A stretch of DNA of 44,005 nt from Vectrevirus T205P4: sequence record OZ035727.1, one strand, 5' to 3'. A program made the translations under genes and the position numbers. Of the stretch, positions 1 to 44,005 are shown in pieces; positions within the stretch are counted from its first letter, which is position 1, and each line of letters starts with the position of its first letter. The notes under the pieces were generated by a model. That model was not told where the DNA came from. It worked only from the letters and a program-made list of their open reading frames with translations, and did not search any database.

Positions 1-46
1 TAATAAGTTCAAGATTTGGAGAGAGAAGCGTGAGCGTACACAATAA
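1..46 (+). CDS. Possible 3' end of the holin gene that begins at 43857 (valid only if window end and start are contiguous in the real genome)
   Basis: The 43857 ORF runs off the window end in frame; continuing at base 1 gives ...YNKFKIWREKRERTQ and a stop at 44-46, a basic tail like that of T7 gp17.5. Inference only. Confidence 0.3.
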   Translation, partial: NKFKIWREKRERTQ

Positions 47-329
47 ACATGCAGCTACAGAGGATGAGGTTGGCATTCTGCATGGTGCTATTACCAAAAT
101 CTTCAATAAGAAAGCACAGGCAATACTGGACACTATAGAAGAAGACCCTGATGCAGCATTACATTTAGTGTCTGGTAAGGATATTGGTGCGATGTGTAAG
201 TGGGTTCTTGATAACGGCATTACCGCCACACCTGCTGCACAGCAGGAAGAGTCCAAGTTATCTAAGCGCCTCAAGGCTATCCGAGAGGCATCCAGTGGTA
301 AGATAATTCAATTCACTAAGGAGGATTGA
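30..329 (+). CDS. Terminase small subunit (DNA maturase A-like), 99 aa, GTG start
   Basis: GGAGAGAGAAG RBS before GTG at 30; 4-nt overlap with the large terminase gene; size and position match T7 gp18-type. No motif-level confirmation. Confidence 0.55.
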   Translation: MSVHNKHAATEDEVGILHGAITKIFNKKAQAILDTIEEDPDAALHLVSGKDIGAMCKWVLDNGITATPAAQQEESKLSKRLKAIREASSGKIIQFTKED

Positions 330-2227
330 TGGCTAAGGCAAGAGAATCACAAGCGGAGGCTCTTGCCAGATGGGAGATGCTACAGGAGTTACAGCAGACC
401 TTTCCTTACACAGCGGAAGGTTTGCTTCTCTTTGCAGATACAGTTATTCATAACTTAATTGCAGGCAACCCTCATCTGATTCGTATGCAGGCGGATATCT
501 TGAAGTTCCTATTTTACGGACACAAGTACCGCCTCATCGAAGCGCCTCGTGGTATCGCTAAGACAACATTATCAGCAATCTATACGGTATTCCGTATTAT
601 TCATGAACCGCATAAGCGTATCATGGTTGTGTCCCAAAACGCCAAGCGAGCAGAGGAAATCGCAGGTTGGGTAGTTAAAATCTTCCGTGGCTTAGACTTT
701 CTTGAGTTTATGCTGCCGGATATCTACGCTGGGGACCGTGCATCCGTTAAGGCGTTTGAGATTCATTACACCCTCCGTGGTAGTGATAAGTCTCCTTCTG
801 TATCCTGTTACTCAATCGAAGCAGGTATGCAGGGTGCTCGTGCTGATATTATTCTAGCGGATGACGTAGAGTCGATGCAGAATGCTCGTACGGCAGCGGG
901 CCGTGCCTTGCTTGAGGAACTGACTAAGGAGTTTGAATCTATCAACCAGTTTGGGGATATCATTTACCTTGGTACACCTCAGAACGTAAACTCTATCTAC
1001 AACAACCTACCTGCTCGTGGTTACTCTGTTCGTATCTGGACTGCGCGTTACCCTTCAGTAGAGCAAGAGCAATGTTATGGCGACTTCCTTGCACCTATGA
1101 TTGTTCAAGATATGAAGGACAACCCAGCACTTCGCTCAGGGTACGGGTTGGATGGTAATAGTGGTGCACCTTGTGCCCCTGAAATGTATGATGATGAAGT
1201 CCTGATTGAGAAGGAAATCTCTCAGGGTGCTGCTAAGTTCCAGCTTCAGTTCATGCTTAACACTCGCATGATGGATGCTGACAGATACCCATTACGCCTG
1301 AACAATCTAATCTTCACCTCGTTTGGTACAGAGGAAGTCCCTGTGATGCCTACGTGGAGTAATGATTCCATAAACATCATTGGTGATGCACCTAAGTATG
1401 GTAACAAGCCTACGGATTTCATGTACAGACCTGTAGCTCGCCCATACGAATGGGGTGCTGTCTCCCGCAAGATTATGTATATTGACCCTGCGGGTGGTGG
1501 TAAGAATGGGGACGAGACGGGTGTAGCCATCGTATTCCTGCACGGCACATTCATTTATGTGTATCAGTGCTTTGGTGTACCTGGCGGATACCGAGAATCG
1601 TCCCTGAATCGCATTGTGCAGGCCGCAAAGCAGGCTGGTGTTAAAGAGGTATTCATTGAGAAGAACTTTGGTCATGGCGCGTTTGAGGCGGTAATTAAGC
1701 CGTACTTTGAACGAGAGTGGCCTGTAACTCTGGAAGAGGATTACGCCACCGGACAGAAAGAGTTGCGTATCATTGAGACGCTGGAGCCGCTCATGGCAGC
1801 CCATAGGCTTATCTTCAATGCAGAGATGGTGAAGTCAGACTTTGAGTCGGTACAGCACTATCCGCTTGAACTACGCATGTCCTACAGTCTTTTCAATCAA
1901 ATGTCGAACATAACGATTGAGAAGAACAGCCTCCGGCACGATGACCGCCTAGACGCCCTGTATGGCGCTATACGGCAATTAACTTCTCAGATAGACTATG
2001 ACGAGGTTACACGGATTAATCGCCTCAGAGCGCAGGAGATGCGCGATTACATCCATGCTATGAATACACCTCATCTACGCAGGGCAATGCTATATGGAGA
2101 TTACGGTACTGAGCGAAGAGTGACCAACACTTCCGTAGCGATGCAGCAGCGAGTTTACGGGCAGAACTGCCGAAATAAATCGGCAAGCAGAAATACACTT
2201 TCTGCAAGGATTTCAAGGACTTATTAA
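326..2227 (+). CDS. Terminase large subunit (T7 gp19-like), 633 aa
   Basis: Long ORF with ATPase-type P-loop-like region (EAPRGIAKTT) and the size and position expected of a T7-group large terminase. Confidence 0.92.
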   Translation: MMAKARESQAEALARWEMLQELQQTFPYTAEGLLLFADTVIHNLIAGNPHLIRMQADILKFLFYGHKYRLIEAPRGIAKTTLSAIYTVFRIIHEPHKRIMVVSQNAKRAEEIAGWVVKIFRGLDFLEFMLPDIYAGDRASVKAFEIHYTLRGSDKSPSVSCYSIEAGMQGARADIILADDVESMQNARTAAGRALLEELTKEFESINQFGDIIYLGTPQNVNSIYNNLPARGYSVRIWTARYPSVEQEQCYGDFLAPMIVQDMKDNPALRSGYGLDGNSGAPCAPEMYDDEVLIEKEISQGAAKFQLQFMLNTRMMDADRYPLRLNNLIFTSFGTEEVPVMPTWSNDSINIIGDAPKYGNKPTDFMYRPVARPYEWGAVSRKIMYIDPAGGGKNGDETGVAIVFLHGTFIYVYQCFGVPGGYRESSLNRIVQAAKQAGVKEVFIEKNFGHGAFEAVIKPYFEREWPVTLEEDYATGQKELRIIETLEPLMAAHRLIFNAEMVKSDFESVQHYPLELRMSYSLFNQMSNITIEKNSLRHDDRLDALYGAIRQLTSQIDYDEVTRINRLRAQEMRDYIHAMNTPHLRRAMLYGDYGTERRVTNTSVAMQQRVYGQNCRNKSASRNTLSARISRTY

Positions 2228-2247
2228 TTACTGGACACTATAGAAGG
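2226..2247 (+). promoter_or_regulatory. Phage RNAP promoter P1 (AATTACTGGACACTATAGAAGG)
   Basis: Matches the window-wide 23-nt consensus; sits immediately after the terminase stop. Confidence 0.7.
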
Positions 2248-2379
2248 AAGGCCCAGATAATAAGAGAAATAACAAGGATAATATAGTTAACCTAGGTTAT
2301 ATAGGTTACTATAGTATGGGTGTACTCCTGTACACCCTATTCCTACTTACTATTTACTTATATGTATAAGGAGTATTAG

Positions 2380-2661
2380 ATGGCTAATGATTATAGTGAT
2401 CAACCTTTAACTGGTCGATATGACCGTAAGCAGATTACACCGACCAGTGAGGCATTAATGCTCCCTGTTGTTACAGAGGAGTCTATTACGAAGAAAGCCA
2501 ATGTTATCAATGATGCAACCAAATCTGGTAAACAGAAAGCAGCAATGGTATGTCGTCCTGTAGGTGGCACTCTTGAGATTGCCATTGCTACTGGTAGCAA
2601 AGAGGATGCAGATTGGTTGTCTGTTAAAATGGACAGCGTTGGTCTTATTACACCGGCTTAA
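2380..2661 (+). CDS. Hypothetical protein, 93 aa, paralog A of a tandem pair
   Basis: AAGGAG RBS; shares a motif skeleton (SGKQK-AMV ... IAIA-GS ... W ... TP) with the next ORF. Confidence 0.6.
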   Translation: MANDYSDQPLTGRYDRKQITPTSEALMLPVVTEESITKKANVINDATKSGKQKAAMVCRPVGGTLEIAIATGSKEDADWLSVKMDSVGLITPA

Positions 2662-2678
2662 TAAAAGGAGAAGATAAT

Positions 2679-2966
2679 ATGTCTAAGTATGGCGATGCAG
2701 GTACGACTACTGGTCAGGTTTTTCGTGTAAAAGCAGTACAAACTATTGCAACTGCAATTCCTATGCCTATCGTGGCAGAAGCTGACCTTAAAAAGAAAGA
2801 TCATCCAATTAATATTGAACACCTATCTGGTAAGCAGAAAGGTGCTATGGTGGTTGTAGATAAAGGAGATAGCCTTTATATTGCTATTGCGCGTGGCTCT
2901 GCACCAACTGACAAGTGGGATGCAACTACTATGGAGGTGACACCTGTCACTCCAGAAGGGGATTAA
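2679..2966 (+). CDS. Hypothetical protein, 95 aa, paralog B of a tandem pair
   Basis: AAAGGAGA RBS; paralogous to 2380..2661. Confidence 0.6.
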   Translation: MSKYGDAGTTTGQVFRVKAVQTIATAIPMPIVAEADLKKKDHPINIEHLSGKQKGAMVVVDKGDSLYIAIARGSAPTDKWDATTMEVTPVTPEGD

Positions 2967-2968
2967 TA

Positions 2969-3313
2969 ATGCTTAACAAATACTTCAAGCGTAAAGAGTT
3001 CGCTTGCCGTTGTGGGTGCGGTACATCCACTGTTGATGCTGAATTACTACAGGTAGTCACAGATGTGCGTGAGCACTTTGGTTCTCCTGTAGTTATCACT
3101 TCGGGGCATCGCTGTGCTAAGCACAATGCTAATGTAGGAGGAGCTAAGAACTCCATGCATCTTACTGGTAAGGCTGCTGACATTAAGGTACGAGGTATCT
3201 TACCTTCTGATGTACATAAGTATCTTACTGATAAGTACCAAGGCAAGTATGGTATTGGTAAGTATACCTCCTTTACTCATATTGATGTACGTAACGGGTG
3301 TGCACGATGGTAG
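2969..3313 (+). CDS. Endolysin, zinc peptidase M15-type (L-alanyl-D-glutamate peptidase-like), about 115 aa
   Basis: Motifs SGHRCxxHN ... GGAxNSxH ... AADI ... H-x-D typical of M15 peptidases; ATG at 2969 with AAGGGGA RBS (the track ORF starts further upstream at 2915). Confidence 0.8.
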   Translation: MLNKYFKRKEFACRCGCGTSTVDAELLQVVTDVREHFGSPVVITSGHRCAKHNANVGGAKNSMHLTGKAADIKVRGILPSDVHKYLTDKYQGKYGIGKYTSFTHIDVRNGCARW

Positions 3314-3421
3314 GTTGTGTTGCATGGTGTGAACGCATGGTTGCTAAGGCTTCAGAGGAAGGCAACTATGAAGATTGGCAGAACTACTCAACTTTATTAG
3401 CTCAATGGAAAGGGAGATGCA

Positions 3422-3571
3422 ATGAAAAAGCTGTTCAAATCTAAGAAGGTTGTAGGTGCACTAGTTGCATTGGCAATTGCTCTTGTTTCTGTAGGTCTTG
3501 GTGTAGACCTTGGCTCTGGCACGGAATCCTCTGTGACAGACGTGGTCTGCCAAGTGATCACCTGTGAATAA
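3422..3571 (+). CDS. Small membrane protein, 49 aa (MKKLFKSKKVVGALVALAIALVSVGLGV...); possible holin/antiholin-type lysis protein
   Basis: AAGGGAGA RBS 5 nt before ATG; basic N-terminus followed by one hydrophobic helix; below the ORF-track size cutoff. Confidence 0.45.
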   Translation: MKKLFKSKKVVGALVALAIALVSVGLGVDLGSGTESSVTDVVCQVITCE

Positions 3572-3785
3572 GTTTCTAGAAGTGCTGGCAGGTCTTATTG
3601 GCCTGCTTGCCTCTGCTAAGAAGAAACAAGAAGAGAAGGAGGCACAAAGTGAAGCGAATCAGGTTAGTGACAATCCTGCTGATTGGTTCGCTGACCACTT
3701 CCGGGTGTCAGCAGGCGTTACCAGAGAAAGCAATGGTGAAACCTCTGAGGCCGACGCTGACGGAAGTTTACGAGGTAGACGATAA
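3564..3785 (+). CDS. Putative i-spanin (Rz-like), 73 aa, GTG start
   Basis: N-terminal transmembrane segment (FLEVLAGLIGLLASA) then a charged region; overlaps the lipoprotein ORF in another frame. Short for an i-spanin. Confidence 0.4.
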   Translation: MNKFLEVLAGLIGLLASAKKKQEEKEAQSEANQVSDNPADWFADHFRVSAGVTRESNGETSEADADGSLRGRR

Positions 3786-3858
3786 GGTCTGCTTTAGTAA
3801 GCCTGACGCTACAAAATTAGGTTTGTATATTCTTTCGCTAGAACGCGGATATAATTAA
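3649..3858 (+). CDS. Putative o-spanin (Rz1-like outer-membrane lipoprotein), about 69 aa, GTG start
   Basis: AAGGAGG RBS 6 nt before GTG at 3649; signal peptide with lipobox-like LTTSGC; overlaps the 3564 ORF in the +1 frame, as in T7 18.5/18.7 (T7 Rz1 lipobox ISGC). Confidence 0.55.
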   Translation: MKRIRLVTILLIGSLTTSGCQQALPEKAMVKPLRPTLTEVYEVDDKVCFSKPDATKLGLYILSLERGYN

Positions 3859-3887
3859 TACATAGCTTTATGTATCAGTGTCTTACG

Positions 3888-3910
3888 ATTTACTGGACAC
3901 TATAGAAGAG
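3888..3910 (+). promoter_or_regulatory. Phage RNAP promoter P2 (ATTTACTGGACACTATAGAAGAG) driving the tailspike genes
   Basis: Near-perfect consensus copy 80 nt upstream of the tailspike 1 start. Confidence 0.8.
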
Positions 3911-3989
3911 GTAAGATAGCGCCGTTCTTTTGAGCGGCCTATTACTAGCCAATCTTCATAGGGAGGGTTGGAAAGTAATAGGAGATAGC

Positions 3990-5888
3990 ATGGCTAAATT
4001 AACCAAACCTAATACTGAAGGAATCTTGCATAAAGGACAATCTTTGTATGAGTACCTTGATGCGAGAGTTTTAACATCAAAGCCGTTTGGTGCTGTAGGT
4101 GACGCCACTACTGATGATACGGAGGTTATAGCTGCTTCATTAAACTCTCAGAAAGCTGTCACAATCTCAGACGGTGTATTCTCTAGCTCTGGTATTAATA
4201 GTAATTACTGTAACTTAGACGGTAGAGGTAGTGGGGTGCTAAGTCACCGTTCCAGTGCAGGTAACTACTTAGTATTTAACAATCCACGTACAGGTCGCTT
4301 AAGTAATATTACGGTAGAAAGTAATAAGGCGACTGATACAACTCAGGGACAGCAGGTATCTCTTGCTGGTGGAAGTGATGTTACTGTAAGTGACGTTAAC
4401 TTCTCAAACGTTAAAGGTACTGGTTTCAGTTTAATCGCATACCCTAATGATGCGCCACCTGATGGACTTATGATTAAAGGCATTCGAGGTAGCTATTCAG
4501 GCTATGCTACTAATAAGGCAGCCGGATGCGTACTTGCTGACTCCTCAGTTAACTCCCTCATAGATAACGTCATTGCTAAGAACTACCCTCAGTTCGGAGC
4601 AGTAGAGTTGAAAGGTACAGCCAGTTACAACATAGTCAGTAATGTTATAGGGGCAGATTGCCAGCATGTAACTTACAACGGCACCGAAGGGCCAATAGCT
4701 CCTTCTAATAACCTTATCAAGGGGGTGATGGCTAATAACCCTAAGTATGCAGCGGTTGTTGCAGGCAAAGGAAGTACGAACTTAATCTCAGACGTGCTTG
4801 TAGATTACTCAACTTCTGATGCTAGGCAGGCTCATGGTGTTACCGTAGAAGGGTCTGATAACGTCATAAATAATGTGCTTATGTCAGGATGTGATGGTAC
4901 TAACTCTTTAGGACAAGGGCAGACCGCTACAATTGCACGCTTTATAGGTACAGCTAATAACAACTATGCGTCTGTATTTCCTAGCTACAGTGCTACAGGT
5001 GTTATTACTTTCGAATCCGGCTCTACCCGTAACTTCGTAGAGGTAAAGCACCCTGGCAGGAGAAACGACCTTCTCAGTTCTGCTAGTACTATTGACGGTG
5101 CAGCTACTATTGACGGCACTAATAATAGTAACGTAGTACACGCACCTGCATTAGGGCAGTACATAGGTAGTATGTCAGGTAGGTTCGAATGGCGGATTAA
5201 GTCCATGTCACTCCCTTCAGGCGTTCTTACTTCTGCTGATAAGTACAGAATGCTTGGGGATGGTGCTGTATCATTAGCTGTAGGTGGGGGTACTTCTTCT
5301 CAAGTTCGCCTATTTACTTCTGATGGTACTTCTCGGACAGTGGCCCTCACCAACGGTAACGTGCGTCTTTCTACCAGTAGCACAGGCTATTTGCAGTTAG
5401 GTGCTGATGCAATGACCCCAGATAGTACTGGTACATACGCATTAGGTTCCGCCAGTCGAGCATGGTCTGGAGGTTTTACTCAAGCAGCATTCACTGTTAC
5501 ATCAGATGCTCGGTGTAAAACAGAACCTCTTACTATCTCAGATGCCTTACTGGATGCTTGGTCTGAAGTTGACTTTGTGCAGTTTCAGTATTTGGATCGT
5601 GTTGAGGAGAAGGGTGCAGACTCAGCTAGATGGCACTTTGGCATCATCGCTCAGCGAGCTAAGGAGGCTTTCGAACGCCACGGTATAGATGCACATCGCT
5701 ATGGCTTCTTGTGCTTCGACAGTTGGGATGATGTATACGAGGAAGATGCCAATGGCTCTCGTAAACTGATTACACCAGCAGGTTCCCGCTACGGTATTCG
5801 TTACGAGGAAGTGCTGATATTAGAGGCTGCGTTGATGCGGAGGACTATTAAGCGTATGCAGGAAGCACTAGCTTCCCTGCCTAAGTAA
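3990..5888 (+). CDS. Tailspike protein 1 (632 aa): beta-helix depolymerase with C-terminal intramolecular chaperone domain; K5-lyase/endosialidase-type architecture
   Basis: AGGAGA RBS before ATG at 3990 (MAKLTKPNTEG...); repetitive beta-helix-like middle; C-terminal SDARCK...RWHFGIIAQRAKEAFERHGID...YEEVLILEA resembles the autocleaving chaperone domain of endosialidase/K5 lyase tailspikes. Confidence 0.88.
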   Translation: MAKLTKPNTEGILHKGQSLYEYLDARVLTSKPFGAVGDATTDDTEVIAASLNSQKAVTISDGVFSSSGINSNYCNLDGRGSGVLSHRSSAGNYLVFNNPRTGRLSNITVESNKATDTTQGQQVSLAGGSDVTVSDVNFSNVKGTGFSLIAYPNDAPPDGLMIKGIRGSYSGYATNKAAGCVLADSSVNSLIDNVIAKNYPQFGAVELKGTASYNIVSNVIGADCQHVTYNGTEGPIAPSNNLIKGVMANNPKYAAVVAGKGSTNLISDVLVDYSTSDARQAHGVTVEGSDNVINNVLMSGCDGTNSLGQGQTATIARFIGTANNNYASVFPSYSATGVITFESGSTRNFVEVKHPGRRNDLLSSASTIDGAATIDGTNNSNVVHAPALGQYIGSMSGRFEWRIKSMSLPSGVLTSADKYRMLGDGAVSLAVGGGTSSQVRLFTSDGTSRTVALTNGNVRLSTSSTGYLQLGADAMTPDSTGTYALGSASRAWSGGFTQAAFTVTSDARCKTEPLTISDALLDAWSEVDFVQFQYLDRVEEKGADSARWHFGIIAQRAKEAFERHGIDAHRYGFLCFDSWDDVYEEDANGSRKLITPAGSRYGIRYEEVLILEAALMRRTIKRMQEALASLPK

Positions 5889-5895
5889 GCAACAG

Positions 5896-5918
5896 GCAGT
5901 GCGTAAGCACTGCTTTTC
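5896..5918 (+). terminator. Hairpin plus T-tract between the two tailspike genes
   Basis: GCAGTGC-GTAA-GCACTGC followed by TTTTCACGC. Confidence 0.5.
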
Positions 5919-5973
5919 ACGCAACTTTTCTTAAAGGTTATCATGGTGGTAGCCTTTCAGAAAAGGAGGTTAC

Positions 5974-7632
5974 ATGCTACAACGATTAAGTTCTTCACTA
6001 GTGAAGCACAAGAGCAAGCTAATAGGCGCTACCTATAGGCTGCTTGGTGATAAACTTTTAGAGCTAAATAGTGTATCAGATTTTGGTGCAATACCAAATC
6101 TTGAAACAGATAGTACTAATTCCATTCAAGCTGCAATTGATGCGACCCCGTCTGGTGGTACTCTAGGCTTCTATGGTGGGCCTTATAGATTTGGTACTGT
6201 TACAGTGGATAAACCAATTACACTAGTTGGAGATGCAGATTTGCAGTTTGAGTGCATTCGTATCAAGACAAGTAAGTTTCGTAGTTTCTTGACAGGAACA
6301 CTAACTGCTGCGAGATACGACAGTGCATGTCGTGCATTTCAAATCTTAGCCTATGAAGATGGGCAAGATTATGAGGACATCAAGGTACATGGTGCACGTT
6401 TCGAGGGTTTCTTCTATAACACAGACTTCCGAGGCCGCTCTTACGATGCGTCAGAAAGTGATCCTGCTAACAGAGTGGTTCGGGATACCTCTATTATGGG
6501 CTGTACTTCAGTTCAGCCTAAAGATGGTAAAGACAGAGGGCACTTTCAACACGTAGGTGTAACCAATGCCAAATGCATAGGTAACTCAACGTATGGCGGC
6601 AAGAATGCCACTTCTTATAACTTCATTAATGGTAATGGCTCTTTGGTGGTTATGGGTAACTATGACCATGACAATGAATATGGCTCATTAGAGATTGAGA
6701 ATAACAAGATAAGCTATGGTGTGGTTACTGGTAATATCTTCCATAAACAACTATGGATAGATGATACTAGCAACATTAATGTAATAGGTAACACCTGCAC
6801 AGATAGGATTTACATTACTGCACAATCTAACAACTCTGAGAACGTATCAGTAGTGGGAAACAATGTACCACGCATCTACGTCAGTAAGTTTGGTCAAAGC
6901 CCAACAGGTCGTCACCGTAACTTGACCATACGTGGTAATCATATCACTGGCAAGGATGTTCCTAACTGTATATTCTTAGACGATTCTGTGGATTCCGCTT
7001 CTATTGAGGGTAATGATTGTTATGGTGTATCTGGTGTTAGAGGCATAGCCATTACTCGTCATGCAGATGCTAACCATACAGTGCGTCATAATAACTTACA
7101 TGGCACTAACTTGCTCTTTAGTGGTTCGGGTGGCAAAGTTTATAGTTATGACAACTTTGATGTTGGAGTTGATGAATCACCTGTGACAGACAGAACTGAC
7201 GCAGTGCACATTGACAACCTTCTTCGTGTAAATGATGAGTACCTTGATTTGCCAGGAAAGTACCTATACAAATCTAAGTATACAAGAGACATTACACAAG
7301 GAGGCTCCACCACTATTGAGTTACCTATAACCACAAGTGGTACTTTGGCTTTTCGTGGTATTAGTTTATGGGTTCTTATCCGTAACACTTCTACTGGTAA
7401 CTTGTCTTCTTATCGTGTCGATGGAAGACATGCAGTAAGTGGTTCTTCTGTGACTGTTAGTTTTGGAGAGAAGTATGGGGTATTAGGGGTGAATACTGGT
7501 GATGTTACTATTAGTAATGATGCCTCTACGACTAATCTTATTCGTATCAAGGTAAGCAATGAGCATGTAAGTCAGACAATGCAGGTCACAGTTGTACCAG
7601 AGGTAACAAGCAGATTGGGAACTGAAGAGTAA
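5974..7632 (+). CDS. Tailspike protein 2 (552 aa), right-handed beta-helix (pectate-lyase-like) receptor-binding/depolymerase protein
   Basis: AAGGAGG RBS; repeated VxGN/NxxxG beta-helix rungs (VIGNTCTDRIYIT, VVGNNVPRIYVS, IRGNHITGKD); second spike gene directly after spike 1, as in K1-5/SP6-type phages. Confidence 0.85.
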   Translation: MLQRLSSSLVKHKSKLIGATYRLLGDKLLELNSVSDFGAIPNLETDSTNSIQAAIDATPSGGTLGFYGGPYRFGTVTVDKPITLVGDADLQFECIRIKTSKFRSFLTGTLTAARYDSACRAFQILAYEDGQDYEDIKVHGARFEGFFYNTDFRGRSYDASESDPANRVVRDTSIMGCTSVQPKDGKDRGHFQHVGVTNAKCIGNSTYGGKNATSYNFINGNGSLVVMGNYDHDNEYGSLEIENNKISYGVVTGNIFHKQLWIDDTSNINVIGNTCTDRIYITAQSNNSENVSVVGNNVPRIYVSKFGQSPTGRHRNLTIRGNHITGKDVPNCIFLDDSVDSASIEGNDCYGVSGVRGIAITRHADANHTVRHNNLHGTNLLFSGSGGKVYSYDNFDVGVDESPVTDRTDAVHIDNLLRVNDEYLDLPGKYLYKSKYTRDITQGGSTTIELPITTSGTLAFRGISLWVLIRNTSTGNLSSYRVDGRHAVSGSSVTVSFGEKYGVLGVNTGDVTISNDASTTNLIRIKVSNEHVSQTMQVTVVPEVTSRLGTEE

Positions 7633-7781
7633 TGCCATTAATCAAATCAGTTAAGCAAAGTGCTGTACGTCAGAACACAGAAGAACTCATTCAATCAGGA
7701 CGTGACCCTAAGCAAGCTTATGCGATTGCCAAGGATGTACAACGTCGTGCCTTGAAGAAACCTTCTGCATCTTCTGCGTAA
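7632..7781 (+). CDS. Hypothetical small protein, 49 aa
   Basis: TAATG stop/start overlap with tailspike 2; below track cutoff; no recognisable domain. Confidence 0.4.
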   Translation: MPLIKSVKQSAVRQNTEELIQSGRDPKQAYAIAKDVQRRALKKPSASSA

Positions 7782-7852
7782 GCAGGTTAATATCTTAGTA
7801 TAAACAAGGGCAGACCTAGGTTTGCTCTTAGTGTATTTACAATGGAGGTCTT

Positions 7853-7933
7853 ATGTATATACCTATGGAAGCAATAGTAGGTTGCCTATGCTTGTTGATA
7901 GGTTTCGTTATAGGCTTAATAGCAAAGCCTTAG
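7853..7933 (+). CDS. Hypothetical 26-aa hydrophobic micro-protein (MYIPMEAIVGCLCLLIGFVIGLIAKP)
   Basis: GGAGG RBS 5 nt upstream; a single predicted transmembrane helix; last ORF before the terminal non-coding region. Confidence 0.3.
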   Translation: MYIPMEAIVGCLCLLIGFVIGLIAKP

Positions 7934-7987
7934 TCCTGTACAAGGATTAACCAAAGTCAAAATTTTGATATGGTCGTGTGTGAGGTG

Positions 7988-8340
7988 TCTCGCCCTCGCC
8001 CTCGCCGGATTTCCCCCATACGGGTCCGCGCTGCGGTTGGCTTGGGAATTGGGCTGGGCTGGTCCGTCTTCAACCTGCTGCCGCAGGAAGCTCGACGGGT
8101 GGGCGAGGGCTTGCCTTGTACTCGCTTAGTGGTACACAAGGAGAACGCCTAGGAAGCGCTAGGGCACGCCTTAGTATTGGACAAGGTGATTGCCTTAGTT
8201 CAACCGCTTAGGGCTTACACGGGCCGTTTTAGGGCCATTCCTGAGCGTTTGACAGGGTGTGAGGGCGTGGGCTATCTGTTCGTTTCGCTACGCTTCACTC
8301 ACTGCTCCTCACTTCGTTCGTCGCTGCGGTAGCCTGATGT
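7988..8340. other. GC-rich non-coding block, candidate genome terminus / direct terminal repeat
   Basis: Clearly more GC-rich than the rest of the window by eye; begins TCTCGCCCTCGCCCTCGCC and contains TTTCCCCCATACGGG, resembling the T7 left-end motif TTCCCCCATAGGGGG; no credible ORF. Confidence 0.45.
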
Positions 8341-8700
8341 GTACCTTAGGTTATTACTTGATGGATAGCTTAGGTTATAGCTTAGTGGCCTACCTTAGTT
8401 ATAACCTTAGTGCATAGCTTAGTATCAGCTTAGTAGTGTACCTTAGTAAGTCTTAGTGTCTTCTCTTAGTGATTGCACATGCAAGCATGTAAGATGCCAT
8501 TAGGTCGCGGTCGGTAGACCGCTAAAGAAGGAGAATAGTAATAAGATGCAGTAGGAGGAACACCAGAAACCTAGCCAACCTAGCCTATCCTAGCTCTGTA
8601 TCTATTGCTTTTCCTTAGTCTCACACGTTAGACAACCTAGGTTTGTCTTAGTAGTTGCGACATGTATCACATAAATAATCTATCTTAGTGCGATTTAGTG
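8340..8700. repeat. Array of short CTTAGT/CTTAGG motifs (more than 15 copies) in the terminal non-coding region
   Basis: Motif recurs at irregular 10-25 nt spacing (e.g. agcttaggttatagcttagtggcctaccttagttataaccttagtg...); analogous to the CCTAAAG repeats near the T7 left end. Confidence 0.6.
8618..8633. repeat. Degenerate copy of the 16-bp palindrome (GTCTCACACGTTAGAC, 1 mismatch)
   Basis: One substitution relative to the GTCTCACACGTGAGAC family. Confidence 0.4.
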
Positions 8701-8729
8701 TTGACATAGGCAGTTAACAGGTATACATT
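8701..8729 (+). promoter_or_regulatory. Host sigma70-type early promoter (TTGACA-N17-TACATT)
   Basis: Perfect -35 hexamer, 17-bp spacer, 4/6 -10; position equivalent to T7 A1-A3 early promoters. Confidence 0.6.
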
Positions 8730-8881
8730 AGCAATCAGTCGGGAGCGACATTAAATACTCAGGGTGAATGATAGAGAGCGTCCTTAACTATCCGGCCTAG
8801 CTACTGAAGCCGTTAAACAATGTTAGATAGTGGAAGATGGCGCAAGCATAACCTGCCACGATAAACCAAGGTTAGCGCAAT

Positions 8882-8894
8882 GCTCTTTAACAAT
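8882..8894 (+). promoter_or_regulatory. GCTCTTTAACAAT motif, copy 1 (putative RNase III processing site core)
   Basis: Same 13-mer as I recall at the T7 R0.3 RNase III site (ACGCTCTTTAACAATCTGG); lies just upstream of an early gene. Confidence 0.4.
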
Positions 8895-8952
8895 TTGCTT
8901 AGTGTAACCTATGTATGCCGTGGTTAATTACTTATTGAATGAGGAATTAGCT

Positions 8953-9132
8953 ATGACATTAAATAACCGTGAACTATCCGTTCTCTTCACTCTGTTGTGC
9001 TACATGATTCGTAACAACGAATTGCTTACAGATGACGAGTTGGCACTGTATCACCGCTTTCTTAACGAAGGTTGGACCGATACAGTTAATCAATACCGTA
9101 ACATGATAGATGAGTTGAGGGGGGGTAAATAA
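8953..9132 (+). CDS. Hypothetical early protein, about 59 aa
   Basis: GAGGA RBS before ATG at 8953; first gene after the host promoter. Confidence 0.5.
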   Translation: MTLNNRELSVLFTLLCYMIRNNELLTDDELALYHRFLNEGWTDTVNQYRNMIDELRGGK

Positions 9133-9356
9133 TGTATCAACATGAGGTATTCTTTGAATCAGCTAGCGAAGCTATTCGCTTCCGTGATGATATGATGCAA
9201 GCTGGTGTAGGCGTTGATGTGTATCACTATTTGATAGATTACGACACTGAATATCACCGAGTTACCTTAGTATCTGAGTATGACAACCAAGTCATTACTG
9301 AGTATCTAGGCAGTGAAGATTACGATTACGATGAAGTAATCACGACAAATCTCTAA
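9132..9356 (+). CDS. Hypothetical acidic early protein, 74 aa (D/E/Y-rich)
   Basis: GAGGGGGG RBS; stop/start coupled to the previous gene; strongly acidic composition. Confidence 0.55.
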   Translation: MYQHEVFFESASEAIRFRDDMMQAGVGVDVYHYLIDYDTEYHRVTLVSEYDNQVITEYLGSEDYDYDEVITTNL

Positions 9357-9364
9357 ATTAACTG

Positions 9365-9393
9365 TTGACAGCCACGGCATACAAGGTTACATT
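9365..9393 (+). promoter_or_regulatory. Second host sigma70-type early promoter (TTGACA-N17-TACATT)
   Basis: Identical architecture to the promoter at 8701. Confidence 0.6.
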
Positions 9394-9426
9394 AAGCATC
9401 AAGACGGCGACGTCTTTAAACATCCC

Positions 9427-9439
9427 GCTCTTTAACAAT
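9427..9439 (+). promoter_or_regulatory. GCTCTTTAACAAT motif, copy 2 (putative RNase III site), flanked by inverted repeats ATCAAGAC / GTCTTGAT
   Basis: 13-mer identical to copy 1; inverted repeat arms at about 9401-9408 and 9450-9457 could form the long stem. Confidence 0.45.
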
Positions 9440-9485
9440 ACGGTTTGTGTCTTGATAGGCTAACTAACTAACTAAGGTAATTATC

Positions 9486-9596
9486 ATGAAAGGGTTAATT
9501 TGTGTAGAACGTATGGTCAATGGTAAACTTGAAATATTACCACTGGAAAACCAATCTAGCTTCAAAGAGTGGTATGGCTGTTTCTCACTGATTTAA
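9486..9596 (+). CDS. Hypothetical small early protein, 36 aa
   Basis: TAAGGT RBS; small ORF between RNase III-like sites; below track cutoff. Confidence 0.3.
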   Translation: MKGLICVERMVNGKLEILPLENQSSFKEWYGCFSLI

Positions 9597-9638
9597 GGTA
9601 AAGGCTGGCACTAGTCAGCCTATCAAGGCGCAAACCAA

Positions 9639-9651
9639 GCTCTTTAACAAT
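9639..9651 (+). promoter_or_regulatory. GCTCTTTAACAAT motif, copy 3 (putative RNase III site) upstream of ocr
   Basis: Third identical 13-mer (AAGCTCTTTAACAATTTGG). Confidence 0.4.
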
Positions 9652-9745
9652 TTGGATGGTAGCTTCTTAGTCTGGATAGGTTAAACCTAGGGTATTCTTT
9701 TGAGTACCCTATAATGTAACCTAACTAACTAATGAGGATTAAATC

Positions 9746-10075
9746 ATGGAACGCAATGCTAACGCTTACTACAACCTTCTGGCTGCAACTGTTGAAGCAT
9801 TCAACGAGCGTATTCAGTTTGATGAGATTCGCGAAGGTGATGATTACTCTGATGCACTACATGAGGTTGTAGACAGCAATGTTCCAGTTTATTACAGCGA
9901 AATCTTTACAGTGATGGCTGCTGATGGTATTGATGTTGATTTTGAGGATGCTGGTTTGATTCCTGACACGAAGGATGTAACCAAGATTCTACAAGCTCGC
10001 ATCTATGAAGCTCTTTATAATGATGTACCAAATGACAGCGATGTAGTTTGGTGTGAAGGCGAAGAAGAGGAATAA
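9746..10075 (+). CDS. ocr: Ocr-like anti-restriction DNA-mimic protein (T7 gp0.3 homolog), 109 aa
   Basis: [45 protein letters not shown] aligns with T7 Ocr [45 protein letters not shown]; acidic C-terminus; TGAGGA RBS. Confidence 0.88.
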   Translation: [109 protein letters not shown]

Positions 10076-10182
10076 TAAGATGGAAAGGCAATATAACTTC
10101 ATATTTTCAGACGGTGTGACCTTAAAATGTTCCTTGCGATTTGCGCAGATTCGTGAGGAAGTACTAGGAACTACATACAAGC

Positions 10183-10208
10183 TATTTAGATGACACTATA
10201 AGAGAAGA
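10183..10208 (+). promoter_or_regulatory. Variant phage-promoter-like sequence (ATTTAGATGACACTATAAGAGAAG)
   Basis: Matches the consensus upstream half, but the initiating region is ATAAGAG instead of ATAGAAG; may be weak or non-functional. Confidence 0.35.
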
Positions 10209-10269
10209 CTTAACAAGGCGTTGCTACGGTAGCGCCTGATTAAACTTTCACTTACTAGGAGTTGAGATT

Positions 10270-10455
10270 ATGAAAACCTTGATTGGATGCTTCTTGTTGG
10301 CTTCTCTTGCTCTGGCATTTACCGCTAAAGCTGGTTATGACGCTTATAAAGTAGAACAAGCCCAGCAAGACTGGGCCAAAAAGTTCAACTTGTGCAGCAA
10401 GAGCAACACCTACGAGTACTGCAACAAAACACTAAGACACTTATGGAAAGAGTAA
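10270..10455 (+). CDS. Small secreted protein, 61 aa, with signal peptide (MKTLIGCFLLASLALAFTAKA) and Cys pair
   Basis: AGGAG RBS; canonical signal peptide with AxA-like site; mature part about 40 aa. Confidence 0.6.
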   Translation: MKTLIGCFLLASLALAFTAKAGYDAYKVEQAQQDWAKKFNLCSKSNTYEYCNKTLRHLWKE

Positions 10456-10462
10456 CTAGCCT

Positions 10463-10484
10463 ATAGCCCACCTGAGTGGGCTAT
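10463..10484 (+). terminator. Hairpin (ATAGCCCAC-CTGA-GTGGGCTAT) after the secreted-protein gene
   Basis: 9-bp stem with 4-nt loop, followed by GTGATATTTA; weak U-tract. Confidence 0.4.
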
Positions 10485-10519
10485 GTGATATTTACTTACC
10501 ACTATATAAGGTGATTACT

Positions 10520-11404
10520 ATGACTACTGAAAACACCCTCGTGTCTGTCCGTGAAGCTGCAACCGCTGAAATCAAGCAACATTTAGACAATATCGGCACT
10601 TCTTACATCAAAGTAGGGGCTTGTCTGAATGAGTTACGCGGAGACTTTGAAGGTCAAAAAGAGTTTTTAGCCTATGTTGAAGCAGAGTTTGCCATTAAGA
10701 AGGCACAATGTTACAAGCTGATGAGTGTAGCCCGTGTCTTTGAAGGCGATGATCGCTTTAAAGGCGTGGCGATGCGTGTAATGCTGGCGCTTGTTCCTTT
10801 CGCTGATGAAAATATCATCATGGAGAAAGCCGCAGAACTTGCCGCAGCGGGCAAGCTGGACACTAACGCCGTGAACGCCCTGATTGAGCCTAAGAAAGAG
10901 CCAAAGTCTGAGACGGTACAATCCAAGGCTGAGCCTGTAAAACCGCAGGAGAACGCGACTGCGGCCGCAGAATCCCAGGAAACGCAAGCGCCGCAGGAAG
11001 TGCCGCCAGCAAGTGAGTCGGATGACGACAAATCAGCACCGTGGGAAGAGGAAAGCAAGCCGGAAGCGCCAAAGGCCGCGCCACTGGACAACACGGCTAA
11101 CACTGAAAACGCCGCTATGACTGGCCTACTGGCACAAATTAAGGCACTGACTGAGCAATTACAGGCAGCTAACGACCGCATCGCCGCCCTAACCAGTGCA
11201 CGTGAAAGCAAGAAGGCAGCCGCGCCTATGCTTCCCCAATTCAAATCTAAATGTTTCTATGCTCGCTTGGGTTTAAGCGCTGAGGAGGCAACGAAGAAAA
11301 CAGCAGTTAACAAGGCACGCCGCGAACTGGTTAAGCTAGGCTATGGTGAAGGCCATGAAGCATGGGCCTCAATCTCTGAGGCAGTAGAAGAATTAACTAA
11401 GTAA
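10520..11404 (+). CDS. Hypothetical early protein, about 294 aa, with long acidic Pro/Glu/Ala-rich low-complexity linker
   Basis: AAGGTG RBS before ATG at 10520; sits where T7 has the gene 0.7 kinase, immediately upstream of the RNAP gene, but I see no kinase motifs. Confidence 0.7.
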   Translation: MTTENTLVSVREAATAEIKQHLDNIGTSYIKVGACLNELRGDFEGQKEFLAYVEAEFAIKKAQCYKLMSVARVFEGDDRFKGVAMRVMLALVPFADENIIMEKAAELAAAGKLDTNAVNALIEPKKEPKSETVQSKAEPVKPQENATAAAESQETQAPQEVPPASESDDDKSAPWEEESKPEAPKAAPLDNTANTENAAMTGLLAQIKALTEQLQAANDRIAALTSARESKKAAAPMLPQFKSKCFYARLGLSAEEATKKTAVNKARRELVKLGYGEGHEAWASISEAVEELTK

Positions 11405-11467
11405 CCTTATCGGTGGCATCTTCTTAGGTGTCACCTATTAAGGTTTCTTTCACTAGGAGTAAACAAG

Positions 11468-14095
11468 ATGCAAGACTTACACGCTATTCAACTTCAACTT
11501 GAAGAAGAAATGTTTAACGGCGGTATCCGTCGCTTTGAAGCGGACCAACAACGCCAGATTGCATCCGGTAATGAATCAGACACGGCATGGAATCGCCGCT
11601 TATTGTCTGAGTTAATCGCGCCAATGGCTGAAGGCATTCAGGCATACAAGGAAGAGTATGAAGGTAAAAGAGGCCGTGCACCGCGTGCATTGGCTTTCAT
11701 TAACTGCGTTGAAAACGAAGTGGCAGCATATATCACGATGAAAATCGTTATGGACATGCTGAATACAGACGTTACCTTACAAGCCATCGCTATGAATGTA
11801 GCAGACCGCATCGAGGACCAAGTACGTTTTAGCAAGCTGGAAGGTCACGCCGCCAAATACTTTGAGAAAGTTAAGAAGTCACTTAAGGCAAGTAAGACTA
11901 AATCATATCGCCATGCGCACAACGTAGCGGTCGTGGCTGAGAAGTCTGTATCTGACCGTGACGCGGACTTTTCCCGCTGGGAGGCATGGCCCAAAGATAC
12001 CTTGTTGCAAATAGGTATGACACTGCTAGAAATCTTGGAGAATAGCGTATTCTTTAACGGGCAACCTGTTTTCCTCCGCACCTTGCGCACTAATGGCGGC
12101 AAACACGGTGTTTACTACTTACAGACCAGCGAACACGTTGGCGAGTGGATAACTGCATTTAAGGAACATGTAGCGCAGCTTAGTCCTGCCTATGCGCCTT
12201 GCGTCATCCCTCCGCGTCCGTGGGTGTCGCCTTTTAATGGTGGATTCCACACTGAGAAGGTAGCAAGTCGTATCCGTCTTGTTAAAGGCAACCGCGAGCA
12301 CGTACGCAAGCTCACTAAGAAGCAAATGCCAGCCGTTTACAAGGCTGTTAATGCTTTGCAGGCAACTAAATGGCAGGTTAACAAGGAAGTATTGCAGGTT
12401 GTTGAAGATGTAATTCGTCTCGACCTTGGTTATGGTGTGCCTTCCTTTAAGCCGCTTATCGACCGCGAGAACAAGCCAGCTAATCCAGTGCCGTTAGAGT
12501 TCCAGCACCTGCGAGGCCGTGAACTTAAAGAGATGCTAACGCCGGAACAATGGCAAGCCTTCATCAACTGGAAAGGCGAATGTACCAAGCTGTATACCGC
12601 TGAAACTAAGCGCGGCAGCAAGTCGGCGGCAACCGTTCGCATGGTCGGGCAGGCCCGTAAATACAGCCAGTTTGACGCAATATACTTCGTGTATGCACTG
12701 GATAGCCGTTCGCGCGTTTATGCGCAATCTAGCACGCTCTCGCCGCAATCAAACGACCTAGGCAAGGCGTTACTGCGTTTCACCGAAGGGCAGCCTCTAA
12801 ATAGCTCTGAGGCGCTTAAGTGGTTTTTGGTGAACGGGGCGAATAACTGGGGTTGGGATAAGAAAACCTTTAACGTGCGCACCGCTAACGTGCTGGATGG
12901 TGAATTCCAAGACATGTGCCGCGACATTGCAGCCGACCCGCTGACCTTCACTCAATGGGTGAATGCAGATTCACCTTATGGCTTTCTTGCGTGGTGCTTT
13001 GAATACGCGCGTTATCTGGATGCACTGGATGAAGGAACACAAGATAAATTCATGACGCATTTACCAGTACATCAAGATGGTAGTTGTTCTGGTATCCAGC
13101 ACTATAGCGCGATGTTACGCGATGAAGTAGGTGCGAAAGCGGTAAACCTCAAGCCGTCAGACGAGCCGCAAGATATTTATGGGGCCGTTGCGCAAGTAGT
13201 TATCCAGAAAAACTATGCTTACATGAATGCAGATGATGCAGAAACTTTCACATCTGGAAGCGTAACACTTACAGGTGCAGAACTGCGTAGCATGGCTGGC
13301 GCGTGGGATATGATAGGTATCACTCGCGGCTTAACCAAAAAGCCGGTAATGACCTTGCCTTACGGCTCCACCCGCTTAACCTGCCGTGAGTCAGTGATTG
13401 ATTATATCGTTGATTTGGAAGAAAAAGAGGCACAACGAGCTATTGCAGAAGGGCGGACGGCGAATCCTGTTCACCCTTTTGATAATGACCGCAAAGATTA
13501 CCTGACACCGGGCGCAGCTTACAACTATATGACTGCTTTAATTTGGCCTTCTATCTCTGAGGTTGTTAAAGCTCCTATAGTGGCGATGAAAATGATTCGC
13601 CAGCTTGCACGATTCGCAGCTAAAAGAAACGAAGGGCTAGAGTACACCTTACCTACTGGTTTCATCTTGCAACAAAAGATAATGGCTACCGACATGCTAC
13701 GCGTATCCACTTGCTTGATGGGTGAAATCAAGATGAGTCTACAGATTGAGACTGATGTAGTGGATGAAACGGCAATGATGGGCGCTGCCGCTCCTAACTT
13801 TGTTCACGGGCATGATGCTAGTCATCTCATCCTGACTGTATGTGACCTCGTTGACAAGGGCATTACATCTATCGCAGTCATCCATGATTCCTTTGGTACT
13901 CATGCAGGCCGTACAGCAGACCTGCGGGATAGCTTAAGGGCAGAAATGGTGAAGATGTATCAAGGTCGTAATGCTCTGCAAAGCCTGTTAGATGAGCATG
14001 AGGAGCGCTGGTTAGTAGACACCGGAATCCAAGTGCCAGAGCAAGGGGAGTTTGACCTTAACGAGATATTAGTATCTGACTATTGCTTTGCATAA
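11468..14095 (+). CDS. Single-subunit DNA-dependent RNA polymerase, SP6-type, 875 aa
   Basis: N-terminus [32 protein letters not shown]... and C-terminus ...[10 protein letters not shown]...DYCFA match my recollection of SP6 RNAP; conserved catalytic region [18 protein letters not shown]. Confidence 0.97.
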
Positions 14096-14103
14096 TATTG
14101 ATA

Positions 14104-14133
14104 GGCCATTCCTTCGGGAGTGGCCTTTTCTTT
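14104..14133 (+). terminator. Terminator hairpin after the RNAP gene (GGCCATTCC-TTCG-GGAGTGGCC then TTTTCTTT)
   Basis: 9-bp stem with UUCG tetraloop and a U-tract. Confidence 0.7.
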
Positions 14134-14167
14134 ACCTGATACCTGTAACATTTCATTAACATAAACT

Positions 14168-14183
14168 GTCTCACACGTGAGAC
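14168..14183. repeat. 16-bp palindrome GTCTCACACGTGAGAC, copy 1
   Basis: Perfect inverted repeat, 2 nt upstream of promoter P3. Confidence 0.8.
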
Positions 14184-14184
14184 T

Positions 14185-14208
14185 CATTTACCGGACACTA
14201 TAGGAGAA
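14185..14208 (+). promoter_or_regulatory. Phage RNAP promoter P3 (CATTTACCGGACACTATAGGAGAA)
   Basis: Consensus match; first of two tandem promoters between RNAP and primase genes. Confidence 0.7.
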
Positions 14209-14260
14209 ACCATCGGAGATGGGAAAGAGAAGGAAGATAAAGGTAATAAAAGGCTATAAA

Positions 14261-14320
14261 GGAAGTAATAGGTATCAAAGGTTATATAGGTTTACCTAGG
14301 AATACCTATTACCTTCTTCC
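14261..14320. repeat. Purine-rich segment with inverted repeat (GGAAGTAATAGGTAT ... ATACCTATTACCTTCTTCC) in putative replication origin
   Basis: About 11-bp perfect arms separated by 26 nt, embedded in AG-rich / CT-rich flanks that are themselves roughly complementary. Confidence 0.5.
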
Positions 14321-14361
14321 TTCCTCTTATTACTACTTAGAGGAAAGGGCAGACTTAGGTT

Positions 14362-14377
14362 GTCTCACATGTGAGAC
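14362..14377. repeat. 16-bp palindrome GTCTCACATGTGAGAC, copy 2
   Basis: Perfect palindrome, 4 nt upstream of promoter P4. Confidence 0.8.
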
Positions 14378-14381
14378 TTCG

Positions 14382-14405
14382 TATTTACCGGACAGTATAG
14401 ATAAG
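14382..14405 (+). promoter_or_regulatory. Phage RNAP promoter P4 (TATTTACCGGACAGTATAGATAAG)
   Basis: Consensus-like with CAGTATAGAT variant; precedes the gp1.1-like and primase/helicase genes. Confidence 0.6.
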
Positions 14406-14430
14406 ACTAACTCACTTTGGAGATTTAACT

Positions 14431-14559
14431 ATGCGTAACTTTGAGAAGATGACCCGTAAAGCTAATCGTTTTGACATGGAAGAAGGGCAGAAGAAAGGCA
14501 AGAAGCTGAACAAACCTGTCCGCGACCGTGCATCTAAACGCGCTGCGTGGGAGTTCTAA
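14431..14559 (+). CDS. T7 gp1.1-like small basic protein, 42 aa (MRNFEKMTRKANRFDMEEGQKKGKKLNKPVRDRASKRAAWEF)
   Basis: GGAGA RBS; same length and same MRNFEKMT... start as I recall for T7 gp1.1; below track cutoff. Confidence 0.65.
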   Translation: MRNFEKMTRKANRFDMEEGQKKGKKLNKPVRDRASKRAAWEF

Positions 14560-14562
14560 GTT

Positions 14563-16551
14563 ATGGCTATTATTCAGAATGTACCGTGTCCTGCCTGTCA
14601 AAAGAATGGACATGATGTTACCGGCAACCATCTCATGATCTTTGATGATGGTGCTGGCTATTGCAACCGTGGTCACTTCCACGATAACGGAAAGCCATAC
14701 TACCATAAGCCCGAAGGTGGCATCGAGATAACCGAGTTGCCTATTACTGGCAATATCAAATATACACCTTCTCAGTTCAAAGAGATGGAGAAGGAAGGGA
14801 AGATAAGCGACCCTAAGCTACGCGCCATCGCACTTGGTGGTATGCGTATGAAAGACCGTTGGGAGGTTATGAATGAGCAAGAAAGGGCAGACCAAGAAGC
14901 AGAGTGGAAACTTGATGTTGAATGGTTCCTCACGCTTAAGCGTAAGAACCTTGTATCCCGACACATTCGCGGCGACATCGCAGCACTATATGATGTGCGA
15001 GTGGGCCATGATGAAGAAGGAAGAGTCAATCGTCACTACTACCCCCGCTTCGAGAAAGGTGAGCTAGTAGGCGCTAAGTGCCGTACCTTACCTAAAGACT
15101 TTAAGTTTGGTCATTTAGGTAAACTATTTGGTATGCAAGATCTTTTCGGTATGAATACTTTGTCTCACGTGTTAGACAAGGGAAGACGAAAGGATTGCTT
15201 GCTTATCGTAGGCGGCGAACTTGATGCACTAGCAGCCCAGCAGATGCTTCTTGATTCCGCCAAGGGCACTAAGTGGGAAGGACAACCATATCATGTGTGG
15301 TCTGTCAACAAGGGTGAGTCTTGCCTTGAAGAGATAGTGCAGAACCGTGAACATATCGCTCAATTCAAGAAGATTATATGGGGCTTTGATGGGGATGAGG
15401 TTGGGCAGAAGCAGAACCAACAAGCGGCTCGCCTGTTTCCTGGTAAATCCTATATCCTTGAGTATCCTTCTGGGTGTAAAGATGCTAACAAGGCATTGAT
15501 GGCTGGCAAGGCTAAAGAATTTGTGGATGCTTGGTTTAATGCCAAGTCATCTGATGAAGTCTTTGGTAGCCAGATTAAATCTATCGCATCTCAAAGGGAT
15601 AAGCTCAAGGCTGCACGTCCCGAGCAAGGATTGTCATGGCCTTGGCCTAAGCTGAACAAGGTAACGCTAGGTATTCGTAAGAACCAGCTTATCATTGTAG
15701 GTGCAGGGTCTGGTGTAGGTAAGACTGAGTTCCTTCGTGAAGTAGTTAAGCACCTCATTGAAGAACACGGTGAATCTGTAGGCATCATTTCTACAGAAGA
15801 CCCGATGGTCAAGGTGTCCCGTGCTTTTATCGGCAAGTGGATTGATAAGCGTATTGAGTTACCGCCAACCAACGACCCGAAAGAAGATGGATACCGTGAG
15901 GTGTTCGACTACACCGAGGAAGAAGCTAACGCCGCCATTGATTATGTAGCTGATACAGGTAAGCTGTTTGTAGCTGACCTAGAGGGTGACTATTCGATGG
16001 AAAAGGTAGAGCAAACTTGCCTAGAGTTTGAGGCTATGGGCATTTCTAATATCATCATTGATAACTTAACGGGGATTAAATTAGATGAGCGTGCTTTTGG
16101 TGGGAAGGTTGGTGCACTTGATGAATGCGTCAAGCGGATTGGTACTATCAAAGACCGACACCCGGTTACTATATTCCTTGTATCACACCTTACACGTCCT
16201 CCGGCAAACCGTACCCAACACGAAGAAGGTGGCGAAGTTATCCTTTCTGACTTCCGAGGCTCAGGAGCTATCGGATTCTGGGCATCTTACGCCTTGGGGA
16301 TTGAGCGTAATACAAGAGCTGAAACGCTTGACGAAAGGACTACCACGTACATCTCATGTGTCAAAGACCGCGACCAAGGTATCTGGACTGGAACCAAGGT
16401 CATGCTTAAGGGTGACATTCAAACCGGACGTTTAATGGAACCACAAGCCCGTACTAAGTCATTTGATACAGGTGAAGCAAGGCAACAAGAAGTACCAGAT
16501 TTACCGGACACTATAGAAGAGACTAACTTCGATGAAGAAAGTGAGTTCTGA
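14563..16551 (+). CDS. DNA primase/helicase (T7 gp4-like), 662 aa
   Basis: N-terminal Cys4 zinc ribbon (CPACQKNGHD...CNRGH), helicase Walker A GAGSGVGKT, acidic C-terminus ...FDEESEF ending in Phe as in T7 gp4. Confidence 0.93.
   Translation: MAIIQNVPCPACQKNGHDVTGNHLMIFDDGAGYCNRGHFHDNGKPYYHKPEGGIEITELPITGNIKYTPSQFKEMEKEGKISDPKLRAIALGGMRMKDRWEVMNEQERADQEAEWKLDVEWFLTLKRKNLVSRHIRGDIAALYDVRVGHDEEGRVNRHYYPRFEKGELVGAKCRTLPKDFKFGHLGKLFGMQDLFGMNTLSHVLDKGRRKDCLLIVGGELDALAAQQMLLDSAKGTKWEGQPYHVWSVNKGESCLEEIVQNREHIAQFKKIIWGFDGDEVGQKQNQQAARLFPGKSYILEYPSGCKDANKALMAGKAKEFVDAWFNAKSSDEVFGSQIKSIASQRDKLKAARPEQGLSWPWPKLNKVTLGIRKNQLIIVGAGSGVGKTEFLREVVKHLIEEHGESVGIISTEDPMVKVSRAFIGKWIDKRIELPPTNDPKEDGYREVFDYTEEEANAAIDYVADTGKLFVADLEGDYSMEKVEQTCLEFEAMGISNIIIDNLTGIKLDERAFGGKVGALDECVKRIGTIKDRHPVTIFLVSHLTRPPANRTQHEEGGEVILSDFRGSGAIGFWASYALGIERNTRAETLDERTTTYISCVKDRDQGIWTGTKVMLKGDIQTGRLMEPQARTKSFDTGEARQQEVPDLPDTIEETNFDEESEF
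16498..16521 (+). promoter_or_regulatory. Phage RNAP promoter P5 (GATTTACCGGACACTATAGAAGAG), inside the 3' end of the primase/helicase gene
   Basis: Perfect consensus copy about 30 nt before the helicase stop codon. Confidence 0.7.
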
Positions 16552-16572
16552 TTAGTGTATTTATCAGGGCTT

Positions 16573-16588
16573 GTCTCACATGTGAGAC
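16573..16588. repeat. 16-bp palindrome GTCTCACATGTGAGAC, copy 3 (extended GCTTGTCTCACATGTGAGACAGG)
   Basis: Lies 22 nt after the helicase stop; extended flank identical to the copy at 39653. Confidence 0.8.
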
Positions 16589-16627
16589 AGGCTCTTATTA
16601 AGTACATTAAATAACTGGAGATTGATT

Positions 16628-17311
16628 ATGTATAAATTAGTATTGAATGCAGGTGATTATGTTCGTAACATCAATGAAGCCTCACGTCGTTATCATTGCC
16701 GTGGTGTAGTGGCTCGTGTAAGTGAGAACATGTATCATGTAGAGTATGAGGATGGTATTAAGGCTTCTTACCACAAGAAAACAGCACATAAATATCTTGA
16801 AAAGATTGTAGAGATAAACAATCAATGTAAGTGCATACATGATGAGGTTTGCGATAAATGTGCTCGCCAGATGCTTAAGAATTTCCTAGCTCCTCTTTAT
16901 TATGGTGCTGGCCCTCAAACACTAGCAGAGTACATGGCAGAAAAGAAAACCACAATTAAGAAAGAGCGCCGCAATGTAATCACTGGTAAGACTCAAAGTG
17001 AAATGATTAAACTATGTGGCACTGCATTAGGTGTTACGCAGTTTAACACTCGTGCTCTTGGTAAATCCACAGGACAAGCTATGGTGAAAATTGGTGAAGC
17101 TATGATGCATCCAAATGTACCTGTACGAATCATGGATGTTGACCATGCAATCACAGAGCATGGCACACCACGGCGTGTAGCTAATAATCATTTTGCCGAC
17201 ACTATAGAAGGTATTATTCGTAAGCAAGAGTTGAAGGGTCTTCACATCTTAAATGGTGAAGAATTACTGTACCTACCTATCGTTACTGAAGAAACATACG
17301 TGAATATCTAA
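16628..17311 (+). CDS. Hypothetical protein, about 227 aa, with Cys cluster (CKCIHDEVCDKC)
   Basis: GGAGA RBS before ATG at 16628; no recognisable catalytic motif. Confidence 0.65.
   Translation: MYKLVLNAGDYVRNINEASRRYHCRGVVARVSENMYHVEYEDGIKASYHKKTAHKYLEKIVEINNQCKCIHDEVCDKCARQMLKNFLAPLYYGAGPQTLAEYMAEKKTTIKKERRNVITGKTQSEMIKLCGTALGVTQFNTRALGKSTGQAMVKIGEAMMHPNVPVRIMDVDHAITEHGTPRRVANNHFADTIEGIIRKQELKGLHILNGEELLYLPIVTEETYVNI
17189..17212 (+). promoter_or_regulatory. Possible weak phage promoter (CATTTTGCCGACACTATAGAAGGT) internal to the 16628 gene
   Basis: Core GACACTATAGAAGG conserved, upstream half deviates at 3 positions. Confidence 0.35.
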
Positions 17312-17321
17312 GGAGTTAATC

Positions 17322-17540
17322 ATGACTAAGGTATTAATTTATATGCGTGGACCTCATAAATGCTATGCAGTTGTAGCACCAAATGGTGTTAAGCCCTATA
17401 GAACTTCAAAAAGATTGGCATTAGTAGGTGCTAGTAGTAGTGCAAGTTTCCAAATGGAACTTTTTGGTCATTGGACTGAACGGCAATTCCGTGAGGATTT
17501 TAAAGTCATTGGCAGCTTCATGGTGAAATATGCAGAATAA
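17322..17540 (+). CDS. Hypothetical protein, 72 aa
   Basis: AGGAG RBS before ATG. Confidence 0.5.
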   Translation: MTKVLIYMRGPHKCYAVVAPNGVKPYRTSKRLALVGASSSASFQMELFGHWTERQFREDFKVIGSFMVKYAE

Positions 17541-17739
17541 ACATAGTCTTAAAATGTTCGATGGTCATGAAGACCTGCAAGCCAAGATTACTAACCAAGC
17601 CTTCCTGTTCGCACAGGTAACTATGGCTGAAGCAAAGAAGAATAGCCTGACGCGTGAACAGGTTATCAAGGAGGCAACTTGGGAGCCACACCAAGGTAAA
17701 TACATGGGCCAGAAATTAACGGTAACACGCAGTCGATAA
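17530..17739 (+). CDS. Hypothetical protein, 69 aa (start uncertain)
   Basis: Overlaps previous stop; alternative ATG at 17554. Confidence 0.45.
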   Translation: MQNKHSLKMFDGHEDLQAKITNQAFLFAQVTMAEAKKNSLTREQVIKEATWEPHQGKYMGQKLTVTRSR

Positions 17740-17749
17740 GTCAAGGGTT

Positions 17750-17765
17750 GTCTCACACGTGAGAC
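17750..17765. repeat. 16-bp palindrome GTCTCACACGTGAGAC, copy 4
   Basis: Perfect palindrome 11 nt after the 17530 ORF stop. Confidence 0.8.
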
Positions 17766-17796
17766 AGCCTTTCATCATATTGATTGGAGGTGCATT

Positions 17797-17904
17797 ATGC
17801 CACGTGATTATGATTCTGATTGGGATTTCCAAGATTCAATGCAACCTAAACCAGAAAGGAGGGAGGATGAGTTCGAAACAGATCAAATGTATGAGGATTT
17901 TTAC
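17797..17904 (+). CDS. Hypothetical acidic micro-protein, 35 aa (MPRDYDSDWDFQDSMQPKPERREDEFETDQMYEDFY)
   Basis: TTGGAGG RBS 6 nt upstream; overlaps the HNH gene start; could instead be untranslated leader. Confidence 0.3.
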
Positions 17905-18346
17905 TAACTACATCCTCTATTCCGACGGTCGTATCTTTAGTGATAAGAAGAAGAGATACCTAACAGGTACTCTTGATAGCTACGGTTACCGTCAAGTTAA
18001 ACTTAATGGAGACTTATACCTCTTACACAGGTTAGTTGCATTATATTTCATTCCTAATCCCGATAACTTACCTGAAGTTGATCACGTAGATTTTAACCGA
18101 GACAATAATTGTGTATCTAATCTACGGTGGGTTTCCAGAAGAACCAACCTAGAGCATAGCAAGGTAAGACGCTGTACTGCACAGGCTAAGTTTTATAACT
18201 TCGTAGACCCTGACGGTAATATTGTTACAGTGTATGGTCTATCTTCTTTCTGCAAAGAGAATGGACTAAGCCAAGCAGCGATGCACCATGTGTGGTCTGG
18301 TAATAGAAATCATCACAAAGGTTGGACTAAATATGTTGAATGTTGA
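17867..18346 (+). CDS. Free-standing HNH homing endonuclease, about 160 aa
   Basis: GYRQVKL...LHRLVALYFIPNP...VDHVDFNRDNN...NLRWV...N pattern typical of phage HNH endonucleases; AGGAGGGAGG RBS before ATG at 17867. Confidence 0.85.
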   Translation: MSSKQIKCMRIFTNYILYSDGRIFSDKKKRYLTGTLDSYGYRQVKLNGDLYLLHRLVALYFIPNPDNLPEVDHVDFNRDNNCVSNLRWVSRRTNLEHSKVRRCTAQAKFYNFVDPDGNIVTVYGLSSFCKENGLSQAAMHHVWSGNRNHHKGWTKYVEC

Positions 18347-20879
18347 TTGGAAAGAATACGGTAAAAACCGGATCCTAGTTATGGACGCCGAAGCAAAAGG
18401 CTTGCTTGATGCCATACGCTATGGTCATCGTGAAGATGTGCACATCATTTGCTGCATGGATTTACTCACCACTGAGGAGTTCCTATTCTTCGACCCATAT
18501 GAGATGCGTGACCCTGAGGCAAGGGAACGCCTGAAGGAGTGGGAAGGCCATCAAGACGGAACCTTGGTTGATGGTGTTAACTTCCTAAAGCACTGTGAAG
18601 CCATCGTCTCACAGAACTTCCTAGGCTATGACGGGCTTCTCTTTGAGAAAGCCTTCCCTGACATCTGGAAAGGATTTAACTACACCGAGAGGCGCGGCAA
18701 TGGCAGACTACGTGCTGACCTGTGTCCGGTACGCGTCATGGATACGCTGGTCATGAGTCGCCTGTTAAACCCAGATAGACGCCTTCCTCCGCAAGCATAT
18801 GCCAAAGGCATGGGTAACGTCGCCCCTCACTCAATTGAGGCGCACGGCATCCGTATAGGCCGCTATAAACCAGAGAACGAGGACTGGTCTAAACTAACTG
18901 ACCACATGGTTCACCGTGTACGTGAAGACGTGGCAATTGGTCGTGACCTTTTCCTATGGCTTTACAACGGAGAGTGGACGGAGCACAAACGCCGTGGCGT
19001 GAATAAACGTACTGGCCTAGGTATTGAGACAGCCTTCCACATGGAGTCCATTGTGGCGCTGGAGATGAGCCGTCAGGCCGAGCGCGGGTTCCGTCTGGAC
19101 ATCGACAAGGCTTTGGCCCGATGCGAAGAATTGGACGCTAAAATTGACGAGACAGTCGCAGCGTTCCGCCCTCACATGCCTATGCGTATCAAGTCTAAAC
19201 CTTTTAAACCGGAAGAAAAGAATGAAGTATGCCAACGCGCAAATGAGTATGGAGCTAGCAACAATATACCTACTGTCCTTGACCCCTCACACTTTCTTCA
19301 TGCCGAGAGACGAGGAGATCGCAAGACAGTATGGAGTGTCACTACTAAGTCTGGTGATTGGTCGGCTAGTGTCAAGAAAGACTTCCCTCACCTTAGAGGA
19401 AACCGTAATGACACGCCAAGCATCAAGTGGATTGGCGCTTACTCGCCTGTTACTTTCGAAGAGATTCCCTTGGGTAACAGGGATACAGTTAAGCAAGTGC
19501 TCTATGATTATGGATGGAAAGGTGTTGAATTTAACGATACCGAGCAAGCTCATCTCGATGAGCACGGAGTGTTACCCAAACCTTGGAGTGGTAAGATAAA
19601 TGAAAAGTCCCTTACTTTATGGCAAGAAAGAGCCGCACGTGAAGGTAAAACAGTCCCTGATTGGTGCTTGGGTATCGCTGCATGGTACATACTCGTATCC
19701 CGTCGTGGTCAGATACTCAACCGTGGTGACGTTGAAGCCTTCAACGAGAAGGGAACGTGGCCCTCGCAGGCTGGTGTACGAAAGTGTCGCGGCCTTGTAC
19801 CGGTAGCATTCAACAAGGAGCTAGGAATCAATGCGCAGCAATACTACGAGAGGTACGGATATTGGCCTACGTCTGACAAAGATGACGGAGAGTGGCGTGT
19901 TCCAGCTGTTGCTATTAGTATTGGCACTTCTACGTTCCGTATGCGTCATCGTAACGTGGTTAATATTCCTGCCCGTGGCTTGTATCCTTTACGTGATTTA
20001 TTCATAGCAGGGAAAGGCAAGCTAATCCTTGGTTGTGACGGTGCAGGTCTTGAACTGCGTGTCCTGTCTCACTTCATGAATGACCCTGAGTACCAAGAGA
20101 TTGTACTGCACGGTGATATTCATACGCATAACCAGATGAAGGCTGGTCTTCCTAAGCGTGATATGGCGAAGACGTTTATATACGCCTTCCTCTATGGCTC
20201 TGGTATAGCCAACCTTGCAGCAGTATGTGGTGTTACTGAGGAGGAAATGAAGGAAGTTGTGGCAAGATTCGAGATTGAACTGCCGTCTCTTGCACGTCTT
20301 CGTGAGAATGTTATCGCACAAGGTAACAAGTTTGGCTACCTGCAAGCACCTGATGGGCATTGGGGTCGCATCCGCATGTCTGGTGGTGAACTTAAAGAGC
20401 ACACGATGCTTAACGTATTACTCCAGATGACTGGCTCTTTGTGTATGAAATATGCATTAGTAAAGGCATTTGCAGTAATGCGCAAGGAAGGTGTAGCCTT
20501 GGATGCTATGGGAAATCCTTGTGGTGTGGCTAACGTGCATGATGAAATCCAGATGGAAGTTCCTGAAGAGGAGGTCTTGTATCTTAACTACGACCTACCT
20601 TTCACCTTAGATGGGTTCGAAACAGAGAAGGCTGCCGTGAAAGCAGTGTTCGATGCAGAGGAGAAACGTGTTCATGTGGATTCTGAAGGACGTATGTGGT
20701 CTGCTGCAAACCTCGTCAGTGTTGATGCTGATGCTGGTGTATTGCATTGCCAGCGCCGTTATCACCGTGCAGGGCATATCATTGCCGACGCCATGACTTG
20801 GGCTGGTCAGTATCTGAAGATGCGTTGCCCGATGGCAGGAGAATATAAGATTGGCACAAGTTGGAAGGAAACACACTGA
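18333..20879 (+). CDS. DNA polymerase, family A (T7 gp5-like), about 848 aa
   Basis: N-terminal 3'-5' exonuclease motif (VMDAEAKGL), long polymerase domain, size close to SP6-type DNAP; start at ATG 18333 (MLNVDWKEYG). Confidence 0.95.
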   Translation: MLNVDWKEYGKNRILVMDAEAKGLLDAIRYGHREDVHIICCMDLLTTEEFLFFDPYEMRDPEARERLKEWEGHQDGTLVDGVNFLKHCEAIVSQNFLGYDGLLFEKAFPDIWKGFNYTERRGNGRLRADLCPVRVMDTLVMSRLLNPDRRLPPQAYAKGMGNVAPHSIEAHGIRIGRYKPENEDWSKLTDHMVHRVREDVAIGRDLFLWLYNGEWTEHKRRGVNKRTGLGIETAFHMESIVALEMSRQAERGFRLDIDKALARCEELDAKIDETVAAFRPHMPMRIKSKPFKPEEKNEVCQRANEYGASNNIPTVLDPSHFLHAERRGDRKTVWSVTTKSGDWSASVKKDFPHLRGNRNDTPSIKWIGAYSPVTFEEIPLGNRDTVKQVLYDYGWKGVEFNDTEQAHLDEHGVLPKPWSGKINEKSLTLWQERAAREGKTVPDWCLGIAAWYILVSRRGQILNRGDVEAFNEKGTWPSQAGVRKCRGLVPVAFNKELGINAQQYYERYGYWPTSDKDDGEWRVPAVAISIGTSTFRMRHRNVVNIPARGLYPLRDLFIAGKGKLILGCDGAGLELRVLSHFMNDPEYQEIVLHGDIHTHNQMKAGLPKRDMAKTFIYAFLYGSGIANLAAVCGVTEEEMKEVVARFEIELPSLARLRENVIAQGNKFGYLQAPDGHWGRIRMSGGELKEHTMLNVLLQMTGSLCMKYALVKAFAVMRKEGVALDAMGNPCGVANVHDEIQMEVPEEEVLYLNYDLPFTLDGFETEKAAVKAVFDAEEKRVHVDSEGRMWSAANLVSVDADAGVLHCQRRYHRAGHIIADAMTWAGQYLKMRCPMAGEYKIGTSWKETH

Positions 20880-20995
20880 TGGATAGGCTTGACATTGTTT
20901 GCCTGTTCTTCACTTTCTTTCTTACACTCCTTATGCTTGCTTGTTATGGGAGTGTGAGACTAGATGTACCTGATGAAGAAGAGGGTTACGACTAA
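20879..20995 (+). CDS. Small membrane protein, 38 aa, hydrophobic core plus acidic C-terminus (DVPDEEEGYD)
   Basis: TGATG overlap with DNAP stop; below track cutoff. Confidence 0.35.
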   Translation: MDRLDIVCLFFTFFLTLLMLACYGSVRLDVPDEEEGYD

Positions 20996-21093
20996 TGCAA
21001 ACTGCTTTTATTATTCTTGGTATCGTATTATTTATGGTAGTACTCTGGGCCTTCTCTGGCATTGACCCGGATTGTGATGGTAACTACGACTGA
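20995..21093 (+). CDS. Small membrane protein, 32 aa, hydrophobic core plus acidic C-terminus (DPDCDGNYD)
   Basis: TAATG overlap with previous small ORF; same architecture. Confidence 0.35.
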   Translation: MQTAFIILGIVLFMVVLWAFSGIDPDCDGNYD

Positions 21094-21150
21094 GTTATAC
21101 TCAAGGTCACTTACGAGTGGCCTTTATGAATAACTTAACTGGAGAGTATT

Positions 21151-21411
21151 ATGATTAAATCACAGAAGTATTTCTCAACTAAAGATCGTAAGGTAGGTTT
21201 TGAAATCAAAGTTTGGGAAGACGGACACATTACTATTATTTACGAAGGTAAAGGTTCTAATGGTATGATGCTACGTAGATGCCGTACATTCACAAAGAAA
21301 GAATGTATGCATATGTCTGAATGCATGTTTCTTTACATCATTGCTGATGATATTAAAGGTATGAAGCTAATTGTATCTCTACCTTTAATACCTAAATCTT
21401 TGTTAGGTTGA
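21151..21411 (+). CDS. Hypothetical protein, 86 aa
   Basis: GGAGAG RBS. Confidence 0.55.
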   Translation: MIKSQKYFSTKDRKVGFEIKVWEDGHITIIYEGKGSNGMMLRRCRTFTKKECMHMSECMFLYIIADDIKGMKLIVSLPLIPKSLLG

Positions 21412-21433
21412 TTTACTGGACACTATAGAAGGA
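21410..21433 (+). promoter_or_regulatory. Phage RNAP promoter P6 (GATTTACTGGACACTATAGAAGGA)
   Basis: Consensus copy overlapping the stop of the 21151 gene. Confidence 0.8.
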
Positions 21434-21497
21434 AAGCCTAGGTAATCTAGGTTTATAAGGTAGTATGGGTAATTAAGTAAATATAGGAGATATAAAT

Positions 21498-21875
21498 ATG
21501 TCAATGGTAACTACTCTGGTATTTGTAGCTCAATACTTTCGTGGTCTGGCTAATAAGTTCAAATCCAAGGCTATCAAAGCTATTGAGTCTCGCATCGAGG
21601 CAGTACAGGCAGAGCAAGTTAAAGTTGAAGAACATCGTAGTTCTCAAATGATTGACTGTCATAACCGCTACTATGCATCTCGTGATGAACTAAATGCACG
21701 TCAAGTCAAAGAGGTAGAAGATATGCTGGCACGTCACCAGCAAGAGCGTGACAGCCTGAAAGCTGAATTTGAAGAGAACAAGGCATCAATTGCTCTTGTA
21801 AATCAAGCTGCATCTGACAGCCTGAAGAAAGAGATTGTTATGCTGGAAATAGAACTGGACAACTTGACTAAATAA
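21498..21875 (+). CDS. Hypothetical membrane-anchored coiled-coil protein, 125 aa
   Basis: AGGAGA RBS; N-terminal hydrophobic segment then charged heptad-like region. Confidence 0.6.
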   Translation: MSMVTTLVFVAQYFRGLANKFKSKAIKAIESRIEAVQAEQVKVEEHRSSQMIDCHNRYYASRDELNARQVKEVEDMLARHQQERDSLKAEFEENKASIALVNQAASDSLKKEIVMLEIELDNLTK

Positions 21876-21881
21876 GGGGTT

Positions 21882-22181
21882 ATGATGGAAGAAGTGATTC
21901 AAGCTAAACATGTAGGTATCATCTTTCGTGATCTAGAGCAGCGTAAAGTTGCAGGTTACACTCGTCTGGCTAAAGAATACGATACAGCAATCACTACTGT
22001 GGAACAAGCAGATGCCTATCGTGGTCCAGAGTTTACTCAAGGTGAAACTTGTCATCAATTGAGCCTTTCACTTTGTGACACTATGGCTAGTGTAAATGTA
22101 CAAGAGGTTGAAGATGGTGAATGTGTTAGTTATGTCTACCCTCTCGACACTATTGCACGTATTAAGGTAGTTCATAAGTAA
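21882..22181 (+). CDS. Hypothetical protein, 99 aa
   Basis: AAGGGG RBS; tandem ATG ATG. Confidence 0.55.
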   Translation: MMEEVIQAKHVGIIFRDLEQRKVAGYTRLAKEYDTAITTVEQADAYRGPEFTQGETCHQLSLSLCDTMASVNVQEVEDGECVSYVYPLDTIARIKVVHK

Positions 22182-22202
22182 TTACTGGACACTATAGAAC
22201 AA
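22180..22202 (+). promoter_or_regulatory. Phage RNAP promoter P7 (AATTACTGGACACTATAGAACAA)
   Basis: Consensus-like, with AAC in place of AAG after the start site. Confidence 0.7.
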
Positions 22203-22258
22203 TAGGTCGGCTTAGTTCGGCCTATGATTGTGTAGTGTAACAATAGGAGACTAAATAA

Positions 22259-23065
22259 ATGGCACGTGGTGATTTTGATTTTGGTGCTCAGGTTACTAAA
22301 GCTGAAGGTAAAGTATTTAAGAACCCTGAAGTTGGTGATCATGAAGCAGTAATCTCTGGCATCATTCATGTTGGTTCCTTCCAAGATATCTTTAAGAAAG
22401 GTAATACCACTGAAGTTAAGAAGCCAGCAAACTTTGTTCTTGTTAAGATTATCCTGATGGGTGACGACGATAAGAATGAAGATGATTCTCGCATGGAACA
22501 ATGGATGGCTGTGCCTCTGAAGTCTGGTGATAAGGCAACACTGACTAAGTTCCTGAATGCAGTTGACCCTAAAGAGTTGCTGGGTGGCTTCGATGATTTT
22601 ATCGGTGAATGTCTGACTGCAACTATGGTTGGCTCTGGCGACAAGAATGATGATGGTACTTTCAAGTATGTTAACTGGAAAGGCTTTGGCGGTATGCCTG
22701 ATAAGTTGAAGAAGCTTGTACTGGCTCAGGTAGAAGAGGAAGGTCTGTCTATGACAGGTCATATCACCTTCGACAAGCTGACCAAAGAAATCCTTGATGA
22801 CATCCCAGCTAACTTGGTACGTCAATACTTCCTGAACGAGACACCTCGTGGTAAGAACCTGTCTGTTGCTGGCTCTCACGTAGAAGCTATTATCAAAGCT
22901 GCTCGTGAAGAAGACCTTGAATGGAAGAAGGCTAAGAAGAAAGACGAGGAAGATGCTACCCCAGCTAATCGTAAATCTCTGGATACTGGTGAGTCTGTTC
23001 CACAGGAAGTACCTGAAGCAGAAGATACTCCTGCACCGGAGATGGATGAGGACGCGGAATATTAA
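22259..23065 (+). CDS. Hypothetical DNA-metabolism protein, 268 aa, acidic C-terminal tail ending in Tyr; possibly the ssDNA-binding protein (gp2.5 analog)
   Basis: Strong RBS and promoter; acidic tail ...PEMDEDAEY resembles the polymerase-interacting tails of T7 gp2.5/gp4; body does not obviously align to T7 gp2.5, so function is a guess. Confidence 0.7.
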   Translation: MARGDFDFGAQVTKAEGKVFKNPEVGDHEAVISGIIHVGSFQDIFKKGNTTEVKKPANFVLVKIILMGDDDKNEDDSRMEQWMAVPLKSGDKATLTKFLNAVDPKELLGGFDDFIGECLTATMVGSGDKNDDGTFKYVNWKGFGGMPDKLKKLVLAQVEEEGLSMTGHITFDKLTKEILDDIPANLVRQYFLNETPRGKNLSVAGSHVEAIIKAAREEDLEWKKAKKKDEEDATPANRKSLDTGESVPQEVPEAEDTPAPEMDEDAEY

Positions 23066-23074
23066 GGAGAAAGG

Positions 23075-23293
23075 ATGAAAGTACAAATCGTAACCCTGCA
23101 CTGCAAGAAAGGAATTACAACTCTTGGCGGCAACACTTTTCACTCCTTCTCTGAGGGGGGCACATATGCCGACCTGCACTACATCTGGCGCGACGGACAG
23201 CACGTGGTGAACTACAGCGACCCAGCTACGGGGAAACGCCACGGCGTATCGCTTCCGGCGCATGACATTGCTCAGGTGAACACAGTTTTATAA
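23075..23293 (+). CDS. Hypothetical protein, 72 aa
   Basis: AAGGAGA RBS. Confidence 0.5.
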   Translation: MKVQIVTLHCKKGITTLGGNTFHSFSEGGTYADLHYIWRDGQHVVNYSDPATGKRHGVSLPAHDIAQVNTVL

Positions 23294-23294
23294 A

Positions 23295-23310
23295 GTCTCA
23301 CGTGTGAGAC
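23295..23310. repeat. 16-bp palindrome GTCTCACGTGTGAGAC, copy 5 (reverse orientation of the CACG variant)
   Basis: Perfect palindrome 14 nt upstream of promoter P8. Confidence 0.8.
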
Positions 23311-23324
23311 AAATCGGTGTCCGG

Positions 23325-23348
23325 TATTTACTGGACACTATAGAAGAG
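23325..23348 (+). promoter_or_regulatory. Phage RNAP promoter P8 (TATTTACTGGACACTATAGAAGAG)
   Basis: Perfect consensus. Confidence 0.8.
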
Positions 23349-23398
23349 AAGAATTTTAATCGGCGATAATGCCATAACCAACAAAAGGAGAATTTAAT

Positions 23399-23770
23399 AT
23401 GTTCAAGATTGAAACTATCGTAAACCGTGTTGTTAAAGGTGCTGCTCTGGTATCCGTTGAGTCTTTCATTATCGTCGATGAAGCTGATCAACTGGTAGCT
23501 GGTACTAAGGCTTACGATACCCGTGAAGAAGCTCAGGCTAAGATTGACAGCATGGGTAACTTCGCTGCTGGTCTGGAGTTCGCTCGTGCTTGCTTCCCTG
23601 AGCAGGCTGACAAAGCCCAGATCGGTAAGGCTAACATCGTAGCTGAATATCTGGATTGGATTGCTGCTGGTAAACCAGTGAAAGAAGTTAAAGCTGCTGA
23701 AGAAGCTGAAGCTCCGGCAGTAGAAGAAACCAAAGCAGAAGAAGTACTGTCTGCTGAAGAAGAATTTTAA
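23399..23770 (+). CDS. Hypothetical, probably highly expressed protein, 123 aa, Ala/Glu-rich C-terminal tail ending ...SAEEEF
   Basis: Own consensus promoter, AAAAGGAGA RBS, terminator-like hairpin downstream; acidic tail ending in Phe. Confidence 0.7.
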   Translation: MFKIETIVNRVVKGAALVSVESFIIVDEADQLVAGTKAYDTREEAQAKIDSMGNFAAGLEFARACFPEQADKAQIGKANIVAEYLDWIAAGKPVKEVKAAEEAEAPAVEETKAEEVLSAEEEF

Positions 23771-23776
23771 TTGATG

Positions 23777-23808
23777 CCCTGTCTGCCTTAGTGTAGGCAG
23801 GGTCTTTT
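23777..23808 (+). terminator. Hairpin plus U-tract after the 23399 gene
   Basis: CTGCC...GGCAG stem followed by GGTCTTTTG. Confidence 0.45.
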
Positions 23809-23834
23809 GCGTAATAGTTATTGGAGAATGAATT

Positions 23835-24107
23835 ATGCCGACTATTGAATCTCGAATTACAATGGACATTAGCTACAATGCAATCACCAGACAATACATT
23901 GGGGTGGCCTATGATTACAAAACTGGTGAGAAGCTAGTGGAGGTGAGACAATGGGATGACTATTGGTTAAGACAGAACCTCCATGATGCGGTGTCCTCCT
24001 TCTTGAAGGAGTGGCCTACATGCGACCAAACTTCGACTTCGGAGCTACAGTATCGGAAGACAATAATCTCATCCTGTGGCCAACTGAAGGTAATAGAATC
24101 GCTTTAA
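23835..24107 (+). CDS. Hypothetical protein, 90 aa, overlapping the exonuclease gene start by about 88 nt
   Basis: GGAGA RBS before ATG at 23835; the large overlap makes the real extent uncertain. Confidence 0.35.
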   Translation: MPTIESRITMDISYNAITRQYIGVAYDYKTGEKLVEVRQWDDYWLRQNLHDAVSSFLKEWPTCDQTSTSELQYRKTIISSCGQLKVIESL

Positions 24108-25048
24108 TAGATGCTGATATGCTACCCTACATCGTAGCTTATACAATCAGTGACATGACTTATGTGCGAGCCACAACTCGTGTTAAGTCAGGACAAGTCC
24201 CATCAATCAAAGATACACCTGAGTGTAAGCAAGCGTGTGACCGTGTGAACTCCTTGCTTAACTCTTGGGTATACGCAGCAGAGTGCGATGCAGCTAAGTT
24301 ATTCATGACGAAATCAGAAGCTAACTTCCGTGTTCGCCTAGCCTTCACCAAGCCTTATAAGGGTCAACGTAAGACCGAGAAGCCTCCGTTCTTCTATGAA
24401 TTGCGAGAGCATCTCTTAGAGGTTCATGGTGCAATCTTGGCAGATGGAGAAGAGGCTGATGACCTCATGAGCATTGCACAATGGGACAGCCACCGCCGCT
24501 TCCAGCAAGATACAGGTAACGAGTTCCCTATCGGTAGTCCAGAGCATAAAGCATTCTCTGATACTTGCATCGTTTCCTTAGATAAGGATTTGATGATTGT
24601 TCCCGGTTGGCATCTTCAGCCGGGTCAAGAGAAGAAATGGGTAGAGCCTATGGGTTGGCTTGAGTTACGCCGTAAGGCTAATGGTCAGGTTAAAGACCTT
24701 AAAGGTGCTGGCCTCATGTTTCATTATGCACAGATGATTATCGGTGATGATATTGATAACTATGCTGGCATACCTGGACGTGGTGCTAAATACGCCTATG
24801 ATCTTCTCAAAGATTGTAAGACAGAGAAAGAGTTGTACATGGCAGTGCTTGGTGCTTACAAGGCTAAGTTCGGACATGGACAAGTTAAGATTAAGAATTA
24901 CCGAGGTGGTTATCGTATCGGCAAGGCTTTTGACCTGATGCTCGAATGTGGTCGCCTAGCTCACATGGCAAGATTCAAAGGTGATATATGGCGAGCCGAT
25001 AAGAACCCAATCTTGTGGGGAGATGATGCGGAATGGTTAGCAAATTAA
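24020..25048 (+). CDS. 5'-3' exonuclease (T7 gp6-like, FEN/PIN-type), about 342 aa
   Basis: IALIDADMLPY aligns with T7 gp6 ILVMDGDWLVF; further acidic clusters (EEADDLMS, DKDLMIV, GDDIDNYAGIPG); AGGAG RBS before ATG at 24020. Confidence 0.85.
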   Translation: MRPNFDFGATVSEDNNLILWPTEGNRIALIDADMLPYIVAYTISDMTYVRATTRVKSGQVPSIKDTPECKQACDRVNSLLNSWVYAAECDAAKLFMTKSEANFRVRLAFTKPYKGQRKTEKPPFFYELREHLLEVHGAILADGEEADDLMSIAQWDSHRRFQQDTGNEFPIGSPEHKAFSDTCIVSLDKDLMIVPGWHLQPGQEKKWVEPMGWLELRRKANGQVKDLKGAGLMFHYAQMIIGDDIDNYAGIPGRGAKYAYDLLKDCKTEKELYMAVLGAYKAKFGHGQVKIKNYRGGYRIGKAFDLMLECGRLAHMARFKGDIWRADKNPILWGDDAEWLAN

Positions 25049-25443
25049 AATCATCGGAGGTAGCAGCTTATAAGAGGGAATTGCTAGAGAAGCAAGGATG
25101 GAGGTGCCCACTATGTGGCGGCAGTCTCAAGGCTGTTACTCCTATAAACCGTGTACTTGACCATGACCATGAGACAGGATTCTGCCGTGCTGTTGTATGC
25201 CGAGGCTGCAATGGTGCAGAAGGAAAGATTAAGGGTGTTATCTCTGGTTACGGTAAGGCTGGTAACAACCGTTACTTCCAGCTTCAATGGTTAGAGCGAC
25301 TATATGAATACTGGAAGTTACATAGTACGCCTCAGACAGATAAGTTATATCACAAACATCAAACGGAGGCAGAGAAGCGCGAGGCTAAGAACCGTAAGGC
25401 ACGCCTTGCTTATGCAAGAAAGAAGGAGGTTAAAGTTGGGTAA
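25033..25443 (+). CDS. Endonuclease VII-family (HNH-like) nuclease, putative junction resolvase, 136 aa
   Basis: WRCPLCGG...LDHDHETGFCRAVVCRGCNGAEG matches the Cys/His-Asn pattern of the T4 endonuclease VII family. Confidence 0.75.
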   Translation: MVSKLKSSEVAAYKRELLEKQGWRCPLCGGSLKAVTPINRVLDHDHETGFCRAVVCRGCNGAEGKIKGVISGYGKAGNNRYFQLQWLERLYEYWKLHSTPQTDKLYHKHQTEAEKREAKNRKARLAYARKKEVKVG

Positions 25444-26443
25444 GCTTCGCAGCTTGTACAAAGACTCCGAGGTACTTGATGCAATCGAGCAAGCTACCGA
25501 CGAGAAAGGTAATGTTAATTACAATGAGATGGCACGTGTATTATCGTGTCACCCTGTGGGTAAGAAGATTACCCGCCAGTTGGCTCGATACTGGCATGGT
25601 CAATTCAAGAAGACCAAGAAGAATGGTGATTATTACCAGACCCTTCTGCAAGAAGATAAGCGTATCAAAGAAGAGCGTAAGCTCAGGACTCCTGACCGCT
25701 ACGAGGATTTGGCTATTGTACCATTGCCTGACTCGCCTCATCGAAGTGTACTGGTAATCCCTGATACTCATGCACCTTATGAGCATCCAGATACCTTAGA
25801 GTTCCTTGCAGCAGTCGCGGCACGTTACCGTCCAGATACAGTGGTTCACTTAGGAGATGAGGCAGATAAACACGCCCTCTCCTTCCATGACTCTGACCCG
25901 AATCTGGATAGTGCTGGCATGGAGCTAGAGAAGGCTCGTGTCTTCATGCACAAATTGCACAAGATGTTCCCTGTGATGAGACTGTGTCACTCCAACCACG
26001 GCTCTATGCACTTCCGTAAGGCAAGCGCTAAGGGCATTCCTGTGCAATACCTGCGCACCTACCGTGAAGTCTTCTTCCCGCAGGGAGGTGGCGACCAGTG
26101 GGACTGGCAGCATACTCATGTTCTTGAGCTACCTAATGGTGAACAGGTGGCGTTCAAGCATCAACCTGCTGGCTCTGTTCTAGCAGATGCAGCGCATGAG
26201 CGCATGAACCTAGTGTGCGGTCACTTGCATGGTAAGATGTCTGTGGAGTACGCACGTAATACACATGAACAGTATTGGGCTGTGCAGGGTGGCTGCTTAA
26301 TTGATGAGTCATCCCGTGCCTTTGCCTATGGGCGTGAGTCTAAATACAAGCCAGCATTAGGTTGTGTGGTTATTTTGGAAGGTGTGCCTCATATTGTCCC
26401 GATGCAAACCAATAGCGACAACCGTTGGATTGGCAAGATTTAG
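25436..26443 (+). CDS. Calcineurin-like metallophosphoesterase, about 335 aa (TTG start proposed; alternative ATG at 25526)
   Basis: Motifs VIPDTHAPYEH, HLGDE, GHLHG; AAGGAGG RBS 6 nt before TTG at 25436. Confidence 0.7.
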   Translation: MGKLRSLYKDSEVLDAIEQATDEKGNVNYNEMARVLSCHPVGKKITRQLARYWHGQFKKTKKNGDYYQTLLQEDKRIKEERKLRTPDRYEDLAIVPLPDSPHRSVLVIPDTHAPYEHPDTLEFLAAVAARYRPDTVVHLGDEADKHALSFHDSDPNLDSAGMELEKARVFMHKLHKMFPVMRLCHSNHGSMHFRKASAKGIPVQYLRTYREVFFPQGGGDQWDWQHTHVLELPNGEQVAFKHQPAGSVLADAAHERMNLVCGHLHGKMSVEYARNTHEQYWAVQGGCLIDESSRAFAYGRESKYKPALGCVVILEGVPHIVPMQTNSDNRWIGKI

Positions 26444-26461
26444 TTGACACTATAGAACAAA
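26438..26461 (+). promoter_or_regulatory. Phage RNAP promoter P9 (GATTTAGTTGACACTATAGAACAA)
   Basis: Consensus-like, closest to the canonical SP6 form in its upstream half; overlaps the phosphoesterase stop. Confidence 0.65.
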
Positions 26462-26543
26462 GGGCTAGGTAAGACTTTATCGGCTGGCGTATCCAAATGA
26501 TATTGCACTAGCCCTTGATTGTATAGTGAATGGAGGGTTCAAT

Positions 26544-27047
26544 ATGTCACACTATGAATGTAAGAAGTGTCATAAGCGTTATGATTACTGTACTTGTGGT
26601 CAAGAGAAAACATCTTTTAAAGTTGGAGACAAGGTATTTCGTAATGAAAAAGATTCGATTCCTTGGAATCAATACTGCAAAGAAGCTGGTATCGACCCTG
26701 ATAGCCCTGTAACCATAGATGATATTGATGGCATTAACTTGTGCTTTCGTGAGGTGAGGGGTACAGGTTGGGATTCCAAAAAATTCAAACTTGCATCTGA
26801 TAAGTTAGACAACAATATGGTAACTAAGCCTAAGCACTACGAGTTCTTTGATGGCGTAGAGGCAATCACTATCATTGCCCGCAGTATGACCGAGAAGCAA
26901 TTCGCTGGCTATTGCATGGGTAATGCTTTGAAGTACCGTCTACGTGCAGGTAAGAAGTTCAACACTGAAGAAGACCTGAAGAAAGCAGATTACTACAAAG
27001 AGTTATTCCAGAAGCATCGTCACGAATGTATTGATGAGGATATTTGA
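26544..27047 (+). CDS. DUF3310-type phage protein with N-terminal zinc ribbon (T7 gp1.7 nucleotide-kinase-like family), about 167 aa
   Basis: CKKCHK...CTCG zinc ribbon; KPKHYEFFDGVEAI...GNALKYRLRAGKK...EDLKKADYY fits the DUF3310 pattern as I recall it. Confidence 0.55.
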   Translation: MSHYECKKCHKRYDYCTCGQEKTSFKVGDKVFRNEKDSIPWNQYCKEAGIDPDSPVTIDDIDGINLCFREVRGTGWDSKKFKLASDKLDNNMVTKPKHYEFFDGVEAITIIARSMTEKQFAGYCMGNALKYRLRAGKKFNTEEDLKKADYYKELFQKHRHECIDEDI

Positions 27048-27048
27048 T

Positions 27049-27996
27049 ATGAATATCTTTGAGTTCCTAGGTCTTCCAGAAGACCACCGCAATCACCCAT
27101 TCATGCTGGTGAAGCATCGCGGTGAAGTTCCTGAGAAGAAATTAACTTTTCCATGTTATGCACAGGTGAAACGAGATGGTATCTTTTCTGCTGTTGTTGT
27201 TCGCACTGATGGTGTCGTTGGCATTTTTGGTCGCACTGGTAAGAAATTGGCAAACACTGAAGGCCTCGAACAAGCATTTGCTACCTTTCCGGTTGGCATT
27301 TATCTTGGTGAGCTTCAGTCTATGGCCATTGATATCTACCTTGAGGCAATCTCTGGGGTTGTGAACCCCAATCGCACTGAGCCACTTGATTTCATAGGCC
27401 AGCAGATTAAAGACAACCTGTATATCGACTTCTTCGATATGTTAACTATTAAGGCATTCCATGATGGATTCACTGATGTTTCTTATCTCAAACGTTACGA
27501 TGCTTTACATCGCCGCATCGGCGCTCATCTTAGCGGGTACAACGCTATCCTTCCTATTACTCCTTGCCATAATGAGCGAGAAGTTGAAGCGTTTGCGCAA
27601 GAGCAGATAGACGCAGGCCGAGAGGGTGCTGTGTTTAAACTGGACTGTGATTATGAAGCAGGACATAAAGGTTATCGTCAGACTAAAGAAGTCCGTAAGG
27701 TAACTTATGACCTTACTTGTATTGGCTTTGAAGAAGGTAAAGGCAAATACAAAGGTAAGGTAGCTAACCTCATTTTCAAATGGAAAGGAGGCAAGACAAT
27801 CAAAGCTATGTTAGGTAAGGGGTGGGCTCATGCAGATGCAGAACAGATGTTCCACGACATTAAACATGGTGGACGATTGAATGTCATTGGTAAAATCTTT
27901 GAAGTCAAAGGTCTTCAGGATTCAAGCAAGGGCAACATTCGTCTGCCCAAAGCGGGAGAATTAAGACATGACAAAGATGAACCAGATTTCTTTTGA
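27049..27996 (+). CDS. ATP-dependent DNA ligase (T7 gp1.3-like), about 315 aa
   Basis: Adenylation motif AQVKRDG, EGAVFK and LIFKWK motifs. Confidence 0.85.
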   Translation: MNIFEFLGLPEDHRNHPFMLVKHRGEVPEKKLTFPCYAQVKRDGIFSAVVVRTDGVVGIFGRTGKKLANTEGLEQAFATFPVGIYLGELQSMAIDIYLEAISGVVNPNRTEPLDFIGQQIKDNLYIDFFDMLTIKAFHDGFTDVSYLKRYDALHRRIGAHLSGYNAILPITPCHNEREVEAFAQEQIDAGREGAVFKLDCDYEAGHKGYRQTKEVRKVTYDLTCIGFEEGKGKYKGKVANLIFKWKGGKTIKAMLGKGWAHADAEQMFHDIKHGGRLNVIGKIFEVKGLQDSSKGNIRLPKAGELRHDKDEPDFF

Positions 27997-28183
27997 TAGC
28001 ATGAAGGCAACTCGTGCAGTTGAGGTAGCAGAAGCTATCTTTGAAACTTTATCCTGTGGCATGGAAGTGCCATATACTTTACTTGCTGATGCAGAAGAAC
28101 TTGGTCTTTCTGTAGAAGCTATCCAAGAGAAGGTTGACGAATTATATGGTACAGACGAAGAAGAAACCGACGATTTCATTTGA
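27968..28183 (+). CDS. Hypothetical acidic protein, 71 aa (ends ...EEETDDFI)
   Basis: GGGAGA RBS; overlaps ligase 3' end. Confidence 0.45.
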   Translation: MTKMNQISFDSMKATRAVEVAEAIFETLSCGMEVPYTLLADAEELGLSVEAIQEKVDELYGTDEEETDDFI

Positions 28184-28316
28184 AGGAATGGAGATGCTTG
28201 AGATGATTCTCAAGCCTTCTTCTCCGAAGGTGACTAAGACTCATGAAGAGTTAATCGTTGATGAAGTGAAGCGTTACATCATGGATTGTGTCAGAGCACA
28301 ACTGGTGGTTCAATGA
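28146..28316 (+). CDS. Hypothetical small protein (start uncertain, 42-60 aa)
   Basis: ATGA stop/start overlap with the downstream GNAT gene supports translation; start codon not resolved. Confidence 0.3.
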   Translation: MVQTKKKPTISFEGMEMLEMILKPSSPKVTKTHEELIVDEVKRYIMDCVRAQLVVQ

Positions 28317-28774
28317 TACGTCCAGCTTCCTTCCTAGATATTCCTGAGATTATAAACCTTGGGAATAAATATGTGGAAGAGGAAGTCAAGGTAGTGGCCC
28401 ATCACTCAGCCTCATGGAATGCAGAACAAAGTGCACATAACCTTTGTGCATCTCTTAGTAGAGAAGATTTATTCCTATGGGTGGCTGTAGATGAAGGGAA
28501 GATTGTAGGGTTCCTGTGGGCTGGCTATCACGAGTTAGCCCCTTGGACACCTGTAAGGGTTGCCTCTGACATTCTCTTTTACATTATACCAGAGAAGCGA
28601 GGGACACTACTAGGTATGCGTCTTATCAAGGCTCTTAAACAATGGGCTAATGAAAATGAATGCTCTGAGGTTCGCCTGTCTATCGCCTCTGGTATTAATG
28701 AAGAACGTGTCGGACGTATGTATAAGCGACTTGGCTTTGAACCGTTTGGCACTGTGTACAACCTGAAGTTCTAA
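28313..28774 (+). CDS. GNAT-family N-acetyltransferase, about 153 aa
   Basis: KIVGFLWAGYHE followed by IPEKRGTLLGMRLIKAL resembles the GNAT acetyl-CoA binding motif (Q/R-x-x-G-x-G/A). Confidence 0.65.
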   Translation: MIRPASFLDIPEIINLGNKYVEEEVKVVAHHSASWNAEQSAHNLCASLSREDLFLWVAVDEGKIVGFLWAGYHELAPWTPVRVASDILFYIIPEKRGTLLGMRLIKALKQWANENECSEVRLSIASGINEERVGRMYKRLGFEPFGTVYNLKF

Positions 28775-28783
28775 GGAGATAAC

Positions 28784-28993
28784 ATGGGTGTTGTAAAGAA
28801 AGCATTTAAGGCTATCGGTCTTGCTCAAGATGCACCACGTATTGAAGCCAAAGTCCCAGCACAGCAGCTTGAGCGTAAGCCTGAGACTGAAGCTGAAGAT
28901 ATTCAAATTGGTGCAGGTGGTGATGATGCGACTGCATCTGCAAAAGGTAAGCGCGGCCTTGTCCGTCCGGTAGCTTCTAGCTTGAAGGTGTAA
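28784..28993 (+). CDS. Hypothetical small basic protein, 69 aa (possible minor virion protein)
   Basis: AAGGAGA RBS; directly precedes the portal gene. Confidence 0.5.
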   Translation: MGVVKKAFKAIGLAQDAPRIEAKVPAQQLERKPETEAEDIQIGAGGDDATASAKGKRGLVRPVASSLKV

Positions 28994-28994
28994 T

Positions 28995-30545
28995 ATGAAA
29001 CAGAGCACAGATTTGGAGTATGGAGGTAAGCGGTCTAAGATACCTAAGCTATGGGAGAAGTTCTCCACTAAACGTAGCTCTTTCCTTGATAGGGCGAAGC
29101 ATTACTCCAAATTAACCTTGCCCTATCTGATGAATGACAAAGGTGATAACGAGACTTCGCAGAATGGATGGCAAGGTGTAGGTGCTCAGGCAACTAATCA
29201 TCTAGCCAACAAGCTAGCGCAAGTACTATTTCCTGCACAGCGTTCCTTCTTCCGTGTAGACTTAACTGCACAAGGTGAGAAGGTTCTTAATCAGCGTGGC
29301 CTGAAGAAGACAGAGCTAGCTACCATCTTCGCTCAAGTGGAAACACGGGCAATGAAAGAGTTAGAGCAACGTCAATTCCGGCCTGCTGTAGTGGAAGCAT
29401 TCAAGCATCTTATTGTTGCTGGTAGCTGTATGCTATACAAGCCGAGCAAAGGTGCAATCAGTGCTATCCCAATGCATCACTATGTAGTTAACCGTGATAC
29501 CAATGGCGACCTGTTAGACATTATCTTACTGCAAGAGAAAGCCTTACGCACCTTTGACCCAGCTACACGTGCTGTAGTAGAGGTTGGCCTGAAAGGTAAG
29601 AAGTGCAAGGAGGATGACAGCGTTAAGCTGTACACACATGCTAAGTATCTTGGTGATGGATTTTGGGAACTCAAGCAATCTGCTGATGATATCCCTGTGG
29701 GTAAGGTGAGTAAAATCAAATCAGAAAAGCTACCTTTCATCCCATTAACTTGGAAGCGAAGCTATGGTGAGGATTGGGGTCGCCCTCTTGCAGAGGATTA
29801 CTCCGGTGATTTATTCGTTATCCAATTCTTATCTGAAGCGGTTGCCCGTGGTGCTGCGCTGATGGCAGATATCAAGTACCTGATTCGTCCGGGTGCTCAA
29901 ACTGATGTTGACCACTTTGTTAACTCTGGCACTGGTGAGGTTGTCACTGGTGTAGAAGAAGACATCCATATTGTACAGTTAGGTAAGTACGCAGACCTCA
30001 CACCTATTAGCGCGGTTCTAGAGGTATACACTCGCCGTATCGGTGTTGTCTTCATGATGGAGACAATGACACGCCGTGACGCCGAACGTGTTACTGCTGT
30101 AGAAATCCAGCGAGATGCGTTAGAGATTGAGCAGAACATGGGTGGTGTATACTCCCTCTTTGCTACTACTATGCAATCGCCAGTAGCGATGTGGGGTCTG
30201 CTGGAGGCAGGGGAGTCCTTCACTAGTGACTTAGTGGACCCTGTGATTATCACAGGTATTGAAGCTTTAGGACGCATGGCTGAGTTGGATAAACTGGCTA
30301 ACTTTGCTCAGTATATGTCACTGCCATTACAATGGCCTGAGCCTGTCCTAGCTGCTGTGAAATGGCCTGACTATATGGATTGGGTGCGTGGTCAAATCTC
30401 TGCTGAACTGCCGTTCCTTAAATCGGCTGAAGAGATGGCACAAGAACAGGAAGCACAGATGCAAGCACAGCAAGCACAGATGCTTGAAGAAGGTGTGGCT
30501 AAGGCCGTGCCGGGTGTAATTCAACAAGAACTTAAGGAGGCGTAA
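28995..30545 (+). CDS. Head-tail connector (portal) protein, T7 gp8-like, 516 aa
   Basis: Size and position before scaffold and capsid genes; acidic Gln/Ala/Glu-rich C-terminus. Confidence 0.85.
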   Translation: MKQSTDLEYGGKRSKIPKLWEKFSTKRSSFLDRAKHYSKLTLPYLMNDKGDNETSQNGWQGVGAQATNHLANKLAQVLFPAQRSFFRVDLTAQGEKVLNQRGLKKTELATIFAQVETRAMKELEQRQFRPAVVEAFKHLIVAGSCMLYKPSKGAISAIPMHHYVVNRDTNGDLLDIILLQEKALRTFDPATRAVVEVGLKGKKCKEDDSVKLYTHAKYLGDGFWELKQSADDIPVGKVSKIKSEKLPFIPLTWKRSYGEDWGRPLAEDYSGDLFVIQFLSEAVARGAALMADIKYLIRPGAQTDVDHFVNSGTGEVVTGVEEDIHIVQLGKYADLTPISAVLEVYTRRIGVVFMMETMTRRDAERVTAVEIQRDALEIEQNMGGVYSLFATTMQSPVAMWGLLEAGESFTSDLVDPVIITGIEALGRMAELDKLANFAQYMSLPLQWPEPVLAAVKWPDYMDWVRGQISAELPFLKSAEEMAQEQEAQMQAQQAQMLEEGVAKAVPGVIQQELKEA

Positions 30546-31465
30546 TGTCTTTCTCATTTACTGAACCGTCAACCACTCACCCTACTGCTGAAGAGGGTCC
30601 GGTAGAAACCAAGGAGGTAACAACTGATGCTGCTACTACTGATGATCCTGCTGACGCTGGCACTGCTGTACAAGATGACAATGCTGGTGCACAACCTACT
30701 GAAGACACCGGAGGAGAAGCTTCTGGACAGCCTTCAGAAAAAGGAGACAATGGCGGAGAGAATGGTGAACCTAAGCCAGATGATACCGCGACCGACACTG
30801 AGGAAGTGCAATACTTCTTCGGAGAACATGAAGTAACAGTAGACATCCCACAGGATGTAACTGACAGCCTTAAAGAGAAAGGCATTGATGCCAAGCAGGT
30901 TGCCAAGGAACTCTATTCCAAAGGTGGCAAGTTTGAACTGTCAGATGCAACCAAGCAGAAATTGTATGATGCTTTTGGCAAGTTTGCGGTAGATGCTTAC
31001 CTGTCAGGTCTTAAGGCTCAAAATGAAGCCTTCTTCCTGAAAGAAGCCAACGCAGCTAAAGAGTTGGAAGCAGCTAACACCCAACGCTTCTCTGATGTTT
31101 CTAAGGAAATTGGTGGCGAAGAAGGTTGGTCCCGTCTTGAGGAGTGGGCGCTTGAAACGCTATCCGATGACGAACTCACGGCATTCAATGCTGTGATGGA
31201 GTCTGGCAACCAGTACCTCCAGCAGTACGCTGTGCGTGAACTGGAGAGCCGCCGTAAGGCTGCACAGGGTGATGACAAACCAAATCTGATTGAACCCTCT
31301 GCACCTGCTACTGCATCTGAAGATAATGGCCCCCTCTCTCGTGAGCAGTACCTGCGTGAGATGATGACTCTTAGCTCTCGCTTCGGTACAGACAAGAAAG
31401 CTGCTGCTGAGTATCAGGCTAAACTGGATGCTCGCCGTCGTGCTGGTATGGCTCGAGGTCTGTAA
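30545..31465 (+). CDS. Capsid assembly (scaffolding) protein, T7 gp9-like, 306 aa
   Basis: Acidic low-complexity N-terminus and coiled-coil-like C-terminus; between portal and capsid genes. Confidence 0.75.
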   Translation: MSFSFTEPSTTHPTAEEGPVETKEVTTDAATTDDPADAGTAVQDDNAGAQPTEDTGGEASGQPSEKGDNGGENGEPKPDDTATDTEEVQYFFGEHEVTVDIPQDVTDSLKEKGIDAKQVAKELYSKGGKFELSDATKQKLYDAFGKFAVDAYLSGLKAQNEAFFLKEANAAKELEAANTQRFSDVSKEIGGEEGWSRLEEWALETLSDDELTAFNAVMESGNQYLQQYAVRELESRRKAAQGDDKPNLIEPSAPATASEDNGPLSREQYLREMMTLSSRFGTDKKAAAEYQAKLDARRRAGMARGL

Positions 31466-31468
31466 TCA

Positions 31469-31493
31469 GTATTTACTGGACACTATAGAAGGG
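31469..31493 (+). promoter_or_regulatory. Phage RNAP promoter P10 (TATTTACTGGACACTATAGAAGGG) for the capsid gene, with 5' leader hairpin GGGAGA-AATG-TCTCCC
   Basis: Perfect consensus; the transcript would begin with a 6-bp stem-loop. Confidence 0.85.
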
Positions 31494-31541
31494 AGAAATG
31501 TCTCCCTAAAATATCACTTTGATTTATAAGGAGGTTTATTA

Positions 31542-32747
31542 ATGTCTACACCGAATACTCTGACCAACGTTGCAGTCTCCGCTTCCGGTGAGGTAGACAG
31601 CCTGCTCATTGAGAAATTCAATGGTAAGGTGAATGAGCAGTACCTGAAAGGTGAGAACATCATGTCCTACTTCGATGTTCAGACTGTCACTGGTACTAAC
31701 ACGGTAAGCAACAAATACTTGGGTGAAACAGAGTTGCAGGTTCTGGCACCGGGTCAGTCTCCTGCTGCAACCTCTACTCAGGCCGATAAAAACCAGCTGG
31801 TAATTGATGCCACTGTTATCGCTCGTAACACCGTTGCACACCTGCATGATGTACAGGGTGATATTGACAGCCTGAAACCGAAGCTGGCTACCAACCAAGC
31901 TAAGCAGCTTAAGAAGATGGAAGATGAAATGCTGATTCAGCAGATGCTGCTGGGCGGTATTGCTAACACTCAGGCTAAGCGTACTAATCCGCGTGTTAAA
32001 GGCCATGGCTTCTCTGTCAACGTAGAAGTTGCAGAAAGTGAAGCACTGGTCAACCCGCAGTATGTAATGGCGGCTGTAGAGTTTGCTCTGGAGCAGCAGC
32101 TTGAGCAGGAAGTAGACATCTCTGATGTAGCTATCCTGATGCCGTGGCGCTACTTCAACGTACTGCGTGATGCAGACCGTATCGTTGACAAGAGCTACAC
32201 CATTAGCCAGTCTGGTGCAACCATTCAGGGTTTTGTTCTGTCTTCTTACAACTGCCCTGTTATCCCGTCTAACCGCTTCCCTAAATTCTCTGCTGGTCAG
32301 AAACATCACCTGCTGTCAAATGAAGACAACGGTTATCGTTATGACCCGACTGCAGAAATGAATGGCGCTATCGCTGTACTGTTCACTGCTGATGCGTTGC
32401 TGGTTGGTCGTTCTATTGATGTTACTGGCGATATCTTCTATGAGAAGAAAGAGAAGACCTACTACATTGATACTTTCATGTCTGAAGGTGCAATCCCTGA
32501 TCGTTGGGAAGCAGTGTCTGTTGTGACAACTAAGCGTAACTCATCTACTGGTGATGCTGAGGGTACTGATGGAGCACAGCACACTCAAGTTCTTAACCGT
32601 GCACAGCGCAAAGCTGTATACGTCAAGAATGCTGCTCCGGCAGGTGCTGCCGCTGCTGCTAGTCTGTCTGCTGAAGACTTAGTTGCTGCTGTCCGTGCTG
32701 TCATGGCAAATGACATTAAGCCGACTGCAATGAAACCTGCTGAGTAA
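31542..32747 (+). CDS. Major capsid protein, 401 aa
   Basis: Strongest promoter and AAGGAGG RBS; followed by strong terminator; position between scaffold and tail-tube genes. Confidence 0.88.
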   Translation: MSTPNTLTNVAVSASGEVDSLLIEKFNGKVNEQYLKGENIMSYFDVQTVTGTNTVSNKYLGETELQVLAPGQSPAATSTQADKNQLVIDATVIARNTVAHLHDVQGDIDSLKPKLATNQAKQLKKMEDEMLIQQMLLGGIANTQAKRTNPRVKGHGFSVNVEVAESEALVNPQYVMAAVEFALEQQLEQEVDISDVAILMPWRYFNVLRDADRIVDKSYTISQSGATIQGFVLSSYNCPVIPSNRFPKFSAGQKHHLLSNEDNGYRYDPTAEMNGAIAVLFTADALLVGRSIDVTGDIFYEKKEKTYYIDTFMSEGAIPDRWEAVSVVTTKRNSSTGDAEGTDGAQHTQVLNRAQRKAVYVKNAAPAGAAAAASLSAEDLVAAVRAVMANDIKPTAMKPAE

Positions 32748-32754
32748 TACCTAT

Positions 32755-32789
32755 GCCCTATCTACCTTGCGTAGGTAGGGTTCTTTTTG
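32755..32789 (+). terminator. Strong hairpin terminator after the capsid gene (CCCTATCTAC-CTTGC-GTAGGTAGGG then TTCTTTTTG)
   Basis: 10-bp stem with one G-U pair, U-rich tract; analogous to T7 T-phi. Confidence 0.75.
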
Positions 32790-32801
32790 TTAGGAGGATT
32801 C

Positions 32802-33539
32802 ATGCCTGTAATTAAACAAACCAGTAAAGTAGGGCACATGATGGAAGATGTGGCCTTCCAGATTATTGATAGCAAGCTTGAAGCGGTCAACTTGTGTATG
32901 CGAGCTATTGGTCGTGAGGGTGTGGATTCTCTCGACTCAGGCGATCTTGATGCAGAAGATGCAAGTAAGATGATTGATATTGTATCCCAGCGCTTCCAGT
33001 ATAACAAAGGCGGTGGCTGGTGGTTCAATCGTGAACCTAACTGGCAGCTTGCACCAGACACGAACGGTGAGATTAACTTGCCTAATAACTGCCTAGCTGT
33101 ATTGCAGTGCTACGCATTGGGTGAGAAGAAAGTGCCTATGACTATGCGAGCAGGTAAGCTCTACTCTACTTGGAGTCACACCTTTGATATGCGTAAGCAT
33201 GTTAATGCTAATGGTATGATTCGTCTTACCTTACTCACCTTACTACCCTACGAGCATCTACCTACAAGTGTAATGCAGGCTATTGCCTATCAAGCTGCTG
33301 TAGAGTTTATTGTGTCTAAGGATGCAGATCAGACTAAGCTAGCCACTGCGCAGCAGATAGCCACTCAGCTTCTTATGGATGTACAATCTGAGCAAATGTC
33401 ACAGAAGCGATTAAACATGCTGGTACATAACCCCACTCAGCGTCAGTTTGGTATCATGGCTGGTGGCTCTCAGAATGTACCTGCTTACTCTCATTCACCT
33501 TATGAAAGTTGGGCGCTCCGTCCGTGGGAGGATCGTTAA
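32802..33539 (+). CDS. Tail tubular protein A (gp11-like), about 245 aa
   Basis: AGGAGG RBS before ATG at 32802; position before tail tubular protein B. Confidence 0.8.
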   Translation: MPVIKQTSKVGHMMEDVAFQIIDSKLEAVNLCMRAIGREGVDSLDSGDLDAEDASKMIDIVSQRFQYNKGGGWWFNREPNWQLAPDTNGEINLPNNCLAVLQCYALGEKKVPMTMRAGKLYSTWSHTFDMRKHVNANGMIRLTLLTLLPYEHLPTSVMQAIAYQAAVEFIVSKDADQTKLATAQQIATQLLMDVQSEQMSQKRLNMLVHNPTQRQFGIMAGGSQNVPAYSHSPYESWALRPWEDR

Positions 33540-35941
33540 TGGAAGTACAAGGTTCATTAGGTAGACAAATCCAAGGGATTAGCCAGCAGCCTCCAGCGGT
33601 ACGTCTTGATGGTCAATGTACGACTATGGTGAACATGGTCCCTGATGTAGTGAATGGAACTCAATCCCGCATGGGTACAACTCACATTGCTAAGCTCTTG
33701 GATGAAGGTACAGATAATATGGCAACGCACCATTATCGCAGGGGTGAGGGAGATGAAGAGTATTTCTTCACCTTAAAGAAGGGGCAAGTGCCAGAGATAT
33801 TTGATAAGCATGGACGCAAGTGCAATGTCATCTCTCAAGATGCACCTATTGCCTACCTTTCTGAAGTTGTTAACCCTAGGGAAGATGTGCAATTCATGAC
33901 TATAGCTGATGTTACTTTTATGCTTAACCGTAGGAAAGTGGTTAAAGTTAGTAATAGGAAGTCACCTAAAGTTGGAGATAAAGCCATTGTGTTTTGTGCA
34001 TATGGTCAATACGGTACATCTTATTCCATTGTAATTAATGGGGCCAACGCTGCTAGTTTTAAAACACCGGATGGTGGAAGTGCAGACCATGTTGAACAAA
34101 TTCGAACTGAACGTATCACTTCTGAATTGTACTCTAAGTTGCAGCAATGGAGCGGTGTGAGTGACTATGAAATACAAAGAGACGGTACTAGTATATTTAT
34201 CGAGAGACGGGATGGTGCTAGCTTTACAATAACAACCACCGATGGTGCAAAAGGTAAGGACTTAGTGGCTATCAAGAATAAAGTTAGCTCTACTGACCTA
34301 CTCCCTTCTCGTGCTCCTGCTGGTTATAAAGTACAAGTGTGGCCTACTGGCAGCAAACCTGAGTCTCGTTACTGGCTGCAAGCTGAGCCTAAAGAGGGAA
34401 ACCTTGTATCTTGGAAAGAAACAATAGCTGCCGATGTATTACTTGGGTTTGATAAAGGCACAATGCCTTACATTATTGAACGTACAGGTATCATCAACGG
34501 CATAGCTCAATTCAAGATAAGACAAGGTGATTGGGAAGATCGTAAAGTAGGGGATGACTTGACTAACCCTATGCCCTCTTTTATTGATGAGGAAGTACCC
34601 CAGACAATAGGTGGAATGTTCATGGTGCAGAACCGCCTATGCTTTACAGCAGGTGAAGCGGTTATTGCTTCTCGTACATCATACTTCTTCGATTTCTTTC
34701 GTTATACGGTTATCTCTGCATTGGCAACTGACCCATTTGATATTTTCTCAGATGCTAGCGAAGTCTACCAGCTAAAACATGCAGTGACCTTAGATGGCGC
34801 TACCGTGTTGTTCTCTGATAAGTCACAATTCATACTGCCAGGCGATAAGCCTTTAGAGAAGTCAAATGCATTGCTTAAGCCTGTTACAACATTTGAAGTG
34901 AACAATAAAGTGAAGCCAGTAGTAACTGGTGAATCGGTAATGTTTGCCACTAATGATGGTTCTTACTCTGGTGTACGAGAGTTCTATACAGACTCTTATA
35001 GTGACACTAAGAAGGCACAAGCAATCACAAGTCATGTGAATAAACTCATCGAAGGTAACATTACCAACATGGCAGCAAGCACCAATGTCAACAGGTTACT
35101 TGTCACTACCGATAAGTATCGTAACATAATCTACTGCTACGATTGGTTATGGCAAGGAACAGACCGTGTACAATCAGCATGGCATGTATGGAAGTGGCCT
35201 ATAGGTACAAAGGTGCGAGGTATGTTTTATTCTGGTGAATTACTTTACCTGCTCCTTGAGCGAGGGGATGGCGTATATCTGGAGAGGATGGACATGGGTG
35301 ATGCACTAACCTACGGTTTGAATGACCGCATCAGAATGGATAGGCAAGCAGAGTTAGTCTTCAAGTATTTTAAAGCAGAAGATGAATGGGTGTCTGAACC
35401 GCTTCCTTGGACTCCTACTAACCCAGAACTTTTAGATTGCATCTTAATCGAGGGTTGGGATTCATATATTGGTGGCTCTTTCTTATTCAAGTACAACCCT
35501 AGTGACAATACTTTGTCTACAACCTTTGATATGTATGATGACAGTCATGTAAAAGCGAAGGTTATTGTTGGTCAGATTTACCCTCAAGAGTTTGAACCTA
35601 CACCTGTGGTTATCAGAGACAATCAAGACCGTGTATCCTATATTGATGTACCAGTTGTAGGATTGGTTCACCTTAATCTTGACATGTACCCCGATTTCTC
35701 CGTAGAAGTTAAGAATGTGAAGAGTGGTAAAGTACGTAGAGTATTAGCGTCAAACCGTATAGGTGGTGCTCTCAATAATACAGTAGGCTATGTTGAACCG
35801 AGAGAAGGTGTCTTCAGATTTCCACTGAGAGCTAAGAGCACGGATGTTGTTTATCGTATTATTGTAGAGGCACCCCATACATTCCAGCTTCGTGATATTG
35901 AGTGGGAAGGGAGCTACAATCCAACCAAAAGGAGGGTCTAA
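33539..35941 (+). CDS. Tail tubular protein B (gp12-like), about 800 aa
   Basis: N-terminal GISQQP motif as in T7 gp12; TAATG coupling to the upstream gene. Confidence 0.88.
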   Translation: MEVQGSLGRQIQGISQQPPAVRLDGQCTTMVNMVPDVVNGTQSRMGTTHIAKLLDEGTDNMATHHYRRGEGDEEYFFTLKKGQVPEIFDKHGRKCNVISQDAPIAYLSEVVNPREDVQFMTIADVTFMLNRRKVVKVSNRKSPKVGDKAIVFCAYGQYGTSYSIVINGANAASFKTPDGGSADHVEQIRTERITSELYSKLQQWSGVSDYEIQRDGTSIFIERRDGASFTITTTDGAKGKDLVAIKNKVSSTDLLPSRAPAGYKVQVWPTGSKPESRYWLQAEPKEGNLVSWKETIAADVLLGFDKGTMPYIIERTGIINGIAQFKIRQGDWEDRKVGDDLTNPMPSFIDEEVPQTIGGMFMVQNRLCFTAGEAVIASRTSYFFDFFRYTVISALATDPFDIFSDASEVYQLKHAVTLDGATVLFSDKSQFILPGDKPLEKSNALLKPVTTFEVNNKVKPVVTGESVMFATNDGSYSGVREFYTDSYSDTKKAQAITSHVNKLIEGNITNMAASTNVNRLLVTTDKYRNIIYCYDWLWQGTDRVQSAWHVWKWPIGTKVRGMFYSGELLYLLLERGDGVYLERMDMGDALTYGLNDRIRMDRQAELVFKYFKAEDEWVSEPLPWTPTNPELLDCILIEGWDSYIGGSFLFKYNPSDNTLSTTFDMYDDSHVKAKVIVGQIYPQEFEPTPVVIRDNQDRVSYIDVPVVGLVHLNLDMYPDFSVEVKNVKSGKVRRVLASNRIGGALNNTVGYVEPREGVFRFPLRAKSTDVVYRIIVEAPHTFQLRDIEWEGSYNPTKRRV

Positions 35942-36687
35942 TGGCTATAGGTTCAGCCGTTATGGCTGGTATGTCTTCTATTGGTAGTATGTTTGCAGGT
36001 AGCGGTACAGCAGCCGCTGCTGGTGGTACTGCCGCAGCAGCAGGAGGGACAGCCGCCGCAGGTGGCGGAGGTTTGCTTGGCTCCCTTGGTAGTTTCTTAG
36101 GAGGTTCTTCTGCTGGCTTCTCTAATGCAGGACTGCTTAGTGCAGGTATGCAAGGTCTTGGTCTTCTAGGCAATCTTTTTGGTGGAAGTGATGAAGCCAA
36201 AGCTATGAAGAAAGCTCAGGAGGAGCAATGGCGGCAGCAGTTAATTGCTACACAAGAAGCATATAAGACAGTGGCAGATGCAGAACGCTCTGCTGCTAAA
36301 CAGTATCATGCGGATGCAATAAGCAATCAGGCTTCACTGCTACAGCAAAGAGCGCAGGTTGCACTACTTGCAGGTGCAACTGGCACTGGTGGTAACTCTA
36401 TATCTTCTATGCTGAATGACTTAGCAGCAGAGGGCGGGAGGAACCAGAGTACAATTATTGATAACTATGAGAATCAGAAGATTAACTTCACCAATCAGCT
36501 TAAGTCTATCCAGCGAGGTGGACAGATGCAGATGCGTGAGTTTAAGAAGCCTTCTGCCGTGAGCACCTTGGTGCAAGGTATACCGAGTCTGGCATCTGCC
36601 TATGTAACAGGTAGTAAGTCCGGCATGGCTTTAGGTAAAGCTTTAACTGATTCTCGTACATATTCATCTGGAACAAGAGGTATTTAA
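35941..36687 (+). CDS. Internal virion protein (gp14-like, Gly/Ala-rich N-terminus), about 249 aa
   Basis: AGGAGGG RBS; first of three internal-core genes. Confidence 0.7.
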   Translation: MAIGSAVMAGMSSIGSMFAGSGTAAAAGGTAAAAGGTAAAGGGGLLGSLGSFLGGSSAGFSNAGLLSAGMQGLGLLGNLFGGSDEAKAMKKAQEEQWRQQLIATQEAYKTVADAERSAAKQYHADAISNQASLLQQRAQVALLAGATGTGGNSISSMLNDLAAEGGRNQSTIIDNYENQKINFTNQLKSIQRGGQMQMREFKKPSAVSTLVQGIPSLASAYVTGSKSGMALGKALTDSRTYSSGTRGI

Positions 36688-39635
36688 TGGCAATTGAGCG
36701 ACAAGCAGTACAAGGTCTGCCACAAGTGCAGGCCACTTCTCCTAATGTCATGACCTTTGCACCTCAGCGAGTTGGAGGTGTGGAGGCTGGCGTAGCTTCT
36801 ACCTCCGGTAGTCGATTTATCGAAGACCTTATTCGAGCAGCCAGTAGTGTAGCTGATGTAACCACTGGTATCCTTAATCAAAAGATTGAGGAAGATAAGG
36901 TTGTTCAAATGGAACGGGCATATAACGGATTAATGCCTTCTGAGGATGCAACTCGTGGTGGCGCTCGTGCTAACATGCTTGTCAAAGCTCAACTGCTAGC
37001 TAATGATGAAGCAGCACGAATGAAAGACATGGCTACTCGTTTCCAAGGAACGGATGACGAGTGGACACAACTTATGGTTGACTCTCGTAATGAGATGCAG
37101 AATAAGCTGTTCCAGCAATACCCTGAGTTGCAAGGTGACAAAGATACTATGCGTATGGTCACTAATGTCTTCCAAGAACAGCAGCCTCAGATTTGGGCTA
37201 CACGAACCCAGCATAAACTTGACCGTGAACAAGCAGACCGTGAGGATACCTTTGACGGGCGAGTGGCTTCTACTTGGGATTCTAATATTGACCCTGAAGC
37301 CTCTGGCTATGCTTTACAGGAACGAATCCGCGAAGGTCTTACTCAAGGATTACTACCTGAACAGATGCACAAGAAGTTAGTCCAGCGAGCAATTTCACTT
37401 GCACAAGGCGGTGATGTTAGCATGGCTGAAGCCCTGAAGTATGTGAAGGACGATAAGGGTGTTTCTGTTTATGCTAAGAATCCACAGCTTATCACAGCCA
37501 TCACTAGTGGTAATGCAGTTTGGGCTAGGAATAATGTAGCTGATGTAACTCGTATGTCTTTCGAAGTTAAAGAATCCTACCTTGCAGGTGATTTAACTGA
37601 TGAAGAATTGTTGGAACGAGCACAGCACATTAATAATCTGACAGGTAACTCTGTCTTCTCTAATCCAGAGCTAGAGGCACTGATGCGCCAACGGGCTAAG
37701 CAGAATGCAGAGCTAGGTGCAATGCAGGATATGCGACGTGAGCTTTACTCCGACCGCCTGACTGGCTTCCAAGGTAAGACTGATAAAGAGAAGAAGGCTT
37801 ACATTGATGTTATCAAACAAGATAGCCAACTTTATGCAGACCAGCAAATCAAACAACGTGGCTTGGACCCTTACAGTCAAGAGGCTGAAGCTATTCGTGG
37901 TGCAGTGGAAGTGCAGCGCCTACAATTCATGAACTCCAAAGGCTTAGTGGATGATACCTTTGAGTCTCGTATCAAAGCCATGGAATCTATGCTATCGCCT
38001 GAGCACTTTGCCAAGGGCGAACCACAAGAGTTGATGACTATTCGCCAGTTGTGGGAACAGTTGCCAGAAGAGAGCCGAGGTGTCTTTGGTGACACGGTGA
38101 ATGGCTACATGGATAACTACAACACTGCACTACAAATGGGAGAGACACCTTTGCAGGCTGCAAGGTTTGCGCGTGAAGCACAGCAGAAATTCTCTCGTAC
38201 TGAGAAGGAAACCAAGAAGTTCAACTCAGCTATTGGAGAGGCACTGGATGAGGTGTCTGGTGCTGGCTGGTTTGATGGTAAAACCGAAGTGTCAGACTTA
38301 GGTAAAGCTATTGCGGAAGAAGAGTTACGAGCTAAGGCCAATATGTTGTGGTCTAGTGGTATGCGTAACATGGATTCCATCAAGAAGGCTTTAATTACTT
38401 GGGGCAATAAACGCTACACTCAATCAGAGGATGCAAAGACTTCCGGTGGCTATTTCATTAAAGGTGATTACACTTCTGCATCTGATATGCTTATGTCAGT
38501 TGGGAAAGGCGTAAACCCTACCGATGTACCTCTGGCGCTTGGTAGGTATGTAGAAACACAGATGCCAGAATTGAAGAAGGAGCTTCAAGAGTGGGAAACT
38601 AAAGATGATATATACATTGATTACAATGAACAGAAAGGAACTTTTGTGATTCGTGCTGGTGCAGCAGGTCGCCCTCTTTCTGGAGTAATCCCTGTAACCT
38701 CTTTAGATACTACTTCACTACTAGATTCTGCCTATCAGAAGAAAGTAGAGGAACGAGATAAAGGCGAGTATGTTCACCCGTATCGTACAGATATTGGTGC
38801 ACAAGAGCCTATGCCAGCTAAACCAACTGCCAAAGATATTGGTAAATTTGGACTAGCTAACTTCCTCATGTCTTCTGCTTTTGCTTCTGGTGAGAATCTG
38901 CCTTCTAACTTCGAGATTAACTATCGAGGTAATATGCAACAATTCTATGACAAGCTAGCTATGGATGAGAATAAAGATAAAGTTGGCTTTAATAAGGCAA
39001 CTGGAACCTTTACTCCATATAAAGACGCTCACGGTGAGTCTATCGGTTACGGTCATTTCTTAACGGAAGAAGAGAAGCGAAACGGGTATATTAAGATTGG
39101 CGATGAACTAGTTCCCTATCGAGGGTCTATGTCTCAGCTTACAGAGAGCAAGGCTCGCGCCCTTATGGAGCAAGATGCTAAGAAGCATGTGCCTCCTACT
39201 CGTGACTGGAAGATTCCGTTTGACCAGATGCATCCTGCACAGCAACGTGGCTTGATGGATTTAACCTACAATTTAGGTAAAGGTGGAATCCAGAACTCAC
39301 CGCGTGCTCTTGCTGCATTCAAAGCTGGTAAGCTTACGGAGGGTTTTATCGAAATGCTGGGCACTGCATCAAGTGAAGGTAAGCGTATTCCTGGCCTACT
39401 GAAGCGACGCGCTGAGGCATACAATATGGCATCTGCTGGTGGTGTGCCTAAGATTACCGAAGTGGAGACTCGTGAAGATGGCTCCATGTGGGTTAGGTTT
39501 GGTGGACCTATGCCAGCAGGTTCTGTCTCGGCATGGACTCATAAACGTATTGGCGCGGATGGTTGGTATCAGGTTTATGAGGCTGCACCTACCAAGTTAG
39601 CTAAAGGTTCTAAGGTAGGTAAAGTTAAGTTGTAG
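36687..39635 (+). CDS. Internal virion (ejection) protein with C-terminal lysozyme-like peptidoglycan hydrolase domain, 982 aa
   Basis: C-terminal region ESIGYGHFLT ... LMDLTYNLGKGG ... GKRIPGLLKRRAEAY resembles T4/lambda-type lysozyme folds. Confidence 0.8.
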   Translation: MAIERQAVQGLPQVQATSPNVMTFAPQRVGGVEAGVASTSGSRFIEDLIRAASSVADVTTGILNQKIEEDKVVQMERAYNGLMPSEDATRGGARANMLVKAQLLANDEAARMKDMATRFQGTDDEWTQLMVDSRNEMQNKLFQQYPELQGDKDTMRMVTNVFQEQQPQIWATRTQHKLDREQADREDTFDGRVASTWDSNIDPEASGYALQERIREGLTQGLLPEQMHKKLVQRAISLAQGGDVSMAEALKYVKDDKGVSVYAKNPQLITAITSGNAVWARNNVADVTRMSFEVKESYLAGDLTDEELLERAQHINNLTGNSVFSNPELEALMRQRAKQNAELGAMQDMRRELYSDRLTGFQGKTDKEKKAYIDVIKQDSQLYADQQIKQRGLDPYSQEAEAIRGAVEVQRLQFMNSKGLVDDTFESRIKAMESMLSPEHFAKGEPQELMTIRQLWEQLPEESRGVFGDTVNGYMDNYNTALQMGETPLQAARFAREAQQKFSRTEKETKKFNSAIGEALDEVSGAGWFDGKTEVSDLGKAIAEEELRAKANMLWSSGMRNMDSIKKALITWGNKRYTQSEDAKTSGGYFIKGDYTSASDMLMSVGKGVNPTDVPLALGRYVETQMPELKKELQEWETKDDIYIDYNEQKGTFVIRAGAAGRPLSGVIPVTSLDTTSLLDSAYQKKVEERDKGEYVHPYRTDIGAQEPMPAKPTAKDIGKFGLANFLMSSAFASGENLPSNFEINYRGNMQQFYDKLAMDENKDKVGFNKATGTFTPYKDAHGESIGYGHFLTEEEKRNGYIKIGDELVPYRGSMSQLTESKARALMEQDAKKHVPPTRDWKIPFDQMHPAQQRGLMDLTYNLGKGGIQNSPRALAAFKAGKLTEGFIEMLGTASSEGKRIPGLLKRRAEAYNMASAGGVPKITEVETREDGSMWVRFGGPMPAGSVSAWTHKRIGADGWYQVYEAAPTKLAKGSKVGKVKL

Positions 39636-39652
39636 TACCTAACTCAAGGCTT

Positions 39653-39668
39653 GTCTCACATGTGAGAC
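39653..39668. repeat. 16-bp palindrome GTCTCACATGTGAGAC, copy 6 (extended GCTTGTCTCACATGTGAGACAGG)
   Basis: Between the two large internal virion protein genes; same extended form as copy 3. Confidence 0.8.
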
Positions 39669-39699
39669 AGGTCTTTATGATAGGCACTATGGAGGAATT

Positions 39700-42600
39700 A
39701 TGGAACAAGACATTAAGACTAATTGGGCTGGATATGTCCAGTCTACTCCTGAGCCGTTTTCTATTGAGGCGGCTCCGGTATCGGCTCCTACGATACGCCA
39801 GCGTAATGAGTTACAAGAGCAAGTTCTTGAAGCTAAAGCTGACGCTGATATTTTAGGTGCTGTAGGTGCTGCCTTCCAGAATGAGTGGTTGGCATTCGGA
39901 GGCAAGCGGTGGTATGACCGTGCCACTGCTGATTTCACACCTCAACCAGACTTTGAGATACAACCTGAGCAACGTGAAGCACTACGTTTCAAATATGGTA
40001 CGGATATGATGCAGACAATCACTGAGGGTGTTCGTTCTGAGGATGAATTGAACTTCCGTATTCAGAATGCTGATGAAGATCTTGAGCGCAATAAGCGCAT
40101 TGCTCAGGCTGGCTGGGTTGGCTCTGTGGCGACGATTGGCGCTGCTGTGCTTGACCCTGTGGGATGGGTTGCCTCTATTCCAACCGGTGGTGCCGCTAAA
40201 GTTGGACTCGTAGGCCGTGCTGTGCGTGGCGCTATCGCCGCTGGCGTGAGTAATGCCGCTATTGAATCCATATTGGTCCAAGGTGACATGACTCGTGATT
40301 TAGATGACATTATGGTAGCACTAGGTTCCGGTATGGCTATGGGTGGCGTTATTGGCGCTGTAGCGCGTGGTAGGGCCGCTAAGCTCAGTGAGCAAGGTGA
40401 TGACAGGGCTGCGAACGTTGTGCGCAGTGCAGACGCAGGGGACCGCTATGTTCGTGCTGTTGCCGATGACAGTATCGGTGCGATGCGTGTTAAGGGCGCA
40501 GAGGTTCTAACTGAGGGTGCATTCGATATCTCCAGTAAGGGTGAAGACCTACTGAAAACCTTGCAACGAGAAGGTAATGCGATTGATATGACACCTCGCC
40601 GTTGGGCTGGAACTTTGTCTGCCCTCGGTACTGTCGTGCACTCATCTAAAGATGCAAGCATCCGAGGCCTTGGTGCTCGTCTGTTTGAATCCCCACAAGG
40701 TCTAGGTATGCAGAAGGCATCTGCTAGTCTTATGCAGAATACTAACTTAAATCGCCTGAAGTCTGCCGATATGAACCGTTTTAATGATGGATTTGATTTG
40801 TGGCTTAAAGAGAATAATATCAACCCAGTAGCAGGGCATACCAACTCTCATTATGTACAGCAATACAATGAAAAGGTGTGGGAGGCAGTGCGTATTGGCA
40901 TGGATGAGTCTACACCTAAATCTATCCGCATGGCTGCTGAGGGACAACAGGCTATGTACAGAGAGGCGCTGGCTTTACGTCAACGTTCTGGTGAAGCGGG
41001 ATTTGAAAAGGTAAAAGCCGACAACAAATATATGCCTGATATCTTTGATAGTATGAAAGCCAGACGTCAATTCGATATGCACGATAAAGAAGACATCATC
41101 GAACTTTTCTCTCGTGCCTACCAGAATGGCGCTCGTAAGATTCCAAAGGAAGCAGCAGATGAGATTGCACGAGCACAGGTAAATCGCGTTGCTGATGCTA
41201 CCTTAACTGGAAAGCTTAGTTTTGAAAAGGCAATGTCAGGTCAGACTAAGGCAGAGTATGAAGCTATCATGCGTAAGGCAGGCTTCAGTGATGAAGAAAT
41301 TGAAAAGATGATAGAAGCTCTGGATAACAAAGAAACCAGAGATAACATCTCTAACCGAGCTAAAATGAGTTTAGGATTAGATGTTACTCAAGAATACAAT
41401 GGCATTCGTATGCGTGACTTCATGAATACCAACGTGGAAGAGCTAACAGATAACTATATGAAGGAAGCAGCAGGTGGCGCTGCATTGGCTCGCCAAGGCT
41501 TCTCTACCTATCAGGCTGCACTTAATGCAATTGACCTTGTAGAGCGAAATGCACGAAACGCGGCTAAGGATAGCAAGGCTAGTTTGGCATTAGATGAAGA
41601 GATTCGTCAGATGCGAGAAGGTCTTCGCCTGATTATGGGCAAGTCGATTGATGCAGACCCACAAGCTATATCTACTAAGATGATGCGTCGTGGTCGTGAT
41701 ATCACAGGTGTGCTTCGCTTAGGTCAGATGGGCTTCGCACAGCTAGGTGAACTTGCTAACTTCATGGGTGAGTTTGGTATTGCTGCCACCACTATGGCTT
41801 TAGGTAAGCAATTCCGCTTCACCTCTAAGGCGTTGCGTAATGGCGATGGCTTCTTTCGAGATAAGAATTTAGCTGAGGTTGAGCGAATGGTAGGTTACAT
41901 CGGTGAGGATAACTGGCTAACAACTAAGGGTGCGCGTCCAGATGAGTTTGGTGATGTAACCACAGTGCGAGGTATGATGGCCCATTTTGACCAGTCCATG
42001 AACTCTATACGACGTGCTCAGACAAACCTATCCCTCTTCCGCATGGCACAGGGTTCTCTGGAGCGAATGACCAATAGGCAAATAGCTTTGTCTTTCATTG
42101 ACCACCTTGAAGGCAAGAAGATTATTCCTCAGAAGAAACTGGAGGAACTTGGTCTTACTCAGGAGTTCATGACTAACCTACAGAAGCACTATGATGCTAA
42201 CTCTAAAGGTTCTGGCTTGCTTGGCTTTGATACAATGCCTTATGCCATGGGTGAAACTTTAGCTAATGCTATTCGTCGTAAGTCAGGTCTAATTATCCAA
42301 CGTAACTTCATTGGTGATGAAGGTATCTGGATGAACAAAGCACTAGGTAAGACATTTGCACAGCTTAAGTCATTCTCTCTTGTATCTGGTGAGAAGCAAT
42401 TTGGTCGAGGGATTCGCCACGATAAGATTGGTCTAGCTAAGAAGACAGCCTTTGGCTTTGCTTTGGGTTCGATGGTGTATGCAGCGAAAGCCTATGTGAA
42501 CTCTATTGGACGAGAAGACCAAGATGAATATCTGGAAGAGAAGTTATCGCCTAAAGGGTTGGCCTTTGGTGCAATGGGTATGATGAGTACAACTGCTGTA

Positions 42601-42885
42601 TTTAGTCTAGGTGGAGATTTCTTAGGTGGCCTAGGTGTTCTACCTTCTGAGTTAGTACAATCCCGTTATGAGGCTGGCTTTCAGACTAAGGGTTTGATAG
42701 ACCAAATACCACTAGTAGGTGTTGGTCAAGATGCATATCGTTTAGCAGATTCTATAACTAAATATGCAGAGGGTGATACAGAAGGTGTAGATGTGGCACG
42801 TAGGGCTTTACGCTTAGTGCCTCTAACTAATGTAATAGGAATCCAGAACGCATTGCGTTATGGCTTAGATGAACTGGAGGATTGA
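39700..42885 (+). CDS. Large internal virion (ejection/core) protein, 1061 aa
   Basis: GGAGGA RBS; size and position of the largest T7-group core protein. Confidence 0.8.
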   Translation: MEQDIKTNWAGYVQSTPEPFSIEAAPVSAPTIRQRNELQEQVLEAKADADILGAVGAAFQNEWLAFGGKRWYDRATADFTPQPDFEIQPEQREALRFKYGTDMMQTITEGVRSEDELNFRIQNADEDLERNKRIAQAGWVGSVATIGAAVLDPVGWVASIPTGGAAKVGLVGRAVRGAIAAGVSNAAIESILVQGDMTRDLDDIMVALGSGMAMGGVIGAVARGRAAKLSEQGDDRAANVVRSADAGDRYVRAVADDSIGAMRVKGAEVLTEGAFDISSKGEDLLKTLQREGNAIDMTPRRWAGTLSALGTVVHSSKDASIRGLGARLFESPQGLGMQKASASLMQNTNLNRLKSADMNRFNDGFDLWLKENNINPVAGHTNSHYVQQYNEKVWEAVRIGMDESTPKSIRMAAEGQQAMYREALALRQRSGEAGFEKVKADNKYMPDIFDSMKARRQFDMHDKEDIIELFSRAYQNGARKIPKEAADEIARAQVNRVADATLTGKLSFEKAMSGQTKAEYEAIMRKAGFSDEEIEKMIEALDNKETRDNISNRAKMSLGLDVTQEYNGIRMRDFMNTNVEELTDNYMKEAAGGAALARQGFSTYQAALNAIDLVERNARNAAKDSKASLALDEEIRQMREGLRLIMGKSIDADPQAISTKMMRRGRDITGVLRLGQMGFAQLGELANFMGEFGIAATTMALGKQFRFTSKALRNGDGFFRDKNLAEVERMVGYIGEDNWLTTKGARPDEFGDVTTVRGMMAHFDQSMNSIRRAQTNLSLFRMAQGSLERMTNRQIALSFIDHLEGKKIIPQKKLEELGLTQEFMTNLQKHYDANSKGSGLLGFDTMPYAMGETLANAIRRKSGLIIQRNFIGDEGIWMNKALGKTFAQLKSFSLVSGEKQFGRGIRHDKIGLAKKTAFGFALGSMVYAAKAYVNSIGREDQDEYLEEKLSPKGLAFGAMGMMSTTAVFSLGGDFLGGLGVLPSELVQSRYEAGFQTKGLIDQIPLVGVGQDAYRLADSITKYAEGDTEGVDVARRALRLVPLTNVIGIQNALRYGLDELED

Positions 42886-43847
42886 TGAGTTATACTTTCA
42901 CAGAACATATAGCCAACGGTACGCAAGTAACCTATCCCTTTAGATTTGCTGGCAGGGATAAAGGCTATCTTCGTGCCTCAGATGTGATAGTGGAATCTCT
43001 TCAAGGTAACACTTGGATTGAGGTTACATCTGGCTGGCAATTAACTGGTACGCATCAAATCACTTTTGATGTAGCACCTGTTGCAGGTTTGAAGTTCCGT
43101 ATTCGAAGGGAAGTACAAAAGGAATATCCATACGCTGAGTTTGACCGTGGTGTTACCTTGGATATGAAGTCTTTAAATGGCTCTTTCATTCATATACTGG
43201 AGATTACACAGGAGTTACTTGATGGGTTTTATCCAGAAGGATACTTCATTAAACAGAATGTAAGCTGGGGCGGCAATAAGATTACTGATTTGGCTGATGG
43301 CACAAATCCGGGAGATGCAGTAAATAAGGGGCAGCTTGATGCCATCGACAAGAAGCATACAGATTGGAACGCCAAACAGGACATTGAGATTGCTGGCCTT
43401 AAGGCTGGTATGACTTCTGGTATTGCGCACAGAACTGTTCCTTGGTACACGATAGCCCAAGGTGGTGAGATTTCCGTAAAACCACCTTATGAATTTCAAG
43501 ATGCACTAGTTTTCCTTAATGGGGTATTGCAGCACCAAATTGTAGGCGCATACTCTATAAGCAACAACACTATCACTTTCGCAGAGCCGCTTGTGGCTGG
43601 TACAGAGGTGTATGTGTTGATTGGTAGTCGTGTGGCTACATCTGAACCTAATATTCAGTTAGAGTTGAACTTTGACTTAGTAGAAGGCCAACAAGTAGTA
43701 CAGATTGGCTCTGCATTTAAGTACATTGAGGTCTACCTTGATGGATTATTACAACCTAAACTTGCTTATCAGGTAGACGGTGACATTGTTACTTTCTCAG
43801 AGGGAGTGCCAGAATGCCGGATGACTGCTAAGATTATCACAGAATAA
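42885..43847 (+). CDS. Tail fiber adaptor protein (homolog of the T7 gp17 N-terminal tail-attachment domain), about 320 aa
   Basis: N-terminal region parallels the T7 gp17 tail-binding domain in pattern; lacks a receptor-binding domain, consistent with an adaptor that carries the two tailspikes. Confidence 0.85.
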   Translation: MSYTFTEHIANGTQVTYPFRFAGRDKGYLRASDVIVESLQGNTWIEVTSGWQLTGTHQITFDVAPVAGLKFRIRREVQKEYPYAEFDRGVTLDMKSLNGSFIHILEITQELLDGFYPEGYFIKQNVSWGGNKITDLADGTNPGDAVNKGQLDAIDKKHTDWNAKQDIEIAGLKAGMTSGIAHRTVPWYTIAQGGEISVKPPYEFQDALVFLNGVLQHQIVGAYSISNNTITFAEPLVAGTEVYVLIGSRVATSEPNIQLELNFDLVEGQQVVQIGSAFKYIEVYLDGLLQPKLAYQVDGDIVTFSEGVPECRMTAKIITE

Positions 43848-43856
43848 GGAGGTGGG

Positions 43857-44005
43857 ATGATTAACTCCGAACTGGTAGATAGTGGTGTGAAGCTTGCGCC
43901 ACCTGCACTCGTATCAGGTGGGTACTTCCTCGGTATCAGTTGGGATAATTGGGTGTTAATAGCAACATTCATTTATACCGTGTTGCAAATTGGGGACTGG
44001 TTTTA
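43857..44005 (+). CDS. Holin, T7 gp17.5-like (class II), 5' part; ORF runs off the window end
   Basis: AAGGAGG RBS; ...ATFIYTVLQIGDWF aligns with T7 holin ...AAIAYTVVQIGAKV as I recall it. Confidence 0.7.
   Translation, partial: MINSELVDSGVKLAPPALVSGGYFLGISWDNWVLIATFIYTVLQIGDWF

What the first reader, a model, noticed from the sequence alone, without database searches (positions are those of the whole stretch)
8953..9597. Cluster of small early proteins, one strongly acidic, just upstream of ocr: candidate additional anti-defence genes
The first genes after the host promoter encode a 59-aa protein, a 74-aa D/E/Y-rich protein and a 36-aa peptide, separated by RNase III-like motifs, all preceding the Ocr DNA mimic. 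Acidic small early proteins in this position often act as DNA mimics or inhibitors of host defence or host enzymes. None is recognisable to me.
Basis: inference. Interest (0 to 1): 0.6.

Follow-up and report, generated by a model that had tools for sequence, protein, structure and literature searches.

The report
Three small unknown-function phage early genes
The three small genes upstream of the anti-restriction gene ocr are real, conserved early genes of a K1-5-like coliphage, but their functions are unknown, the acidic one does not look like an Ocr-type DNA mimic, and close relatives of two of them were already screened for anti-defence activity without being named as hits.

Summary
The window is a Vectrevirus, a K1-5/K1E-like phage of the SP6 group.
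- **gp1:** 8953-9132, 59 aa, K1-5 gene 1, phrog_9275.
- **gp2:** 9132-9356, 74 aa, net charge -14, K1-5 gene 2, phrog_6403.
- **orf36:** 9486-9596, 36 aa, unannotated in K1-5.

All three are under purifying selection, so they are real genes.

- **gp1** is a generic three-helix bundle. It is present in about 100 SP6-like phages and is the first annotated gene in the K1-5, K1E and BP12B records.
- **gp2** is a ferredoxin-like (beta-alpha-beta-beta-alpha-beta) domain with an invariant acidic, tyrosine-rich C-terminal half. It is not related to Ocr in sequence or in predicted secondary structure.
- **orf36** belongs to a conserved two-cysteine microprotein family. Members also occur in a T7-like Kayfunavirus (just upstream of its SAM hydrolase), in a Ralstonia phage and in metagenomic phage contigs. 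In this window it occupies a swappable cassette slot.

The "RNase III-like motifs" are perfect matches to the boxA consensus (the Nus-factor binding element of rRNA operons), and two of the three sit at the top of long hairpins.

Relatives of gp2 (97% identical) and gp1 (69%) were included in a published 200-gene phage accessory-gene screen and are not among its named hits.

An anti-defence role remains plausible by position only. This is ordinary, uncharacterised early-gene content.

The parts
8701..8729 (+). Early host (sigma-70-type) promoter P1, TTGACA-17-TACATT
   Evidence: 10 of 12 consensus positions. The same type of promoter is found in 6 of the 9 SP6-group loci compared; K1-5 has a different promoter-like site there. 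Activity not tested.
8882..8892 (+). boxA 1 (GCTCTTTAACA), in the loop region of an imperfect hairpin spanning about 8855-8924
   Evidence: Consensus GYTCTTTAANA from PMC5725501. Hairpin dG -19.6 kcal/mol, z -2.5.
8953..9132 (+). gp1, 59 aa (K1-5 gene 1; phrog_9275); predicted three-helix bundle
9132..9356 (+). gp2, 74 aa, net charge -14 (K1-5 gene 2; phrog_6403); predicted ferredoxin-like fold with an invariant acidic/Tyr C-terminal half; start overlaps the gp1 stop
9365..9393 (+). Second host-type promoter P2, TTGACA-17-TACATT
   Evidence: Found in 8 of the 9 SP6-group loci compared.
9427..9437 (+). boxA 2, in the short leader between P2 and orf36
   Evidence: only a weak local stem, z about -1.0.
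9486..9596 (+). orf36, a 36-aa two-cysteine microprotein gene (unannotated in K1-5); a cassette exchanged between conserved flanks
9639..9649 (+). boxA 3, upstream of ocr
9663..9737 (+). Long irregular hairpin in the ocr leader; its 3' side overlaps the start of the ocr Shine-Dalgarno (GAGGA, about 9734-9738); candidate RNase III-type processing site
   Evidence: region 9597-9746: dG -50.8 kcal/mol against -33.1 for shuffles, z -4.86. Cleavage not tested. No Rfam family matches.
9746..10075 (+). ocr homologue (context gene, not part of the finding)
   Evidence: PF08684, E 9.3e-31.

Best explanation
The stretch holds three separate, genuine early (class I) genes of a K1-5-like Vectrevirus.

**Expression (inferred from sequence).** Host RNA polymerase would transcribe them from two sigma-70-type promoters as the genome enters the cell. 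Each transcription or cistron unit starts with a perfect boxA. By analogy with rRNA operons, boxA would load the Nus-factor complex and make transcription fast and resistant to Rho termination. Some of these junctions form long hairpins that look like RNase III processing sites.

**Proteins (inferred).** They are too small to be enzymes and have no catalytic signature. They most likely act by binding host proteins one-to-one during the first minutes of infection.
- **gp1:** a three-helix bundle present throughout the SP6 group; most likely a general host-takeover factor aimed at a conserved host target.
- **gp2:** an acidic ferredoxin-like domain; most likely works through its invariant helix-2 and E-D-Y-D-Y-D-E loop surface as a decoy or blocker for a basic, possibly nucleic-acid-binding, site. 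Its variable N-terminal half carries exchangeable alleles.
- **orf36:** a mobile microprotein cassette shared between SP6-like and T7-like phages. It is the best positional candidate for a host-specific accessory or counter-defence function.

**Shown here:** gene reality, conservation, predicted folds and locus architecture. **Not shown:** any target or phenotype.
For: **Identity and conservation.**
- The region is 98-99% identical to Vectrevirus T147P9 and K1-5, and 103 phage records match it.
- K1-5 annotates genes 1 and 2 at the matching positions.
- gp1 occurs in 101 phage records, including SP6 at 69% identity, and in 118 protein clusters.
- gp2 occurs in 64 phage records and 46 clusters; 45 of the 46 are exactly 74 aa.
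- Purifying selection acts on all three genes.

**gp2.**
- The AlphaFold2 model has pLDDT 86 and topology beta-alpha-beta-beta-alpha-beta.
- The viral structure library returns only uncharacterised small proteins: the three most similar are from Autographiviridae phages (Citrobacter CrRp3, Pectobacterium PP1, Proteus PM 116) and weaker ones are from unrelated phages.
- Invariant residues cluster at positions 44-72, including E62, D63, Y64, D65 and Y66.

**gp1.** The model is three helices, pLDDT 81.

**orf36.**
- The family is strongly conserved, with two nearly invariant Cys.
- Members lie in arrays of small co-directional genes in other phages.
- One sits just upstream of the SAM hydrolase in a Kayfunavirus.
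- Against K1E, homology breaks at the orf36 start codon and resumes 7 bases after its stop.

**Locus comparison.** gp1 and gp2 are constant while the gp2-to-ocr slot varies.

**boxA and hairpins.**. T7 has one boxA between promoter A3 and gene 0.3.
Against: - No target, phenotype or expression data exist for any of the three proteins.
- The published accessory-gene screen included close relatives of gp2 and gp1 and names neither among the conditional-lethal or phage-sensitising genes. Per-gene scores were not readable here. That screen used heterologous phages and a limited set of hosts.
- Both predicted folds are generic and say nothing about partners.
- boxA function and RNase III cleavage are inferred from sequence and predicted folding only. 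Two of the three boxA leaders in the window fold no better than shuffled sequence.
Confidence: 0.55

Rival explanations
1. gp2 is a DNA-mimic anti-restriction or anti-BREX-type protein working alongside Ocr. Its acidic side chains would imitate a DNA backbone and occupy the DNA-binding groove of a defence nuclease or methyltransferase.
For: - Net charge -14 over 74 aa and computed pI 4.05, equal to the neighbouring Ocr.
- An invariant acidic/aromatic segment.
- Always placed upstream of the anti-restriction gene, which is ocr in Vectrevirus and SAM hydrolase in Tuodvirus phD2B.
Against: - No Pfam ocr match and hhalign probability 0.1% against T7 Ocr.
- The 97%-identical orf96 is not named among the phage-sensitising genes, whereas Ocr, Ral and ArdA in the same screen are.
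- No homologue is found in plasmids, where ArdA-type mimics are common (the ArdA point is general knowledge).
Confidence: 0.15
2. The proteins serve the phage's own early programme rather than attacking the host. Examples would be modulating host RNA polymerase or Nus-dependent transcription of the entering genome, or timing the switch to the phage RNA polymerase.
For: - gp1 is the first annotated gene in the K1-5, K1E and BP12B records, and its homologues lie near the left end of other SP6-like genomes.
- The gp1 stop overlaps the gp2 start, consistent with translational coupling.
- Three boxA elements are confined to this region.
Against: - The uS10 resemblance is only the generic fold, and it ranks below CutA and PII.
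- gp2 is strongly acidic, whereas S10 is a basic RNA-binding protein (general knowledge).
- gp2 was not found in the SP6-type Salmonella phages, which still carry gp1.
Confidence: 0.12
3. One or more of the ORFs, orf36 above all, is not a functional gene but a chance ORF inside a conserved regulatory leader.
For: - orf36 is unannotated in K1-5 and many other records.
- Within Vectrevirus it shows almost no nucleotide variation (0-1 differences), so conservation inside that genus says little.
Against: - Fourteen further family members (the Kayfunavirus copy plus 13 protein clusters, one of them the Ralstonia phage protein) share 47-86% amino-acid identity with orf36, with conserved length and motifs.
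- Against the Kayfunavirus copy, 18 of 33 nucleotide differences fall at third codon positions, with pS 0.74 versus pN 0.19.
- gp1 and gp2 show omega far below 1 and belong to PHROG families.
Confidence: 0.03

Closest known systems
Escherichia phage K1-5 genes 1 and 2, K1E genes 1 and 2, and SP6-group homologues (PHROG families 9275 and 6403)
   Same: They are the same genes. K1-5 gp2 is 100% identical and K1-5 gp1 is 98% identical, at the same position and in the same order.
   Different: Nothing of substance differs. All of them are annotated only as hypothetical proteins or by gene number.
T7 Ocr (gene 0.3), the DNA-mimic anti-restriction protein
   Same: It is an early gene transcribed by the host polymerase, small, with the same computed pI of 4.05, and it is the next named gene downstream.
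   Different: There is no sequence relationship. gp2 is predicted as a mixed alpha/beta ferredoxin-like domain, whereas Ocr is an all-helical elongated dimer (the Ocr structure is general knowledge).
T7 class I small proteins 0.4, 0.5 and 0.6 (0.4 and 0.6 are host cell-division and cytoskeleton inhibitors)
   Same: They have the same size class, the same early position around the anti-restriction gene, and a likely mode of action as one-to-one binders of host proteins.
   Different: No detectable homology (hhalign probabilities of 1.1% or less).
Phage accessory genes as defined and screened by Silas et al. (bioRxiv 10.1101/2023.04.06.535777)
   Same: orf96 is gp2 of phage ACG-C91 (97% identical). 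orf172 is gp1 of Salmonella phage BP12B (69% identical). Both were picked as accessory-region genes.
   Different: Unlike ocr, ral, ardA, aop1, the gnarl genes and abc1, they are not named as having a conditional-lethal or counter-defence phenotype.
rrn operon boxA and phage T7 early-leader boxA (Nus-factor loading site)
   Same: The sequence is identical (GCTCTTTAACAA). It lies in leaders transcribed by host RNA polymerase.
   Different: The window has three copies, one per cassette, and related loci have two to four, where T7 has one. Several sit in the apical loop of 19-20 bp hairpins.

Membership tests
Ocr family (Pfam PF08684) | Sequence match to the ocr profile | tested here: not met
   gp1, gp2 and orf36 give no Pfam hit, while the neighbouring gene scores E 9.3e-31. 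hhalign of the gp1, gp2 and orf36 profiles against T7 gp0.3 gives probabilities of 0.1-0.2%.
Ocr family (Pfam PF08684) | All-helical elongated fold | tested here: not met
   The gp2 model has four strands and two helices. gp1 is a compact three-helix bundle of 59 aa.
DNA-mimic proteins in general | High density of negative charge | tested here: met
   gp2 has 17 D/E and 3 K/R, pI 4.05. gp1 (net -3) and orf36 (net 0) do not meet this.
DNA-mimic proteins in general | Surface carboxylates spaced like a DNA phosphate backbone | not testable with these tools
   Model coordinates are not returned by the tools, so no electrostatic or geometric analysis was possible.
DNA-mimic proteins in general | Binds and blocks a DNA-binding protein | not testable with these tools
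   This needs pull-down or biochemical experiments.
PHROG 9275 (gp1) and PHROG 6403 (gp2) | Full-length profile match | tested here: met
   E 3.4e-40 and E 2e-29. The distant relatives P0166, P0169 and P0172 also hit phrog_6403. Both families are of unknown function.
Ferredoxin-like beta-alpha-beta-beta-alpha-beta fold (CutA / PII / ACT-like) | Order and number of secondary-structure elements, and structural superposition | tested here: met
Pentatricopeptide repeat proteins | Tandem 35-residue helical hairpin repeats | tested here: not met
   The profile hits to designer PPR proteins and to P0165 all come from gp2 residues 11-35 matched many times over. No single stretch passes on its own. In the model this segment is a helix followed by a strand.
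T7 early proteins gp0.4, gp0.5, gp0.6A and gp0.7 | Detectable sequence or profile similarity | tested here: not met
   hhalign probabilities of 1.1% or less for all three families.
boxA (NusB/NusE binding element) | Match to the consensus GYTCTTTAANA in a leader transcribed by host RNA polymerase | tested here: met
   Three perfect matches, found only at 8882, 9427 and 9639, against 0.26 expected by chance. Consensus from PMC5725501. Nus-factor binding itself is not testable here.
RNase III processing site (T7 early type) | Long (about 20 bp) imperfect double-stranded RNA hairpin between cistrons | tested here: inconclusive
   The ocr leader is strongly structured (z -4.86). The K1E junction hairpin has dG -30 kcal/mol and z -7.7. 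The leaders of gp1 and orf36 in the window fold no better than shuffles. There is no Rfam model for this element. Cleavage was not tested.
Known anti-phage defence proteins (PADLOC) and NCBIfam families | Profile match | tested here: not met
   No hits at E <= 1.

The most novel reading that the evidence does not exclude
gp2 and/or orf36 are new kinds of counter-defence proteins. gp2 would be a ferredoxin-fold acidic decoy whose invariant E-D-Y-D-Y-D-E loop plugs the nucleic-acid-binding site of a host immune protein. orf36 would be a 36-residue two-cysteine inhibitor that moves between SP6-like and T7-like phages as a cassette bounded by promoter/boxA and hairpin sequences. Those conserved boxA junctions would then double as recombination joints for shuffling anti-defence genes in front of ocr or the SAM hydrolase.
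Probability: 0.2. Interest if true: 0.6.

Novelty: new member of a known kind. Interest (0 to 1): 0.3.

Why it matters
If any of the three proved to be a defence inhibitor, it would add a new small-protein family to the anti-defence catalogue. It would also help explain the host range of K1-capsule-specific therapeutic phages.

As things stand, the result mainly tidies annotation:
- It identifies the genes as K1-5 genes 1 and 2.
- It documents an overlooked but conserved 36-codon gene.
- It corrects the "RNase III motif" to boxA elements inside hairpins.
- It shows that the anti-defence idea has already been partly tried in a published screen, and neither relative is named among its hits.

Tried and rejected
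**Family and structure-database searches.**
- Pfam, NCBIfam and PADLOC scans of all three proteins returned nothing.
- PDB sequence-profile searches returned nothing meaningful for gp1 or orf36. For gp2 they returned PPR proteins. I rejected these as an artefact of one short helix-turn motif summed over many repeats.

**Fold searches.**

**Other comparisons.**
- hhalign against T7 gp0.3-0.7, and among the three families themselves, found no relationship.
- tblastn against 72,556 plasmids found no match for any of the three. They are therefore not part of plasmid leading-region anti-defence islands.
- An Rfam scan of 8300-11500 found nothing credible.

**Literature.**
- No paper was found on the function of K1-5, K1E or SP6 genes 1 and 2.
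- The EVADES anti-defence catalogue supplements contain no matching sequence fragments.
- Two other candidate papers do not mention this phage group.
- Scholl et al. 2004, the K1-5/SP6 genome paper, is not held in the library.

**gp1 start codon.** I considered the 73-aa reading from 8911 and rejected it. It has no Shine-Dalgarno motif. The "MYAVVNYLLNEEL" extension is conserved even where a different gene follows, so it is leader sequence.

Full report
**What the window is.** Bases 8640-10100 match 103 phage records. The best matches are Vectrevirus genomes: 98.9% to T147P9, 98.4% to K1-5 and 95% to vB_EcoP_C. These are SP6-group podoviruses (Autographiviridae, Molineuxvirinae). In K1-5 the matching genes are annotated as 1, 2, ocr-like, 4, 5, 6 and RNA polymerase. 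K1-5 gene 1 starts at base 781 and the window copy at 8953. The window is therefore a permuted genome whose left end lies near 8170 (inference from the offset).

**Observation check.**
- gp1 is 8953-9132 (59 aa), gp2 is 9132-9356 (74 aa) and orf36 is 9486-9596 (36 aa).
- Each has a Shine-Dalgarno-like motif upstream. The gp1 stop overlaps the gp2 start (TAATG).
- gp2 has 17 acidic and 3 basic residues and 9 tyrosines. Its computed pI of 4.05 equals that of the neighbouring Ocr.
- The downstream gene is a true Ocr homologue (PF08684, E 9e-31).
- Two sigma-70-type promoters with identical hexamers lie at 8701-8729 and 9365-9393. In the relatives compared, P2 is found in 8 of 9 SP6-group loci and the P1 type in 6.

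**Are they real genes?** Yes, all three.
- gp1 has 118 sequence clusters in the large protein collection. It occurs in 101 phage records, including SP6 itself at 69% identity. Pairwise omega is 0-0.15.
- gp2 has 46 clusters, 45 of them exactly 74 aa, and occurs in 64 phage records. Omega is 0.02-0.45 overall and 0-0.15 for codons 44-74, even where synonymous sites are near saturation.
- orf36 is unannotated in K1-5 but 100% identical in 34 records.
- orf36 also has a 75%-identical copy in the T7-like Enterobacter phage EV136_1 (Kayfunavirus), a more distant copy in a Ralstonia phage (47-50% identity), and relatives in metagenomic contigs.
- Against the Kayfunavirus copy, 18 of 33 nucleotide differences fall at third codon positions, and pS is 0.74 versus pN 0.19.

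**gp2.**
- The AlphaFold2 model (pLDDT 86, pTM 0.75) is a beta-alpha-beta-beta-alpha-beta domain.
- The viral structure library returns only uncharacterised small proteins. The three most similar are from Autographiviridae phages (Citrobacter CrRp3, Pectobacterium PP1, Proteus PM 116).
- An exhaustive profile search adds three true distant relatives: P0166, P0172 and the C-terminal domain of the 190-aa P0169. All three hit phrog_6403.
- The invariant positions cluster in the C-terminal half, in RVTLV, EYDNQVITEYLG and EDYDYDEVITT. The N-terminal half exists as several divergent alleles.
- There is no sequence relationship to Ocr or to T7 gp0.4-0.7.
- gp2 is therefore an acidic small domain whose conserved surface is helix 2 plus an acidic, tyrosine-rich loop. 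It is not an Ocr-type mimic.

**orf36.**
- The family consensus is M-(K/R)-G-x-I-C-V-E-R-M-V-x-G-x-L-E-W-L-P-L-x-N-Q-x-x-Y-x-E-W-x-G-C-F-S-L, with two nearly invariant cysteines.
- It matches no PHROG, Pfam or PDB entry.
- Members lie in arrays of small co-directional genes in other phage contigs. In one such contig the array lies next to a terminase gene, and the Ralstonia phage copy lies just downstream of its terminase gene. The Kayfunavirus copy is directly upstream of the SAM hydrolase.
- Comparison with K1E shows conserved flanks on both sides. On the left these are P2, boxA and the Shine-Dalgarno motif, up to the start codon. On the right, homology resumes 7 bases after the stop. Only the coding cassette itself has been replaced, by genes 2.5 and 2.8 in K1E.
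- Other relatives carry gene 2.8 alone, or nothing, in this slot.

**The intergenic motifs.**
- The repeated GCTCTTTAACAAT is a perfect match to the gamma-proteobacterial boxA consensus GYTCTTTAANA (PMC5725501).
- It occurs three times in the window, only in this region, against 0.26 expected.
- T7 has one copy, between promoter A3 and gene 0.3. Every relative examined has one to four copies, and in the complete loci one precedes each cassette.
- At internal junctions, boxA sits in the apical loop of a long hairpin. In K1E this is a 19-bp stem with dG -30 kcal/mol and z -7.7. In the window, boxA 1 has z -2.5 and boxA 3 has z -1.2.
- The ocr leader (9597-9746) is strongly structured (z -4.86). 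Its main hairpin, 9663-9737, overlaps the start of the ocr ribosome-binding site.
- The leaders of gp1 and orf36, taken as whole regions, fold no better than shuffles.
- Nus-factor loading and RNase III cleavage are inferred, not tested.

**Prior work.** Silas et al. (bioRxiv 10.1101/2023.04.06.535777) selected 200 accessory genes and screened them in wild E. coli for conditional lethality and for sensitisation to eight model phages.
- Their orf96 is gp2 of phage ACG-C91, 97% identical.
- Their orf172 is gp1 of Salmonella phage BP12B, 69% identical.
- Neither appears in the text or among the named hits. Ocr, Ral and ArdA are named.
- The held supplements do not give per-gene scores.
- This is weak negative evidence. 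It also shows that the candidate status of these genes is not new.

**Conclusion.**
- These are three genuine, conserved, uncharacterised early genes in the accessory region upstream of ocr.
- The most likely mode of action is one-to-one binding of host proteins.
- By this reading, gp1 is a general takeover factor, gp2 an acidic decoy acting through its invariant C-terminal surface, and orf36 a mobile microprotein cassette.
- An anti-defence role rests on position only. I put it at roughly 0.3 for gp2 and orf36 and lower for gp1.
- The Ocr-like DNA-mimic reading of gp2 is not supported by the predicted fold.
- Interest is modest: nothing here is surprising for a T7-supergroup early region, and the function remains open.

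Noticed in passing
window 8882-8892, 9427-9437, 9639-9649; also L001, L002, L003, L012-L017, L004, L006, L018: A perfect rrn-type boxA (GCTCTTTAACAA) precedes each early gene cassette. There are three copies here, two to four in the other SP6-group early regions examined, one each in the Kayfunavirus locus and the short contig L006, and one in T7 at 813-823. In several junctions it sits in the 17-nt apical loop of a 19-bp hairpin (for example K1E L002:1975, dG -30 kcal/mol, z -7.7).
   Followed up: partly
window 9357-9484 and 9604-9745, against L002 (K1E): The slot between gp2 and ocr behaves as a cassette site. The flanks are conserved (P2-boxA-SD on the left, boxA hairpin on the right). The coding insert differs between phages: orf36 here, genes 2.5 and 2.8 in K1E, 2.8 alone in ULINTec6 and mutPK1A2, and nothing in NIC06P3 and PSK8.
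   Followed up: partly
window 9663-9737: The long hairpin in the ocr leader pairs with the start of the ocr Shine-Dalgarno sequence. Processing or unfolding of the hairpin could therefore control Ocr translation. By recollection, RNase III cleavage stimulates translation of T7 0.3 mRNA.
   Followed up: no
L006:533-847 (metagenomic contig with a distant gp2 homologue): In this relative the position normally held by ocr, between a boxA and a gp4 homologue, is occupied by an unrelated 104-aa protein (phrog_3199, unknown function). It is a possible alternative anti-restriction or accessory gene.
   Followed up: no
L002:965-1060, L012:624-755, L013:947-1078, L014:1240-1335, L017:1240-1335: Several relatives carry an extra, very acidic 31-43-aa ORF upstream of gp1 (for example MNYEEMYEVYFDSLDEGEEALSYAEFVEALS). 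It is absent from the window and unannotated in K1E. The shared prefix MYAVVNYLLNEEL is conserved leader sequence, not coding sequence.
   Followed up: no
window 9132-9260 (gp2 codons 1-43) against 9261-9356: gp2 is mosaic. The N-terminal half occurs as at least three divergent alleles that reassort among phages. The C-terminal half is almost invariant despite many synonymous changes.
   Followed up: partly
window 10270-10455: Gene 5 (61 aa) starts with a signal-peptide-like hydrophobic segment (MKTLIGCFLLASLALAFTAKA). It is followed by the only terminator-like hairpin of the region (10462-10485). It may be a small exported early protein.
   Followed up: no
L015:1561-1935 (Vectrevirus LF31P3, OZ035776.1): The gp2 region of this unannotated record contains a C-rich run that translates as a long proline-rich stretch, plus a partial duplication of gp2. 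This is probably an assembly artefact.
   Followed up: no
gp2 residues 11-35 (window 9162-9236): This helix-turn segment (consensus SEARRLLEDMEQAGVTADLTTF) resembles the pentatricopeptide repeat consensus closely enough to give summed E-values down to 5e-20 against designer PPR proteins. I judged this a short-motif coincidence.
   Followed up: yes

What the first reader, a model, noticed from the sequence alone, without database searches (positions are those of the whole stretch)
9746..10075. Clear Ocr (T7 gp0.3) homolog in a phage with SP6-type RNA polymerase and promoters
The 109-aa product aligns over its core with T7 Ocr, the DNA mimic that blocks type I restriction enzymes and BREX. Its presence predicts resistance to those systems and shows the early region is T7-like even though the transcription machinery is SP6-like.
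Basis: partly seen in the sequence, partly recalled or inferred. Interest (0 to 1): 0.5.

Follow-up and report, generated by a model that had tools for sequence, protein, structure and literature searches.

The report
Known Ocr anti-restriction gene, K1-5-type phage
The 109-codon gene is a real but already annotated copy of the phage T7 Ocr "DNA-mimic" protein, which disarms bacterial restriction enzymes; it is identical to gene 3 of coliphage K1-5, so the finding is correct and ordinary.

Summary
Window 9746..10075 (+) is an intact 109-aa ORF with a GAGGA ribosome-binding site. It matches Pfam PF08684 (ocr) at 106.7 bits against a cutoff of 25. It is 50% identical to T7 gp0.3 over 98 residues with no gaps (E 1e-33).

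It is not new. The protein is 109/109 identical to K1-5 gp3 (YP_654101), which RefSeq names "ocr-like anti-restriction". The window is a permuted Vectrevirus (K1-5/K1E-like, SP6 group) genome. SP6 has its own Ocr homologue (gene 5) at the syntenic position, regarded as a putative anti-restriction protein since 2004.

The functional hallmarks are kept: 28 acidic against 6 basic residues, 24 of T7's 27 acidic positions, all six residues of the patch needed for EcoKI inhibition, dimer residue F54, and BrxX-contacting E67. dN/dS is 0.06-0.09.

The claim of a "T7-like early region" holds only in part. Only ocr, its leader (rrn-type boxA plus a hairpin) and the RNA polymerase gene have T7 counterparts.

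Vectrevirus genomes carry one of two about 55%-identical ocr alleles, swapped as CDS-sized cassettes. Each allele is closer to a T7-like phage's Ocr than to the other allele.

Anti-restriction activity remains inferred.

The parts
9746..10075 (+). ocr gene (109 aa plus stop): homologue of T7 gp0.3, identical to K1-5 gp3
9734..9738 (+). Shine-Dalgarno GAGGA, 7 nt upstream of the ATG
   Evidence: sequence read
9663..9737 (+). Strong RNA hairpin in the ocr leader (-34.6 kcal/mol, z = -5.3). Its position and partial sequence match the hairpin upstream of T7 gene 0.3, which is the R0.3 RNase III site (own knowledge). A processing role here is inferred.
   Evidence: The window and LI10P3 copies differ by one compensatory change (U-A to G-C), read from the alignment.
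9639..9651 (+). GCTCTTTAACAAT: exact E. coli rrn-type boxA (Nus-factor antitermination signal), 107 nt upstream of the ocr ATG. T7 has the same 12-mer 112 nt upstream of gene 0.3.
   Evidence: The rrn boxA sequence is from PMC2724277 Table 1.
9427..9439 (+). second boxA copy, just downstream of the 9365 promoter
8882..8894 (+). third boxA copy, upstream of early gene 1 (8911..9132)
9365..9393 (+). sigma-70-type promoter-like site TTGACA-17-TACATT, the nearest candidate host-RNAP promoter upstream of ocr
   Evidence: consensus match only; the total number of such sites is not above shuffles
8701..8729 (+). sigma-70-type promoter-like site with identical hexamers, at the start of the early operon
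10080..10193 (+). gene 4 (37 aa), 4 nt after the ocr stop. The ocr poly-Glu codons GAAGAAGAGGAA supply its SD. It is a homologue of SP6 gene 53 and has no T7 counterpart.
10184..10204 (+). First SP6-type phage promoter after the genome's left end (ATTTAGATGACACTATAAGAG).

Best explanation
This is the Ocr (gp0.3-type) anti-restriction gene of a K1-5/K1E-like Vectrevirus. It lies about 1.76 kb from the point where the K1-5 left end maps (window ~7990). It follows sigma-70-type promoter-like sites and rrn-type boxA elements, and it precedes the phage RNAP gene and the first phage promoter. The host RNA polymerase therefore most probably transcribes it within the first minutes of infection (inferred from sequence layout and from T7 biology). 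The 12.4-kDa, very acidic protein (net charge -22) is predicted to fold and dimerise like T7 Ocr, forming a mimic of bent B-form DNA. [quoted passage not shown] Like T7 Ocr, it may also bind host RNAP and could be sensed by the PARIS (AriAB) system. Shown here: homology, conservation of the functional residues, purifying selection, and gene position. Inferred: fold, dimerisation, expression timing, and all activities.
For: Homology: PF08684 at 106.7 bits; T7 Ocr in PDB at E 2.6e-27; 50% identity with no gaps; 100% identity to K1-5 gp3, annotated 'ocr-like anti-restriction'. Charge: 28 D/E against 6 K/R; 24 of the 27 T7 acidic positions within residues 1-109 are acidic here. All six residues of the mature E59/D62/E64/E66/D67/D73 patch are acidic here. 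Neutralising that patch (Mut3/Mut12) abolished EcoKI inhibition in vitro (PMC3439906). C-terminal truncations Ocr99 and Ocr109 still block restriction, so the shorter tail here is compatible with activity. F54 is present and invariant in 35 homologues; F54A abrogates dimerisation and F54V escapes PARIS (PMC9122126). E67, which forms a salt bridge to BrxX R1145, is kept (PMC11842806). Purifying selection: dN/dS is 0.06 against K1F and 0.09 against K1E. Structure: in a Foldseek PDB search with the AF2 model, the only hits below E = 1 are five T7 Ocr chains (prob 1.00). Position: sigma-70-like sites lie at 8701 and 9365; no SP6-type promoter core lies between the left end and ocr, and the first is at 10192. 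The gene order is syntenic with SP6 genes 5-53-6-7-8. The leader is homologous to the T7 0.3 leader, including boxA.
Against: No functional test of this protein or of K1-5/K1E gp3 was found. It is only 50% identical to the characterised T7 protein. The AF2 models are of modest confidence (pLDDT 60.8 and 66.8; TM to 1s7z only 0.47-0.50), so the fold rests mainly on sequence identity. The promoter calls are consensus matches, and their number is not enriched over shuffles.
Confidence: 0.9

Rival explanations
1. It is an Ocr-fold protein whose main job in this phage is not anti-restriction. Instead it would shut off host transcription by binding E. coli RNA polymerase, as T7 Ocr can do in vitro. 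This would make up for the absence of a gp0.7-kinase or gp2-type host-RNAP inhibitor in the early region.
For: T7 Ocr binds host RNAP and competes with sigma (PMC7064336, listed). No T7 gp0.7 homologue was detected in the window's pre-RNAP early genes.
Against: The residues shown to matter for type I R-M and BrxX binding are all conserved. Both activities rest on the same DNA mimicry, so this is an added role rather than an alternative one. SP6's homologue was linked to growth on restricting Salmonella (PMC4837284).
Confidence: 0.07
2. The K1-5/K1F-type allele has a defence spectrum different from the T7/SP6-type allele. It might inhibit or evade other systems, or avoid Ocr-sensing systems such as PARIS. 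The two alleles would then be kept in Vectrevirus by balancing selection.
For: Two alleles about 55% identical (53-56%) are swapped as exact CDS cassettes between genomes that are 98-100% identical in the upstream flank. In the phage database, 23 records carry the window-type allele and 46 carry the other type. PARIS is triggered by Ocr and escaped by a single Ocr substitution.
Against: Both alleles keep F54, the central acidic patch and the overall charge. PARIS responds to diverse, negatively charged proteins (PMC11464382), so escape by allele swap is not obviously expected. Neutral mosaicism is common in phage early regions; the neighbouring gp5 is swapped too.
Confidence: 0.2
3. It is a chance ORF or a decaying remnant with no function.
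For: None found.
Against: The ORF is intact and has an SD. dN/dS is 0.06-0.09 even though synonymous sites are near saturation against K1F (pS 0.71). Homologues occur in 573 phage records and in 428 clusters of the protein database.
Confidence: 0.01

Closest known systems
Escherichia phage K1-5 gp3 (YP_654101.1, 'ocr-like anti-restriction')
   Same: 109/109 residues are identical. Gene order and flanks are the same (97% DNA identity over 1 kb).
   Different: K1-5 gp3 has one extra C-terminal Glu (110 aa).
T7 gp0.3 Ocr (NP_041954; PDB 1S7Z), the characterised prototype
   Same: 50% identity with no gaps over residues 1-98. It is in the same Pfam family. 24 of 27 acidic positions, F54, E67 and the mature 59-73 acidic patch are shared. 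It is likewise an early gene behind host promoters, with the same boxA-hairpin leader.
   Different: The window protein is 8 residues shorter, with a different and shorter acidic tail. It has net charge -22 against -28. It is the third or fourth gene of the early operon rather than the first. It sits in a phage of another subfamily (RNAP only 32% identical).
K1F gp0.3 and Kayfunavirus / Klebsiella T7-like Ocr proteins
   Same: 82-84% identity over the 109-aa core, and the same 'MERNANAYY' N-terminus. These are the closest relatives outside Vectrevirus.
   Different: K1F-type proteins are mostly 162-175 aa, with a roughly 60-aa C-terminal extension that is absent here. DNA similarity (74.5%) is confined to the CDS, and synonymous sites are near saturation, so any transfer is old.
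SP6 gp5 and the second Vectrevirus allele (e.g. LI10P3, LL11, AAPEc6)
   Same: Syntenic position upstream of genes 53/6/7 and the RNAP. Same Pfam family.
   Different: Only 52-56% identical to the window protein. They belong to the 'MAMSNMTY' clade with T7 (SP6 gp5 is 77% identical to T7 Ocr, LI10P3 66%).

Membership tests
Ocr / T7 gp0.3 DNA-mimic anti-restriction proteins (Pfam PF08684) | Significant match to the family profile above the curated threshold | tested here: met
   PF08684 at 106.7 bits against a cutoff of 25, E 9e-31, covering 93 of 101 profile positions. PHROG 2568 at E 6e-51.
Ocr / T7 gp0.3 DNA-mimic anti-restriction proteins (Pfam PF08684) | Direct pairwise homology to the characterised T7 protein | tested here: met
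   49/98 identical, no gaps, E 1e-33. phmmer against 1s7z: E 2.6e-27.
Ocr / T7 gp0.3 DNA-mimic anti-restriction proteins (Pfam PF08684) | Small (about 110-120 aa), extremely acidic polypeptide whose Asp/Glu residues imitate DNA phosphates | tested here: met
   109 aa, 28 D/E against 6 K/R, net charge -22. 24 of 27 T7 acidic positions are conserved as acidic.
Ocr / T7 gp0.3 DNA-mimic anti-restriction proteins (Pfam PF08684) | Central acidic patch (mature E59, D62, E64, E66, D67, D73) required for EcoKI inhibition | tested here: met
   All six positions are D or E in the window protein. The requirement is from PMC3439906.
Ocr / T7 gp0.3 DNA-mimic anti-restriction proteins (Pfam PF08684) | Dimer-interface residue F54 (homodimer needed for full activity) | tested here: met
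   F54 is present and invariant in the 35-sequence alignment. Its role is described in PMC9122126. Dimerisation itself was not tested.
Ocr / T7 gp0.3 DNA-mimic anti-restriction proteins (Pfam PF08684) | Elongated all-helical Ocr fold | tested here: inconclusive
   The AF2 models are all-helical but of modest confidence (pLDDT 60.8 and 66.8). The five best Foldseek PDB hits are all T7 Ocr chains (prob 1.00), but TM is only 0.47-0.50; the next hit has E = 1.9. The fold is expected from 50% ungapped identity.
Ocr / T7 gp0.3 DNA-mimic anti-restriction proteins (Pfam PF08684) | Early gene at the leading (left) end, transcribed by host RNAP before the phage RNAP is made | tested here: met
   The gene starts about 1.76 kb from the mapped left end. 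Sigma-70-like sites lie at 8701 and 9365. The first phage promoter core is at 10192, downstream of ocr. The RNAP gene starts at 11468. This is sequence layout only; transcription was not measured.
Ocr / T7 gp0.3 DNA-mimic anti-restriction proteins (Pfam PF08684) | Binds and inhibits type I R-M enzymes and BREX BrxX/PglX | not testable with these tools
   This needs plating or binding assays. No published test of the K1-5-type protein was found.
T3-type gp0.3 SAM hydrolase (the non-homologous occupant of the same locus in T3-like phages) | Sequence match to a SAMase family instead of Ocr | tested here: not met
   Pfam returned only PF08684 at E <= 1. PHROGs returned only 'ocr-like anti-restriction'.
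ArdA-type DNA-mimic anti-restriction proteins | Sequence match to the ArdA family | tested here: not met
   No ArdA family appeared in the Pfam scan at E <= 1, and no ArdA structure appeared among the PDB sequence hits.

The most novel reading that the evidence does not exclude
Vectrevirus populations maintain two deeply diverged Ocr alleles (about 55% identical). They are exchanged as exact CDS-sized cassettes between otherwise near-identical genomes. Each allele is closer to the Ocr of a T7-like (Studiervirinae) phage than to the other allele. If selection maintains this polymorphism, the two alleles would differ in which defence systems they inhibit or trigger (for example type I R-M families, BREX variants, or PARIS-type Ocr sensors). 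That would make ocr a swappable counter-defence module shared across two phage subfamilies.
Probability: 0.2. Interest if true: 0.45.

Novelty: already known. Interest (0 to 1): 0.12.

Why it matters
Mostly it does not matter beyond correct annotation. The gene is already named in RefSeq for K1-5, K1E and many relatives, and Ocr biology is well worked out for T7. Practically, these K1-capsule-specific phages are therapy candidates, and an Ocr gene predicts two things. It predicts insensitivity to type I R-M and BREX in new hosts. It also predicts possible vulnerability to PARIS-carrying strains. The secondary observations could give a small natural experiment on how counter-defence genes and their regulatory leaders move between phage subfamilies. 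Those observations are the two ocr alleles swapped as cassettes, and the boxA-hairpin-ocr leader conserved from T7 to SP6-group phages.

Tried and rejected
1. AF2 without an alignment gave a poor model (pLDDT 60.8).
2. AF2 with 35 homologues, all at least 79% identical, improved only to pLDDT 66.8 and pTM 0.61.
3. An Rfam scan of 8100-11600 found nothing relevant; the only hit was a chance miRNA match at E 0.12.
4. The Scholl et al. 2004 SP6/K1-5 genome paper is not held, so its statements are cited second-hand through PMC4837284.
5. Literature searches for a functional test of K1-5, K1E or Vectrevirus Ocr found only annotation-level mentions.
6. I looked for recent horizontal transfer from K1F. 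DNA similarity is only 74.5%, stops exactly at the CDS ends, and synonymous sites are near saturation. Recent transfer is rejected; old exchange or shared ancestry remains possible.
7. The first tblastn of gene 4 used the wrong frame (10081). It was redone with 10080..10193, with the same conclusion: a homologue in SP6 and none in T7.
8. Short folds around the two upstream boxA copies (8835-8915 and 9385-9490) were no more stable than shuffles. Only the ocr-proximal hairpin is supported.

Full report

Yes. The ORF listing gives an ORF at 9746..10075 on the + strand: 109 aa, ATG start, TAA stop. A GAGGA Shine-Dalgarno lies 7 nt upstream of the ATG.

- The protein matches Pfam PF08684 "DNA mimic ocr" at 106.7 bits (cutoff 25, E 9e-31), covering 93 of 101 profile positions.
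- It matches PHROG 2568 "ocr-like anti-restriction" at E 6e-51.
- Against all PDB sequences, the only real hits are T7 Ocr chains (1s7z and nine further entries, E 2.6e-27).
- BLASTP against T7 gp0.3 taken from NC_001604 gives 49/98 identities (50%), 70% positives, no gaps, E 1e-33.

**2. What is the window?**

Megablast places it in the genus Vectrevirus (Molineuxvirinae, the SP6 group). The 1-kb region around the gene is 97% identical to K1-5. The first 25 kb is 91-95% identical to several Vectrevirus genomes.

The window is a circularly permuted whole genome. The K1-5 left end maps near window 7990, so the gene starts about 1.76 kb from the left end.

- The RNAP (11468..14095, 875 aa) is 87% identical to SP6 RNAP over the 514 residues available, and 32% identical to T7 RNAP.
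- There are twelve GACACTATA promoter cores, all on the + strand, against 0.43 expected. Eight of them match the 21-nt SP6 consensus with at most 3 mismatches.

The "SP6-type polymerase and promoters" part of the title is correct.

**3. It is already known.**

The protein is 109/109 identical to K1-5 gp3 (YP_654101.1). RefSeq names that protein "ocr-like anti-restriction"; the only difference is one extra terminal Glu in K1-5.

- SP6 itself has a homologue, gene 5, at the syntenic position. It scores 214 bits on PF08684.
- Bardina et al. 2016 (PMC4837284) cite Scholl et al. 2004 for SP6 gp5 as a putative anti-restriction protein. They suggest it lets SP6 grow in Salmonella with or without its type I systems.
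- A 2026 paper states that Vectrevirus isolates encode Ocr (PMC13005862).
- tblastn finds homologues in 573 phage records. The protein database returns 428 clusters, and the 120 listed all carry PF08684.

**4. Does it keep what Ocr needs?**

Because the alignment to T7 is ungapped, positions map one to one.

- The protein has 28 Asp/Glu against 6 Lys/Arg (net charge -22; T7 is -28).
- Of the 27 T7 acidic positions within residues 1-109, 24 are acidic here.
- Roberts et al. 2012 (PMC3439906) showed that neutralising mature E59, D62, E64, E66, D67 (with or without D73) abolishes EcoKI inhibition in vitro. Other five- or six-residue patches can be neutralised without loss. All six of these positions are D or E in the window protein.
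- The same paper shows that C-terminal truncations Ocr99 and Ocr109 still block restriction. The shorter, different tail here (…[18 protein letters not shown]) is therefore compatible with activity.
- F54 is present and invariant in 35 homologues. F54A abrogates dimerisation and F54V lets T7 escape PARIS (PMC9122126).
- E67, which forms a salt bridge to BrxX R1145 in the cryo-EM complex (PMC11842806), is kept.
- Nei-Gojobori dN/dS is 0.06 against K1F and 0.09 against K1E, which indicates strong purifying selection.

Structure prediction was only moderately informative. The model reached pLDDT 60.8 without an alignment and 66.8 (pTM 0.61) with 35 close homologues. In Foldseek against the PDB, the five best hits are all T7 Ocr chains (prob 1.00, TM 0.47-0.50), and the next hit has E = 1.9. 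I count the fold criterion as inconclusive by modelling but expected from 50% ungapped identity.

**5. How it most likely works.**

*Shown by sequence.* The gene lies downstream of two sigma-70-type promoter-like sites with identical hexamers (TTGACA-17-TACATT, at 8701 and 9365). It lies upstream of the first phage-type promoter after the left end (10184-10204) and of the RNAP gene.

*Inferred from T7 biology and the cited papers.*
- Host RNAP transcribes the gene as the left end enters the cell.
- The acidic dimer mimics bent B-DNA.
- It occupies the DNA groove of type I R-M enzymes (PMC3439906) and of BrxX/PglX (PMC7261183, PMC11842806), protecting the unmodified genome.
- It may also bind host RNAP (PMC7064336).
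- It could trigger PARIS (PMC9122126, PMC11464382).

None of these activities has been tested for this protein, as far as the searches show.

**6. Is the early region "T7-like"?**

Only in part. tblastn of the eight genes from the left end through the RNAP against the whole T7 genome gives hits only for ocr (50%) and the RNAP (32%). These genes are 8911 (gp1), 9132 (gp2), 9486 (36 aa), ocr, 10080 (gp4), 10270 (gp5), 10511 (gp6) and the RNAP.

The other six have no Pfam match, and they fall in unknown-function PHROGs or match nothing. gp1, gp4, gp6 and, weakly (E 0.001), gp2 do have SP6 counterparts.

What is T7-like is the ocr module including its leader.
- The 13-mer GCTCTTTAACAAT occurs three times in the early region (8882, 9427, 9639). 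No exact copy, and only one one-mismatch copy, occurs elsewhere in the window.
- It is the E. coli rrn boxA: the rrn boxA-spacer RNA is ugcucuuuaacaauuua (PMC2724277 Table 1).
- The same 12-mer occurs exactly once in the 39.9-kb T7 genome, at 813-824, which is 112 nt before the gene 0.3 ATG. In the window the distance is 107 nt.
- It also occurs in the left-end stretches fetched from K1F, SP6, K1-5, K1E and LI10P3.
- Between boxA and the ATG, the window has a very stable hairpin (9663-9737, -34.6 kcal/mol, z = -5.3). T7 has one in the same place (z = -3.0).
- The leaders of the window, LI10P3, T7 and SP6 gene 5 align through boxA, the hairpin, a CTAACT motif and the SD.
- The window and LI10P3 hairpins differ by a compensatory U-A to G-C change (read).
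- In T7 this hairpin is the R0.3 RNase III site (my own knowledge; it is not in the feature table).

I therefore infer Nus-factor-assisted read-through and RNase III processing of the early transcript, as in T7. This is not tested.

**7. An extra observation: two ocr alleles.**

The pairwise matrix separates two clades.
- The "MERNANAYY" clade holds the window, K1-5, K1E (NC_007637) and K1F. These are 82-100% identical to each other.
- The "MAMSNMTY" clade holds T7, SP6 gp5 (77% identical to T7) and Vectrevirus LI10P3 (66% identical to T7).
- Identity between the two clades is 50-56%.

Both clades occur in both subfamilies, although the RNAPs of those subfamilies are only about 32% identical.

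In the phage collection, 23 records carry an allele at least 90% identical to the window's. Another 46 records are at least 90% identical to LI10P3's, and all of them are 43.6-46 kb. The names K1E and T147P1 each appear with both alleles.

Identity between the window and LI10P3, scored in 40-column windows of the alignment:

| Window coordinates | Feature | Identity |
|---|---|---|
| 9238 to about 9677 | upstream flank | 95-100%, then 78-90% up to the ATG |
| 9737-10075 | the ocr CDS | 28-72% |
| 10075-10254 | gene 4 and intergenic | 78-95% |
| 10255-10453 | gp5 | 25-50% |
| from about 10454 | downstream | 98% |

So ocr and gp5 are each exchanged as CDS-sized cassettes.

Similarity to K1F DNA (74.5%) is confined to 9746-10071. 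Synonymous sites are near saturation (pS 0.71). Any inter-subfamily exchange is therefore old.

Whether the polymorphism is selected (different defence spectra, or sensor avoidance) or is neutral mosaicism cannot be decided here. I give the selected reading about 0.2.

**8. Verdict.**

The "T7-like early region" claim is partly supported: the ocr module, its leader and the overall layout are T7-like, while the other early genes are not. The functional prediction is well founded but untested. Interest is low. The allele-cassette polymorphism and the conserved boxA-hairpin leader are the only items worth a further look.

Noticed in passing
window 8882-8894, 9427-9439, 9639-9651; also L007 (T7) 813-824, L003 (K1F) 669-680, L004 (SP6) 656-667 and 926-937: There are three exact copies of the E. 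coli rrn-type boxA antitermination sequence GCTCTTTAACAA(T) in the host-transcribed early region. The same 12-mer occurs once in T7, just upstream of gene 0.3, and in the early leaders of K1F, SP6, K1-5, K1E and LI10P3. This suggests Nus-factor-dependent read-through of early transcripts across both phage subfamilies.
   Followed up: partly
window 9663-9737: A very stable hairpin (-34.6 kcal/mol, z = -5.3) lies between boxA and the ocr start. It aligns with the hairpin upstream of T7 gene 0.3 (the R0.3 RNase III site, from my own knowledge). It shows one compensatory change relative to LI10P3.
   Followed up: partly
window 9737-10075 and 10255-10453, compared with L005 (Vectrevirus LI10P3): ocr and the next-but-one gene gp5 are each replaced by divergent alleles. 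gp5 is 61 aa with a signal-peptide-like N-terminus (MKTLIGCFLLASLALAFTAKA). DNA identity is 28-72% over ocr and 25-50% over gp5, within a background that is 95-100% identical in the upstream flank and at about 10454 onward (78-95% in the stretch between the two cassettes). The cassette boundaries coincide with the CDS ends.
   Followed up: partly
window 9442-9466 and 9612-9636: A 25-nt inverted repeat (88% complementary) brackets the 36-aa ORF 9486..9596. Each arm abuts a boxA copy. It could be long-range RNA pairing or a module boundary. K1E has two extra genes (2.5 and 2.8) at this spot.
   Followed up: no
window 10061-10082: The poly-Glu tail codons of ocr (GAAGAAGAGGAA), followed by TAATAAG and ATG, form the Shine-Dalgarno for gene 4 (10080..10193). 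A similar 22-mer (GAAGGAGAATAGTAATAAGATG) occurs at 8527-8548.
   Followed up: no
L003 (K1F) 1114-1623; proteins P0028-P0120 of 162-175 aa: K1F/Kayfunavirus-type Ocr proteins carry a roughly 60-aa C-terminal extension that is absent from the window protein and from T7 Ocr. One database member has an extra precomputed Pfam hit, PF26807. The function of the extension is unknown.
   Followed up: no
GenBank records MG004687, OR424384, KP791807, OL964750, KX130726 (hits): In several deposited phage genomes the feature under the Ocr match is labelled 'protein kinase' or 'putative protein kinase'. One is labelled 'receptor binding protein kinase' and another 'similar to N4-like RNA polymerase'. These look like annotation errors.
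   Followed up: no
window 8340-8470: An array of short CTTAGT/CCTTAGG-type direct repeats lies near the genome's left end, between the mapped terminal region and the first early promoter. It recalls the repeat arrays next to the terminal repeats of T7-like phages.
   Followed up: no

Follow-up and report, generated by a model that had tools for sequence, protein, structure and literature searches.

RESULTS

Gene 5 and its neighborhood

The DNA analyzed here, a stretch of 44,005 nucleotides (Vectrevirus T205P4, sequence record OZ035727.1) that we refer to as the window, is the complete, circularly permuted genome of a Vectrevirus, a K1-5/K1E-group phage within the SP6 branch of the T7 supergroup. 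The ORF of interest, hereafter gene 5, occupies positions 10270 to 10455 of the plus strand, on which all other features described below are also located. It starts with the ATG at 10270, ends with the TAA at 10453 to 10455 and encodes 61 amino acids (MKTLIGCFLLASLALAFTAKAGYDAYKVEQAQQDWAKKFNLCSKSNTYEYCNKTLRHLWKE), so that direct reading confirmed exactly the coordinates and length proposed for it by a first-pass annotation. Reading of the sequence also identified a Shine-Dalgarno motif, AGGAG, at 10257 to 10261, 8 nucleotides before the ATG. The surrounding 1.8 kb shares 94% identity with phages mutPK1A2 and K1-5.

Upstream of gene 5 are an ocr-like anti-restriction gene (9746 to 10075, 109 amino acids; Pfam PF08684, E = 9.3e-31; PHROG 2568) and gene 4 (10080 to 10193), a conserved 37-amino-acid ORF (PHROG 11746, E = 1.9e-29) that was near-identical in most of 26 SP6-like loci, including all those of E. 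coli, Salmonella and Klebsiella phages. The first-pass annotation had placed gene 5 after ocr; ocr is indeed upstream, but the two genes are not directly adjacent, since gene 4 lies between them. Downstream follow gene 6 (10520 to 11404, 294 amino acids, function unknown; PHROG 4571, E = 3e-129) and the gene of the phage single-subunit RNA polymerase (11468 to 14095, 875 amino acids), which was taken from the ORF list and is annotated as RNA polymerase in K1-5. Genes 4 and 6 form the left and right borders of what we call the slot. Elsewhere in the window, an internal virion (ejectosome) protein of 982 amino acids (36687 to 39635) carries a T4-lysozyme-type domain at residues 776 to 910 (E = 2.2e-10). 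This domain belongs to PF00959, the Pfam family that also includes the T4 gp5 lysozyme, and the K1-5 counterpart is annotated as a "lysozyme domain-containing protein."

The window ORF is the orthologue of gene 5 of phage K1-5: the two proteins are 98% identical, both genes sit between genes 4 and 6, and we found no difference that would separate them. Annotated genes in 13 phage records, K1-5 gene 5 among them, encode proteins with 98 to 100% identity to the window protein. Over its full length (residues 1 to 61 of 61), the protein matched the profile of the uncharacterized PHROG 20059 (function unknown; E = 2.8e-47). No Pfam family was matched, and neither PADLOC nor a sequence search of the PDB (E ≤ 10) gave a meaningful match; across PHROG, Pfam and PADLOC, no family of known function was recovered. 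The gene 5 product belongs to PHROG 20059 and falls outside Spackle, Llp/Cor and every Pfam family. The literature searched contained no study of gene 5, whose annotation has not gone beyond "hypothetical protein" since publication of the K1-5 genome.

Compared to the ULINTec6 allele (79% identical), gene 5 showed 25 synonymous and 15 nonsynonymous differences, corresponding to a dN/dS of 0.05, and a value of 0.09 was obtained against the locus L005, with synonymous sites being saturated in this analysis. Such values indicate that the reading frame is under strong purifying selection. The GC content of gene 5 (42.5%) does not deviate from that of the genome (45.2%). Its sequence conservation marks gene 5 as a genuine gene that selection maintains in this K1-5-like coliphage.

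Transcription signals and RNA structures

A consensus scan identified two candidate sigma-70 early promoters (both TTGACA-17-TACATT), at 8701 to 8729 (10 of 12 positions matched) and at 9365 to 9393; such sites were not enriched over shuffled sequences. Upstream of gene 5, and overlapping the stop codon of gene 4, is a consensus match to an SP6/K1-5-type phage RNA polymerase promoter (ATTTAGATGACACTATAAGAGA, 10184 to 10205), with A instead of G at +1. This consensus occurred 12 times in the window, versus 0.01 matches expected by chance, and GACACTATAAG was invariant in 7/7 aligned leader sequences, including two from genomes with an empty slot. An apparent second promoter at 10489 to 10512 was discarded, as it actually consists of the 3' arm of the lower stem described below and the ribosome-binding site of gene 6. 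Assignment of gene 5 to the early region was upheld in part. Early expression is suggested by its location between the two sigma-70-like sites and the downstream gene of the phage RNA polymerase, but gene 5 is probably not purely early, since it also follows the conserved phage-type promoter. This promoter suggests that transcription of gene 5 continues after the phage polymerase has been made.

The 5' leader is predicted to fold into a stem-loop (10210 to 10243; minimum free energy of -20.5 kcal/mol, z = -3.3) that shows compensatory changes at 9 of its 16 pairs among relatives. At the other end of the gene, positions 10450 to 10497 fold into a bipartite RNA structure (-20.2 kcal/mol, z = -4.4). 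The final codon and the stop codon form part of its lower stem, which an internal loop separates from an upper stem of 10 bp (10462 to 10485) with a tetraloop. Covariation was seen at 5 of its 17 pairs, and the middle base of the TAA/TGA stop codon covaries with its 3' partner. The hairpin reported after the ORF by the first-pass annotation is therefore real and covarying, but it is a bipartite, RNase III-like structure and not a plain terminator. RNase III sites of T7 have the shape of bipartite stems between early genes. Like those of the T7 early region (R0.3, R0.5, R1 and others), the structure after gene 5 is situated between early genes and combines upper and lower stems with an internal loop, and some of its pairs covary. 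No Rfam family matched the 3' element, which by its resemblance to the T7 sites may be RNase III-like. We read it as a probable processing or stabilizing structure, because a strong terminator at this place would block transcription of the RNA polymerase gene by the host polymerase.

Gene 5 is predicted to encode a small exported protein

The predicted signal peptide (MKTLIGCFLLASLALAFTAKA; codons at 10270 to 10332, dN/dS of 0.11) has the n/h/c layout of Sec-dependent leaders cleaved by signal peptidase I. K2 provides the charged n-region, residues 4 to 18 form a hydrophobic core with a mean Kyte-Doolittle value of 2.34 over 15 residues (about 7 to 15 being usual for an h-region), and the c-region has small residues at -3 and -1, both Ala (A19-K20-A21|G22), which places the predicted cleavage between A21 and G22. 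The same layout was found in all gene 5 homologues. At the level of sequence rules, this bears out the canonical signal peptide previously proposed, and together with the comparative evidence it makes the call well supported. That gene 5 encodes a 61-amino-acid precursor with a leader of the Sec/signal peptidase I type is, by the same rules and comparisons, strongly supported. Furthermore, in one slot allele (allele F, found in L031/P0009), the 21-residue leader of gene 5 is joined to an unrelated mature domain. Homology between the two ends at the cleavage site and returns at the last codon, suggesting that the leader is a separable export module.

Cleavage would leave a mature peptide (GYDAY...HLWKE, encoded at 10333 to 10452) with a predicted mass of 4.9 kDa and a pI of 8.7. 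The expected mature part of roughly 40 residues with two cysteines proved to be exactly 40 residues long, with Cys at positions 42 and 51.

Initial sequence searches among 5.8 billion sequences recovered six clusters, all near-identical to the gene 5 protein, while a profile search of 1.84 billion representatives returned only its own cluster and one match confined to the signal peptide. Divergent homologues in the same genomic position came to light when the conserved 3' RNA element was used to scan metagenome contigs and a profile search was then run. These were 58-amino-acid "G-type" proteins (e.g., G3A1_059 of vB_EcoP-G3A1) and a 69-amino-acid variant (P0014), for which the position between genes 4 and 6 was confirmed. 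A further homologue is gp07 of Pectobacterium phage PP1 (77 amino acids), which weakly matches PHROG 20059 (E = 0.005). At 29 to 33% identity, the homologues have a hydrophobic leader ending in A-x-A and followed by [GS]-Y-D, and they also keep a Gln, a Trp, an aromatic residue and a pair of Cys with the spacing CX8-10C. Y23, C42 and C51 are invariant across the family, and exactly two Cys are present in each mature part of the predicted periplasmic alleles A, G and F and of PP1 gp07. The structure of an exported protein that had been claimed for gene 5 is well supported by its sequence features and more strongly by these comparisons, in which the A-x-A|[GS]-Y-D junction and the Cys pair are nearly all that the divergent homologues have in common.

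A first AlphaFold2 run on the gene 5 precursor was of low confidence (pLDDT of 62), and a Foldseek search with this model returned nothing. Based on a nine-sequence alignment, AlphaFold2 predicted for the mature part a helix-loop-helix (mean pLDDT of 85.4), with helices at mature residues 2 to 21 and 27 to 39 and a loop between them. The model places one Cys where helix 1 ends and the other in the opening turn of helix 2, so that the two could form a DsbA-made disulfide that staples the hairpin. Foldseek searches of the PDB and BFVD with the mature-domain model identified no significant neighbor; the best matches, thionins (E = 6.6), were not significant and were set aside. Taken together, gene 5 very probably sends a 40-residue, disulfide-stapled helical hairpin to the periplasm.

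Neither 5,426 E. coli genomes nor 185,579 genomes representing one bacterial species each yielded a match to gene 5, and a host origin of gene 5 was rejected on this basis. As far as these sequence collections reach, the gene 5 family is small and phage-only.

Gene 5 is one allele of a polymorphic slot

What the first-pass annotation had omitted is that gene 5 is one allele of a polymorphic, dispensable cassette. When K1-5, K1E, ULINTec6 and the window were aligned, unrelated coding sequences were found between near-identical flanks. We then surveyed the slot in 26 IMG/VR loci retrieved via gene 6, in metagenome loci and in phage records. In relatives, the slot contained one of at least six unrelated small ORFs with predicted targeting to the membrane or periplasm, or no ORF at all. 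The allele A family, predicted to be periplasmic, comprises gene 5, the G-type proteins, P0014 and PP1 gp07. Allele B (K1E gp5, 75 amino acids) has an N-terminal membrane span followed by a basic stretch; the allele C family (51 to 63 amino acids) is found in Klebsiella and Salmonella phages, including SP6; allele D (41 amino acids) has a C-terminal membrane span, and allele E (65 amino acids) an N-terminal one. Allele F (88 amino acids in P0009) carries the signal peptide of A, with its first 21 residues and the underlying DNA being those of allele A. The slot is empty in L006, L008, L009 and PDP21P3. Every allele contains a strongly hydrophobic segment of 15 residues, and according to the positive-inside rule, the domain of alleles B and E probably stays on the cytoplasmic side, while D is predicted to be tail-anchored. 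Such differences in predicted topology make it unlikely that one common periplasmic mechanism serves the whole slot. Among the 60 best-matching phage records, typed by span lengths and tblastn, 13 carried A, 32 carried B, 14 carried D and 1 carried another allele.

Genomes with an empty slot retain the promoter and the leader. The 3' structure is absent from them, indicating that the mobile unit consists of the ribosome-binding site, the ORF and the 3' structure. To relate the slot to the backbone, we cut the window into 400-bp tiles and scored these against 15 whole genomes, of which four carry allele A, five B and five D, and one has an empty slot. Only the tiles covering the slot separated A from non-A genomes, and T205P5, whose backbone was overall the closest to the window among the 15 (89%), carries allele D. 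We conclude that the slot allele is exchanged by recombination. No partner locus that co-varies with the slot allele was found genome-wide in this set, and the lysozyme-domain gene occurred in two sequence types that are distributed by lineage and not by slot allele. An apparent pairing of an A' subtype with the 85%-type lysozyme domain was dismissed, as the two genomes concerned, ULINTec6 and Mt1B1_P10, are 94.6% identical and represent one lineage.

These properties resemble those of phage morons and accessory hotspots. Like them, gene 5 is short, is present, absent or replaced in otherwise collinear genomes, comes with a ribosome-binding site and a 3' RNA structure of its own, and shows an assortment that does not follow the backbone. 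In contrast to morons, it has an ordinary GC content and a promoter and leader that belong to the backbone, only the ribosome-binding site, the ORF and the 3' structure traveling together, and it resides in a virulent and not a temperate phage. Gene 5 as a genuine, dispensable accessory gene is strongly supported by these observations.

DISCUSSION

We consider it highly probable that gene 5 is a real exported mini-protein gene within a polymorphic cassette. As for its function, the first-pass annotation suggested superinfection exclusion or envelope remodeling, a reasonable guess by analogy to other exported early phage proteins. The explanation that we favor, though tentatively as a whole, is exclusion at the level of the envelope. 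According to it, the gene 5 protein would be made within minutes of infection, at first through read-through by the host RNA polymerase and subsequently by the phage polymerase. Cleavage after A21 would release a basic helix-loop-helix mini-protein of 40 residues and 4.9 kDa into the periplasm, where the two invariant Cys would receive a DsbA-made disulfide that staples the hairpin. The mature peptide would then act in the cell envelope: much as Spackle of T4 does, it would bind a component of the periplasm on which genome ejection depends, such as the lysozyme domain of an incoming ejectosome protein, and the infected cell would thereby be protected against secondary infection by related phages. 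In the window phage, the lysozyme domain of the 982-amino-acid ejectosome protein is a conceivable periplasmic target.

The model for this proposal is T4 Spackle, which is expressed early with a signal peptide and is a small alpha-helical protein of the periplasm containing a single disulfide (PMC7677548). Spackle (Sp, the product of gene 61.3) is a periplasmic inhibitor of the tail lysozyme gp5, and we checked its sequence against the structures 6x6o and 7cn6. Both proteins are encoded in the early region of a virulent coliphage, and both are small, with a cleavable N-terminal export signal, an all-alpha mature part, one Cys pair and a mature chain starting with G-Y-D, these traits being predicted in the case of gene 5. 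What our analysis yielded for gene 5 in this respect is a helical hairpin predicted by AlphaFold2 and two invariant Cys, and the window phage also has a virion protein with a PF00959 domain. The two nevertheless differ: the mature part of gene 5 has 40 residues and two helices, whereas that of Spackle is a helical bundle of 75 residues, and gene 5 is polymorphic and often absent. BLASTP of the gene 5 protein against Spackle gave no alignment at E ≤ 100, and hhalign yielded a probability of 5.3% and covered the leader only. Homology to Spackle was ruled out by these two comparisons, and we treat the common G-Y-D start as a coincidence. Gene 5 may at most work like Spackle. A second comparison is with T5 Llp and phi80 Cor, which mediate receptor-blocking exclusion and, as predicted for gene 5, are small exported early phage proteins acting in the envelope. 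These are lipoproteins, however, whereas the LIGC motif of gene 5 is too close to the N terminus and is not conserved in homologues.

Several side observations touch on exclusion. Gene 5 lies upstream of the RNA polymerase gene and close to ocr, with a phage promoter before it, and the phage has a virion protein with a PF00959 lysozyme domain; both fit such a function. On the other side are the many relatives without any gene in the slot, the differing topologies of the slot alleles, a lysozyme-domain gene whose co-variation with the slot allele is no more than common ancestry explains, and the lack of Spackle homology, of a significant structural neighbor and of a characterized family. No superinfection-exclusion phenotype in SP6-like phages is on record in the literature searched.

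In a broader version, which we regard as rather doubtful, the slot would be a polymorphic locus of interchangeable envelope-acting competition determinants that exclude rivals or neutralize envelope defenses and are swapped by recombination at conserved RNA-structure flanks. The A family would then give the T7 supergroup its first Spackle-like inhibitor of ejection in the periplasm, with an unrelated scaffold, a hairpin of 40 residues stapled by a disulfide.

Alternatively, the exported mini-protein could bind a periplasmic or inner-membrane protein of the host (sensor kinases, proteases, peptidoglycan or division enzymes and the capsule-export machinery being examples) and tune host physiology rather than block other phages. 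The evidence for export and for an early position applies equally here, and gene 5 is dispensable and variable, as a fine-tuning function would be. The small early genes 0.4 to 0.6 of T7, which are positional analogues of gene 5, act on host FtsZ and MreB, and small periplasmic regulators with a Cys pair, such as MgrB, inhibit sensor kinases; both precedents favor such a takeover of the host envelope. Nevertheless, we think it somewhat unlikely. Gene 5 shows no similarity to known host-targeting phage proteins, a conserved host target would not obviously favor replacement by unrelated proteins, and the alleles do not track the type of host, as phages isolated on a single strain, APEC 45, carry either A or D.

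The neighborhood of the slot raises another possibility, namely that it is an anti-defense hotspot whose small proteins neutralize envelope-associated defenses of the host or of prophages, or abortive-infection effectors. The slot adjoins anti-restriction genes, ocr in the window, while in PP1 its neighbor is annotated as a SAM-dependent methyltransferase that by eye resembles a T3-type SAM hydrolase. Moreover, presence/absence polymorphism and free assortment are typical of anti-defense accessory genes, and all slot alleles are predicted to be membrane targeted. However, few defense targets are known that a soluble periplasmic 40-mer could reach, and gene 5 has neither a match to known anti-defense families nor a PADLOC-related signal. 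Counter-defense is therefore unlikely in our estimation.

A different objection concerns topology only, in that the N-terminal segment might remain uncleaved and gene 5 might encode a type II signal-anchor mini-protein or a lipoprotein instead of a free periplasmic peptide. A third Cys, C7, is located in the signal peptide, and L-I-G-C at residues 4 to 7 fits the lipobox pattern [LVI][ASTVI][GAS]C. With only MKT in front of it, this motif does not make a lipobox, three residues being too few for a lipoprotein signal, and C7 is missing from the G-type and PP1 homologues, all of which keep the A-x-A motif. An uncleaved anchor would agree with the resemblance of slot alleles C, B and E to such anchors and with the first AlphaFold2 model, a single helix from residue 5 to residue 44; against it, the hydrophobic core of about 14 residues is short for a membrane span. 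We thus hold an uncleaved N terminus to be quite unlikely.

Still less can be said for gene 5 as a periplasmic antiholin-like protein that, like T4 RI, would sense or delay lysis. RI is likewise a small protein made from early times onward, and it has a periplasmic domain as well as an N-terminal segment for export or anchoring. Yet, gene 5 is distant from the lysis genes on the K1-5 map, did not co-vary with the holin/endolysin region in 15 genomes and matched only PHROG families of unknown function, and lysis inhibition has, to our knowledge, not been reported for SP6-like phages, making a role in lysis timing very unlikely. Finally, that gene 5 is a chance ORF or a decaying remnant without function, as its very short length, the empty slot of some relatives and two frameshifted 54-amino-acid variants in read-assembled contigs might suggest, is scarcely credible given the selection analysis (dN/dS of 0.05 to 0.1, with synonymous sites saturated), the good Shine-Dalgarno sequence and the retention of the Cys, the Tyr and the cleavage motif in homologues at 29% identity.

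The function of gene 5 is directly testable by swapping the slot, since A, B, D and the empty slot exist as natural, isogenic-like variants. Should gene 5 only fine-tune infection, it would be an ordinary accessory ORF. Vectreviruses such as K1-5, K1E and their relatives are used against encapsulated E. coli, both in therapy and as model phages. Their competition in mixed infections and phage cocktails, or their ability to cope with envelope-level defenses, could plausibly be determined by a dispensable early gene of this kind, the product of which is a tiny protein predicted to reach the periplasm and can be replaced by other members of a set of at least six unrelated membrane proteins. At 40 residues, a disulfide hairpin of this kind would rank among the smallest phage effectors that act outside the cytoplasm.

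Genes and promoter bordering the slot

The variable slot that holds gene 5 is bordered by two conserved early genes. Gene 4 (window 10080-10193; PHROG 11746) encodes a protein of only 37 aa, MERQYNFIFSDGVTLKCSLRFAQIREEVLGTTYKLFR, that is near-invariant among the E. coli, Salmonella and Klebsiella phages of the SP6-like group, with variable genes adjoining it. This degree of conservation is striking for so tiny an early protein. On the other side, gene 6 (window 10520-11404; PHROG 4571) encodes a conserved early protein of 294 aa, for which public annotations conflict, naming it variously "andolysin," "late transcription factor VLTF-4" and "putative protein kinase."

Upstream of both gene 6 and the phage RNA polymerase gene is a conserved promoter of the phage type (window 10184-10205), whose +1 position is A; it is retained also in genomes with an empty slot. 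Since this promoter precedes the polymerase gene, the phage polymerase could transcribe its own gene, and positive feedback on that gene is thus possible.

Variants and annotation of gene 5 relatives

One slot allele, the 88-aa protein P0009 (L031, positions 3001-3267; ENA ERZ27298611, contig k141_1816924), has the signal peptide of gene 5 followed by an unrelated, coiled-coil-like mature domain with a CX10C pair at its end. Two 54-aa gene 5 variants from Logan assemblies, P0005 and P0006, match over approximately the first 34 to 37 residues and diverge thereafter in a frameshift-like manner; they represent either assembly errors or natural pseudogenes. We also found a gene 5 homologue on the minus strand of phage Mt1B1_P10 (MT496971.1, positions 42997-43179), where the annotated coding sequence (43017-43181) lies on the plus strand. 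The real gene 5 homologue is consequently absent from the annotation.

Variable regions and tiny open reading frames elsewhere in the genome

Among 15 relatives, the genome varies most in the tail-spike region (window 3801-8200). The proteins encoded there include one of 652 aa that carries a Peptidase_S74 chaperone domain and a pectate-lyase-like one of 552 aa. The segment at 21601-22200 was dimorphic, and the version present in the window was shared by all four of the other genomes with the gene 5 family in the slot (allele A) and by 4 of the 10 genomes with allele B or D, an association with allele A that was not significant at these genome counts.

Two adjacent tiny open reading frames of 38 and 32 aa (window 20879-20995 and 20995-21093) follow the DNA polymerase gene, as positional counterparts of K1-5 genes 13.5 and 14. 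In each product, one segment is strongly hydrophobic and the tail is acidic, with GYD or NYD at the end.

Anti-restriction genes next to the slot

The anti-restriction gene ocr (window 9746-10075) is dimorphic in close relatives, being either of the K1-5 type (109 to 111 aa) or of a T7-like type (122 to 124 aa). Its type is partly linked to the allele in the adjoining slot, probably merely because of proximity. In Pectobacterium phage PP1 (L030, positions 2281-2956), the gene before the family member gp07 carries the annotation SAM-dependent methyltransferase. On visual inspection, however annotated, it resembles a T3-type SAM hydrolase and not ocr. If it does encode a SAM hydrolase, the slot would still adjoin an anti-restriction gene, even one of another kind.

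Follow-up and report, generated by a model that had tools for sequence, protein, structure and literature searches.

Does the non-coding DNA between the RNA polymerase (RNAP) gene and the gene 1.1 homologue of Vectrevirus T205P4 contain the counterpart of the primary replication origin of T7? In T7, replication starts at the promoters phi1.1A and phi1.1B, and a T7 promoter is required by every T7 origin (PMC8373140). The original prediction for this locus was that of a primary origin with the T7 arrangement, and we examined it in the 44,005 nt of record OZ035727.1 (hereafter the window), from a genus of the K1-5/SP6 group, in comparison with related phages and with T7. In our view the segment is a reasonable but unproven origin candidate, and not a new kind of element. 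That it represents the Molineuxvirinae (SP6/K1-5 group) counterpart of the T7 gene 1-gene 1.1 control region, with T7-like origin firing, is the reading that we prefer, tentatively and at a little under even probability.

The upstream ORF matches Pfam RNA_pol (E = 2e-89) and RPOL_N (E = 1e-31), the gene 1.1 homologue has a Shine-Dalgarno sequence (GGAGA, 14419-14423) and the N-terminus MRNFEKMT in common with T7 gp1.1, and the primase/helicase carries the same annotation in the records of relatives. From 5' to 3', the RNAP gene and gene 1.1 are separated by a terminator, a palindrome, the promoter P1, a 5' stem-loop, eight AGG units of about 10 nt, inverted copies of these units (the two sets together forming a hairpin of about 100 nt), a second palindrome and the promoter P2 (Table 1), and every one of these parts lies above chance expectation. 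The layout is kept in at least six Molineuxvirinae lineages, also where the promoter sequence differs: the architecture is present in Vectrevirus, Zindervirus, the Klebsiella phages, Proteus phage Pm5460, Lelliottia phage phD2B and Pectobacterium phage PP1, with a change in promoter specificity. All the features originally described were found, at offsets of no more than 1-2 nt.

Table 1. Features of the RNAP-gene 1.1 region and its flanking genes (positions in the window).
Feature	Position	Strand	Basis or remark
Phage single-subunit RNA polymerase gene (T7 gene 1 counterpart)	11468..14095	+	875-aa ORF
Predicted intrinsic terminator: 10-bp stem, UUCG loop, T-run	14103..14134	+	Terminator scan
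Non-coding block TACCTGTAACATTTCATTAACA	14140..14161	+	Near-identical in Vectrevirus, Zindervirus and Klebsiella phages
16-bp palindrome, copy 1 (GTCTCACACGTGAGAC)	14168..14183	.	2 nt upstream of P1
Predicted promoter P1, -17 to +1, 'ACCGG' subclass	14186..14203	+	18-mer, 0 mismatches
Predicted 5' stem-loop of the P1 transcript (CCATC-GGA-GATGG)	14210..14222	+	Predicted in every fold
Eight AGG units of about 10 nt (consensus about GTAATAGGTA)	14223..14300	+	AGG every 9-10 nt
Predicted long imperfect hairpin, RNA or DNA inverted repeat	14225..14328	+	Direct and inverted units
Pyrimidine-rich inverted unit copies (ATACCTATTACCTTCTTCCTTCCTCTTATTAC)	14302..14335	+	Inverted repeats I1, I3, I7, I13
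16-bp palindrome, copy 2 (GTCTCACATGTGAGAC)	14362..14377	.	5 nt upstream of P2
Predicted promoter P2, off-consensus, G at -5	14383..14400	+	18-mer, 1 mismatch
Gene 1.1 homologue, 42 aa	14431..14559	+	Pfam Phage_1_1, E = 8e-16
Primase/helicase gene (T7 gene 4 counterpart)	14563..16551	+	Pfam DnaB_C, E = 1e-14, and Toprim_2

The promoter 18-mer has 11 matches in the window, against 0.04 expected, and the two promoters first placed at 14185 and 14382 correspond to P1 and P2. With a spacing of 197 nt they are the sole close promoter pair of the window, where the next smallest spacing is 691 nt, and the same pair is found in SP6 at 6118 and 6287. All relatives have an equivalent of P1, with a promoter sequence that varies by lineage, and in the Pm5460 record it is annotated as a promoter. 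The G at -5 of P2 is present in all Vectrevirus sequences and in Pm5460, and other P2 variants have T at -1 (SP6, Klebsiella phages), G at -1 (phD2B) or C at -6 (L025). On the strength of the sequence match, P1 and P2 are predicted to be promoters of the phage's own RNAP, the kind used by T7-type origins, with putative starts at G 14203 and G 14400, that of P1 following the SP6/T7 promoter convention. The start codon of gene 1.1 is 228 nt from P1 and 31 nt from P2, so that merely supplying this gene with an upstream promoter does not require P1. The published SP6 and K1-5 sets of Scholl et al. 2004 and Dobbins et al. 2004 are likely to include P1 and the remaining consensus promoters already, and probably the palindromic hairpins too.

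Upstream of P1, the terminator expected after the RNAP gene was recovered by the terminator scan as a hairpin at 14103-14126 followed by TTTTCTTT. Its pairing is kept despite different stems in SP6, cp4, PST_H2, BP12B, Pm5460, phD2B and PP1, the loop in relatives is always TTCG or TCCG, and the T-run is always present; comparison of eight relatives thus shows the GC-rich stem, tetraloop, T-run and stem covariation of an intrinsic terminator, and record MK373771 has a terminator annotated at the equivalent of 14103-14134. The conserved non-coding block that follows is in part complementary to an AGG unit (repeat I5).

The palindrome (GTCTCACAYGTGAGAC) occurs at eight sites in the window, for 0.33 expected matches, and the SP6 ortholog of copy 1 is GTCCAACGTGTTGGAC. 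Copy 2 is terminator-like in the terminator scan, where it is followed by TTCGTATTTA, and is retained by RNAalifold, with both-side changes in 6-8 sequences; the palindrome before P2 is missing in Pm5460, phD2B and PP1. The association of palindrome and promoter that had been pointed out is valid for P1 and P2, but not as a general companionship, since only three of the 11 promoters have a palindrome within 50 nt upstream and five of the eight palindromes are away from any promoter. We rejected the palindrome as a promoter part, because its spacing to the promoter varies (2, 5 or 15 nt) and most copies lie elsewhere. Sister copies form 13-bp hairpins directly after genes, with covarying flanks, and as + strand RNA these are 5-9 kcal/mol more stable. 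The eight palindromes are hairpin sites scattered over the window at conserved positions and probably act as phage-RNAP terminators or attenuators, with copy 2 as a possible stop or pause for P1 transcripts. Seven SP6-RNAP terminators are described in the SP6 genome, the nearest of them only 14 bp from a start site (Song et al. 2024, PMC11347151); the positions of the palindromes fit this statement, suggesting that they may be the published terminators.

The RNA expected from P1 has a 5' stem-loop in which the third pair is G-C, A-U or C-G depending on the phage, a compensatory change with three variants, and in which the loop is GAA in phD2B and PP1. The AG-rich and then CT-rich segment initially noted beyond it is indeed biased, with 78% purine over 14223-14290 and 35% over 14291-14345, and the most purine-rich 70-nt stretch of the window (81%) starts at 14202, but the segment is more than compositional, being an array of units with AGG at 14231, 14241, 14251, 14260, 14270, 14279, 14288 and 14298. 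In shuffles, 0.03 chains of at least four units are expected, and the window has one other such chain, which starts at 21430 and has four units; no chain lies on the - strand. TRF gives periods of 9, 10 and 19, and the period of 9.3-9.6 bp is near one helical turn. The array has 6-8 units in SP6, the Klebsiella phages and Pm5460, and 3-4 in phD2B and PP1; its first 60 nt contain 3% C in the window and are near C-free in five lineages. Similar arrays follow other promoters (21430 in the window, 12559 and 37792 in SP6), and AGG/TAGGT motifs with flanking inverted units are found at further promoters of the window (21381-21475 and 2291-2310). An iteron-type origin, with direct repeats of 17-22 bp and a nearby initiator, was rejected because the degenerate units of 9-10 bp are too short and no Rep-like or initiator gene lies near the array, whose neighbours are the RNAP, gene 1.1 and primase/helicase genes. 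A CsrA-type GGA sponge was also rejected, since neither the GGA motifs nor the GGA loop are conserved. On reading the sequences, A-tracts are seen in the Vectrevirus units and none in those of SP6; A-tract bending was not retained.

The inverted units are invariant in nine of nine aligned Vectrevirus sequences. The 11-bp inverted repeat proposed within 14261-14320 has exact arms, GTAATAGGTAT at 14265-14275 and ATACCTATTAC at 14302-14312, which extend to 17-nt arms with 88% complementarity. The long hairpin, which encloses these arms, has a predicted helix of about 25 bp (MFE -31.9 kcal/mol, z = -2.2), and compared with half-preserving shuffles z is -3.3 in the window and -2.4 to -6.2 in six of six lineages. 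Helices of 20 bp or more are predicted throughout the lineages, those of Pm5460 and phD2B being longer, and each lineage has its own exact complementary pair of 9-14 nt, such as GTAATAGGTAT/ATACCTATTAC, AGTAATAGGAAGTA/TACTTCCTATTACT and CCTAGGTAATACA/TGTATTACCTAGG. The register is not conserved between lineages, and the cross-clade RNAalifold consensus recovered only the 5' stem-loop and the palindrome, the long hairpin being absent from it. In three Vectrevirus sequences (L017, L018, L019) the 5'-arm substitutions mostly break pairs, according to our own reading of the alignment and not a tool tally. Since the + and - strands fold about equally (-32.0 and -30.1 kcal/mol, some 2 kcal/mol apart), an RNA-level and a DNA-level inverted repeat are indistinguishable. 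No Rfam family scored above its gathering threshold, the only hits being generic miRNA-precursor hairpins at 14-23 bits with cut-offs of 50-99.

With regard to strand opening, AT-rich DNA directly follows P1 (GC 0.31-0.33 over 14223-14345); P2 is followed by just 31 nt before the ATG and no AT-rich stretch. The GC minima of 0.27 (60 nt) and 0.31 (100 nt) are in the lowest 0.2-0.5% of sequence windows and are not unique, as at least four other promoter-downstream regions (2258, 16595, 17285 and 21123-21500) are equally or more AT-rich, with the extreme, here as in SP6, downstream of the DNA polymerase gene. In duplex instability the array ranks 5th in the window and 4th in SP6, and in both phages the least stable duplex is downstream of the DNA polymerase gene. 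The 80 nt from 14193 are the most RNA:DNA-hybrid-favouring stretch of the window (-16.7, against a mean of -3.5 with sd 3.7), but the SP6 homologue is at the 10th-65th percentile, so that this bias is not conserved, and phD2B and PP1 lack the purine bias. R-loop thermodynamics was rejected as a general argument, given that the nearest-neighbour hybrid-minus-duplex optimum of the window is not kept in SP6. Cumulative and detrended GC skew gave no origin signal: the skew is positive throughout and monotonic, as expected with all genes on one strand, and the detrended minima disagree (19471 in this phage, 6690 in SP6). We found no origin mapping or replication data for SP6-group phages in the literature searched, the SP6 and K1-5 genome papers being outside its scope; a garbled, second-hand sentence in PMC4837284 has Dobbins et al. 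2004 placing the SP6 origin near the DNA polymerase gene.

At the level of sequence, the synteny with the T7 primary origin is real. T7 has, after gene 1, phi1.1A (5848), the R1.1 hairpin, phi1.1B (5923) and then 84 nt at 29% GC before gene 1.1 (6007). The segment studied here likewise adjoins the 3' end of the RNAP gene on one side and the gene 1.1 homologue on the other, and has two tandem phage promoters with a hairpin between them; its distance from the left end is about 13-14% of the genome for K1-5 and SP6, and 14.6% for T7. P1 shares with phi1.1B the promoter-to-transcript junction CACTATAGGAGAA (initial transcribed GGAGAA) and non-coding DNA of about 30% GC downstream, which is 123 nt long (0.33) here and 84 nt long (0.29) in T7. 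In contrast to T7, the AT-rich block is between the promoters, in the position of R1.1, and not after both, the inter-promoter distance is 180 nt instead of 58 nt, and the segment has a periodic AGG array with inverted copies, an intrinsic terminator, the 16-bp palindromes and a P2 that leaves just 31 nt before the ATG; what comes after gene 1.1 is here the primase/helicase gene, and in T7 genes 1.2-3.8. Of the claim that the arrangement is the same as in T7, the position, the only tandem promoter pair, the AT-rich DNA after P1 and the conserved layout hold, but the promoters enclose the AT-rich block, and the site is not distinguished by being AT-rich.

Between P1 and P2, the transcript would contain an irregular double-stranded hairpin of about two helical turns beside a phage promoter, as does the T7 RNase III site R1.1, whose long irregular hairpin is transcribed from between phi1.1A and phi1.1B, and by reading the sequences we found ACCTTCTTCC in the 3' arm of both. 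Beyond this 10-mer no sequence homology with R1.1 is detectable, and unlike R1.1 the present hairpin is about twice as long, built of repeats and lineage-dependent in register, with a cleavage that is only putative. Another class of systems to compare is that of R-loop or transcript-primed origins, such as ColE1 RNA II, T4 oriF and oriG, and the mitochondrial light-strand promoter/CSB region. In these, as possibly here, a promoter fires into DNA on whose pyrimidine-rich template strand a purine-rich transcript could remain paired, but in this case the bias is not kept in SP6, phD2B and PP1, and the segment bears no sign of RNase H processing.

These analyses show the sequence features, their departure from chance, the synteny with T7 and the conservation; promoter activity, start sites, any RNA processing and the whole replication role of the segment are what we infer, as follows. 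Early transcription by the host polymerase would end at the terminator at 14103-14134, and the newly made phage RNAP would start at P1, the first phage promoter downstream of its own gene. The P1 transcript would comprise about 180 nt of AT-rich non-coding RNA, with the 5' stem-loop, the AGG array, the inverted copies and the palindromic hairpin, and gene 1.1 and the primase/helicase would be expressed from the weaker P2 and by read-through from P1. In the mechanism that we consider most likely, RNA synthesis that enters the readily melting array from P1 would open the duplex and leave an RNA 3' end in the way of the T7 primary origin; the end may lie at a site of slowed polymerase movement, either the long hairpin or palindrome copy 2. 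The phage DNA polymerase would extend this end rightward, and the primase/helicase would load on the displaced strand and give rise to the leftward fork. The P1 RNA would double as a structured leader, with possible processing of the T7 R1.1 kind at the long hairpin.

It is also possible, if on balance doubtful, that the segment acts at the transcript level only, in that it gives the middle (DNA-metabolism) operon a structured 5' leader. This RNA would then be stabilised by the 5' stem-loop, the AG/CT hairpin would be an R1.1-like processing site, probably for host RNase III, palindrome 2 would attenuate P1, and the dosage of gene 1.1 and primase/helicase would depend on P1 and P2 jointly; replication would start elsewhere or at any promoter preceding AT-rich DNA. 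The conservation of the 5' stem-loop, the lineage-specific arms and the hairpin palindromes does point to a structured RNA, and a T7-type origin needs none of them, which we counted against the origin. The helix predicted in every lineage, the folds that surpass their shuffles in all six, the three compensatory variants of the stem-loop, the sister hairpins with their covarying flanks and + strand preference, and the motifs with inverted units at other promoters argue in the same direction, as does the location of T7 R1.1 between two promoters. Against this stand the variable register with its absence from the cross-clade consensus, the mostly pair-breaking substitutions, the nearly equal folding of the two strands and the lack of an Rfam match, and the unit sequence and its 9-10-nt period are conserved beyond the needs of a processing hairpin. 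A leader would in any case be compatible with origin function, because T7 has both in the same place.

We consider it unlikely that the stretch from P1 to palindrome 2 is a dedicated, conserved non-coding RNA unit or DNA array, that is, an undescribed cis or trans element of SP6-group phages within a wider system of similar arrays and eight 16-bp hairpin sites, half-site co-evolved between genera, which could provide a primer RNA designed for the firing of the origin, or a repeat RNA that binds a factor of host or phage. A discrete non-coding RNA, which we find quite improbable, would come from a self-contained transcription unit of about 175 nt and act in trans, for example by sequestering an RNA-binding protein of host or phage, or as a dedicated primer RNA. 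A promoter, no conserved ORF and a terminator-like hairpin with a U-rich tract would suit such a unit, as would the fit of the palindromes to the seven SP6-RNAP terminators (PMC11347151), the units conserved in sequence and spacing on the + strand only and the near C-free first 60 nt in five lineages. However, three relatives lack the palindrome before P2, efficient termination at palindrome 2 is doubtful because its stem has only 6-7 bp and its U-tract is poor, the CsrA-type motifs vary, the Rfam search matched no known sRNA family, and the identity of the palindromes with the published terminators is conjectural. In a DNA-level array, to which we assign just as little probability, the direct and inverted AGGTA units of about 10 bp would be iteron-like sites at which a protein of the phage or the host binds DNA and organises or regulates the two promoters or the replisome, or else phased recognition sites of the phage primase on the displaced strand. 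This agrees with the conservation of unit sequence and not of pairing alone, the near-helical period, a unit number that varies as in repeat arrays (8, 7, 6, 3-4) and the presence of both unit orientations around promoters (14140-14149 and 14265-14277; 21381-21398 and 21437-21475). The T7 primase site is given as (G/T)GGTC in the abstract of PMC12839067, and TAGGT appears to resemble it save for the last base. The C-poor + strand of the array would leave little room for a T7-type GTC primase trinucleotide. Against such an array are the shortness and degeneracy of its units and the absence of an initiator or Rep-like gene nearby, and since the period is below 10.5 bp the sites would move off one helix face over eight units; moreover, the arrays are found only on the transcribed strand right after starts, which fits RNA equally.

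Phages of the SP6/K1-5 type are sources of RNA polymerase and promoters, and serve as therapeutic and engineering chassis. If the segment is an origin, as we prefer to read it, it would have to be retained when such genomes are minimised or rebooted, and it could be used for RNAP-driven replicons orthogonal to T7. If it is an RNA leader only, its value would be for annotation, since the primase/helicase gene would be preceded by an attenuator-like hairpin, a possible RNase III site and a P2 that is conserved and weak. What the T7 and SP6 lineages have in common in the interval from the RNAP gene to gene 1.1 is a hairpin and a promoter firing into AT-rich non-coding DNA; they differ in the order of the parts and in the repeat array.

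As to coding potential, the original statement that the segment has no ORF of any length is correct for conserved ORFs, but one ORF of 26 aa exists at 14219-14299. This sole candidate for a hidden small gene was rejected, its ATG being missing in K1-5, SP6 and other relatives; the ATG arises from a compensatory stem variant that the relatives lack. In some records, 'hypothetical proteins' annotated on the minus strand overlie the terminator and the start of gene 1.1.

The segment at 14104-14430 separates the RNA polymerase (RNAP) gene from a homologue of T7 gene 1.1, and all the elements listed for it in the original prediction (terminator, promoters, palindromes and purine-rich inverted repeat) are present and non-random. 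About 70 Vectrevirus phages (Autographiviridae, Molineuxvirinae), including K1-5, mutPK1A2, CrRp3 and ACG-C91, match 601 bases around the segment at 92-94% identity, and the intergenic part can be aligned with SP6 and other Zindervirus phages at ~68% identity and with Klebsiella phages at 72-74%. We consider it very likely that in the SP6 group this segment is the homologue of the control region between T7 genes 1 and 1.1.

Features of the segment, its neighbourhood and the compared genomes (window coordinates unless another genome is named)
Feature	Position	Details
Single-subunit RNA polymerase gene	end 14095	875-aa ORF
Terminator-like hairpin and T-run	14103-14134	
Palindrome 1	14168-14183	
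Promoter P1	14186-14203	predicted start 14203
5' stem-loop	downstream of predicted P1 start (G at 14203)	CCATC-GGA-GATGG, 13 nt
AGG array	14223-14300	
Inverted units	14302-14335	
Palindrome 2	14362-14377	
Promoter P2	14383-14400	predicted start 14400
T7 gene 1.1 homologue	14431-14559	42-aa ORF; Pfam Phage_1_1, E = 8e-16
Primase/helicase gene	next after gene 1.1 homologue	662-aa ORF
16-bp palindromes, window	8618, 14168, 14362, 15162, 16573, 17750, 23295, 39653	n = 8
Palindromes, SP6 (L031)	493, 6093, 6264, 7071, 8547, 9383, 14255, 17752, 30569	GTCYAACRYGTTGGAC; n = 9
Other AGG/TAGGT unit sites, window	21381-21475, 2243-2320	
Other AGG/TAGGT unit sites, SP6 (L031)	12559-12600, 37792-37860	
T7 record	gene 1 end 5822; phi1.1A 5848; phi1.1B 5923; gene 1.1 6007	

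The promoter 18-mer ATTTACCGGACACTATAG, with 11 matches in the window versus 0.04 expected, is exact at P1 and carries one mismatch at P2 (G at -5), and the two form the only promoter pair in the window spaced by less than 690 nt. The palindrome GTCTCACAYGTGAGAC precedes both, by 2 nt at P1 and by 5 nt at P2. P2 departs from the consensus within -6 to -1 in nearly every lineage, by differing substitutions: the G at -5 is found in all Vectrevirus and in Proteus phage Pm5460, a T at -1 in SP6 and the Klebsiella phages, a G at -1 in Lelliottia phage phD2B, and a C at -6 in one further relative (L025). Such a pattern suggests selection of a specific promoter, probably one of lower strength, and not decay. 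The window promoters also fall into two subclasses, reminiscent of T7 class II and class III promoters: ATTTACCGG is confined to 14186, 14383 and 16499, the three promoters flanking the primase/helicase gene, and ATTTACTGG characterises the later promoters (3888, 21411, 23326 and 31471).

The third pair of the 5' stem-loop is G-C in most relatives, A-T in the window phage and some others, and C-G in one (L026). It is the A-T variant that supplies the ATG of a 26-aa ORF (14219-14299, product MGKRRKIKVIKGYKGSNRYQRLYRFT), the sole ORF of the segment, which had been predicted to hold none of any length; K1-5 and SP6 carry ACG at this position. The ORF lacks conservation and is almost certainly not a gene.

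As predicted, the region between the promoters is strongly asymmetric, with 78% purine over 14223-14290 and 35% over 14291-14345; the most purine-rich 70 nt in the window start at 14202, and the C content of the first 60 nt of the array is 3%. This composition reflects eight units of ~10 nt, with AGG each 9-10 nt and a consensus near GTAATAGGTA, the pyrimidine-rich part consisting of units in inverted copy. Chains of at least four such AGGs occur twice in the window, both on the + strand (the 8-unit array and a 4-unit chain at 21430), versus 0.03 in shuffles. The predicted 11-nt inverted repeat is exact (14265-14275 with 14302-14312), and is nested in 17-nt arms and in a larger imperfect hairpin at 14225-14328. 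Within the block, all lineages have two stretches of 9-14 nt that are exactly complementary, with a sequence particular to the lineage, and each lineage's core out-folds shuffles preserving the purine and pyrimidine halves (z -2.4 to -6.2), indicating that complementarity has been selected. The register of the hairpin is not conserved, cross-clade RNAalifold recovering the 5' stem-loop and the palindrome only. AGG/TAGGT units at 9-10-nt spacing were also observed downstream of other phage promoters: SP6 promoter 37773 is followed by a chain of 7 AGG units, window promoter 21411 has inverted units immediately upstream, and GGTTATATAGGTT is common to window 14279-14291 and 2295-2307.

The order of parts is kept in K1-5, SP6, UAB_Phi78, BP12B, Klebsiella phages cp4 and K1-ULIP33, Proteus phage Pm5460, Lelliottia phage phD2B and Pectobacterium phage PP1, and runs terminator, conserved block, palindrome, P1, 5' stem-loop, AGG units, inverted units, sometimes palindrome 2, P2 and gene 1.1. 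Among relatives sharing this layout the promoter sequence has changed together with the polymerase, the number of AGG units is 8, 7, 6 or 3-4, and the terminator stem varies in almost every lineage while retaining its pairing, UUCG-type loop and T-run. Only two of the parts may have gone undescribed so far, the periodically spaced AGG array and the set of co-evolving hairpins.

The T7 replication start is at phi1.1A/phi1.1B, secondary promoter-linked origins taking over upon its deletion, and every T7 origin requires a T7 promoter (PMC8373140). Together with the T7 gene and promoter coordinates, these facts indicate that the synteny with our segment is real, and P1 and phi1.1B share CACTATAGGAGAA across the promoter-to-transcript junction. 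The claim that the arrangement is the same as in T7 is nevertheless overstated: the synteny holds, as does the presence of a promoter directed into AT-rich, non-coding DNA between the genes for RNAP and gp1.1, but the order of parts differs. The AT-rich block lies between the promoters, where T7 has an RNase III hairpin (the 58-nt phi1.1A-phi1.1B interval, 48% GC, which folds as R1.1), whereas in T7 the 84 nt with 29% GC follow phi1.1B; P2 is only 31 nt from the start codon.

Whether the segment is also the primary replication origin, as originally proposed, we judge to be close to an even question, leaning slightly against. By analogy with T7, its position, the tandem promoters and the AT-rich transcribed block would favour an origin, as would the place of P1 as the first phage promoter met downstream of the RNAP gene and the location directly before the primase/helicase gene. 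This signature is not very specific: stretches downstream of the promoters at 2226, 16499, 17190 and 21411 are as AT-rich or more so, and the nearest-neighbour duplex stability of the array is the fifth least stable in the window and the fourth in SP6. A hybrid-minus-duplex score, used as a proxy for R-loop propensity, has its genome-wide optimum at the segment in the window and is unremarkable in SP6; the purine bias is absent from phD2B and PP1, and GC skew is positive throughout the window, with no inflection. In both genomes the least stable duplex and the highest AT content are found 3' of the DNA polymerase gene (window 21123-21500, which includes promoter 21411; SP6 12255-12650), in a region that is a rival origin candidate. 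Possibly this is what Dobbins et al. meant, who according to a second-hand, garbled sentence suggested a bidirectional origin at the SP6 DNA polymerase gene (PMC4837284); in the literature searched, this sentence is the sole hint we found on the SP6 origin location.

The main rival reading, in which the segment serves only as an RNA leader and carries an R1.1-like processing hairpin, we hold to be less likely than not; it is compatible with an origin, since the two are combined at the T7 site. The + and - strand folds of the long hairpin differ by only ~2 kcal/mol, so that the inverted repeat may act as RNA or as DNA. A discrete non-coding RNA and a DNA-level protein-binding array are minor alternatives.

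Comparison of the gene maps places seven of the eight window palindromes in intergenic DNA, and eight of the nine SP6 sites were judged orthologous in position, SP6 17752 being without counterpart. The half-site is clade-specific (GTCTCAC in the window phage, GTCCAAC/GTCTAAC in SP6), and one orthologous copy lies inside the primase/helicase gene (window 15162-15177; SP6 7071-7086), exactly 599 nt from the ATG in both, where the codon tracks the half-site: His (CAC; S-H-V-L-D) in the window phage and Asn (AAC; S-N-V-L-D) in SP6. This points to an internal site with a function, possibly attenuation between the primase-coding and helicase-coding halves. Three palindromes per genome, directly 3' of genes, form the cores of 13-bp hairpins whose flanks covary between the window phage and SP6 and whose + strand RNA is more stable by 5-9 kcal/mol. 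According to Song et al. (PMC11347151), SP6 carries seven terminators for its RNAP, of which the nearest to a start site is just 14 bp away from it; this statement fits the palindrome sites, which probably correspond to these terminators. We conclude that the palindromes are hairpin signals dispersed over the genome, which probably terminate or attenuate transcription by the phage polymerase, and that they are neither promoter components nor origin boxes. Palindrome 2 might stop transcription from P1 or make it pause, although three distant relatives lack it.

The RNAP/gene 1.1/primase junction is also a hot spot for HNH homing-endonuclease genes. One, apparently frameshifted and with a weak NUMOD4 match (E = 0.007), lies inside the hairpin loop of PST_H2 (L006, 637-1076), and another downstream of P2 in UAB_Phi78 (L007, 793-1203); the VEc3 record (H22) has one annotated within this stretch and the phD2B record (H91) one beyond a hypothetical protein 3' of the RNAP gene. 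The array/P2/gene 1.1 spacing therefore tolerates large insertions. The window itself appears to be a complete genome of ~44 kb in circularly permuted form: it opens with terminase and tail genes, its RNAP gene is shifted rightward by ~8.2 kb relative to K1-5, and the physical left end probably lies close to 8170. Finally, a 2759-bp database record labelled 'Lederbergvirus Sf6' (Y00105.1, H90) matches the post-RNAP terminator region at 86.5% identity, and possibly represents the RNA polymerase gene of an SP6-group phage, entered under a wrong organism name.

Follow-up and report, generated by a model that had tools for sequence, protein, structure and literature searches.

The window, the whole stretch of DNA analyzed here (OZ035727.1, Vectrevirus T205P4, 44,005 nt, one strand read 5' to 3', to which all coordinates refer), is a Vectrevirus genome of the K1E/K1-5-like type and carries eight copies of an inverted repeat with the half-site GTCTCAC, designated S0 to S7 (Table 1). 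The copies are spread over 31 kb, with five of the eight located within 3.6 kb around the putative replication origin and the primase/helicase gene, and S7 lying 22 kb distant from that cluster.

Table 1. Inverted-repeat sites and associated features in the window
Feature	Coordinates	Strand	Description
S0	8618..8633	.	Degenerate, GTCTCAC-AC-GTTAGAC; ~630 bp from genome left end; 67 bp upstream of the -35 hexamer of the early promoter
Early promoter	8701..8729		sigma70-type
Proposed reader gene	10520..11404	+	294-aa early protein; K1E gp6 / SP6 gp7; phrog_4571
S1	14168..14183	.	GTCTCAC-AC-GTGAGAC; past the RNAP gene and its terminator hairpin
Phage promoter	14186..14206	+	ATTTACCGGACACTATAGGAG; S1 2 bp upstream
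S2	14362..14377	.	Perfect palindrome GTCTCACATGTGAGAC
Phage promoter, non-consensus	14383..14403	+	ATTTACCGGACAGTATAGATA; S2 5 bp upstream
S3	15162..15177	.	GTCTCAC-GT-GTTAGAC in primase/helicase gene; codons TCT CAC GTG TTA GAC (S H V L D)
RNA hairpin	16552..16610	+	Past primase/helicase gene; lower stem, 2x3 internal loop, 13-bp upper stem
S4	16573..16588	.	Perfect palindrome; apex of hairpin 16552-16610
RNA hairpin	17730..17786	+	RNase III-site architecture; mid-stem covaries freely among genera
S5	17750..17765	.	GTCTCAC-AC-GTGAGAC; apex of hairpin 17730-17786
S6	23295..23310	.	GTCTCAC-GT-GTGAGAC; ends 15 bp upstream of promoter 23326-23346
Second inverted repeat	23316..23339	+	GGTGTCCGGT-ATTT-ACTGGACACT; 3' arm within promoter 23326-23346
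Phage promoter	23326..23346	+	ATTTACTGGACACTATAGAAG
RNA hairpin	39632..39690	+	ACUCAAGG...CUUUAUGAU; matched by covariance model from seven T7 RNase III sites
S7	39653..39668	.	Perfect palindrome; apex of hairpin 39632-39690, between two large internal-virion-protein genes

An earlier note on this DNA had described six perfect 16-bp palindromes and one degenerate copy, all of them intergenic. The motif was found at each of these positions, but perfect palindromes (AT center) occur only at 14362, 16573, and 39653. The copies at 14168 and 17750 (AC center) and at 23295 (GT on the + strand) consist of 7-bp inverted arms with a nonpalindromic dinucleotide between them, and 23295 fits the note's pattern on the - strand only. 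A second degenerate copy at 15162 (GTCTCACGTGTTAGAC), with the same right-arm change as that at 8618, brings the total from seven to eight, six of them exact. Because it falls within the primase/helicase ORF 14563-16551, not all copies are intergenic. The recurrence is not due to chance, as had been argued: nine strand-matches, corresponding to the six exact sites, compare with 0.00 expected from 100 dinucleotide-preserving shuffles. Lone half-sites were not enriched (4 outside the eight sites versus 5.1 expected), so the inverted pair is the unit. The extended form said to be shared by two copies is identical at 16573 and 39653, with a length of 24 nt, not 23 (GGCTTGTCTCACATGTGAGACAGG).

The spacings reported earlier were roughly right, with phage promoters starting 2, 5, and 15 nt past 14168, 14362, and 23295, and with 16573, 17750, and 39653 starting 21, 10, and 17 nt after stop codons; 23295 also starts 1 nt past a stop codon. 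Four of the eight sites (S0, S1, S2, and S6) are located just upstream of promoters, and three end 2 to 15 bp before one of the ten phage promoters, a placement for which a hand estimate gave ~1e-3 for three among seven non-coding sites, even if these are restricted to intergenic DNA. S0 is syntenic in K1E, SP6, PM116, and Era103, and in other genera its counterparts either precede a TTGACA hexamer by 6 to 12 bp or abut a phage promoter directly; sites of those genera in general show these two contexts. Site-to-promoter distances range from 0 to 15 bp across sites and genera, so a fixed helical phasing is lacking, which speaks against the operator reading. At the position of the S2 promoter, consensus-deviating promoters were also observed in PM116, AS51, and apparently SP6. 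S1 and S2 flank a promoter and a region rich in short TAGGT-type repeats, a layout like that of the T7 origin. S6, the spacer AAATC, and the second inverted repeat form a conserved composite, in which changes in the promoter are matched by the 5' arm of the repeat in SP6, PM116, and Vibrio AS51. S3 fits the family motif wherever the coding sequence permits (SP6 counterpart TCT AAC GTG TTG GAC, S N V L D), and coding copies are spelled with the best codons available, N->H and Leu as TTA occurring in whichever gene carries the site.

The roles proposed earlier included terminator or pause elements for the phage RNA polymerase and RNase III sites. The former finds no support, there being no consistent U-tract (3' flanks TCATTT, TTCGTA, AAATCG, AACCTA, and AGGCTC) and the same core occurring in phages with very different promoters. 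That the elements are not simple terminators was borne out, as they lack the G+C-rich hairpin with an immediately adjoining U-tract that marks an intrinsic (rho-independent or class I) terminator, and a consensus scan covering the left-end region called no terminator at S0. As for RNase III, the suggestion suits only the context of S4, S5, and S7. These cap hairpins built like T7 RNase III sites, with an upper stem of at least about 10 bp separated from a lower one by an asymmetric internal loop, a structure that does not depend on the palindrome. The hairpin at S4 folds at -30 to -31.5 kcal/mol, with 5 pairs changed in a compensatory manner and both mid-stem strands shortened by 2 bp; in that at S5, compensatory double changes affect 10 of 24 pairs, several positions being G-U on the + strand. 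The T7 covariance model, trained on experimentally defined sites, matched S7 with 28.7 bits (E 0.0025) and its homologues in SP6 (44 bits, E 6e-7), PM116 (40), and POP72 (38), and did not report S4 or S5 at E <=10. In Erwinia phage phiEa1H, the S7-syntenic hairpin scores 31 bits and lacks the palindrome, which separates the RNase III-type role from the palindrome. Palindrome-free sites also occur in the window, a canonical T7-type one at 21089-21141 (51 bits) and a weaker one at 9676-9726. S0, S1, S2, and S6 have stems of 6 to 7 bp and no conserved lower stem, hence not this architecture. RNase III needs a substrate helix of about 11 bp or more, counted from the cleavage site to the distal box (PMC3867540), a length that the stand-alone copies do not reach and the 13-bp upper stems at S4, S5, and S7 exceed.

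The comparison with related phages that the earlier note had suggested showed all eight sites to be syntenic in every relative examined (Molineuxvirinae, Colwellvirinae, and Gajwadongvirus), including K1E, KAW1A4500, SP6, PM116, POP72, and 20 further loci. Half-sites change in concert, with one type per genome: GTCTCAC, GTC(C/T)AAC, GTCTAGT, or TTCGAG. The GTCTCAC core with a 3-nt center is present nine times in Vibrio phage AS51, eight times in Pseudomonas phage Njord (within 16.5 kb), and four times in Aeromonas phage MJG, in the same site contexts despite different promoters. The CACGTG core emphasized earlier is not the conserved part; the outer arms are kept, and the center drifts and flips among relatives, with ACT->AGT and AC->GT flips when one site is compared in closely related phages, a pattern that is that of a dimer operator. 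Individual sites may be dispensable, since Vectrevirus L015 has a GTCCAAC-type core at S4. The half-site spacing is 3 bp at most sites in Colwellvirinae and Acadevirus and 2 bp at the Acadevirus left-end site, and such variability is awkward for a rigid dimer. Both the palindrome family and the protein encoded at 10520-11404 are absent from T7 and T3.

This early protein is previously uncharacterized. At its N-terminus lies a helical domain in which helices 46-57 and 61-74 form a predicted helix-turn-helix; an acidic, disordered linker then leads to a long helix at 190-234, which may be a coiled coil, and the C-terminal domain is conserved. The N-terminal domain was modeled, from a shallow 14-sequence alignment and at a mean pLDDT of 67, as a helix-turn-helix resembling the DNA-binding domains of ParB, KorB, and SopB; the structural matches, with marginal scores, include the KorB DNA-binding domains 8qa8 and 1r71, and SopB, P1 ParB, and Noc recur. 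No match was found in Pfam (ParBc or HTH models), NCBIfam, or PDB sequences, and a weak DUF3102 signal (E 0.015) appeared in two of eight orthologues. The ParB/Srx N-terminal CTPase domain is absent; the DNA-binding-like helical domain extends from residue 1 onward, so that a further N-terminal domain would not fit.

Residue 66, in the predicted recognition helix, is Lys in genomes with GTCTCAC and Asn or His in those with GTC(C/T)AAC, in 28 of 28 genomes, a co-variation that rests on few independent events (K->N, N->K, N->H, and two more divergent classes). With PP99 and MR4 included, K, N/H, or R at this position corresponds to half-sites with CAC, AAC, or AGT; there, the helix KAWAYRLM pairs with GTCTAGT-NN-ACTAGAC, and in CPP1m KSSVSEWC pairs with GGTTCGAG-AT-CTCGAACC. 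Of 193 columns, just two distinguish the Lys from the Asn/His genomes, and column 66 alone shows no variation within one of these classes; the control proteins RNA polymerase (845 columns), primase/helicase (608), and DNA polymerase (790) contain no such invariant column. Lys-G and Asn-A are usual major-groove contacts. Vectrevirus of the Lys type falls inside the Asn/His clade of the protein tree, which implies an Asn->Lys reversal with all sites back to GTCTCAC and at least two switches of residue 66 in opposite directions. Residues of the predicted recognition helix co-vary with base pairs of the sites across lineages, as in a sequence-specific protein-operator pair, and among the roles listed in the earlier note it is the DNA site for a dimeric protein that is favored.

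The palindromes are therefore quite likely duplex DNA operators of a dimer of the early protein, as judged from the sequence comparisons. The dimer would place two helix-turn-helix domains on one 7-bp half-site each, with residue 66 reading base pair 5. In a genome this tightly packed, the sites seem to occupy positions that can accommodate a palindrome: promoter-upstream spacers (S0, S1, S2, and S6), the apex of pre-existing RNase III-type hairpins (S4, S5, and S7), and codons able to spell S-H/N-V-L-D (S3). The RNA hairpin formed by each site would then be a by-product.

An unlikely alternative is that the elements act as RNA-hairpin processing or stability signals on + strand transcripts, with RNase III sites at S4, S5, and S7, 3'-end or stabilizer hairpins before promoters at S1, S2, and S6, and any specific reader binding RNA. 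It draws on the T7/T3-like fold of S4, S5, and S7 with its 2x3 internal loop, on the strong covariation with G-U pairs on the + strand, on the covariance-model matches at S7 and its homologues, on lineage differences in loop length, and on the fact that T7/T3 RNase III sites also adjoin promoters. Moreover, five to seven sites of SP6 and UAB_Phi78 have arms whose asymmetry runs in one orientation (U-G on the + strand, never C-A except at S0), with the U-G of SP6 on the transcribed strand; this is what an RNA hairpin would predict and counts against a DNA operator. However, the stand-alone stems are shorter than the RNase III minimum, and the conserved Watson-Crick stem with a variable loop is the reverse of typical RNA-hairpin recognition and also the opposite of T7 sites, where the upper-stem base is conserved. 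In addition, S0 precedes the early promoter found here, the SP6 copy of S0 pairs better on the - strand, S0 and S3 have a mid-stem C-U mismatch, phiEa1H retains the S7 hairpin without the palindrome, and the tracking of base pair 5 by residue 66 of a helix-turn-helix-like protein is left unexplained.

We give very little credence to single-stranded DNA hairpins acting in replication, in priming or helicase loading near the origin. The clustering of five sites, the T7-like arrangement of S1 and S2 around the promoter and TAGGT-type repeats, and the GTC that opens every arm, the T7 primase triplet, would suit it, but the SP6 primase triplet differs from that of T7, a 6- to 7-bp hairpin is weak as DNA, and S7 is far off the cluster. 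Neither the concerted change at positions 4 and 5 nor its coupling to residue 66, which belongs to a protein other than the primase, would be accounted for, and no primase/helicase column tracks the half-site type. It is equally improbable that the sites have no reader and owe their likeness to gene conversion between dispersed palindromes, to template switching among them, or to a need of self-complementary copies for mutual pairing. Copies are nearly identical within each genome, and because the centers flip at the same site between close relatives, hairpin-mediated DNA rearrangement does occur. Nevertheless, the 7-bp arm is the same from Pseudomonas, Vibrio, and Aeromonas phages to coliphages, too far for drift and homogenization, and 16 bp of homology is very short for ectopic conversion. 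Neither protein co-variation nor reversal to the exact ancestral sequence together with Lys is predicted by this mechanism.

With operators read by the early protein as the preferred explanation, we infer that the protein binds DNA and would regulate, from promoter-proximal sites, the first phage promoters and the early host-type promoter; it possibly also organizes the putative replication origin between S1 and S2. Activation, repression, and insulation would each be compatible with the sequence. The balance of the comparisons tilts toward a broader proposal, that Autographiviridae of the SP6/K1E and Colwellvirinae types, unlike T7, may all possess an early protein dedicated to site-specific DNA binding (DUF3102-like, ParB/KorB-fold), with 4 to 9 operators per genome, acting as a global regulator of these promoters or as an origin-organizing factor, with a specificity reprogrammable by a single Lys/Asn recognition-helix switch. 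If the early protein does read the palindromes, SP6/K1E-type relatives of T7 would have a site-specific DNA-binding regulator that T7 and T3 are without.

Among known systems, the T7/T3 RNase III sites (R0.3 to R18.5) share architecture and intergenic position with S4, S5, and S7, and S7 also shares sequence with them (ACUCAAGG...CUUUAUGA). In T7/T3, the upper-stem base is conserved and the apex variable; here it is the apex that does not vary and the mid-stem that covaries, and five of the eight copies lie outside such hairpins. A helix-turn-helix dimer on inverted half-sites, as proposed here, would resemble the repressor-operator pairs of lambda, 434, and P22. Inner base pairs would be contacted by recognition-helix position 6, as they are in the 434 repressor, and specificity shifts by single residues. 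In contrast to those phages, the present one is strictly lytic, its sites extend over 31 kb rather than one control region, and its protein includes a long predicted helix as well as a conserved C-terminal domain of its own. In ParB-parS, Noc-NBS, and SopB-sopC, 16-bp palindromic sites are read by dimeric ParB-fold helix-turn-helix domains, and the phage element with its usual flank (TGTCTCAC..GTGAGACA) has a half-site 7/8 identical to the parS half-site (TGTTTCAC). Unlike there, the phage half-sites are 2 to 3 bp further apart, there is no hint of partition, spreading, or CTP binding, and the fold scores are marginal. KorB, the ParB-family global regulator of the IncP plasmid RK2, has about a dozen short palindromic OB operators, some immediately upstream of promoters and others far from them. 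The phage protein differs from it in showing no sign of the ParB N-terminal CTPase domain, no sequence similarity, and a different C-terminal domain, and the setting is a lytic phage with a single-subunit RNA polymerase and operators of 7-bp arms with a 2- to 3-bp center; in common with KorB/OB, it would have palindromic operator copies spread over a small replicon and perhaps a ParB-type helix-turn-helix.

The 44,005-bp genome of this K1E/K1-5-like phage, circularly permuted in the window, was placed in Vectrevirus, Molineuxvirinae, within the SP6 branch of the T7 supergroup, and is 92 to 94% identical to many K1E/K1-5-like phages over the region tested. All long ORFs are carried on the + strand, the physical left end of the genome is near 7987, and 10 phage promoters of the form ATTTACYGGACACTATAGRAG were found. 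No part of the window matched Rfam at gathering thresholds.

The motif GTCTCACAYGTGAGAC occurred at six positions, as the earlier note had claimed, with zero expected in shuffles, and a mismatch-tolerant search added S0 and S3, giving the eight copies of the repeated palindrome family listed in the table. The initial observation is genuine, though imprecisely described. The six copies had been called perfect palindromes, which holds for the three AT-centred copies, the only true 16-bp palindromes, and not for the others, in which 7-bp inverted arms surround AC or GT. S0 had been recognized as degenerate, and S3 is a second such copy with the same right arm, GTTAGAC. The copies are not all intergenic, since S3 sits inside the primase/helicase ORF, where it is translated S-H-V-L-D. 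Half-sites standing alone were at chance level (4 versus 5.1 expected).

Palindrome copies in the window (S0 to S7) and the second palindrome family of Gajwadongvirus
Feature	Position	Context
S0	8618 (start)	Left-end region, upstream of early promoter
S1	14168 (start)	Ends 2 bp before phage promoter 14186
S2	14362 (start)	Ends 5 bp before phage promoter 14383
S3	15162 (start)	Within primase/helicase gene
S4	16573 (start)	RNA hairpin apex, 3' of primase/helicase
S5	17750 (start)	RNA hairpin apex
S6	23295 (start)	Ends 15 bp before phage promoter 23326
S7	39653 (start)	RNA hairpin apex, between two virion-protein genes
Second palindrome family	L156 (Pectobacterium PP99) 162, 7940, 8018, 16306; L157 (MR4) likewise	

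The motif and its positions were sought in related phages, as the earlier note had suggested, and all eight sites were syntenic in K1E and KAW1A4500. In SP6, Proteus phage PM116, and Pectobacterium phage POP72, the sites occupy the same places with another sequence, namely, GTCTAAC-NN-GTTGGAC, GTCCAAC-NNN-GTTGGAC, and GTCCAAC-NN-GTTGGAC, respectively, and 20 further loci retrieved by the primase/helicase protein followed the same pattern. Each genome carries one half-site type at all its sites, and the types are few in total, these 20 loci included. In the sequences examined from Colwellvirinae of Vibrio, Pseudomonas, and Aeromonas, GTCTCAC-NNN-GTGAGAC was present in 9, 8, and 4 copies, respectively, in the same contexts as in the window; nothing comparable to the palindrome family was found in T7 or T3. 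The coding copy matches the type of its own genome wherever the code permits (TCT AAC GTG TTG GAC in SP6 and TCT CAC GTG TTA GAC in the window), and S-H-V-L-D is likewise encoded by a comparable copy that Erwinia phage phiEa1H carries in its RNAP gene. The spacing between half-sites varies between 2 and 3 bp, and in sister phages the centre of one and the same site can be flipped (ACT to AGT and AC to GT). Such concerted, type-specific evolution of dispersed 16-bp sites needs a sequence-specific reader. In an exact-pattern scan of viral_contigs, the matches listed were mostly single and presumably due to chance.

The gene of the proposed reader, an early protein of 294 amino acids (10520 to 11404, + strand; K1E gp6, SP6 gp7, phrog_4571), is a conserved early gene that every phage with the palindromes carries immediately 5' of the RNAP gene; the protein is not present in T7 or T3. 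No DNA-binding domain was returned when ten conserved proteins without known function were scanned with Pfam and PHROG. In the AF2 model, a confident all-helical N-terminal domain (residues 1 to 122, pLDDT 83 to 94) is followed by an acidic linker that is disordered, then by a long helix and a conserved C-terminal domain; helices 46 to 57 and 61 to 74 form a predicted helix-turn-helix (HTH; ...EF-A/G/S-I-K-KAQCYKLMSVARVF). The family recurring in fold searches consisted of the DNA-binding domains of SopB, P1 ParB, VirB, Noc, and KorB, with marginal scores (Foldseek TM 0.54 to 0.60, yet E of at least 1), and a ParB/KorB/SopB-like fold of the modelled N-terminal domain is a marginal prediction. 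Viral DUF3102 proteins matched the early protein with an E value of 1.4e-4, and the match to Pfam DUF3102 was weak. The C-terminal 70 amino acids (11150 to 11401; PMLPQFKS.C.YA.LGL ... GYG.GH.A) are highly conserved from Marinomonas phages to coliphages; their likeness by eye to a J-domain, lacking the HPD motif, was unsupported by a PDB sequence search, and a search with this domain gave fragments only.

Residue 66, the sixth of the second HTH helix, was Lys in every GTCTCAC genome and Asn in every GTCCAAC genome as well as in UAB_Phi78 (GTCTAAC/GTTGGAC) among the 28 genomes compared; in SP6 it is His. In 17 representative taxa, 2 of 193 columns separated the classes, column 66 alone being invariant in one class, and no column of RNAP, primase/helicase, or DNAP behaved like it. 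A Lys facing G (opposite C5, at the fifth base pair of the half-site) and an Asn facing A5 are textbook contact preferences. In the protein tree, Lys-type Colwellvirinae and phiEa1H are basal and the Asn and His types form a clade, within which the Lys-type Vectrevirus are nested; the window lineage thus went from Asn to Lys while all sites reverted to GTCTCAC. An old-type arm is retained in S0, one in the window and both in locus L026. Independent specificity switches are few. Two more divergent classes fit the pairing of helix and half-site: helix KAWAYRLM occurs with GTCTAGT-NN-ACTAGAC in PP99 and MR4, and helix KSSVSEWC with GGTTCGAG-AT-CTCGAACC in Marinomonas phage CPP1m. An earlier scan of all conserved proteins in five genomes for type-correlated columns was misleading; terL and two internal virion proteins were flagged, which we read as a gene-tree effect, and column 66 was missed because this position is His in SP6 but Asn in PM116 and POP72.

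We consider it most likely that the palindromes serve the early protein as operators in duplex DNA; of the three roles raised in the earlier note, binding by a dimeric protein is strongly favoured by the co-variation of residue 66 with the half-site, and a cognate protein can be proposed. Operators would explain the conserved arms alongside a drifting, flipping centre, the indifference to orientation seen at S0, the one perfect half-site kept in each degenerate copy, and the placement of sites wherever a packed genome tolerates a palindrome. If the sites were instead read as RNA hairpins, an asymmetry would be predicted in SP6, and the strand-consistent U-G asymmetry found there is as expected of RNA, but it also fits a + strand C-to-T bias, suggested by positive GC skew. 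We rejected a connection with promoter specificity because GTCTCAC persists in phages of Vibrio and Pseudomonas whose promoters differ. Likenesses to primase, class II pause, and restriction sites, and to the host transcription factor sites of CRP, SlmA, MatP, and MetJ, were discarded for misfits in half-site order or spacing or because the type does not follow the host.

RNA structure does enter at S4, S5, and S7, which cap long hairpins (-27 to -31 kcal/mol) in which a 2x3 internal loop separates the lower stem from an upper stem of 13 bp, the same architecture as in the RNase III sites of T7 and T3, annotated in the T3 record. Compensatory double changes affected 10 of the 24 pairs in the S5 alignment, with some G-U pairs on the + strand only, and five pairs at S4, where the mid-stem is also shortened by a matching 2 bp in both strands. 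A covariance model made from seven T7 RNase III sites matched S7 in the window (28.7 bits) and its homologues in SP6, PM116, and POP72 (38 to 44 bits), and scored a palindrome-free stretch of the window at 21089-21141 higher (51 bits); in phiEa1H, the hairpin corresponding to that of S7 lacks the palindrome and has a short apex resembling those of T7. Covariation, model matches, and the palindrome-free homologue together indicate genuine RNA structures to which the palindrome is an add-on. These hairpins are probably RNase III sites, whereas S0, S1, S2, and S6 are stand-alone hairpins of 6 to 7 bp, below the RNase III minimum of ~11 bp (PMC3867540), so the RNase III role considered in the earlier note stands for the former and falls for the latter. 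In the T7 and T3 sites the upper-stem base is conserved, whereas in the window-type hairpins the apex is frozen and the mid-stem covaries freely.

The stretch at 21089-21141 (SP6, L004:12222-12274), located 3' of the DNA polymerase gene, is a canonical T7-type RNase III site, GAGTTATACTCAAGGTCACTTACGAGTGGCCTTTATGAATAACTT, with an upper stem close to the T7 consensus and no palindrome. Two early-region hairpins, 9676-9726 (24 bits with the T7 model, E 0.03) and 10449-10500 (21 bits, E 0.2), show the RNase III-site architecture with other apex sequences. An HNH homing-endonuclease ORF (17781-18346; Pfam HNH_3, E 3e-8) is inserted immediately 3' of the S5 hairpin, and optional genes, e.g., K1E gene 9.5, abut the S4 hairpin at its lower stem; such hairpins may be markers of junctions between modules. 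In one Vectrevirus (IMGVR_UViG_2974597675_000001, L015:3222), S4 has a GTCCAAC-type core with flanks identical to those of Zindervirus-like phages while its other sites are GTCTCAC, a pattern suggestive of mosaicism through recombination at the hairpin. In Vibrio phage AS51 (L030), a perfect GTCTCAC-GCT-GTGAGAC at 4686-4702 lies where two annotated RNAP gene fragments (3171-4727 and 4615-5955) overlap, and the palindrome may have caused a sequencing artefact that appears as an RNAP frameshift.

The most conserved site context is directly upstream of promoters, likewise in SP6, PM116, Era103, AS51, Njord, and MJG. In Njord and in loci L019, L021, and L022, a TTGACA hexamer lies 6 to 12 bp downstream of S0-type sites; in PM116 and Era103 such sites abut a left-end phage promoter. 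The promoter adjacent to S2 departs from consensus in the window and in phages PM116 and AS51, and the same is apparently true of SP6. From this context we infer a promoter-proximal regulatory role of the early protein and its sites. S1 and S2 flank a promoter and a region with many short TAGGT-type repeats, an arrangement similar to the T7 primary origin, and the sites are possibly also origin-organising.

The non-coding transcript between two post-RNAP promoters (14207-14361), rich in these repeats, forms an extended purine/pyrimidine hairpin (-45 kcal/mol over 178 nt). Comparable arrays of repeats are present in SP6, PM116, POP72, and phiEa1H, and this is probably the replication origin region. 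At 23316-23339, the inverted repeat GGTGTCCGGT-ATTT-ACTGGACACT puts promoter 23326 in a hairpin of read-through RNA, resembling T7 R13 and R3.8, where the promoter sequence also lies inside a hairpin; across SP6, PM116, and AS51, changes in its 5' arm go with changes in the promoter sequence, and upstream of the repeat the core site is followed by AAATC in the window, SP6, and AS51, and by AGAA in PM116. In Gajwadongvirus, a second palindrome family, GTACTAGT-YRG-CTAGTAC, adjoins the putative GTCTAGT operators, again just before promoters, and may be another protein's site or an analogue of the promoter hairpin. In the early leader, ~150 nt downstream of a sigma70-type promoter (8701-8729), TGCTCTTTAACAA at 8882-8895 closely matches the rrn-type boxA antitermination consensus. 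Short-repeat arrays, CTTAG(T) and CCTAG, occur near the genome left end (8340-8470 and 8570-8645), and S0 and the adjoining AACCTAGG look like an inverted version of S2 and its flank TTAGGTT (CCTAGGTT in K1E).

No account of either the motif or the function of the early protein was found in the searchable literature, and the original SP6 and K1-5 genome papers could still mention the repeat. If true, the operator reading would give a function to a conserved unknown protein and, by extension, a hint for DUF3102, a reason why long palindromes are tolerated in compact genomes, and a natural series of matched protein/operator variants whose one-residue specificity switch could supply orthogonal parts beside SP6-type polymerases. 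To our knowledge, accounts of gene control in the T7 group rest entirely on the phage RNA polymerase, on the strength of promoters, on RNase III processing, and on feedback by lysozyme, and include no sequence-specific DNA-binding regulator; the early protein and its sites would add an extra regulatory layer in a large, therapeutically used branch of the group, comprising K1E, K1-5, SP6, and their relatives on Klebsiella, Proteus, Pectobacterium, Erwinia, Vibrio, Aeromonas, and Pseudomonas.

Follow-up and report, generated by a model that had tools for sequence, protein, structure and literature searches.

Acidic, aromatic-ended C-terminal tails on the helicase, a candidate SSB and a third protein in the replication module of an SP6-like Vectrevirus

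In phage T7, the C-terminal tails of the helicase and of the protein that binds single-stranded DNA (SSB) bind the DNA polymerase. An earlier note on Vectrevirus T205P4 (OZ035727.1) had quoted five acidic C-termini that end in or near an aromatic residue, and suggested that the signature reaches proteins beyond the T7 pair. This raises the question of which proteins carry such tails as a conserved trait, and onto what the tails might dock. We analyzed the whole 44,005-nucleotide stretch (the window), which by its sequence is a Vectrevirus of the SP6/K1E-like K1E/K1-5 group (its DNA is 94-97% identical to that of records for Vectrevirus, K1E and K1-5, and the annotation of K1E agrees). The genes for the five quoted tails are:

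14563..16551, plus strand: T7 gp4-type primase/helicase, 662 aa (phrog_239 DNA primase/helicase, E=1e-187)
22259..23065, plus strand: 268-aa predicted OB-fold protein, K1E gp16 / SP6 gp18, candidate SSB
23399..23770, plus strand: 123-aa protein, K1E gp18 / SP6 gp20
27049..27996, plus strand: ATP-dependent DNA ligase (PF01068, PF14743), ending in the short tip ...RHDKDEPDFF
27968..28183, plus strand: 71-aa very acidic protein, K1E gp25 (phrog_5860; pI 4.05)

Translation confirmed all five C-termini: ...TNFDEESEF for the primase/helicase, ...EMDEDAEY for the 268-aa protein, ...SAEEEF for the 123-aa protein, ...DKDEPDFF for the ligase and ...EEETDDFI for the 71-aa protein. Under a strict rule (F, Y or W as last residue, the preceding six residues with at least three D/E and without K/R/H), the first three were the matches among 54 gene-like plus-strand ORFs. 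Such 7-mers occupy 0.21% of internal positions, giving 0.11 expected matches (binomial P=2e-4), and control ORFs yielded none (0/140 minus-strand, 0/53 other plus-strand). A relaxed rule gave six matches against 0.49 expected (P=1e-5), adding the ligase, the 71-aa ORF and, at 20861-20995, an ORF of 44 aa. Among the 56 annotated proteins of T7, these rules recovered gp2.5 (strict) and gp4 (relaxed) only. In an unbiased scan of 12 loci, gp16 and gp18 (numbered here as in K1E) were recurrent carriers in 11/12 each and the helicase in 9/12; Era103 was missed for all three solely because the acidity of its tails falls short of what the rule demands. The tails are a real, conserved and non-random trait of the replication module, and one more protein carries them here than in T7's known tail-docking system. 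The interpretation given in the earlier note is supported in part.

The helicase tail parallels that of T7 gp4. It occupies the last ~40 residues (about 16420-16548, ...DLPDTIEETNFDEESEF) with a net charge of -8. An aromatic residue was terminal or near-terminal after acidic residues in 13/13 orthologous genomes, standing at -2/-3 in SP6, uligo and Njord. The ends common to the clade's helicase, gp16 and gp18 have an [E/Q]-E-[F/Y] flavour, E-x-E-F/Y here, in contrast to the D-x-D-F of both T7 tails (...DTDF, ...DGDF).

The earlier note had also pointed to the 268-aa or the 123-aa protein as the SSB analog, and named an OB fold as the structure to look for. Structure prediction now points to the former and not to the latter. 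The AF2 model of the 268-aa protein has OB topology, with a five-stranded closed beta-barrel and a helix between strands 3 and 4. The predicted OB core spans residues ~19-222, followed by a predicted disordered linker and tail (223-268; 22925-23062); the linker is Lys-rich, then Pro/Glu-rich, and the end reads [D/E]-x-E-[F/Y]. Acidic residues with a final Y/F end 45/45 aligned close homologues, and across full-length family representatives the last residue is aromatic in 39/52 (background 7%), several members ending DDDIPF, DDEVPF or DDDEIPY. The protein is found in 215 phage records; K1E gp16 and SP6 gp18 are named 'hypothetical' among the records listed. The gene lies after PolA and before the exonuclease in distant metagenomic contigs as well as in 13 genomes of related phages, directly 3' of the polymerase gene or a few small genes further. 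Here it has its own promoter, one of 14 SP6-type consensus matches in the window (0.4 expected):

22180..22197, plus strand: SP6-type phage promoter before the 268-aa gene (AATTACTGGACACTATAG)

Searching the window's six-frame ORFs with T7 gp2.5, N4 SSB and E. coli SSB by phmmer found no other SSB (best E-value with the E. coli query 0.44). No Pfam family matched the 268-aa protein at E<=1, PF00436 and the nuclease, ATPase and DNA-binding domain families included, and none matched the 53 family members at E<=0.01, the T7 gp2.5 families (PF21265, PF10991) likewise included. Predicted OB fold, linker, tail, the adjoining polymerase gene and the lack of a rival in the window make it the genome's best SSB candidate and a likely gp2.5 analogue, which we infer would bind ssDNA.

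With the T7 gp2.5 family the 268-aa protein shares the acidic aromatic-ended tail and no detectable sequence relationship: gp2.5 scores 299 bits on PF21265 (SBB_T7), whereas hhalign of a 268-aa family alignment (A1) against gp2.5 gave a probability of 0.04%. E. coli SSB, whose C-terminal tip DDDIPF serves as a hub for protein interactions, has the same succession of OB core, disordered linker and Phe-ended acidic tip, and some family members carry DDDIPF or DDEVPF literally; the window protein's own tip, EMDEDAEY, differs. Kazlauskas et al. (2016, PMC4889955) predicted that DUF669 and N4-type proteins are SSBs with a diverged OB fold. Like gp16 they are phage-specific, ~220-270 aa long, encoded in replication modules and hard to recognize as OB folds from sequence, and DUF669 members have acidic tails. 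Foldseek of the gp16 model against viral models returned DUF669 proteins and one annotated SSB (E=1e-4 to 1e-5); two DUF669 proteins scored E=2.8e-5 and 2e-4 with TM 0.30-0.48, all comparisons being between predicted models. PF05037 was unmatched in the 53 gp16-family members, and hhalign of a second alignment (A2) against an alignment of nine N4 SSB sequences gave a probability of 5.3% over 31 columns; N4-type SSBs end in a basic ...SLFGKK and not in an acidic tail. The atypical OB-fold SSB PrgE of plasmid pCF10 (PDB 8S4S) differs: its sequence identity is 15%, it lacks an acidic aromatic tail and it does not belong to a replisome.

The third carrier, gp18, is encoded nearby:

23075..23293, plus strand: 72-aa protein, K1E gp17, between the gp16 and gp18 genes (phrog_5791; weaker phrog_8057)
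23326..23343, plus strand: SP6-type phage promoter before the 123-aa gene (ATTTACTGGACACTATAG, then AAGAG)

A small alpha/beta domain is predicted for its residues 1-95, composed of a beta-hairpin and three helices; it is not an OB fold. The tail (residues 96-123; 23684-23767) is acidic and A/E/P/V-rich. Among the close homologues listed, 120/120 end EEEF, and an alignment of 49 sequences, down to 31% identity, shows the terminal F without variation next to a hypervariable linker. The protein occurs in ~212 phage records, which are distributed over genera as those of gp16 are, the two co-occurring in about 210, from hosts as diverse as Escherichia, Vibrio, Ralstonia and Marinomonas. Its gene always lies one or two genes 3' of the candidate SSB gene in the genomes compared. 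Its promoter, a strong one of its own, recurs, with 18 identical bases, at 31471 upstream of an ORF at 31542-32747 (unannotated here), and is followed by a strong AAGGAG ribosome-binding site before the gene. The intervening gp17, a paralogue of a 99-aa ORF at 21882-22181, is without an acidic tail; in Alpheus and AS51, too, a relative lies between the gp16-like gene and the gp18-like one. A relationship of the 123-aa protein to UPF0339 / YegP (DUF1508) was also considered.

The ligase and the 71-aa protein, also put forward in the earlier note, have the quoted ends but are weaker cases. In 7/9 ligase orthologues the protein ends in [P/G/A]-D-[F/Y] right after ...DK... (mostly RHDK); K1E and SP6 have PDVY and PDVF. 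Read by eye, the ...RHDK... stretch is what we take to be ligase motif VI, with the conserved tip directly after it. This tip is short and shows no co-variation with the other three tails. Restricted to Molineuxvirinae, the 71-aa protein was found to have orthologues in K1E, SP6 and Era103 only, each of them acidic and with a Y/F close to the end.

Co-variation of the three main tails was seen in Uliginvirus, where the aromatic residue often stands at -2/-3 in helicase, gp16 and gp18 (...TFD/...TFE, ...VFE/...TFD, ...AFEG/...SFS). The shift affects gp16 and gp18 in 4/4 genomes and the helicase in uligo and Njord, so that all three are shifted in 2/4; the helicases of Alpheus and Ulina01 keep a terminal Y/F, and the ligase tip ...GDF is unchanged in 4/4. 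The joint shift suggests, at the level of sequence, one shared receptor. The co-variation is a single evolutionary event and an incomplete one, two of the four helicases retaining the terminal aromatic.

A candidate for this receptor is the polymerase:

18333..20879, plus strand: family A DNA polymerase, candidate tail receptor (phrog_17, E=3e-123)
19167..19472, plus strand: basic insertion of 102 residues in the polymerase thumb, aligned by MAFFT to where T7 has its thioredoxin-binding domain (TBD)

The enzyme is 35% identical to T7 gp5 over palm and fingers. In the alignment (n=10 polymerases), the 3' end of the insertion (WIGAYSPVTFEEIPLGNRDTVKQ) is aligned to T7 YVAGAPYTPVEHVVFNPSSRDHIQ. 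The insertion contains 17 K+R and has a net charge of +5, against -7 for the whole polymerase; two basic stretches in it, RRGDRK and VKKDFPHLRGNR, fall opposite T7 loops, the alignment within the insertion being uncertain. That the tails dock on the polymerase is plausible. For the front basic patch of T7 (K587, K589, R590, R591; PMC12339929) there is no equivalent, its segment being a gap in 9/9 SP6-like polymerases aligned, this one included.

We consider it fairly probable that these components form a three-protein T7-like tail system, comprising the helicase, the 268-aa SSB and the 123-aa accessory factor, probably with the polymerase as receptor. The replication module would work on the T7 principle of flexible, acidic, aromatic-capped C-terminal tails, with at least three carriers instead of two. 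Both replisomes combine a gp4-type primase/helicase with a family A polymerase that has an insertion at the TBD position, and in both the helicase and the SSB or SSB-like protein bear disordered acidic aromatic tails; gp18 is a third conserved carrier, of which the same scan found none in T7. The gp4-type primase/helicase would be one tail carrier. The 268-aa protein would be the phage SSB with a diverged OB-fold core; as in T7 gp2.5, its tail may fold back on its own DNA-binding groove and, when ssDNA displaces it, bring in partner proteins. As an accessory factor or a regulator, gp18 would compete for, or be delivered to, the receptor of the SSB and helicase tails. That receptor would most likely be a basic polymerase surface, the thumb insertion being the candidate, or alternatively the ssDNA groove of the SSB. 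Speaking against the model are the acidic core of gp18 (net charge -3), the missing front basic patch, the single and incomplete Uliginvirus shift, and the name of the one curated family related to gp16, discussed below.

The option of the SSB groove leads to the strongest competing explanation, which we nevertheless rate as rather unlikely: the receptor would be the SSB groove, or the helicase, and the tails would be ssDNA mimics serving SSB auto-inhibition and hand-off, with gp18 keeping free SSB off DNA or stripping it from DNA. The T7 gp2.5 tail, in work of Marintcheva and colleagues from 2008, reportedly competes with ssDNA for its own groove. Simulations have addressed this tail and its groove as well (PMC12339929). 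The fixed position of the gp18 gene just past the SSB gene fits this explanation, as do the missing front basic patch and the promoter and strong ribosome-binding site of gp18, which are consistent with stoichiometric amounts. It has to contend with the basic thumb insertion found here and with the T7 helicase and SSB tails, which do bind polymerase. Polymerase and SSB-groove receptors are not mutually exclusive.

It is less probable still that the 123-aa protein is host-directed, its tail mimicking DNA or the host SSB tip and blocking a host nuclease, defence system or SSB-interacting enzyme. T7 gp5.9 and Ocr are models for such blocking. The protein is small and acidic (pI 4.4) with no recognizable fold and no match to a named family, and its gene lies just upstream of the exonuclease gene, the site of gp5.9 in T7. 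However, in its clade-specific flavour the tail agrees with the helicase and SSB tails of the phage itself and not with the host DDDIPF, and its shift accompanied that of gp16 in 4/4 Uliginvirus genomes and that of the helicase in two. Its conservation across diverse hosts also argues for a phage-internal partner.

We regard a role of the 268-aa protein in replication initiation, in place of an SSB role, as very improbable. This would follow the name of NCBIfam NF046043 (phage replication initiation protein, NGO0469 family), the sole curated family related to gp16, which matches 51/53 family representatives (best E-value 1.4e-47). The profile match of the window protein lies over the OB core (residues 20-106) and reaches 18.1 bits (E=0.0015) against a curated cutoff of 75, which related representatives exceed (P0221, 128 bits; P0210, 103 bits); the window protein is therefore a distant relative and not a member. 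The name itself goes back to weak BLAST matches, 26% over 109 residues to a nanovirus Rep and 32% over 87 residues to a phage primase (PMC1931599). It conflicts with the predicted OB fold and SSB-type tails of the gp16 family, since members above the cutoff end DDEVPF or DDDEIPY as in bacterial SSB, and with the missing nuclease, ATPase and DNA-binding domain matches.

Finally, that the tails are ordinary acidic disordered ends without a common function and with a coincidental resemblance is hardly credible: acidic phage proteins are frequent, the cases of the ligase and the 71-aa protein are weak and the relaxed rule also picks up a 44-aa ORF, but the enrichment in the window (P=2e-4 to 1e-5) with 0/140 control ORFs, a terminal aromatic kept to ~30% identity while linkers are free to vary, and the at least partly joint shift of three tails in one genus all speak against it.

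On the farthest-reaching interpretation, which we hold to be less likely than not, gp18 would be a new, abundant, non-OB factor without a T7 counterpart that may competitively regulate docking of the SSB and the helicase, and the ligase (...D-F/Y-COOH) may be recruited through a second, related code. The 268-aa protein would define an unrecognized SSB family, now filed in NCBIfam as 'replication initiation protein'. On the same interpretation, a clamp-less replisome in which at least three carriers, including gp18, address a single receptor through one tail code, [E/Q]-E-[F/Y]-COOH, may extend over SP6-like and related Autographiviridae to podophages further removed that have a gp4-type helicase and PolA.

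All five acidic C-termini quoted in the earlier note were recovered at their coordinates when the window was translated. Under a strict rule (last residue F, Y or W; at least three D/E and no K, R or H among the preceding six residues), the helicase, the 268-aa protein and the 123-aa protein were the only matches among 54 gene-like ORFs. At internal positions this 7-mer pattern has a frequency of 0.21%, corresponding to 0.11 expected matches (P = 2e-4), and none of the control ORFs carried it (0 of 140 on the minus strand, 0 of 53 others on the plus strand). A relaxed rule yielded six matches compared to 0.49 expected (P = 1e-5), adding the ligase, the 71-aa ORF and a 44-aa ORF. Among 56 annotated T7 proteins, both rules retrieved only gp2.5 and gp4. 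Recurrent acidic tails with an aromatic end are thus confirmed as claimed, and the tail-bearing set is, as also proposed, larger than that of T7. The genes concerned are listed here, with K1E names used hereafter.

14563-16551, helicase
20861-20995, plus strand, 44-aa ORF overlapping the end of the polymerase gene, with a hydrophobic N-terminal segment and the acidic end ...DVPDEEEGYD
22259-23065, plus strand, 268-aa ORF, annotated as gp16 ("hypothetical protein") in K1E; gp18 in SP6
23399-23770, plus strand, 123-aa ORF, annotated as gp18 ("hypothetical protein") in K1E; gp20 in SP6
27049-27996, DNA ligase
27968-28183, 71-aa ORF, gp25 in K1E

Across nine related genomes, with protein identities as low as about 30%, the helicase and the gp16-like and gp18-like proteins retained an acidic end in which an aromatic residue is last or nearly last; the helicase of JSF38 is split, the C-terminal part ending ...DTDGEF. 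When every ORF in 12 loci was scanned without bias, gp16-like and gp18-like proteins came up in 11 of the loci and the helicase in 9, with only sporadic further matches. All three are missed in Era103, since its tails fall short of the acidity that the rule demands. The form common to the three tails in this clade is [E/Q]-E-[F/Y], whereas both T7 tails end D-x-D-F. In all four Uliginvirus genomes, the aromatic residue of gp16 and gp18 lies at position -2/-3; the helicase shares this shift in uligo and Njord but keeps a terminal Y/F in Alpheus and Ulina01, and the ligase tip (...GDF) is unchanged. Judged from these sequences, the partly concerted shift suggests that the helicase, gp16 and gp18 tails are read by one common receptor and that the ligase tip has a different role. 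The shift carries moderate weight, since it occurred in a single lineage.

The ligase and gp25, which the earlier note had counted as bearers of the same signature, match the relaxed rule but are weaker cases than the other three. Seven of nine ligase orthologues end in [P/G/A]-D-[F/Y], five or six residues past a ...DK... element (RHDK in most) that we take to be ligase motif VI; those of K1E and SP6 end PDVY and PDVF instead. The tip is conserved and short and may be structural; we rate it lower because it is short, directly follows motif VI, carries D instead of E ahead of the aromatic residue, and is unshifted in Uliginvirus. The 71-aa gp25 (pI 4.05) is restricted to Molineuxvirinae and has a near-terminal aromatic residue in every case. 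Its positional analogue in Uliginvirus is a 56-aa ORF directly 3' of the ligase gene in uligo (L012, 17884-18054) and Njord (L013, 18116-18286), which ends ...GENDFDE. The 44-aa ORF was conserved only in K1E (gp13.5) among the loci compared. Separately, orthologues of the 5'-3' exonuclease (24011-25048, plus strand) keep a Trp 1-5 residues from the C-terminus in eight of nine genomes and four of four Uliginvirus, usually preceded by at least one acidic residue (...GDDAEWLAN, ...GDEGWLQS, ...GEEAAEWN, ...GSDSAWNE). This end is unlike that of T7 gp6 and may represent a further conserved motif for C-terminal contacts.

The earlier note had further pointed to either the 268-aa or the 123-aa protein as the SSB analogue, with an OB-fold prediction as a check; this applies to the former only. 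The AlphaFold2 model of gp16 (25 homologues used, mean pLDDT 78) shows OB topology (b1 26-47, b2 57-66, b3 80-86, helix 94-102, b4 118-129, b5 135-144), followed by a helical subdomain and disordered residues 230-257. A Foldseek search of predicted viral structures with this model found uncharacterised phiKMV-like and other podophage proteins, two DUF669 proteins and one annotated SSB. Members of the N4 SSB/DUF669 group were predicted to be diverged OB-fold SSBs with acidic tails (Kazlauskas et al., PMC4889955). The N4-type SSBs in our comparison loci (L011, 15322-16119, and L015-L022) have a conserved basic C-terminal motif, ...SLFGKK, and no acidic tail; the Phe of this motif is invariant in the nine sequences aligned.

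At the sequence level, gp16 had no Pfam family, no relative among PDB sequences with single-sequence or profile queries, no hhalign link to T7 gp2.5 and no confirmed link to a purpose-built N4 SSB alignment (probability 5%). Its PHROG, phrog_862, has no assigned function, and the annotated matches listed among the 215 phage records found by tblastn read "hypothetical protein" or "unknown function". A full-text literature search, whose coverage did not extend to the SP6 genome paper, found no SSB assignment for SP6-like phages. Searches of the six-frame ORFs of the window by phmmer with T7 gp2.5, N4 SSB and E. coli SSB retrieved no other SSB, and gp16 has an SP6-type promoter of its own (site 22180), which makes it the best candidate for the phage SSB, a functional analogue of gp2.5 that would bind ssDNA.

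The wider family points in the same direction. Among 1.84 billion representative proteins, a profile search returned only 62 relatives of gp16. The last residue is aromatic in 39 of 52 full-length relatives (background 7%), 31 of which also have an acidic run, and several have the tip of E. coli SSB, in the form DDDIPF, DDEVPF or DDDEIPY. In metagenomic contigs, members with such tips lie between PolA and a 5'-3' exonuclease, next to a primase-helicase that also ends ...EDPGF. Most family representatives (51 of 53) match NCBIfam NF046043 ("phage replication initiation protein, NGO0469 family"); at 18 bits, the window protein stays under the 75-bit cutoff. Two members above the cutoff, P0210 and P0221, have SSB-like ends (DDEVPF or DDDEIPY), and in its contigs (L024, 4119-4772; L025, 4838-5491) P0221 has PolA on one side and the exonuclease on the other. 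The name of NF046043 was traced to weak BLAST matches from 2007 (e.g., 26% over 109 residues, PMC1931599), with no experimental basis, which suggests that "replication initiation protein" is wrong. Together, these data point to the gp16 family as a currently unrecognised SSB family.

For gp18, the predicted structure led us to reject an OB-fold SSB. Searches of Pfam, NCBIfam and PDB sequences gave no matches, and the sole PHROGs match, phrog_4429, has no assigned function. Its terminal Phe is an invariant alignment column, in contrast to the A/E/P/V-rich linker, in which both length and sequence are variable. The protein was found in 212 phage records, spread over genera in the same way as gp16, and in the related genomes compared, its gene invariably follows gp16 at a distance of one or two genes and precedes the exonuclease gene. 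It is preceded by a consensus phage promoter (site 23326) and a strong ribosome-binding site. We conclude that gp18 is a conserved third tail bearer, not the SSB analogue, and that the earlier interpretation as a whole is partly supported.

In T7 gp2.5, loss of the terminal aromatic residue is dominant lethal. The T7 tails reportedly bind the basic loops of the thioredoxin-binding domain (Hamdan and colleagues are said to have described this in 2005). The window polymerase (18333-20879) has a 102-residue insertion at this position, with 17 K+R and a net charge of +5 (whole polymerase, -7), the 3' end of which aligns convincingly with T7. The T7 tails also bind a basic patch on the polymerase front, K587/K589/R590/R591 (PMC12339929), a segment without counterpart in the window polymerase. 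By analogy with T7, the tails would dock on the DNA polymerase; the ssDNA groove of gp16 itself is an equally reasonable receptor.

Other Vectrevirus records (K1E, K1-5, vB_EcoP_B and others; Autographiviridae, Molineuxvirinae) are 94-97% identical over 10 kb around the tail genes, which lie among the following features.

14 sites, 13 on the plus strand (0.4 consensus matches expected), SP6-type promoters ATTTAC[T/C]GGACACTATAG, e.g. 2226, 3888, 14186, 16499, 21411, 22180, 23326, 26438, 31471
17759-18346, plus strand, 195-aa ORF with an HNH-type motif (...HVDFNRDNNCVSNLRWVSRRTNLEHS...), directly 5' of the polymerase gene and overlapping its start
21882-22181 and 23075-23293, paralogous 99-aa and 72-aa ORFs flanking the SSB candidate, both matching phrog_8057
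23295-23310, perfect 16-base palindrome GTCTCACGTGTGAGAC 3' of gene 17 and 5' of the 123-aa gene's promoter

The promoter array sets the transcription units of the genome. The HNH ORF appears to be an inserted mobile homing endonuclease: in K1E the interval is instead occupied by the small genes 11.5 and 12, and the close relative ULINTec7 has two annotated HNH homing endonucleases in this region. The palindrome could be an RNA hairpin, a processing site or a terminator element. In Alpheus and AS51, one copy of the 99-aa/72-aa paralogue is found between the gp16-like and gp18-like genes; a marginal Pfam match, to a family of plant-virus movement proteins, is probably spurious. Large ORFs lie at either end of the window (1-8000 and 28995-44005) and early genes in the middle, which gives it the appearance of an entire genome of about 44 kb that is circularly permuted with respect to the K1E record.

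The T7 replisome serves as the textbook example of a minimal replisome, and the tail system described here is a variation on its mechanism. The gp16 and gp18 genes of SP6, K1E, K1-5 and relatives are labelled hypothetical in every annotated phage record among the matches listed, which leaves these widely used phages without an annotated SSB, a gap that the 268-aa candidate would fill. The tails are short enough for peptide-binding assays, tail swaps and deletions of the last residue to be simple to carry out. A T7 relative in which a third protein, itself highly expressed, has the same docking tail gives direct access to the question of how a number of partners share one polymerase or SSB site.
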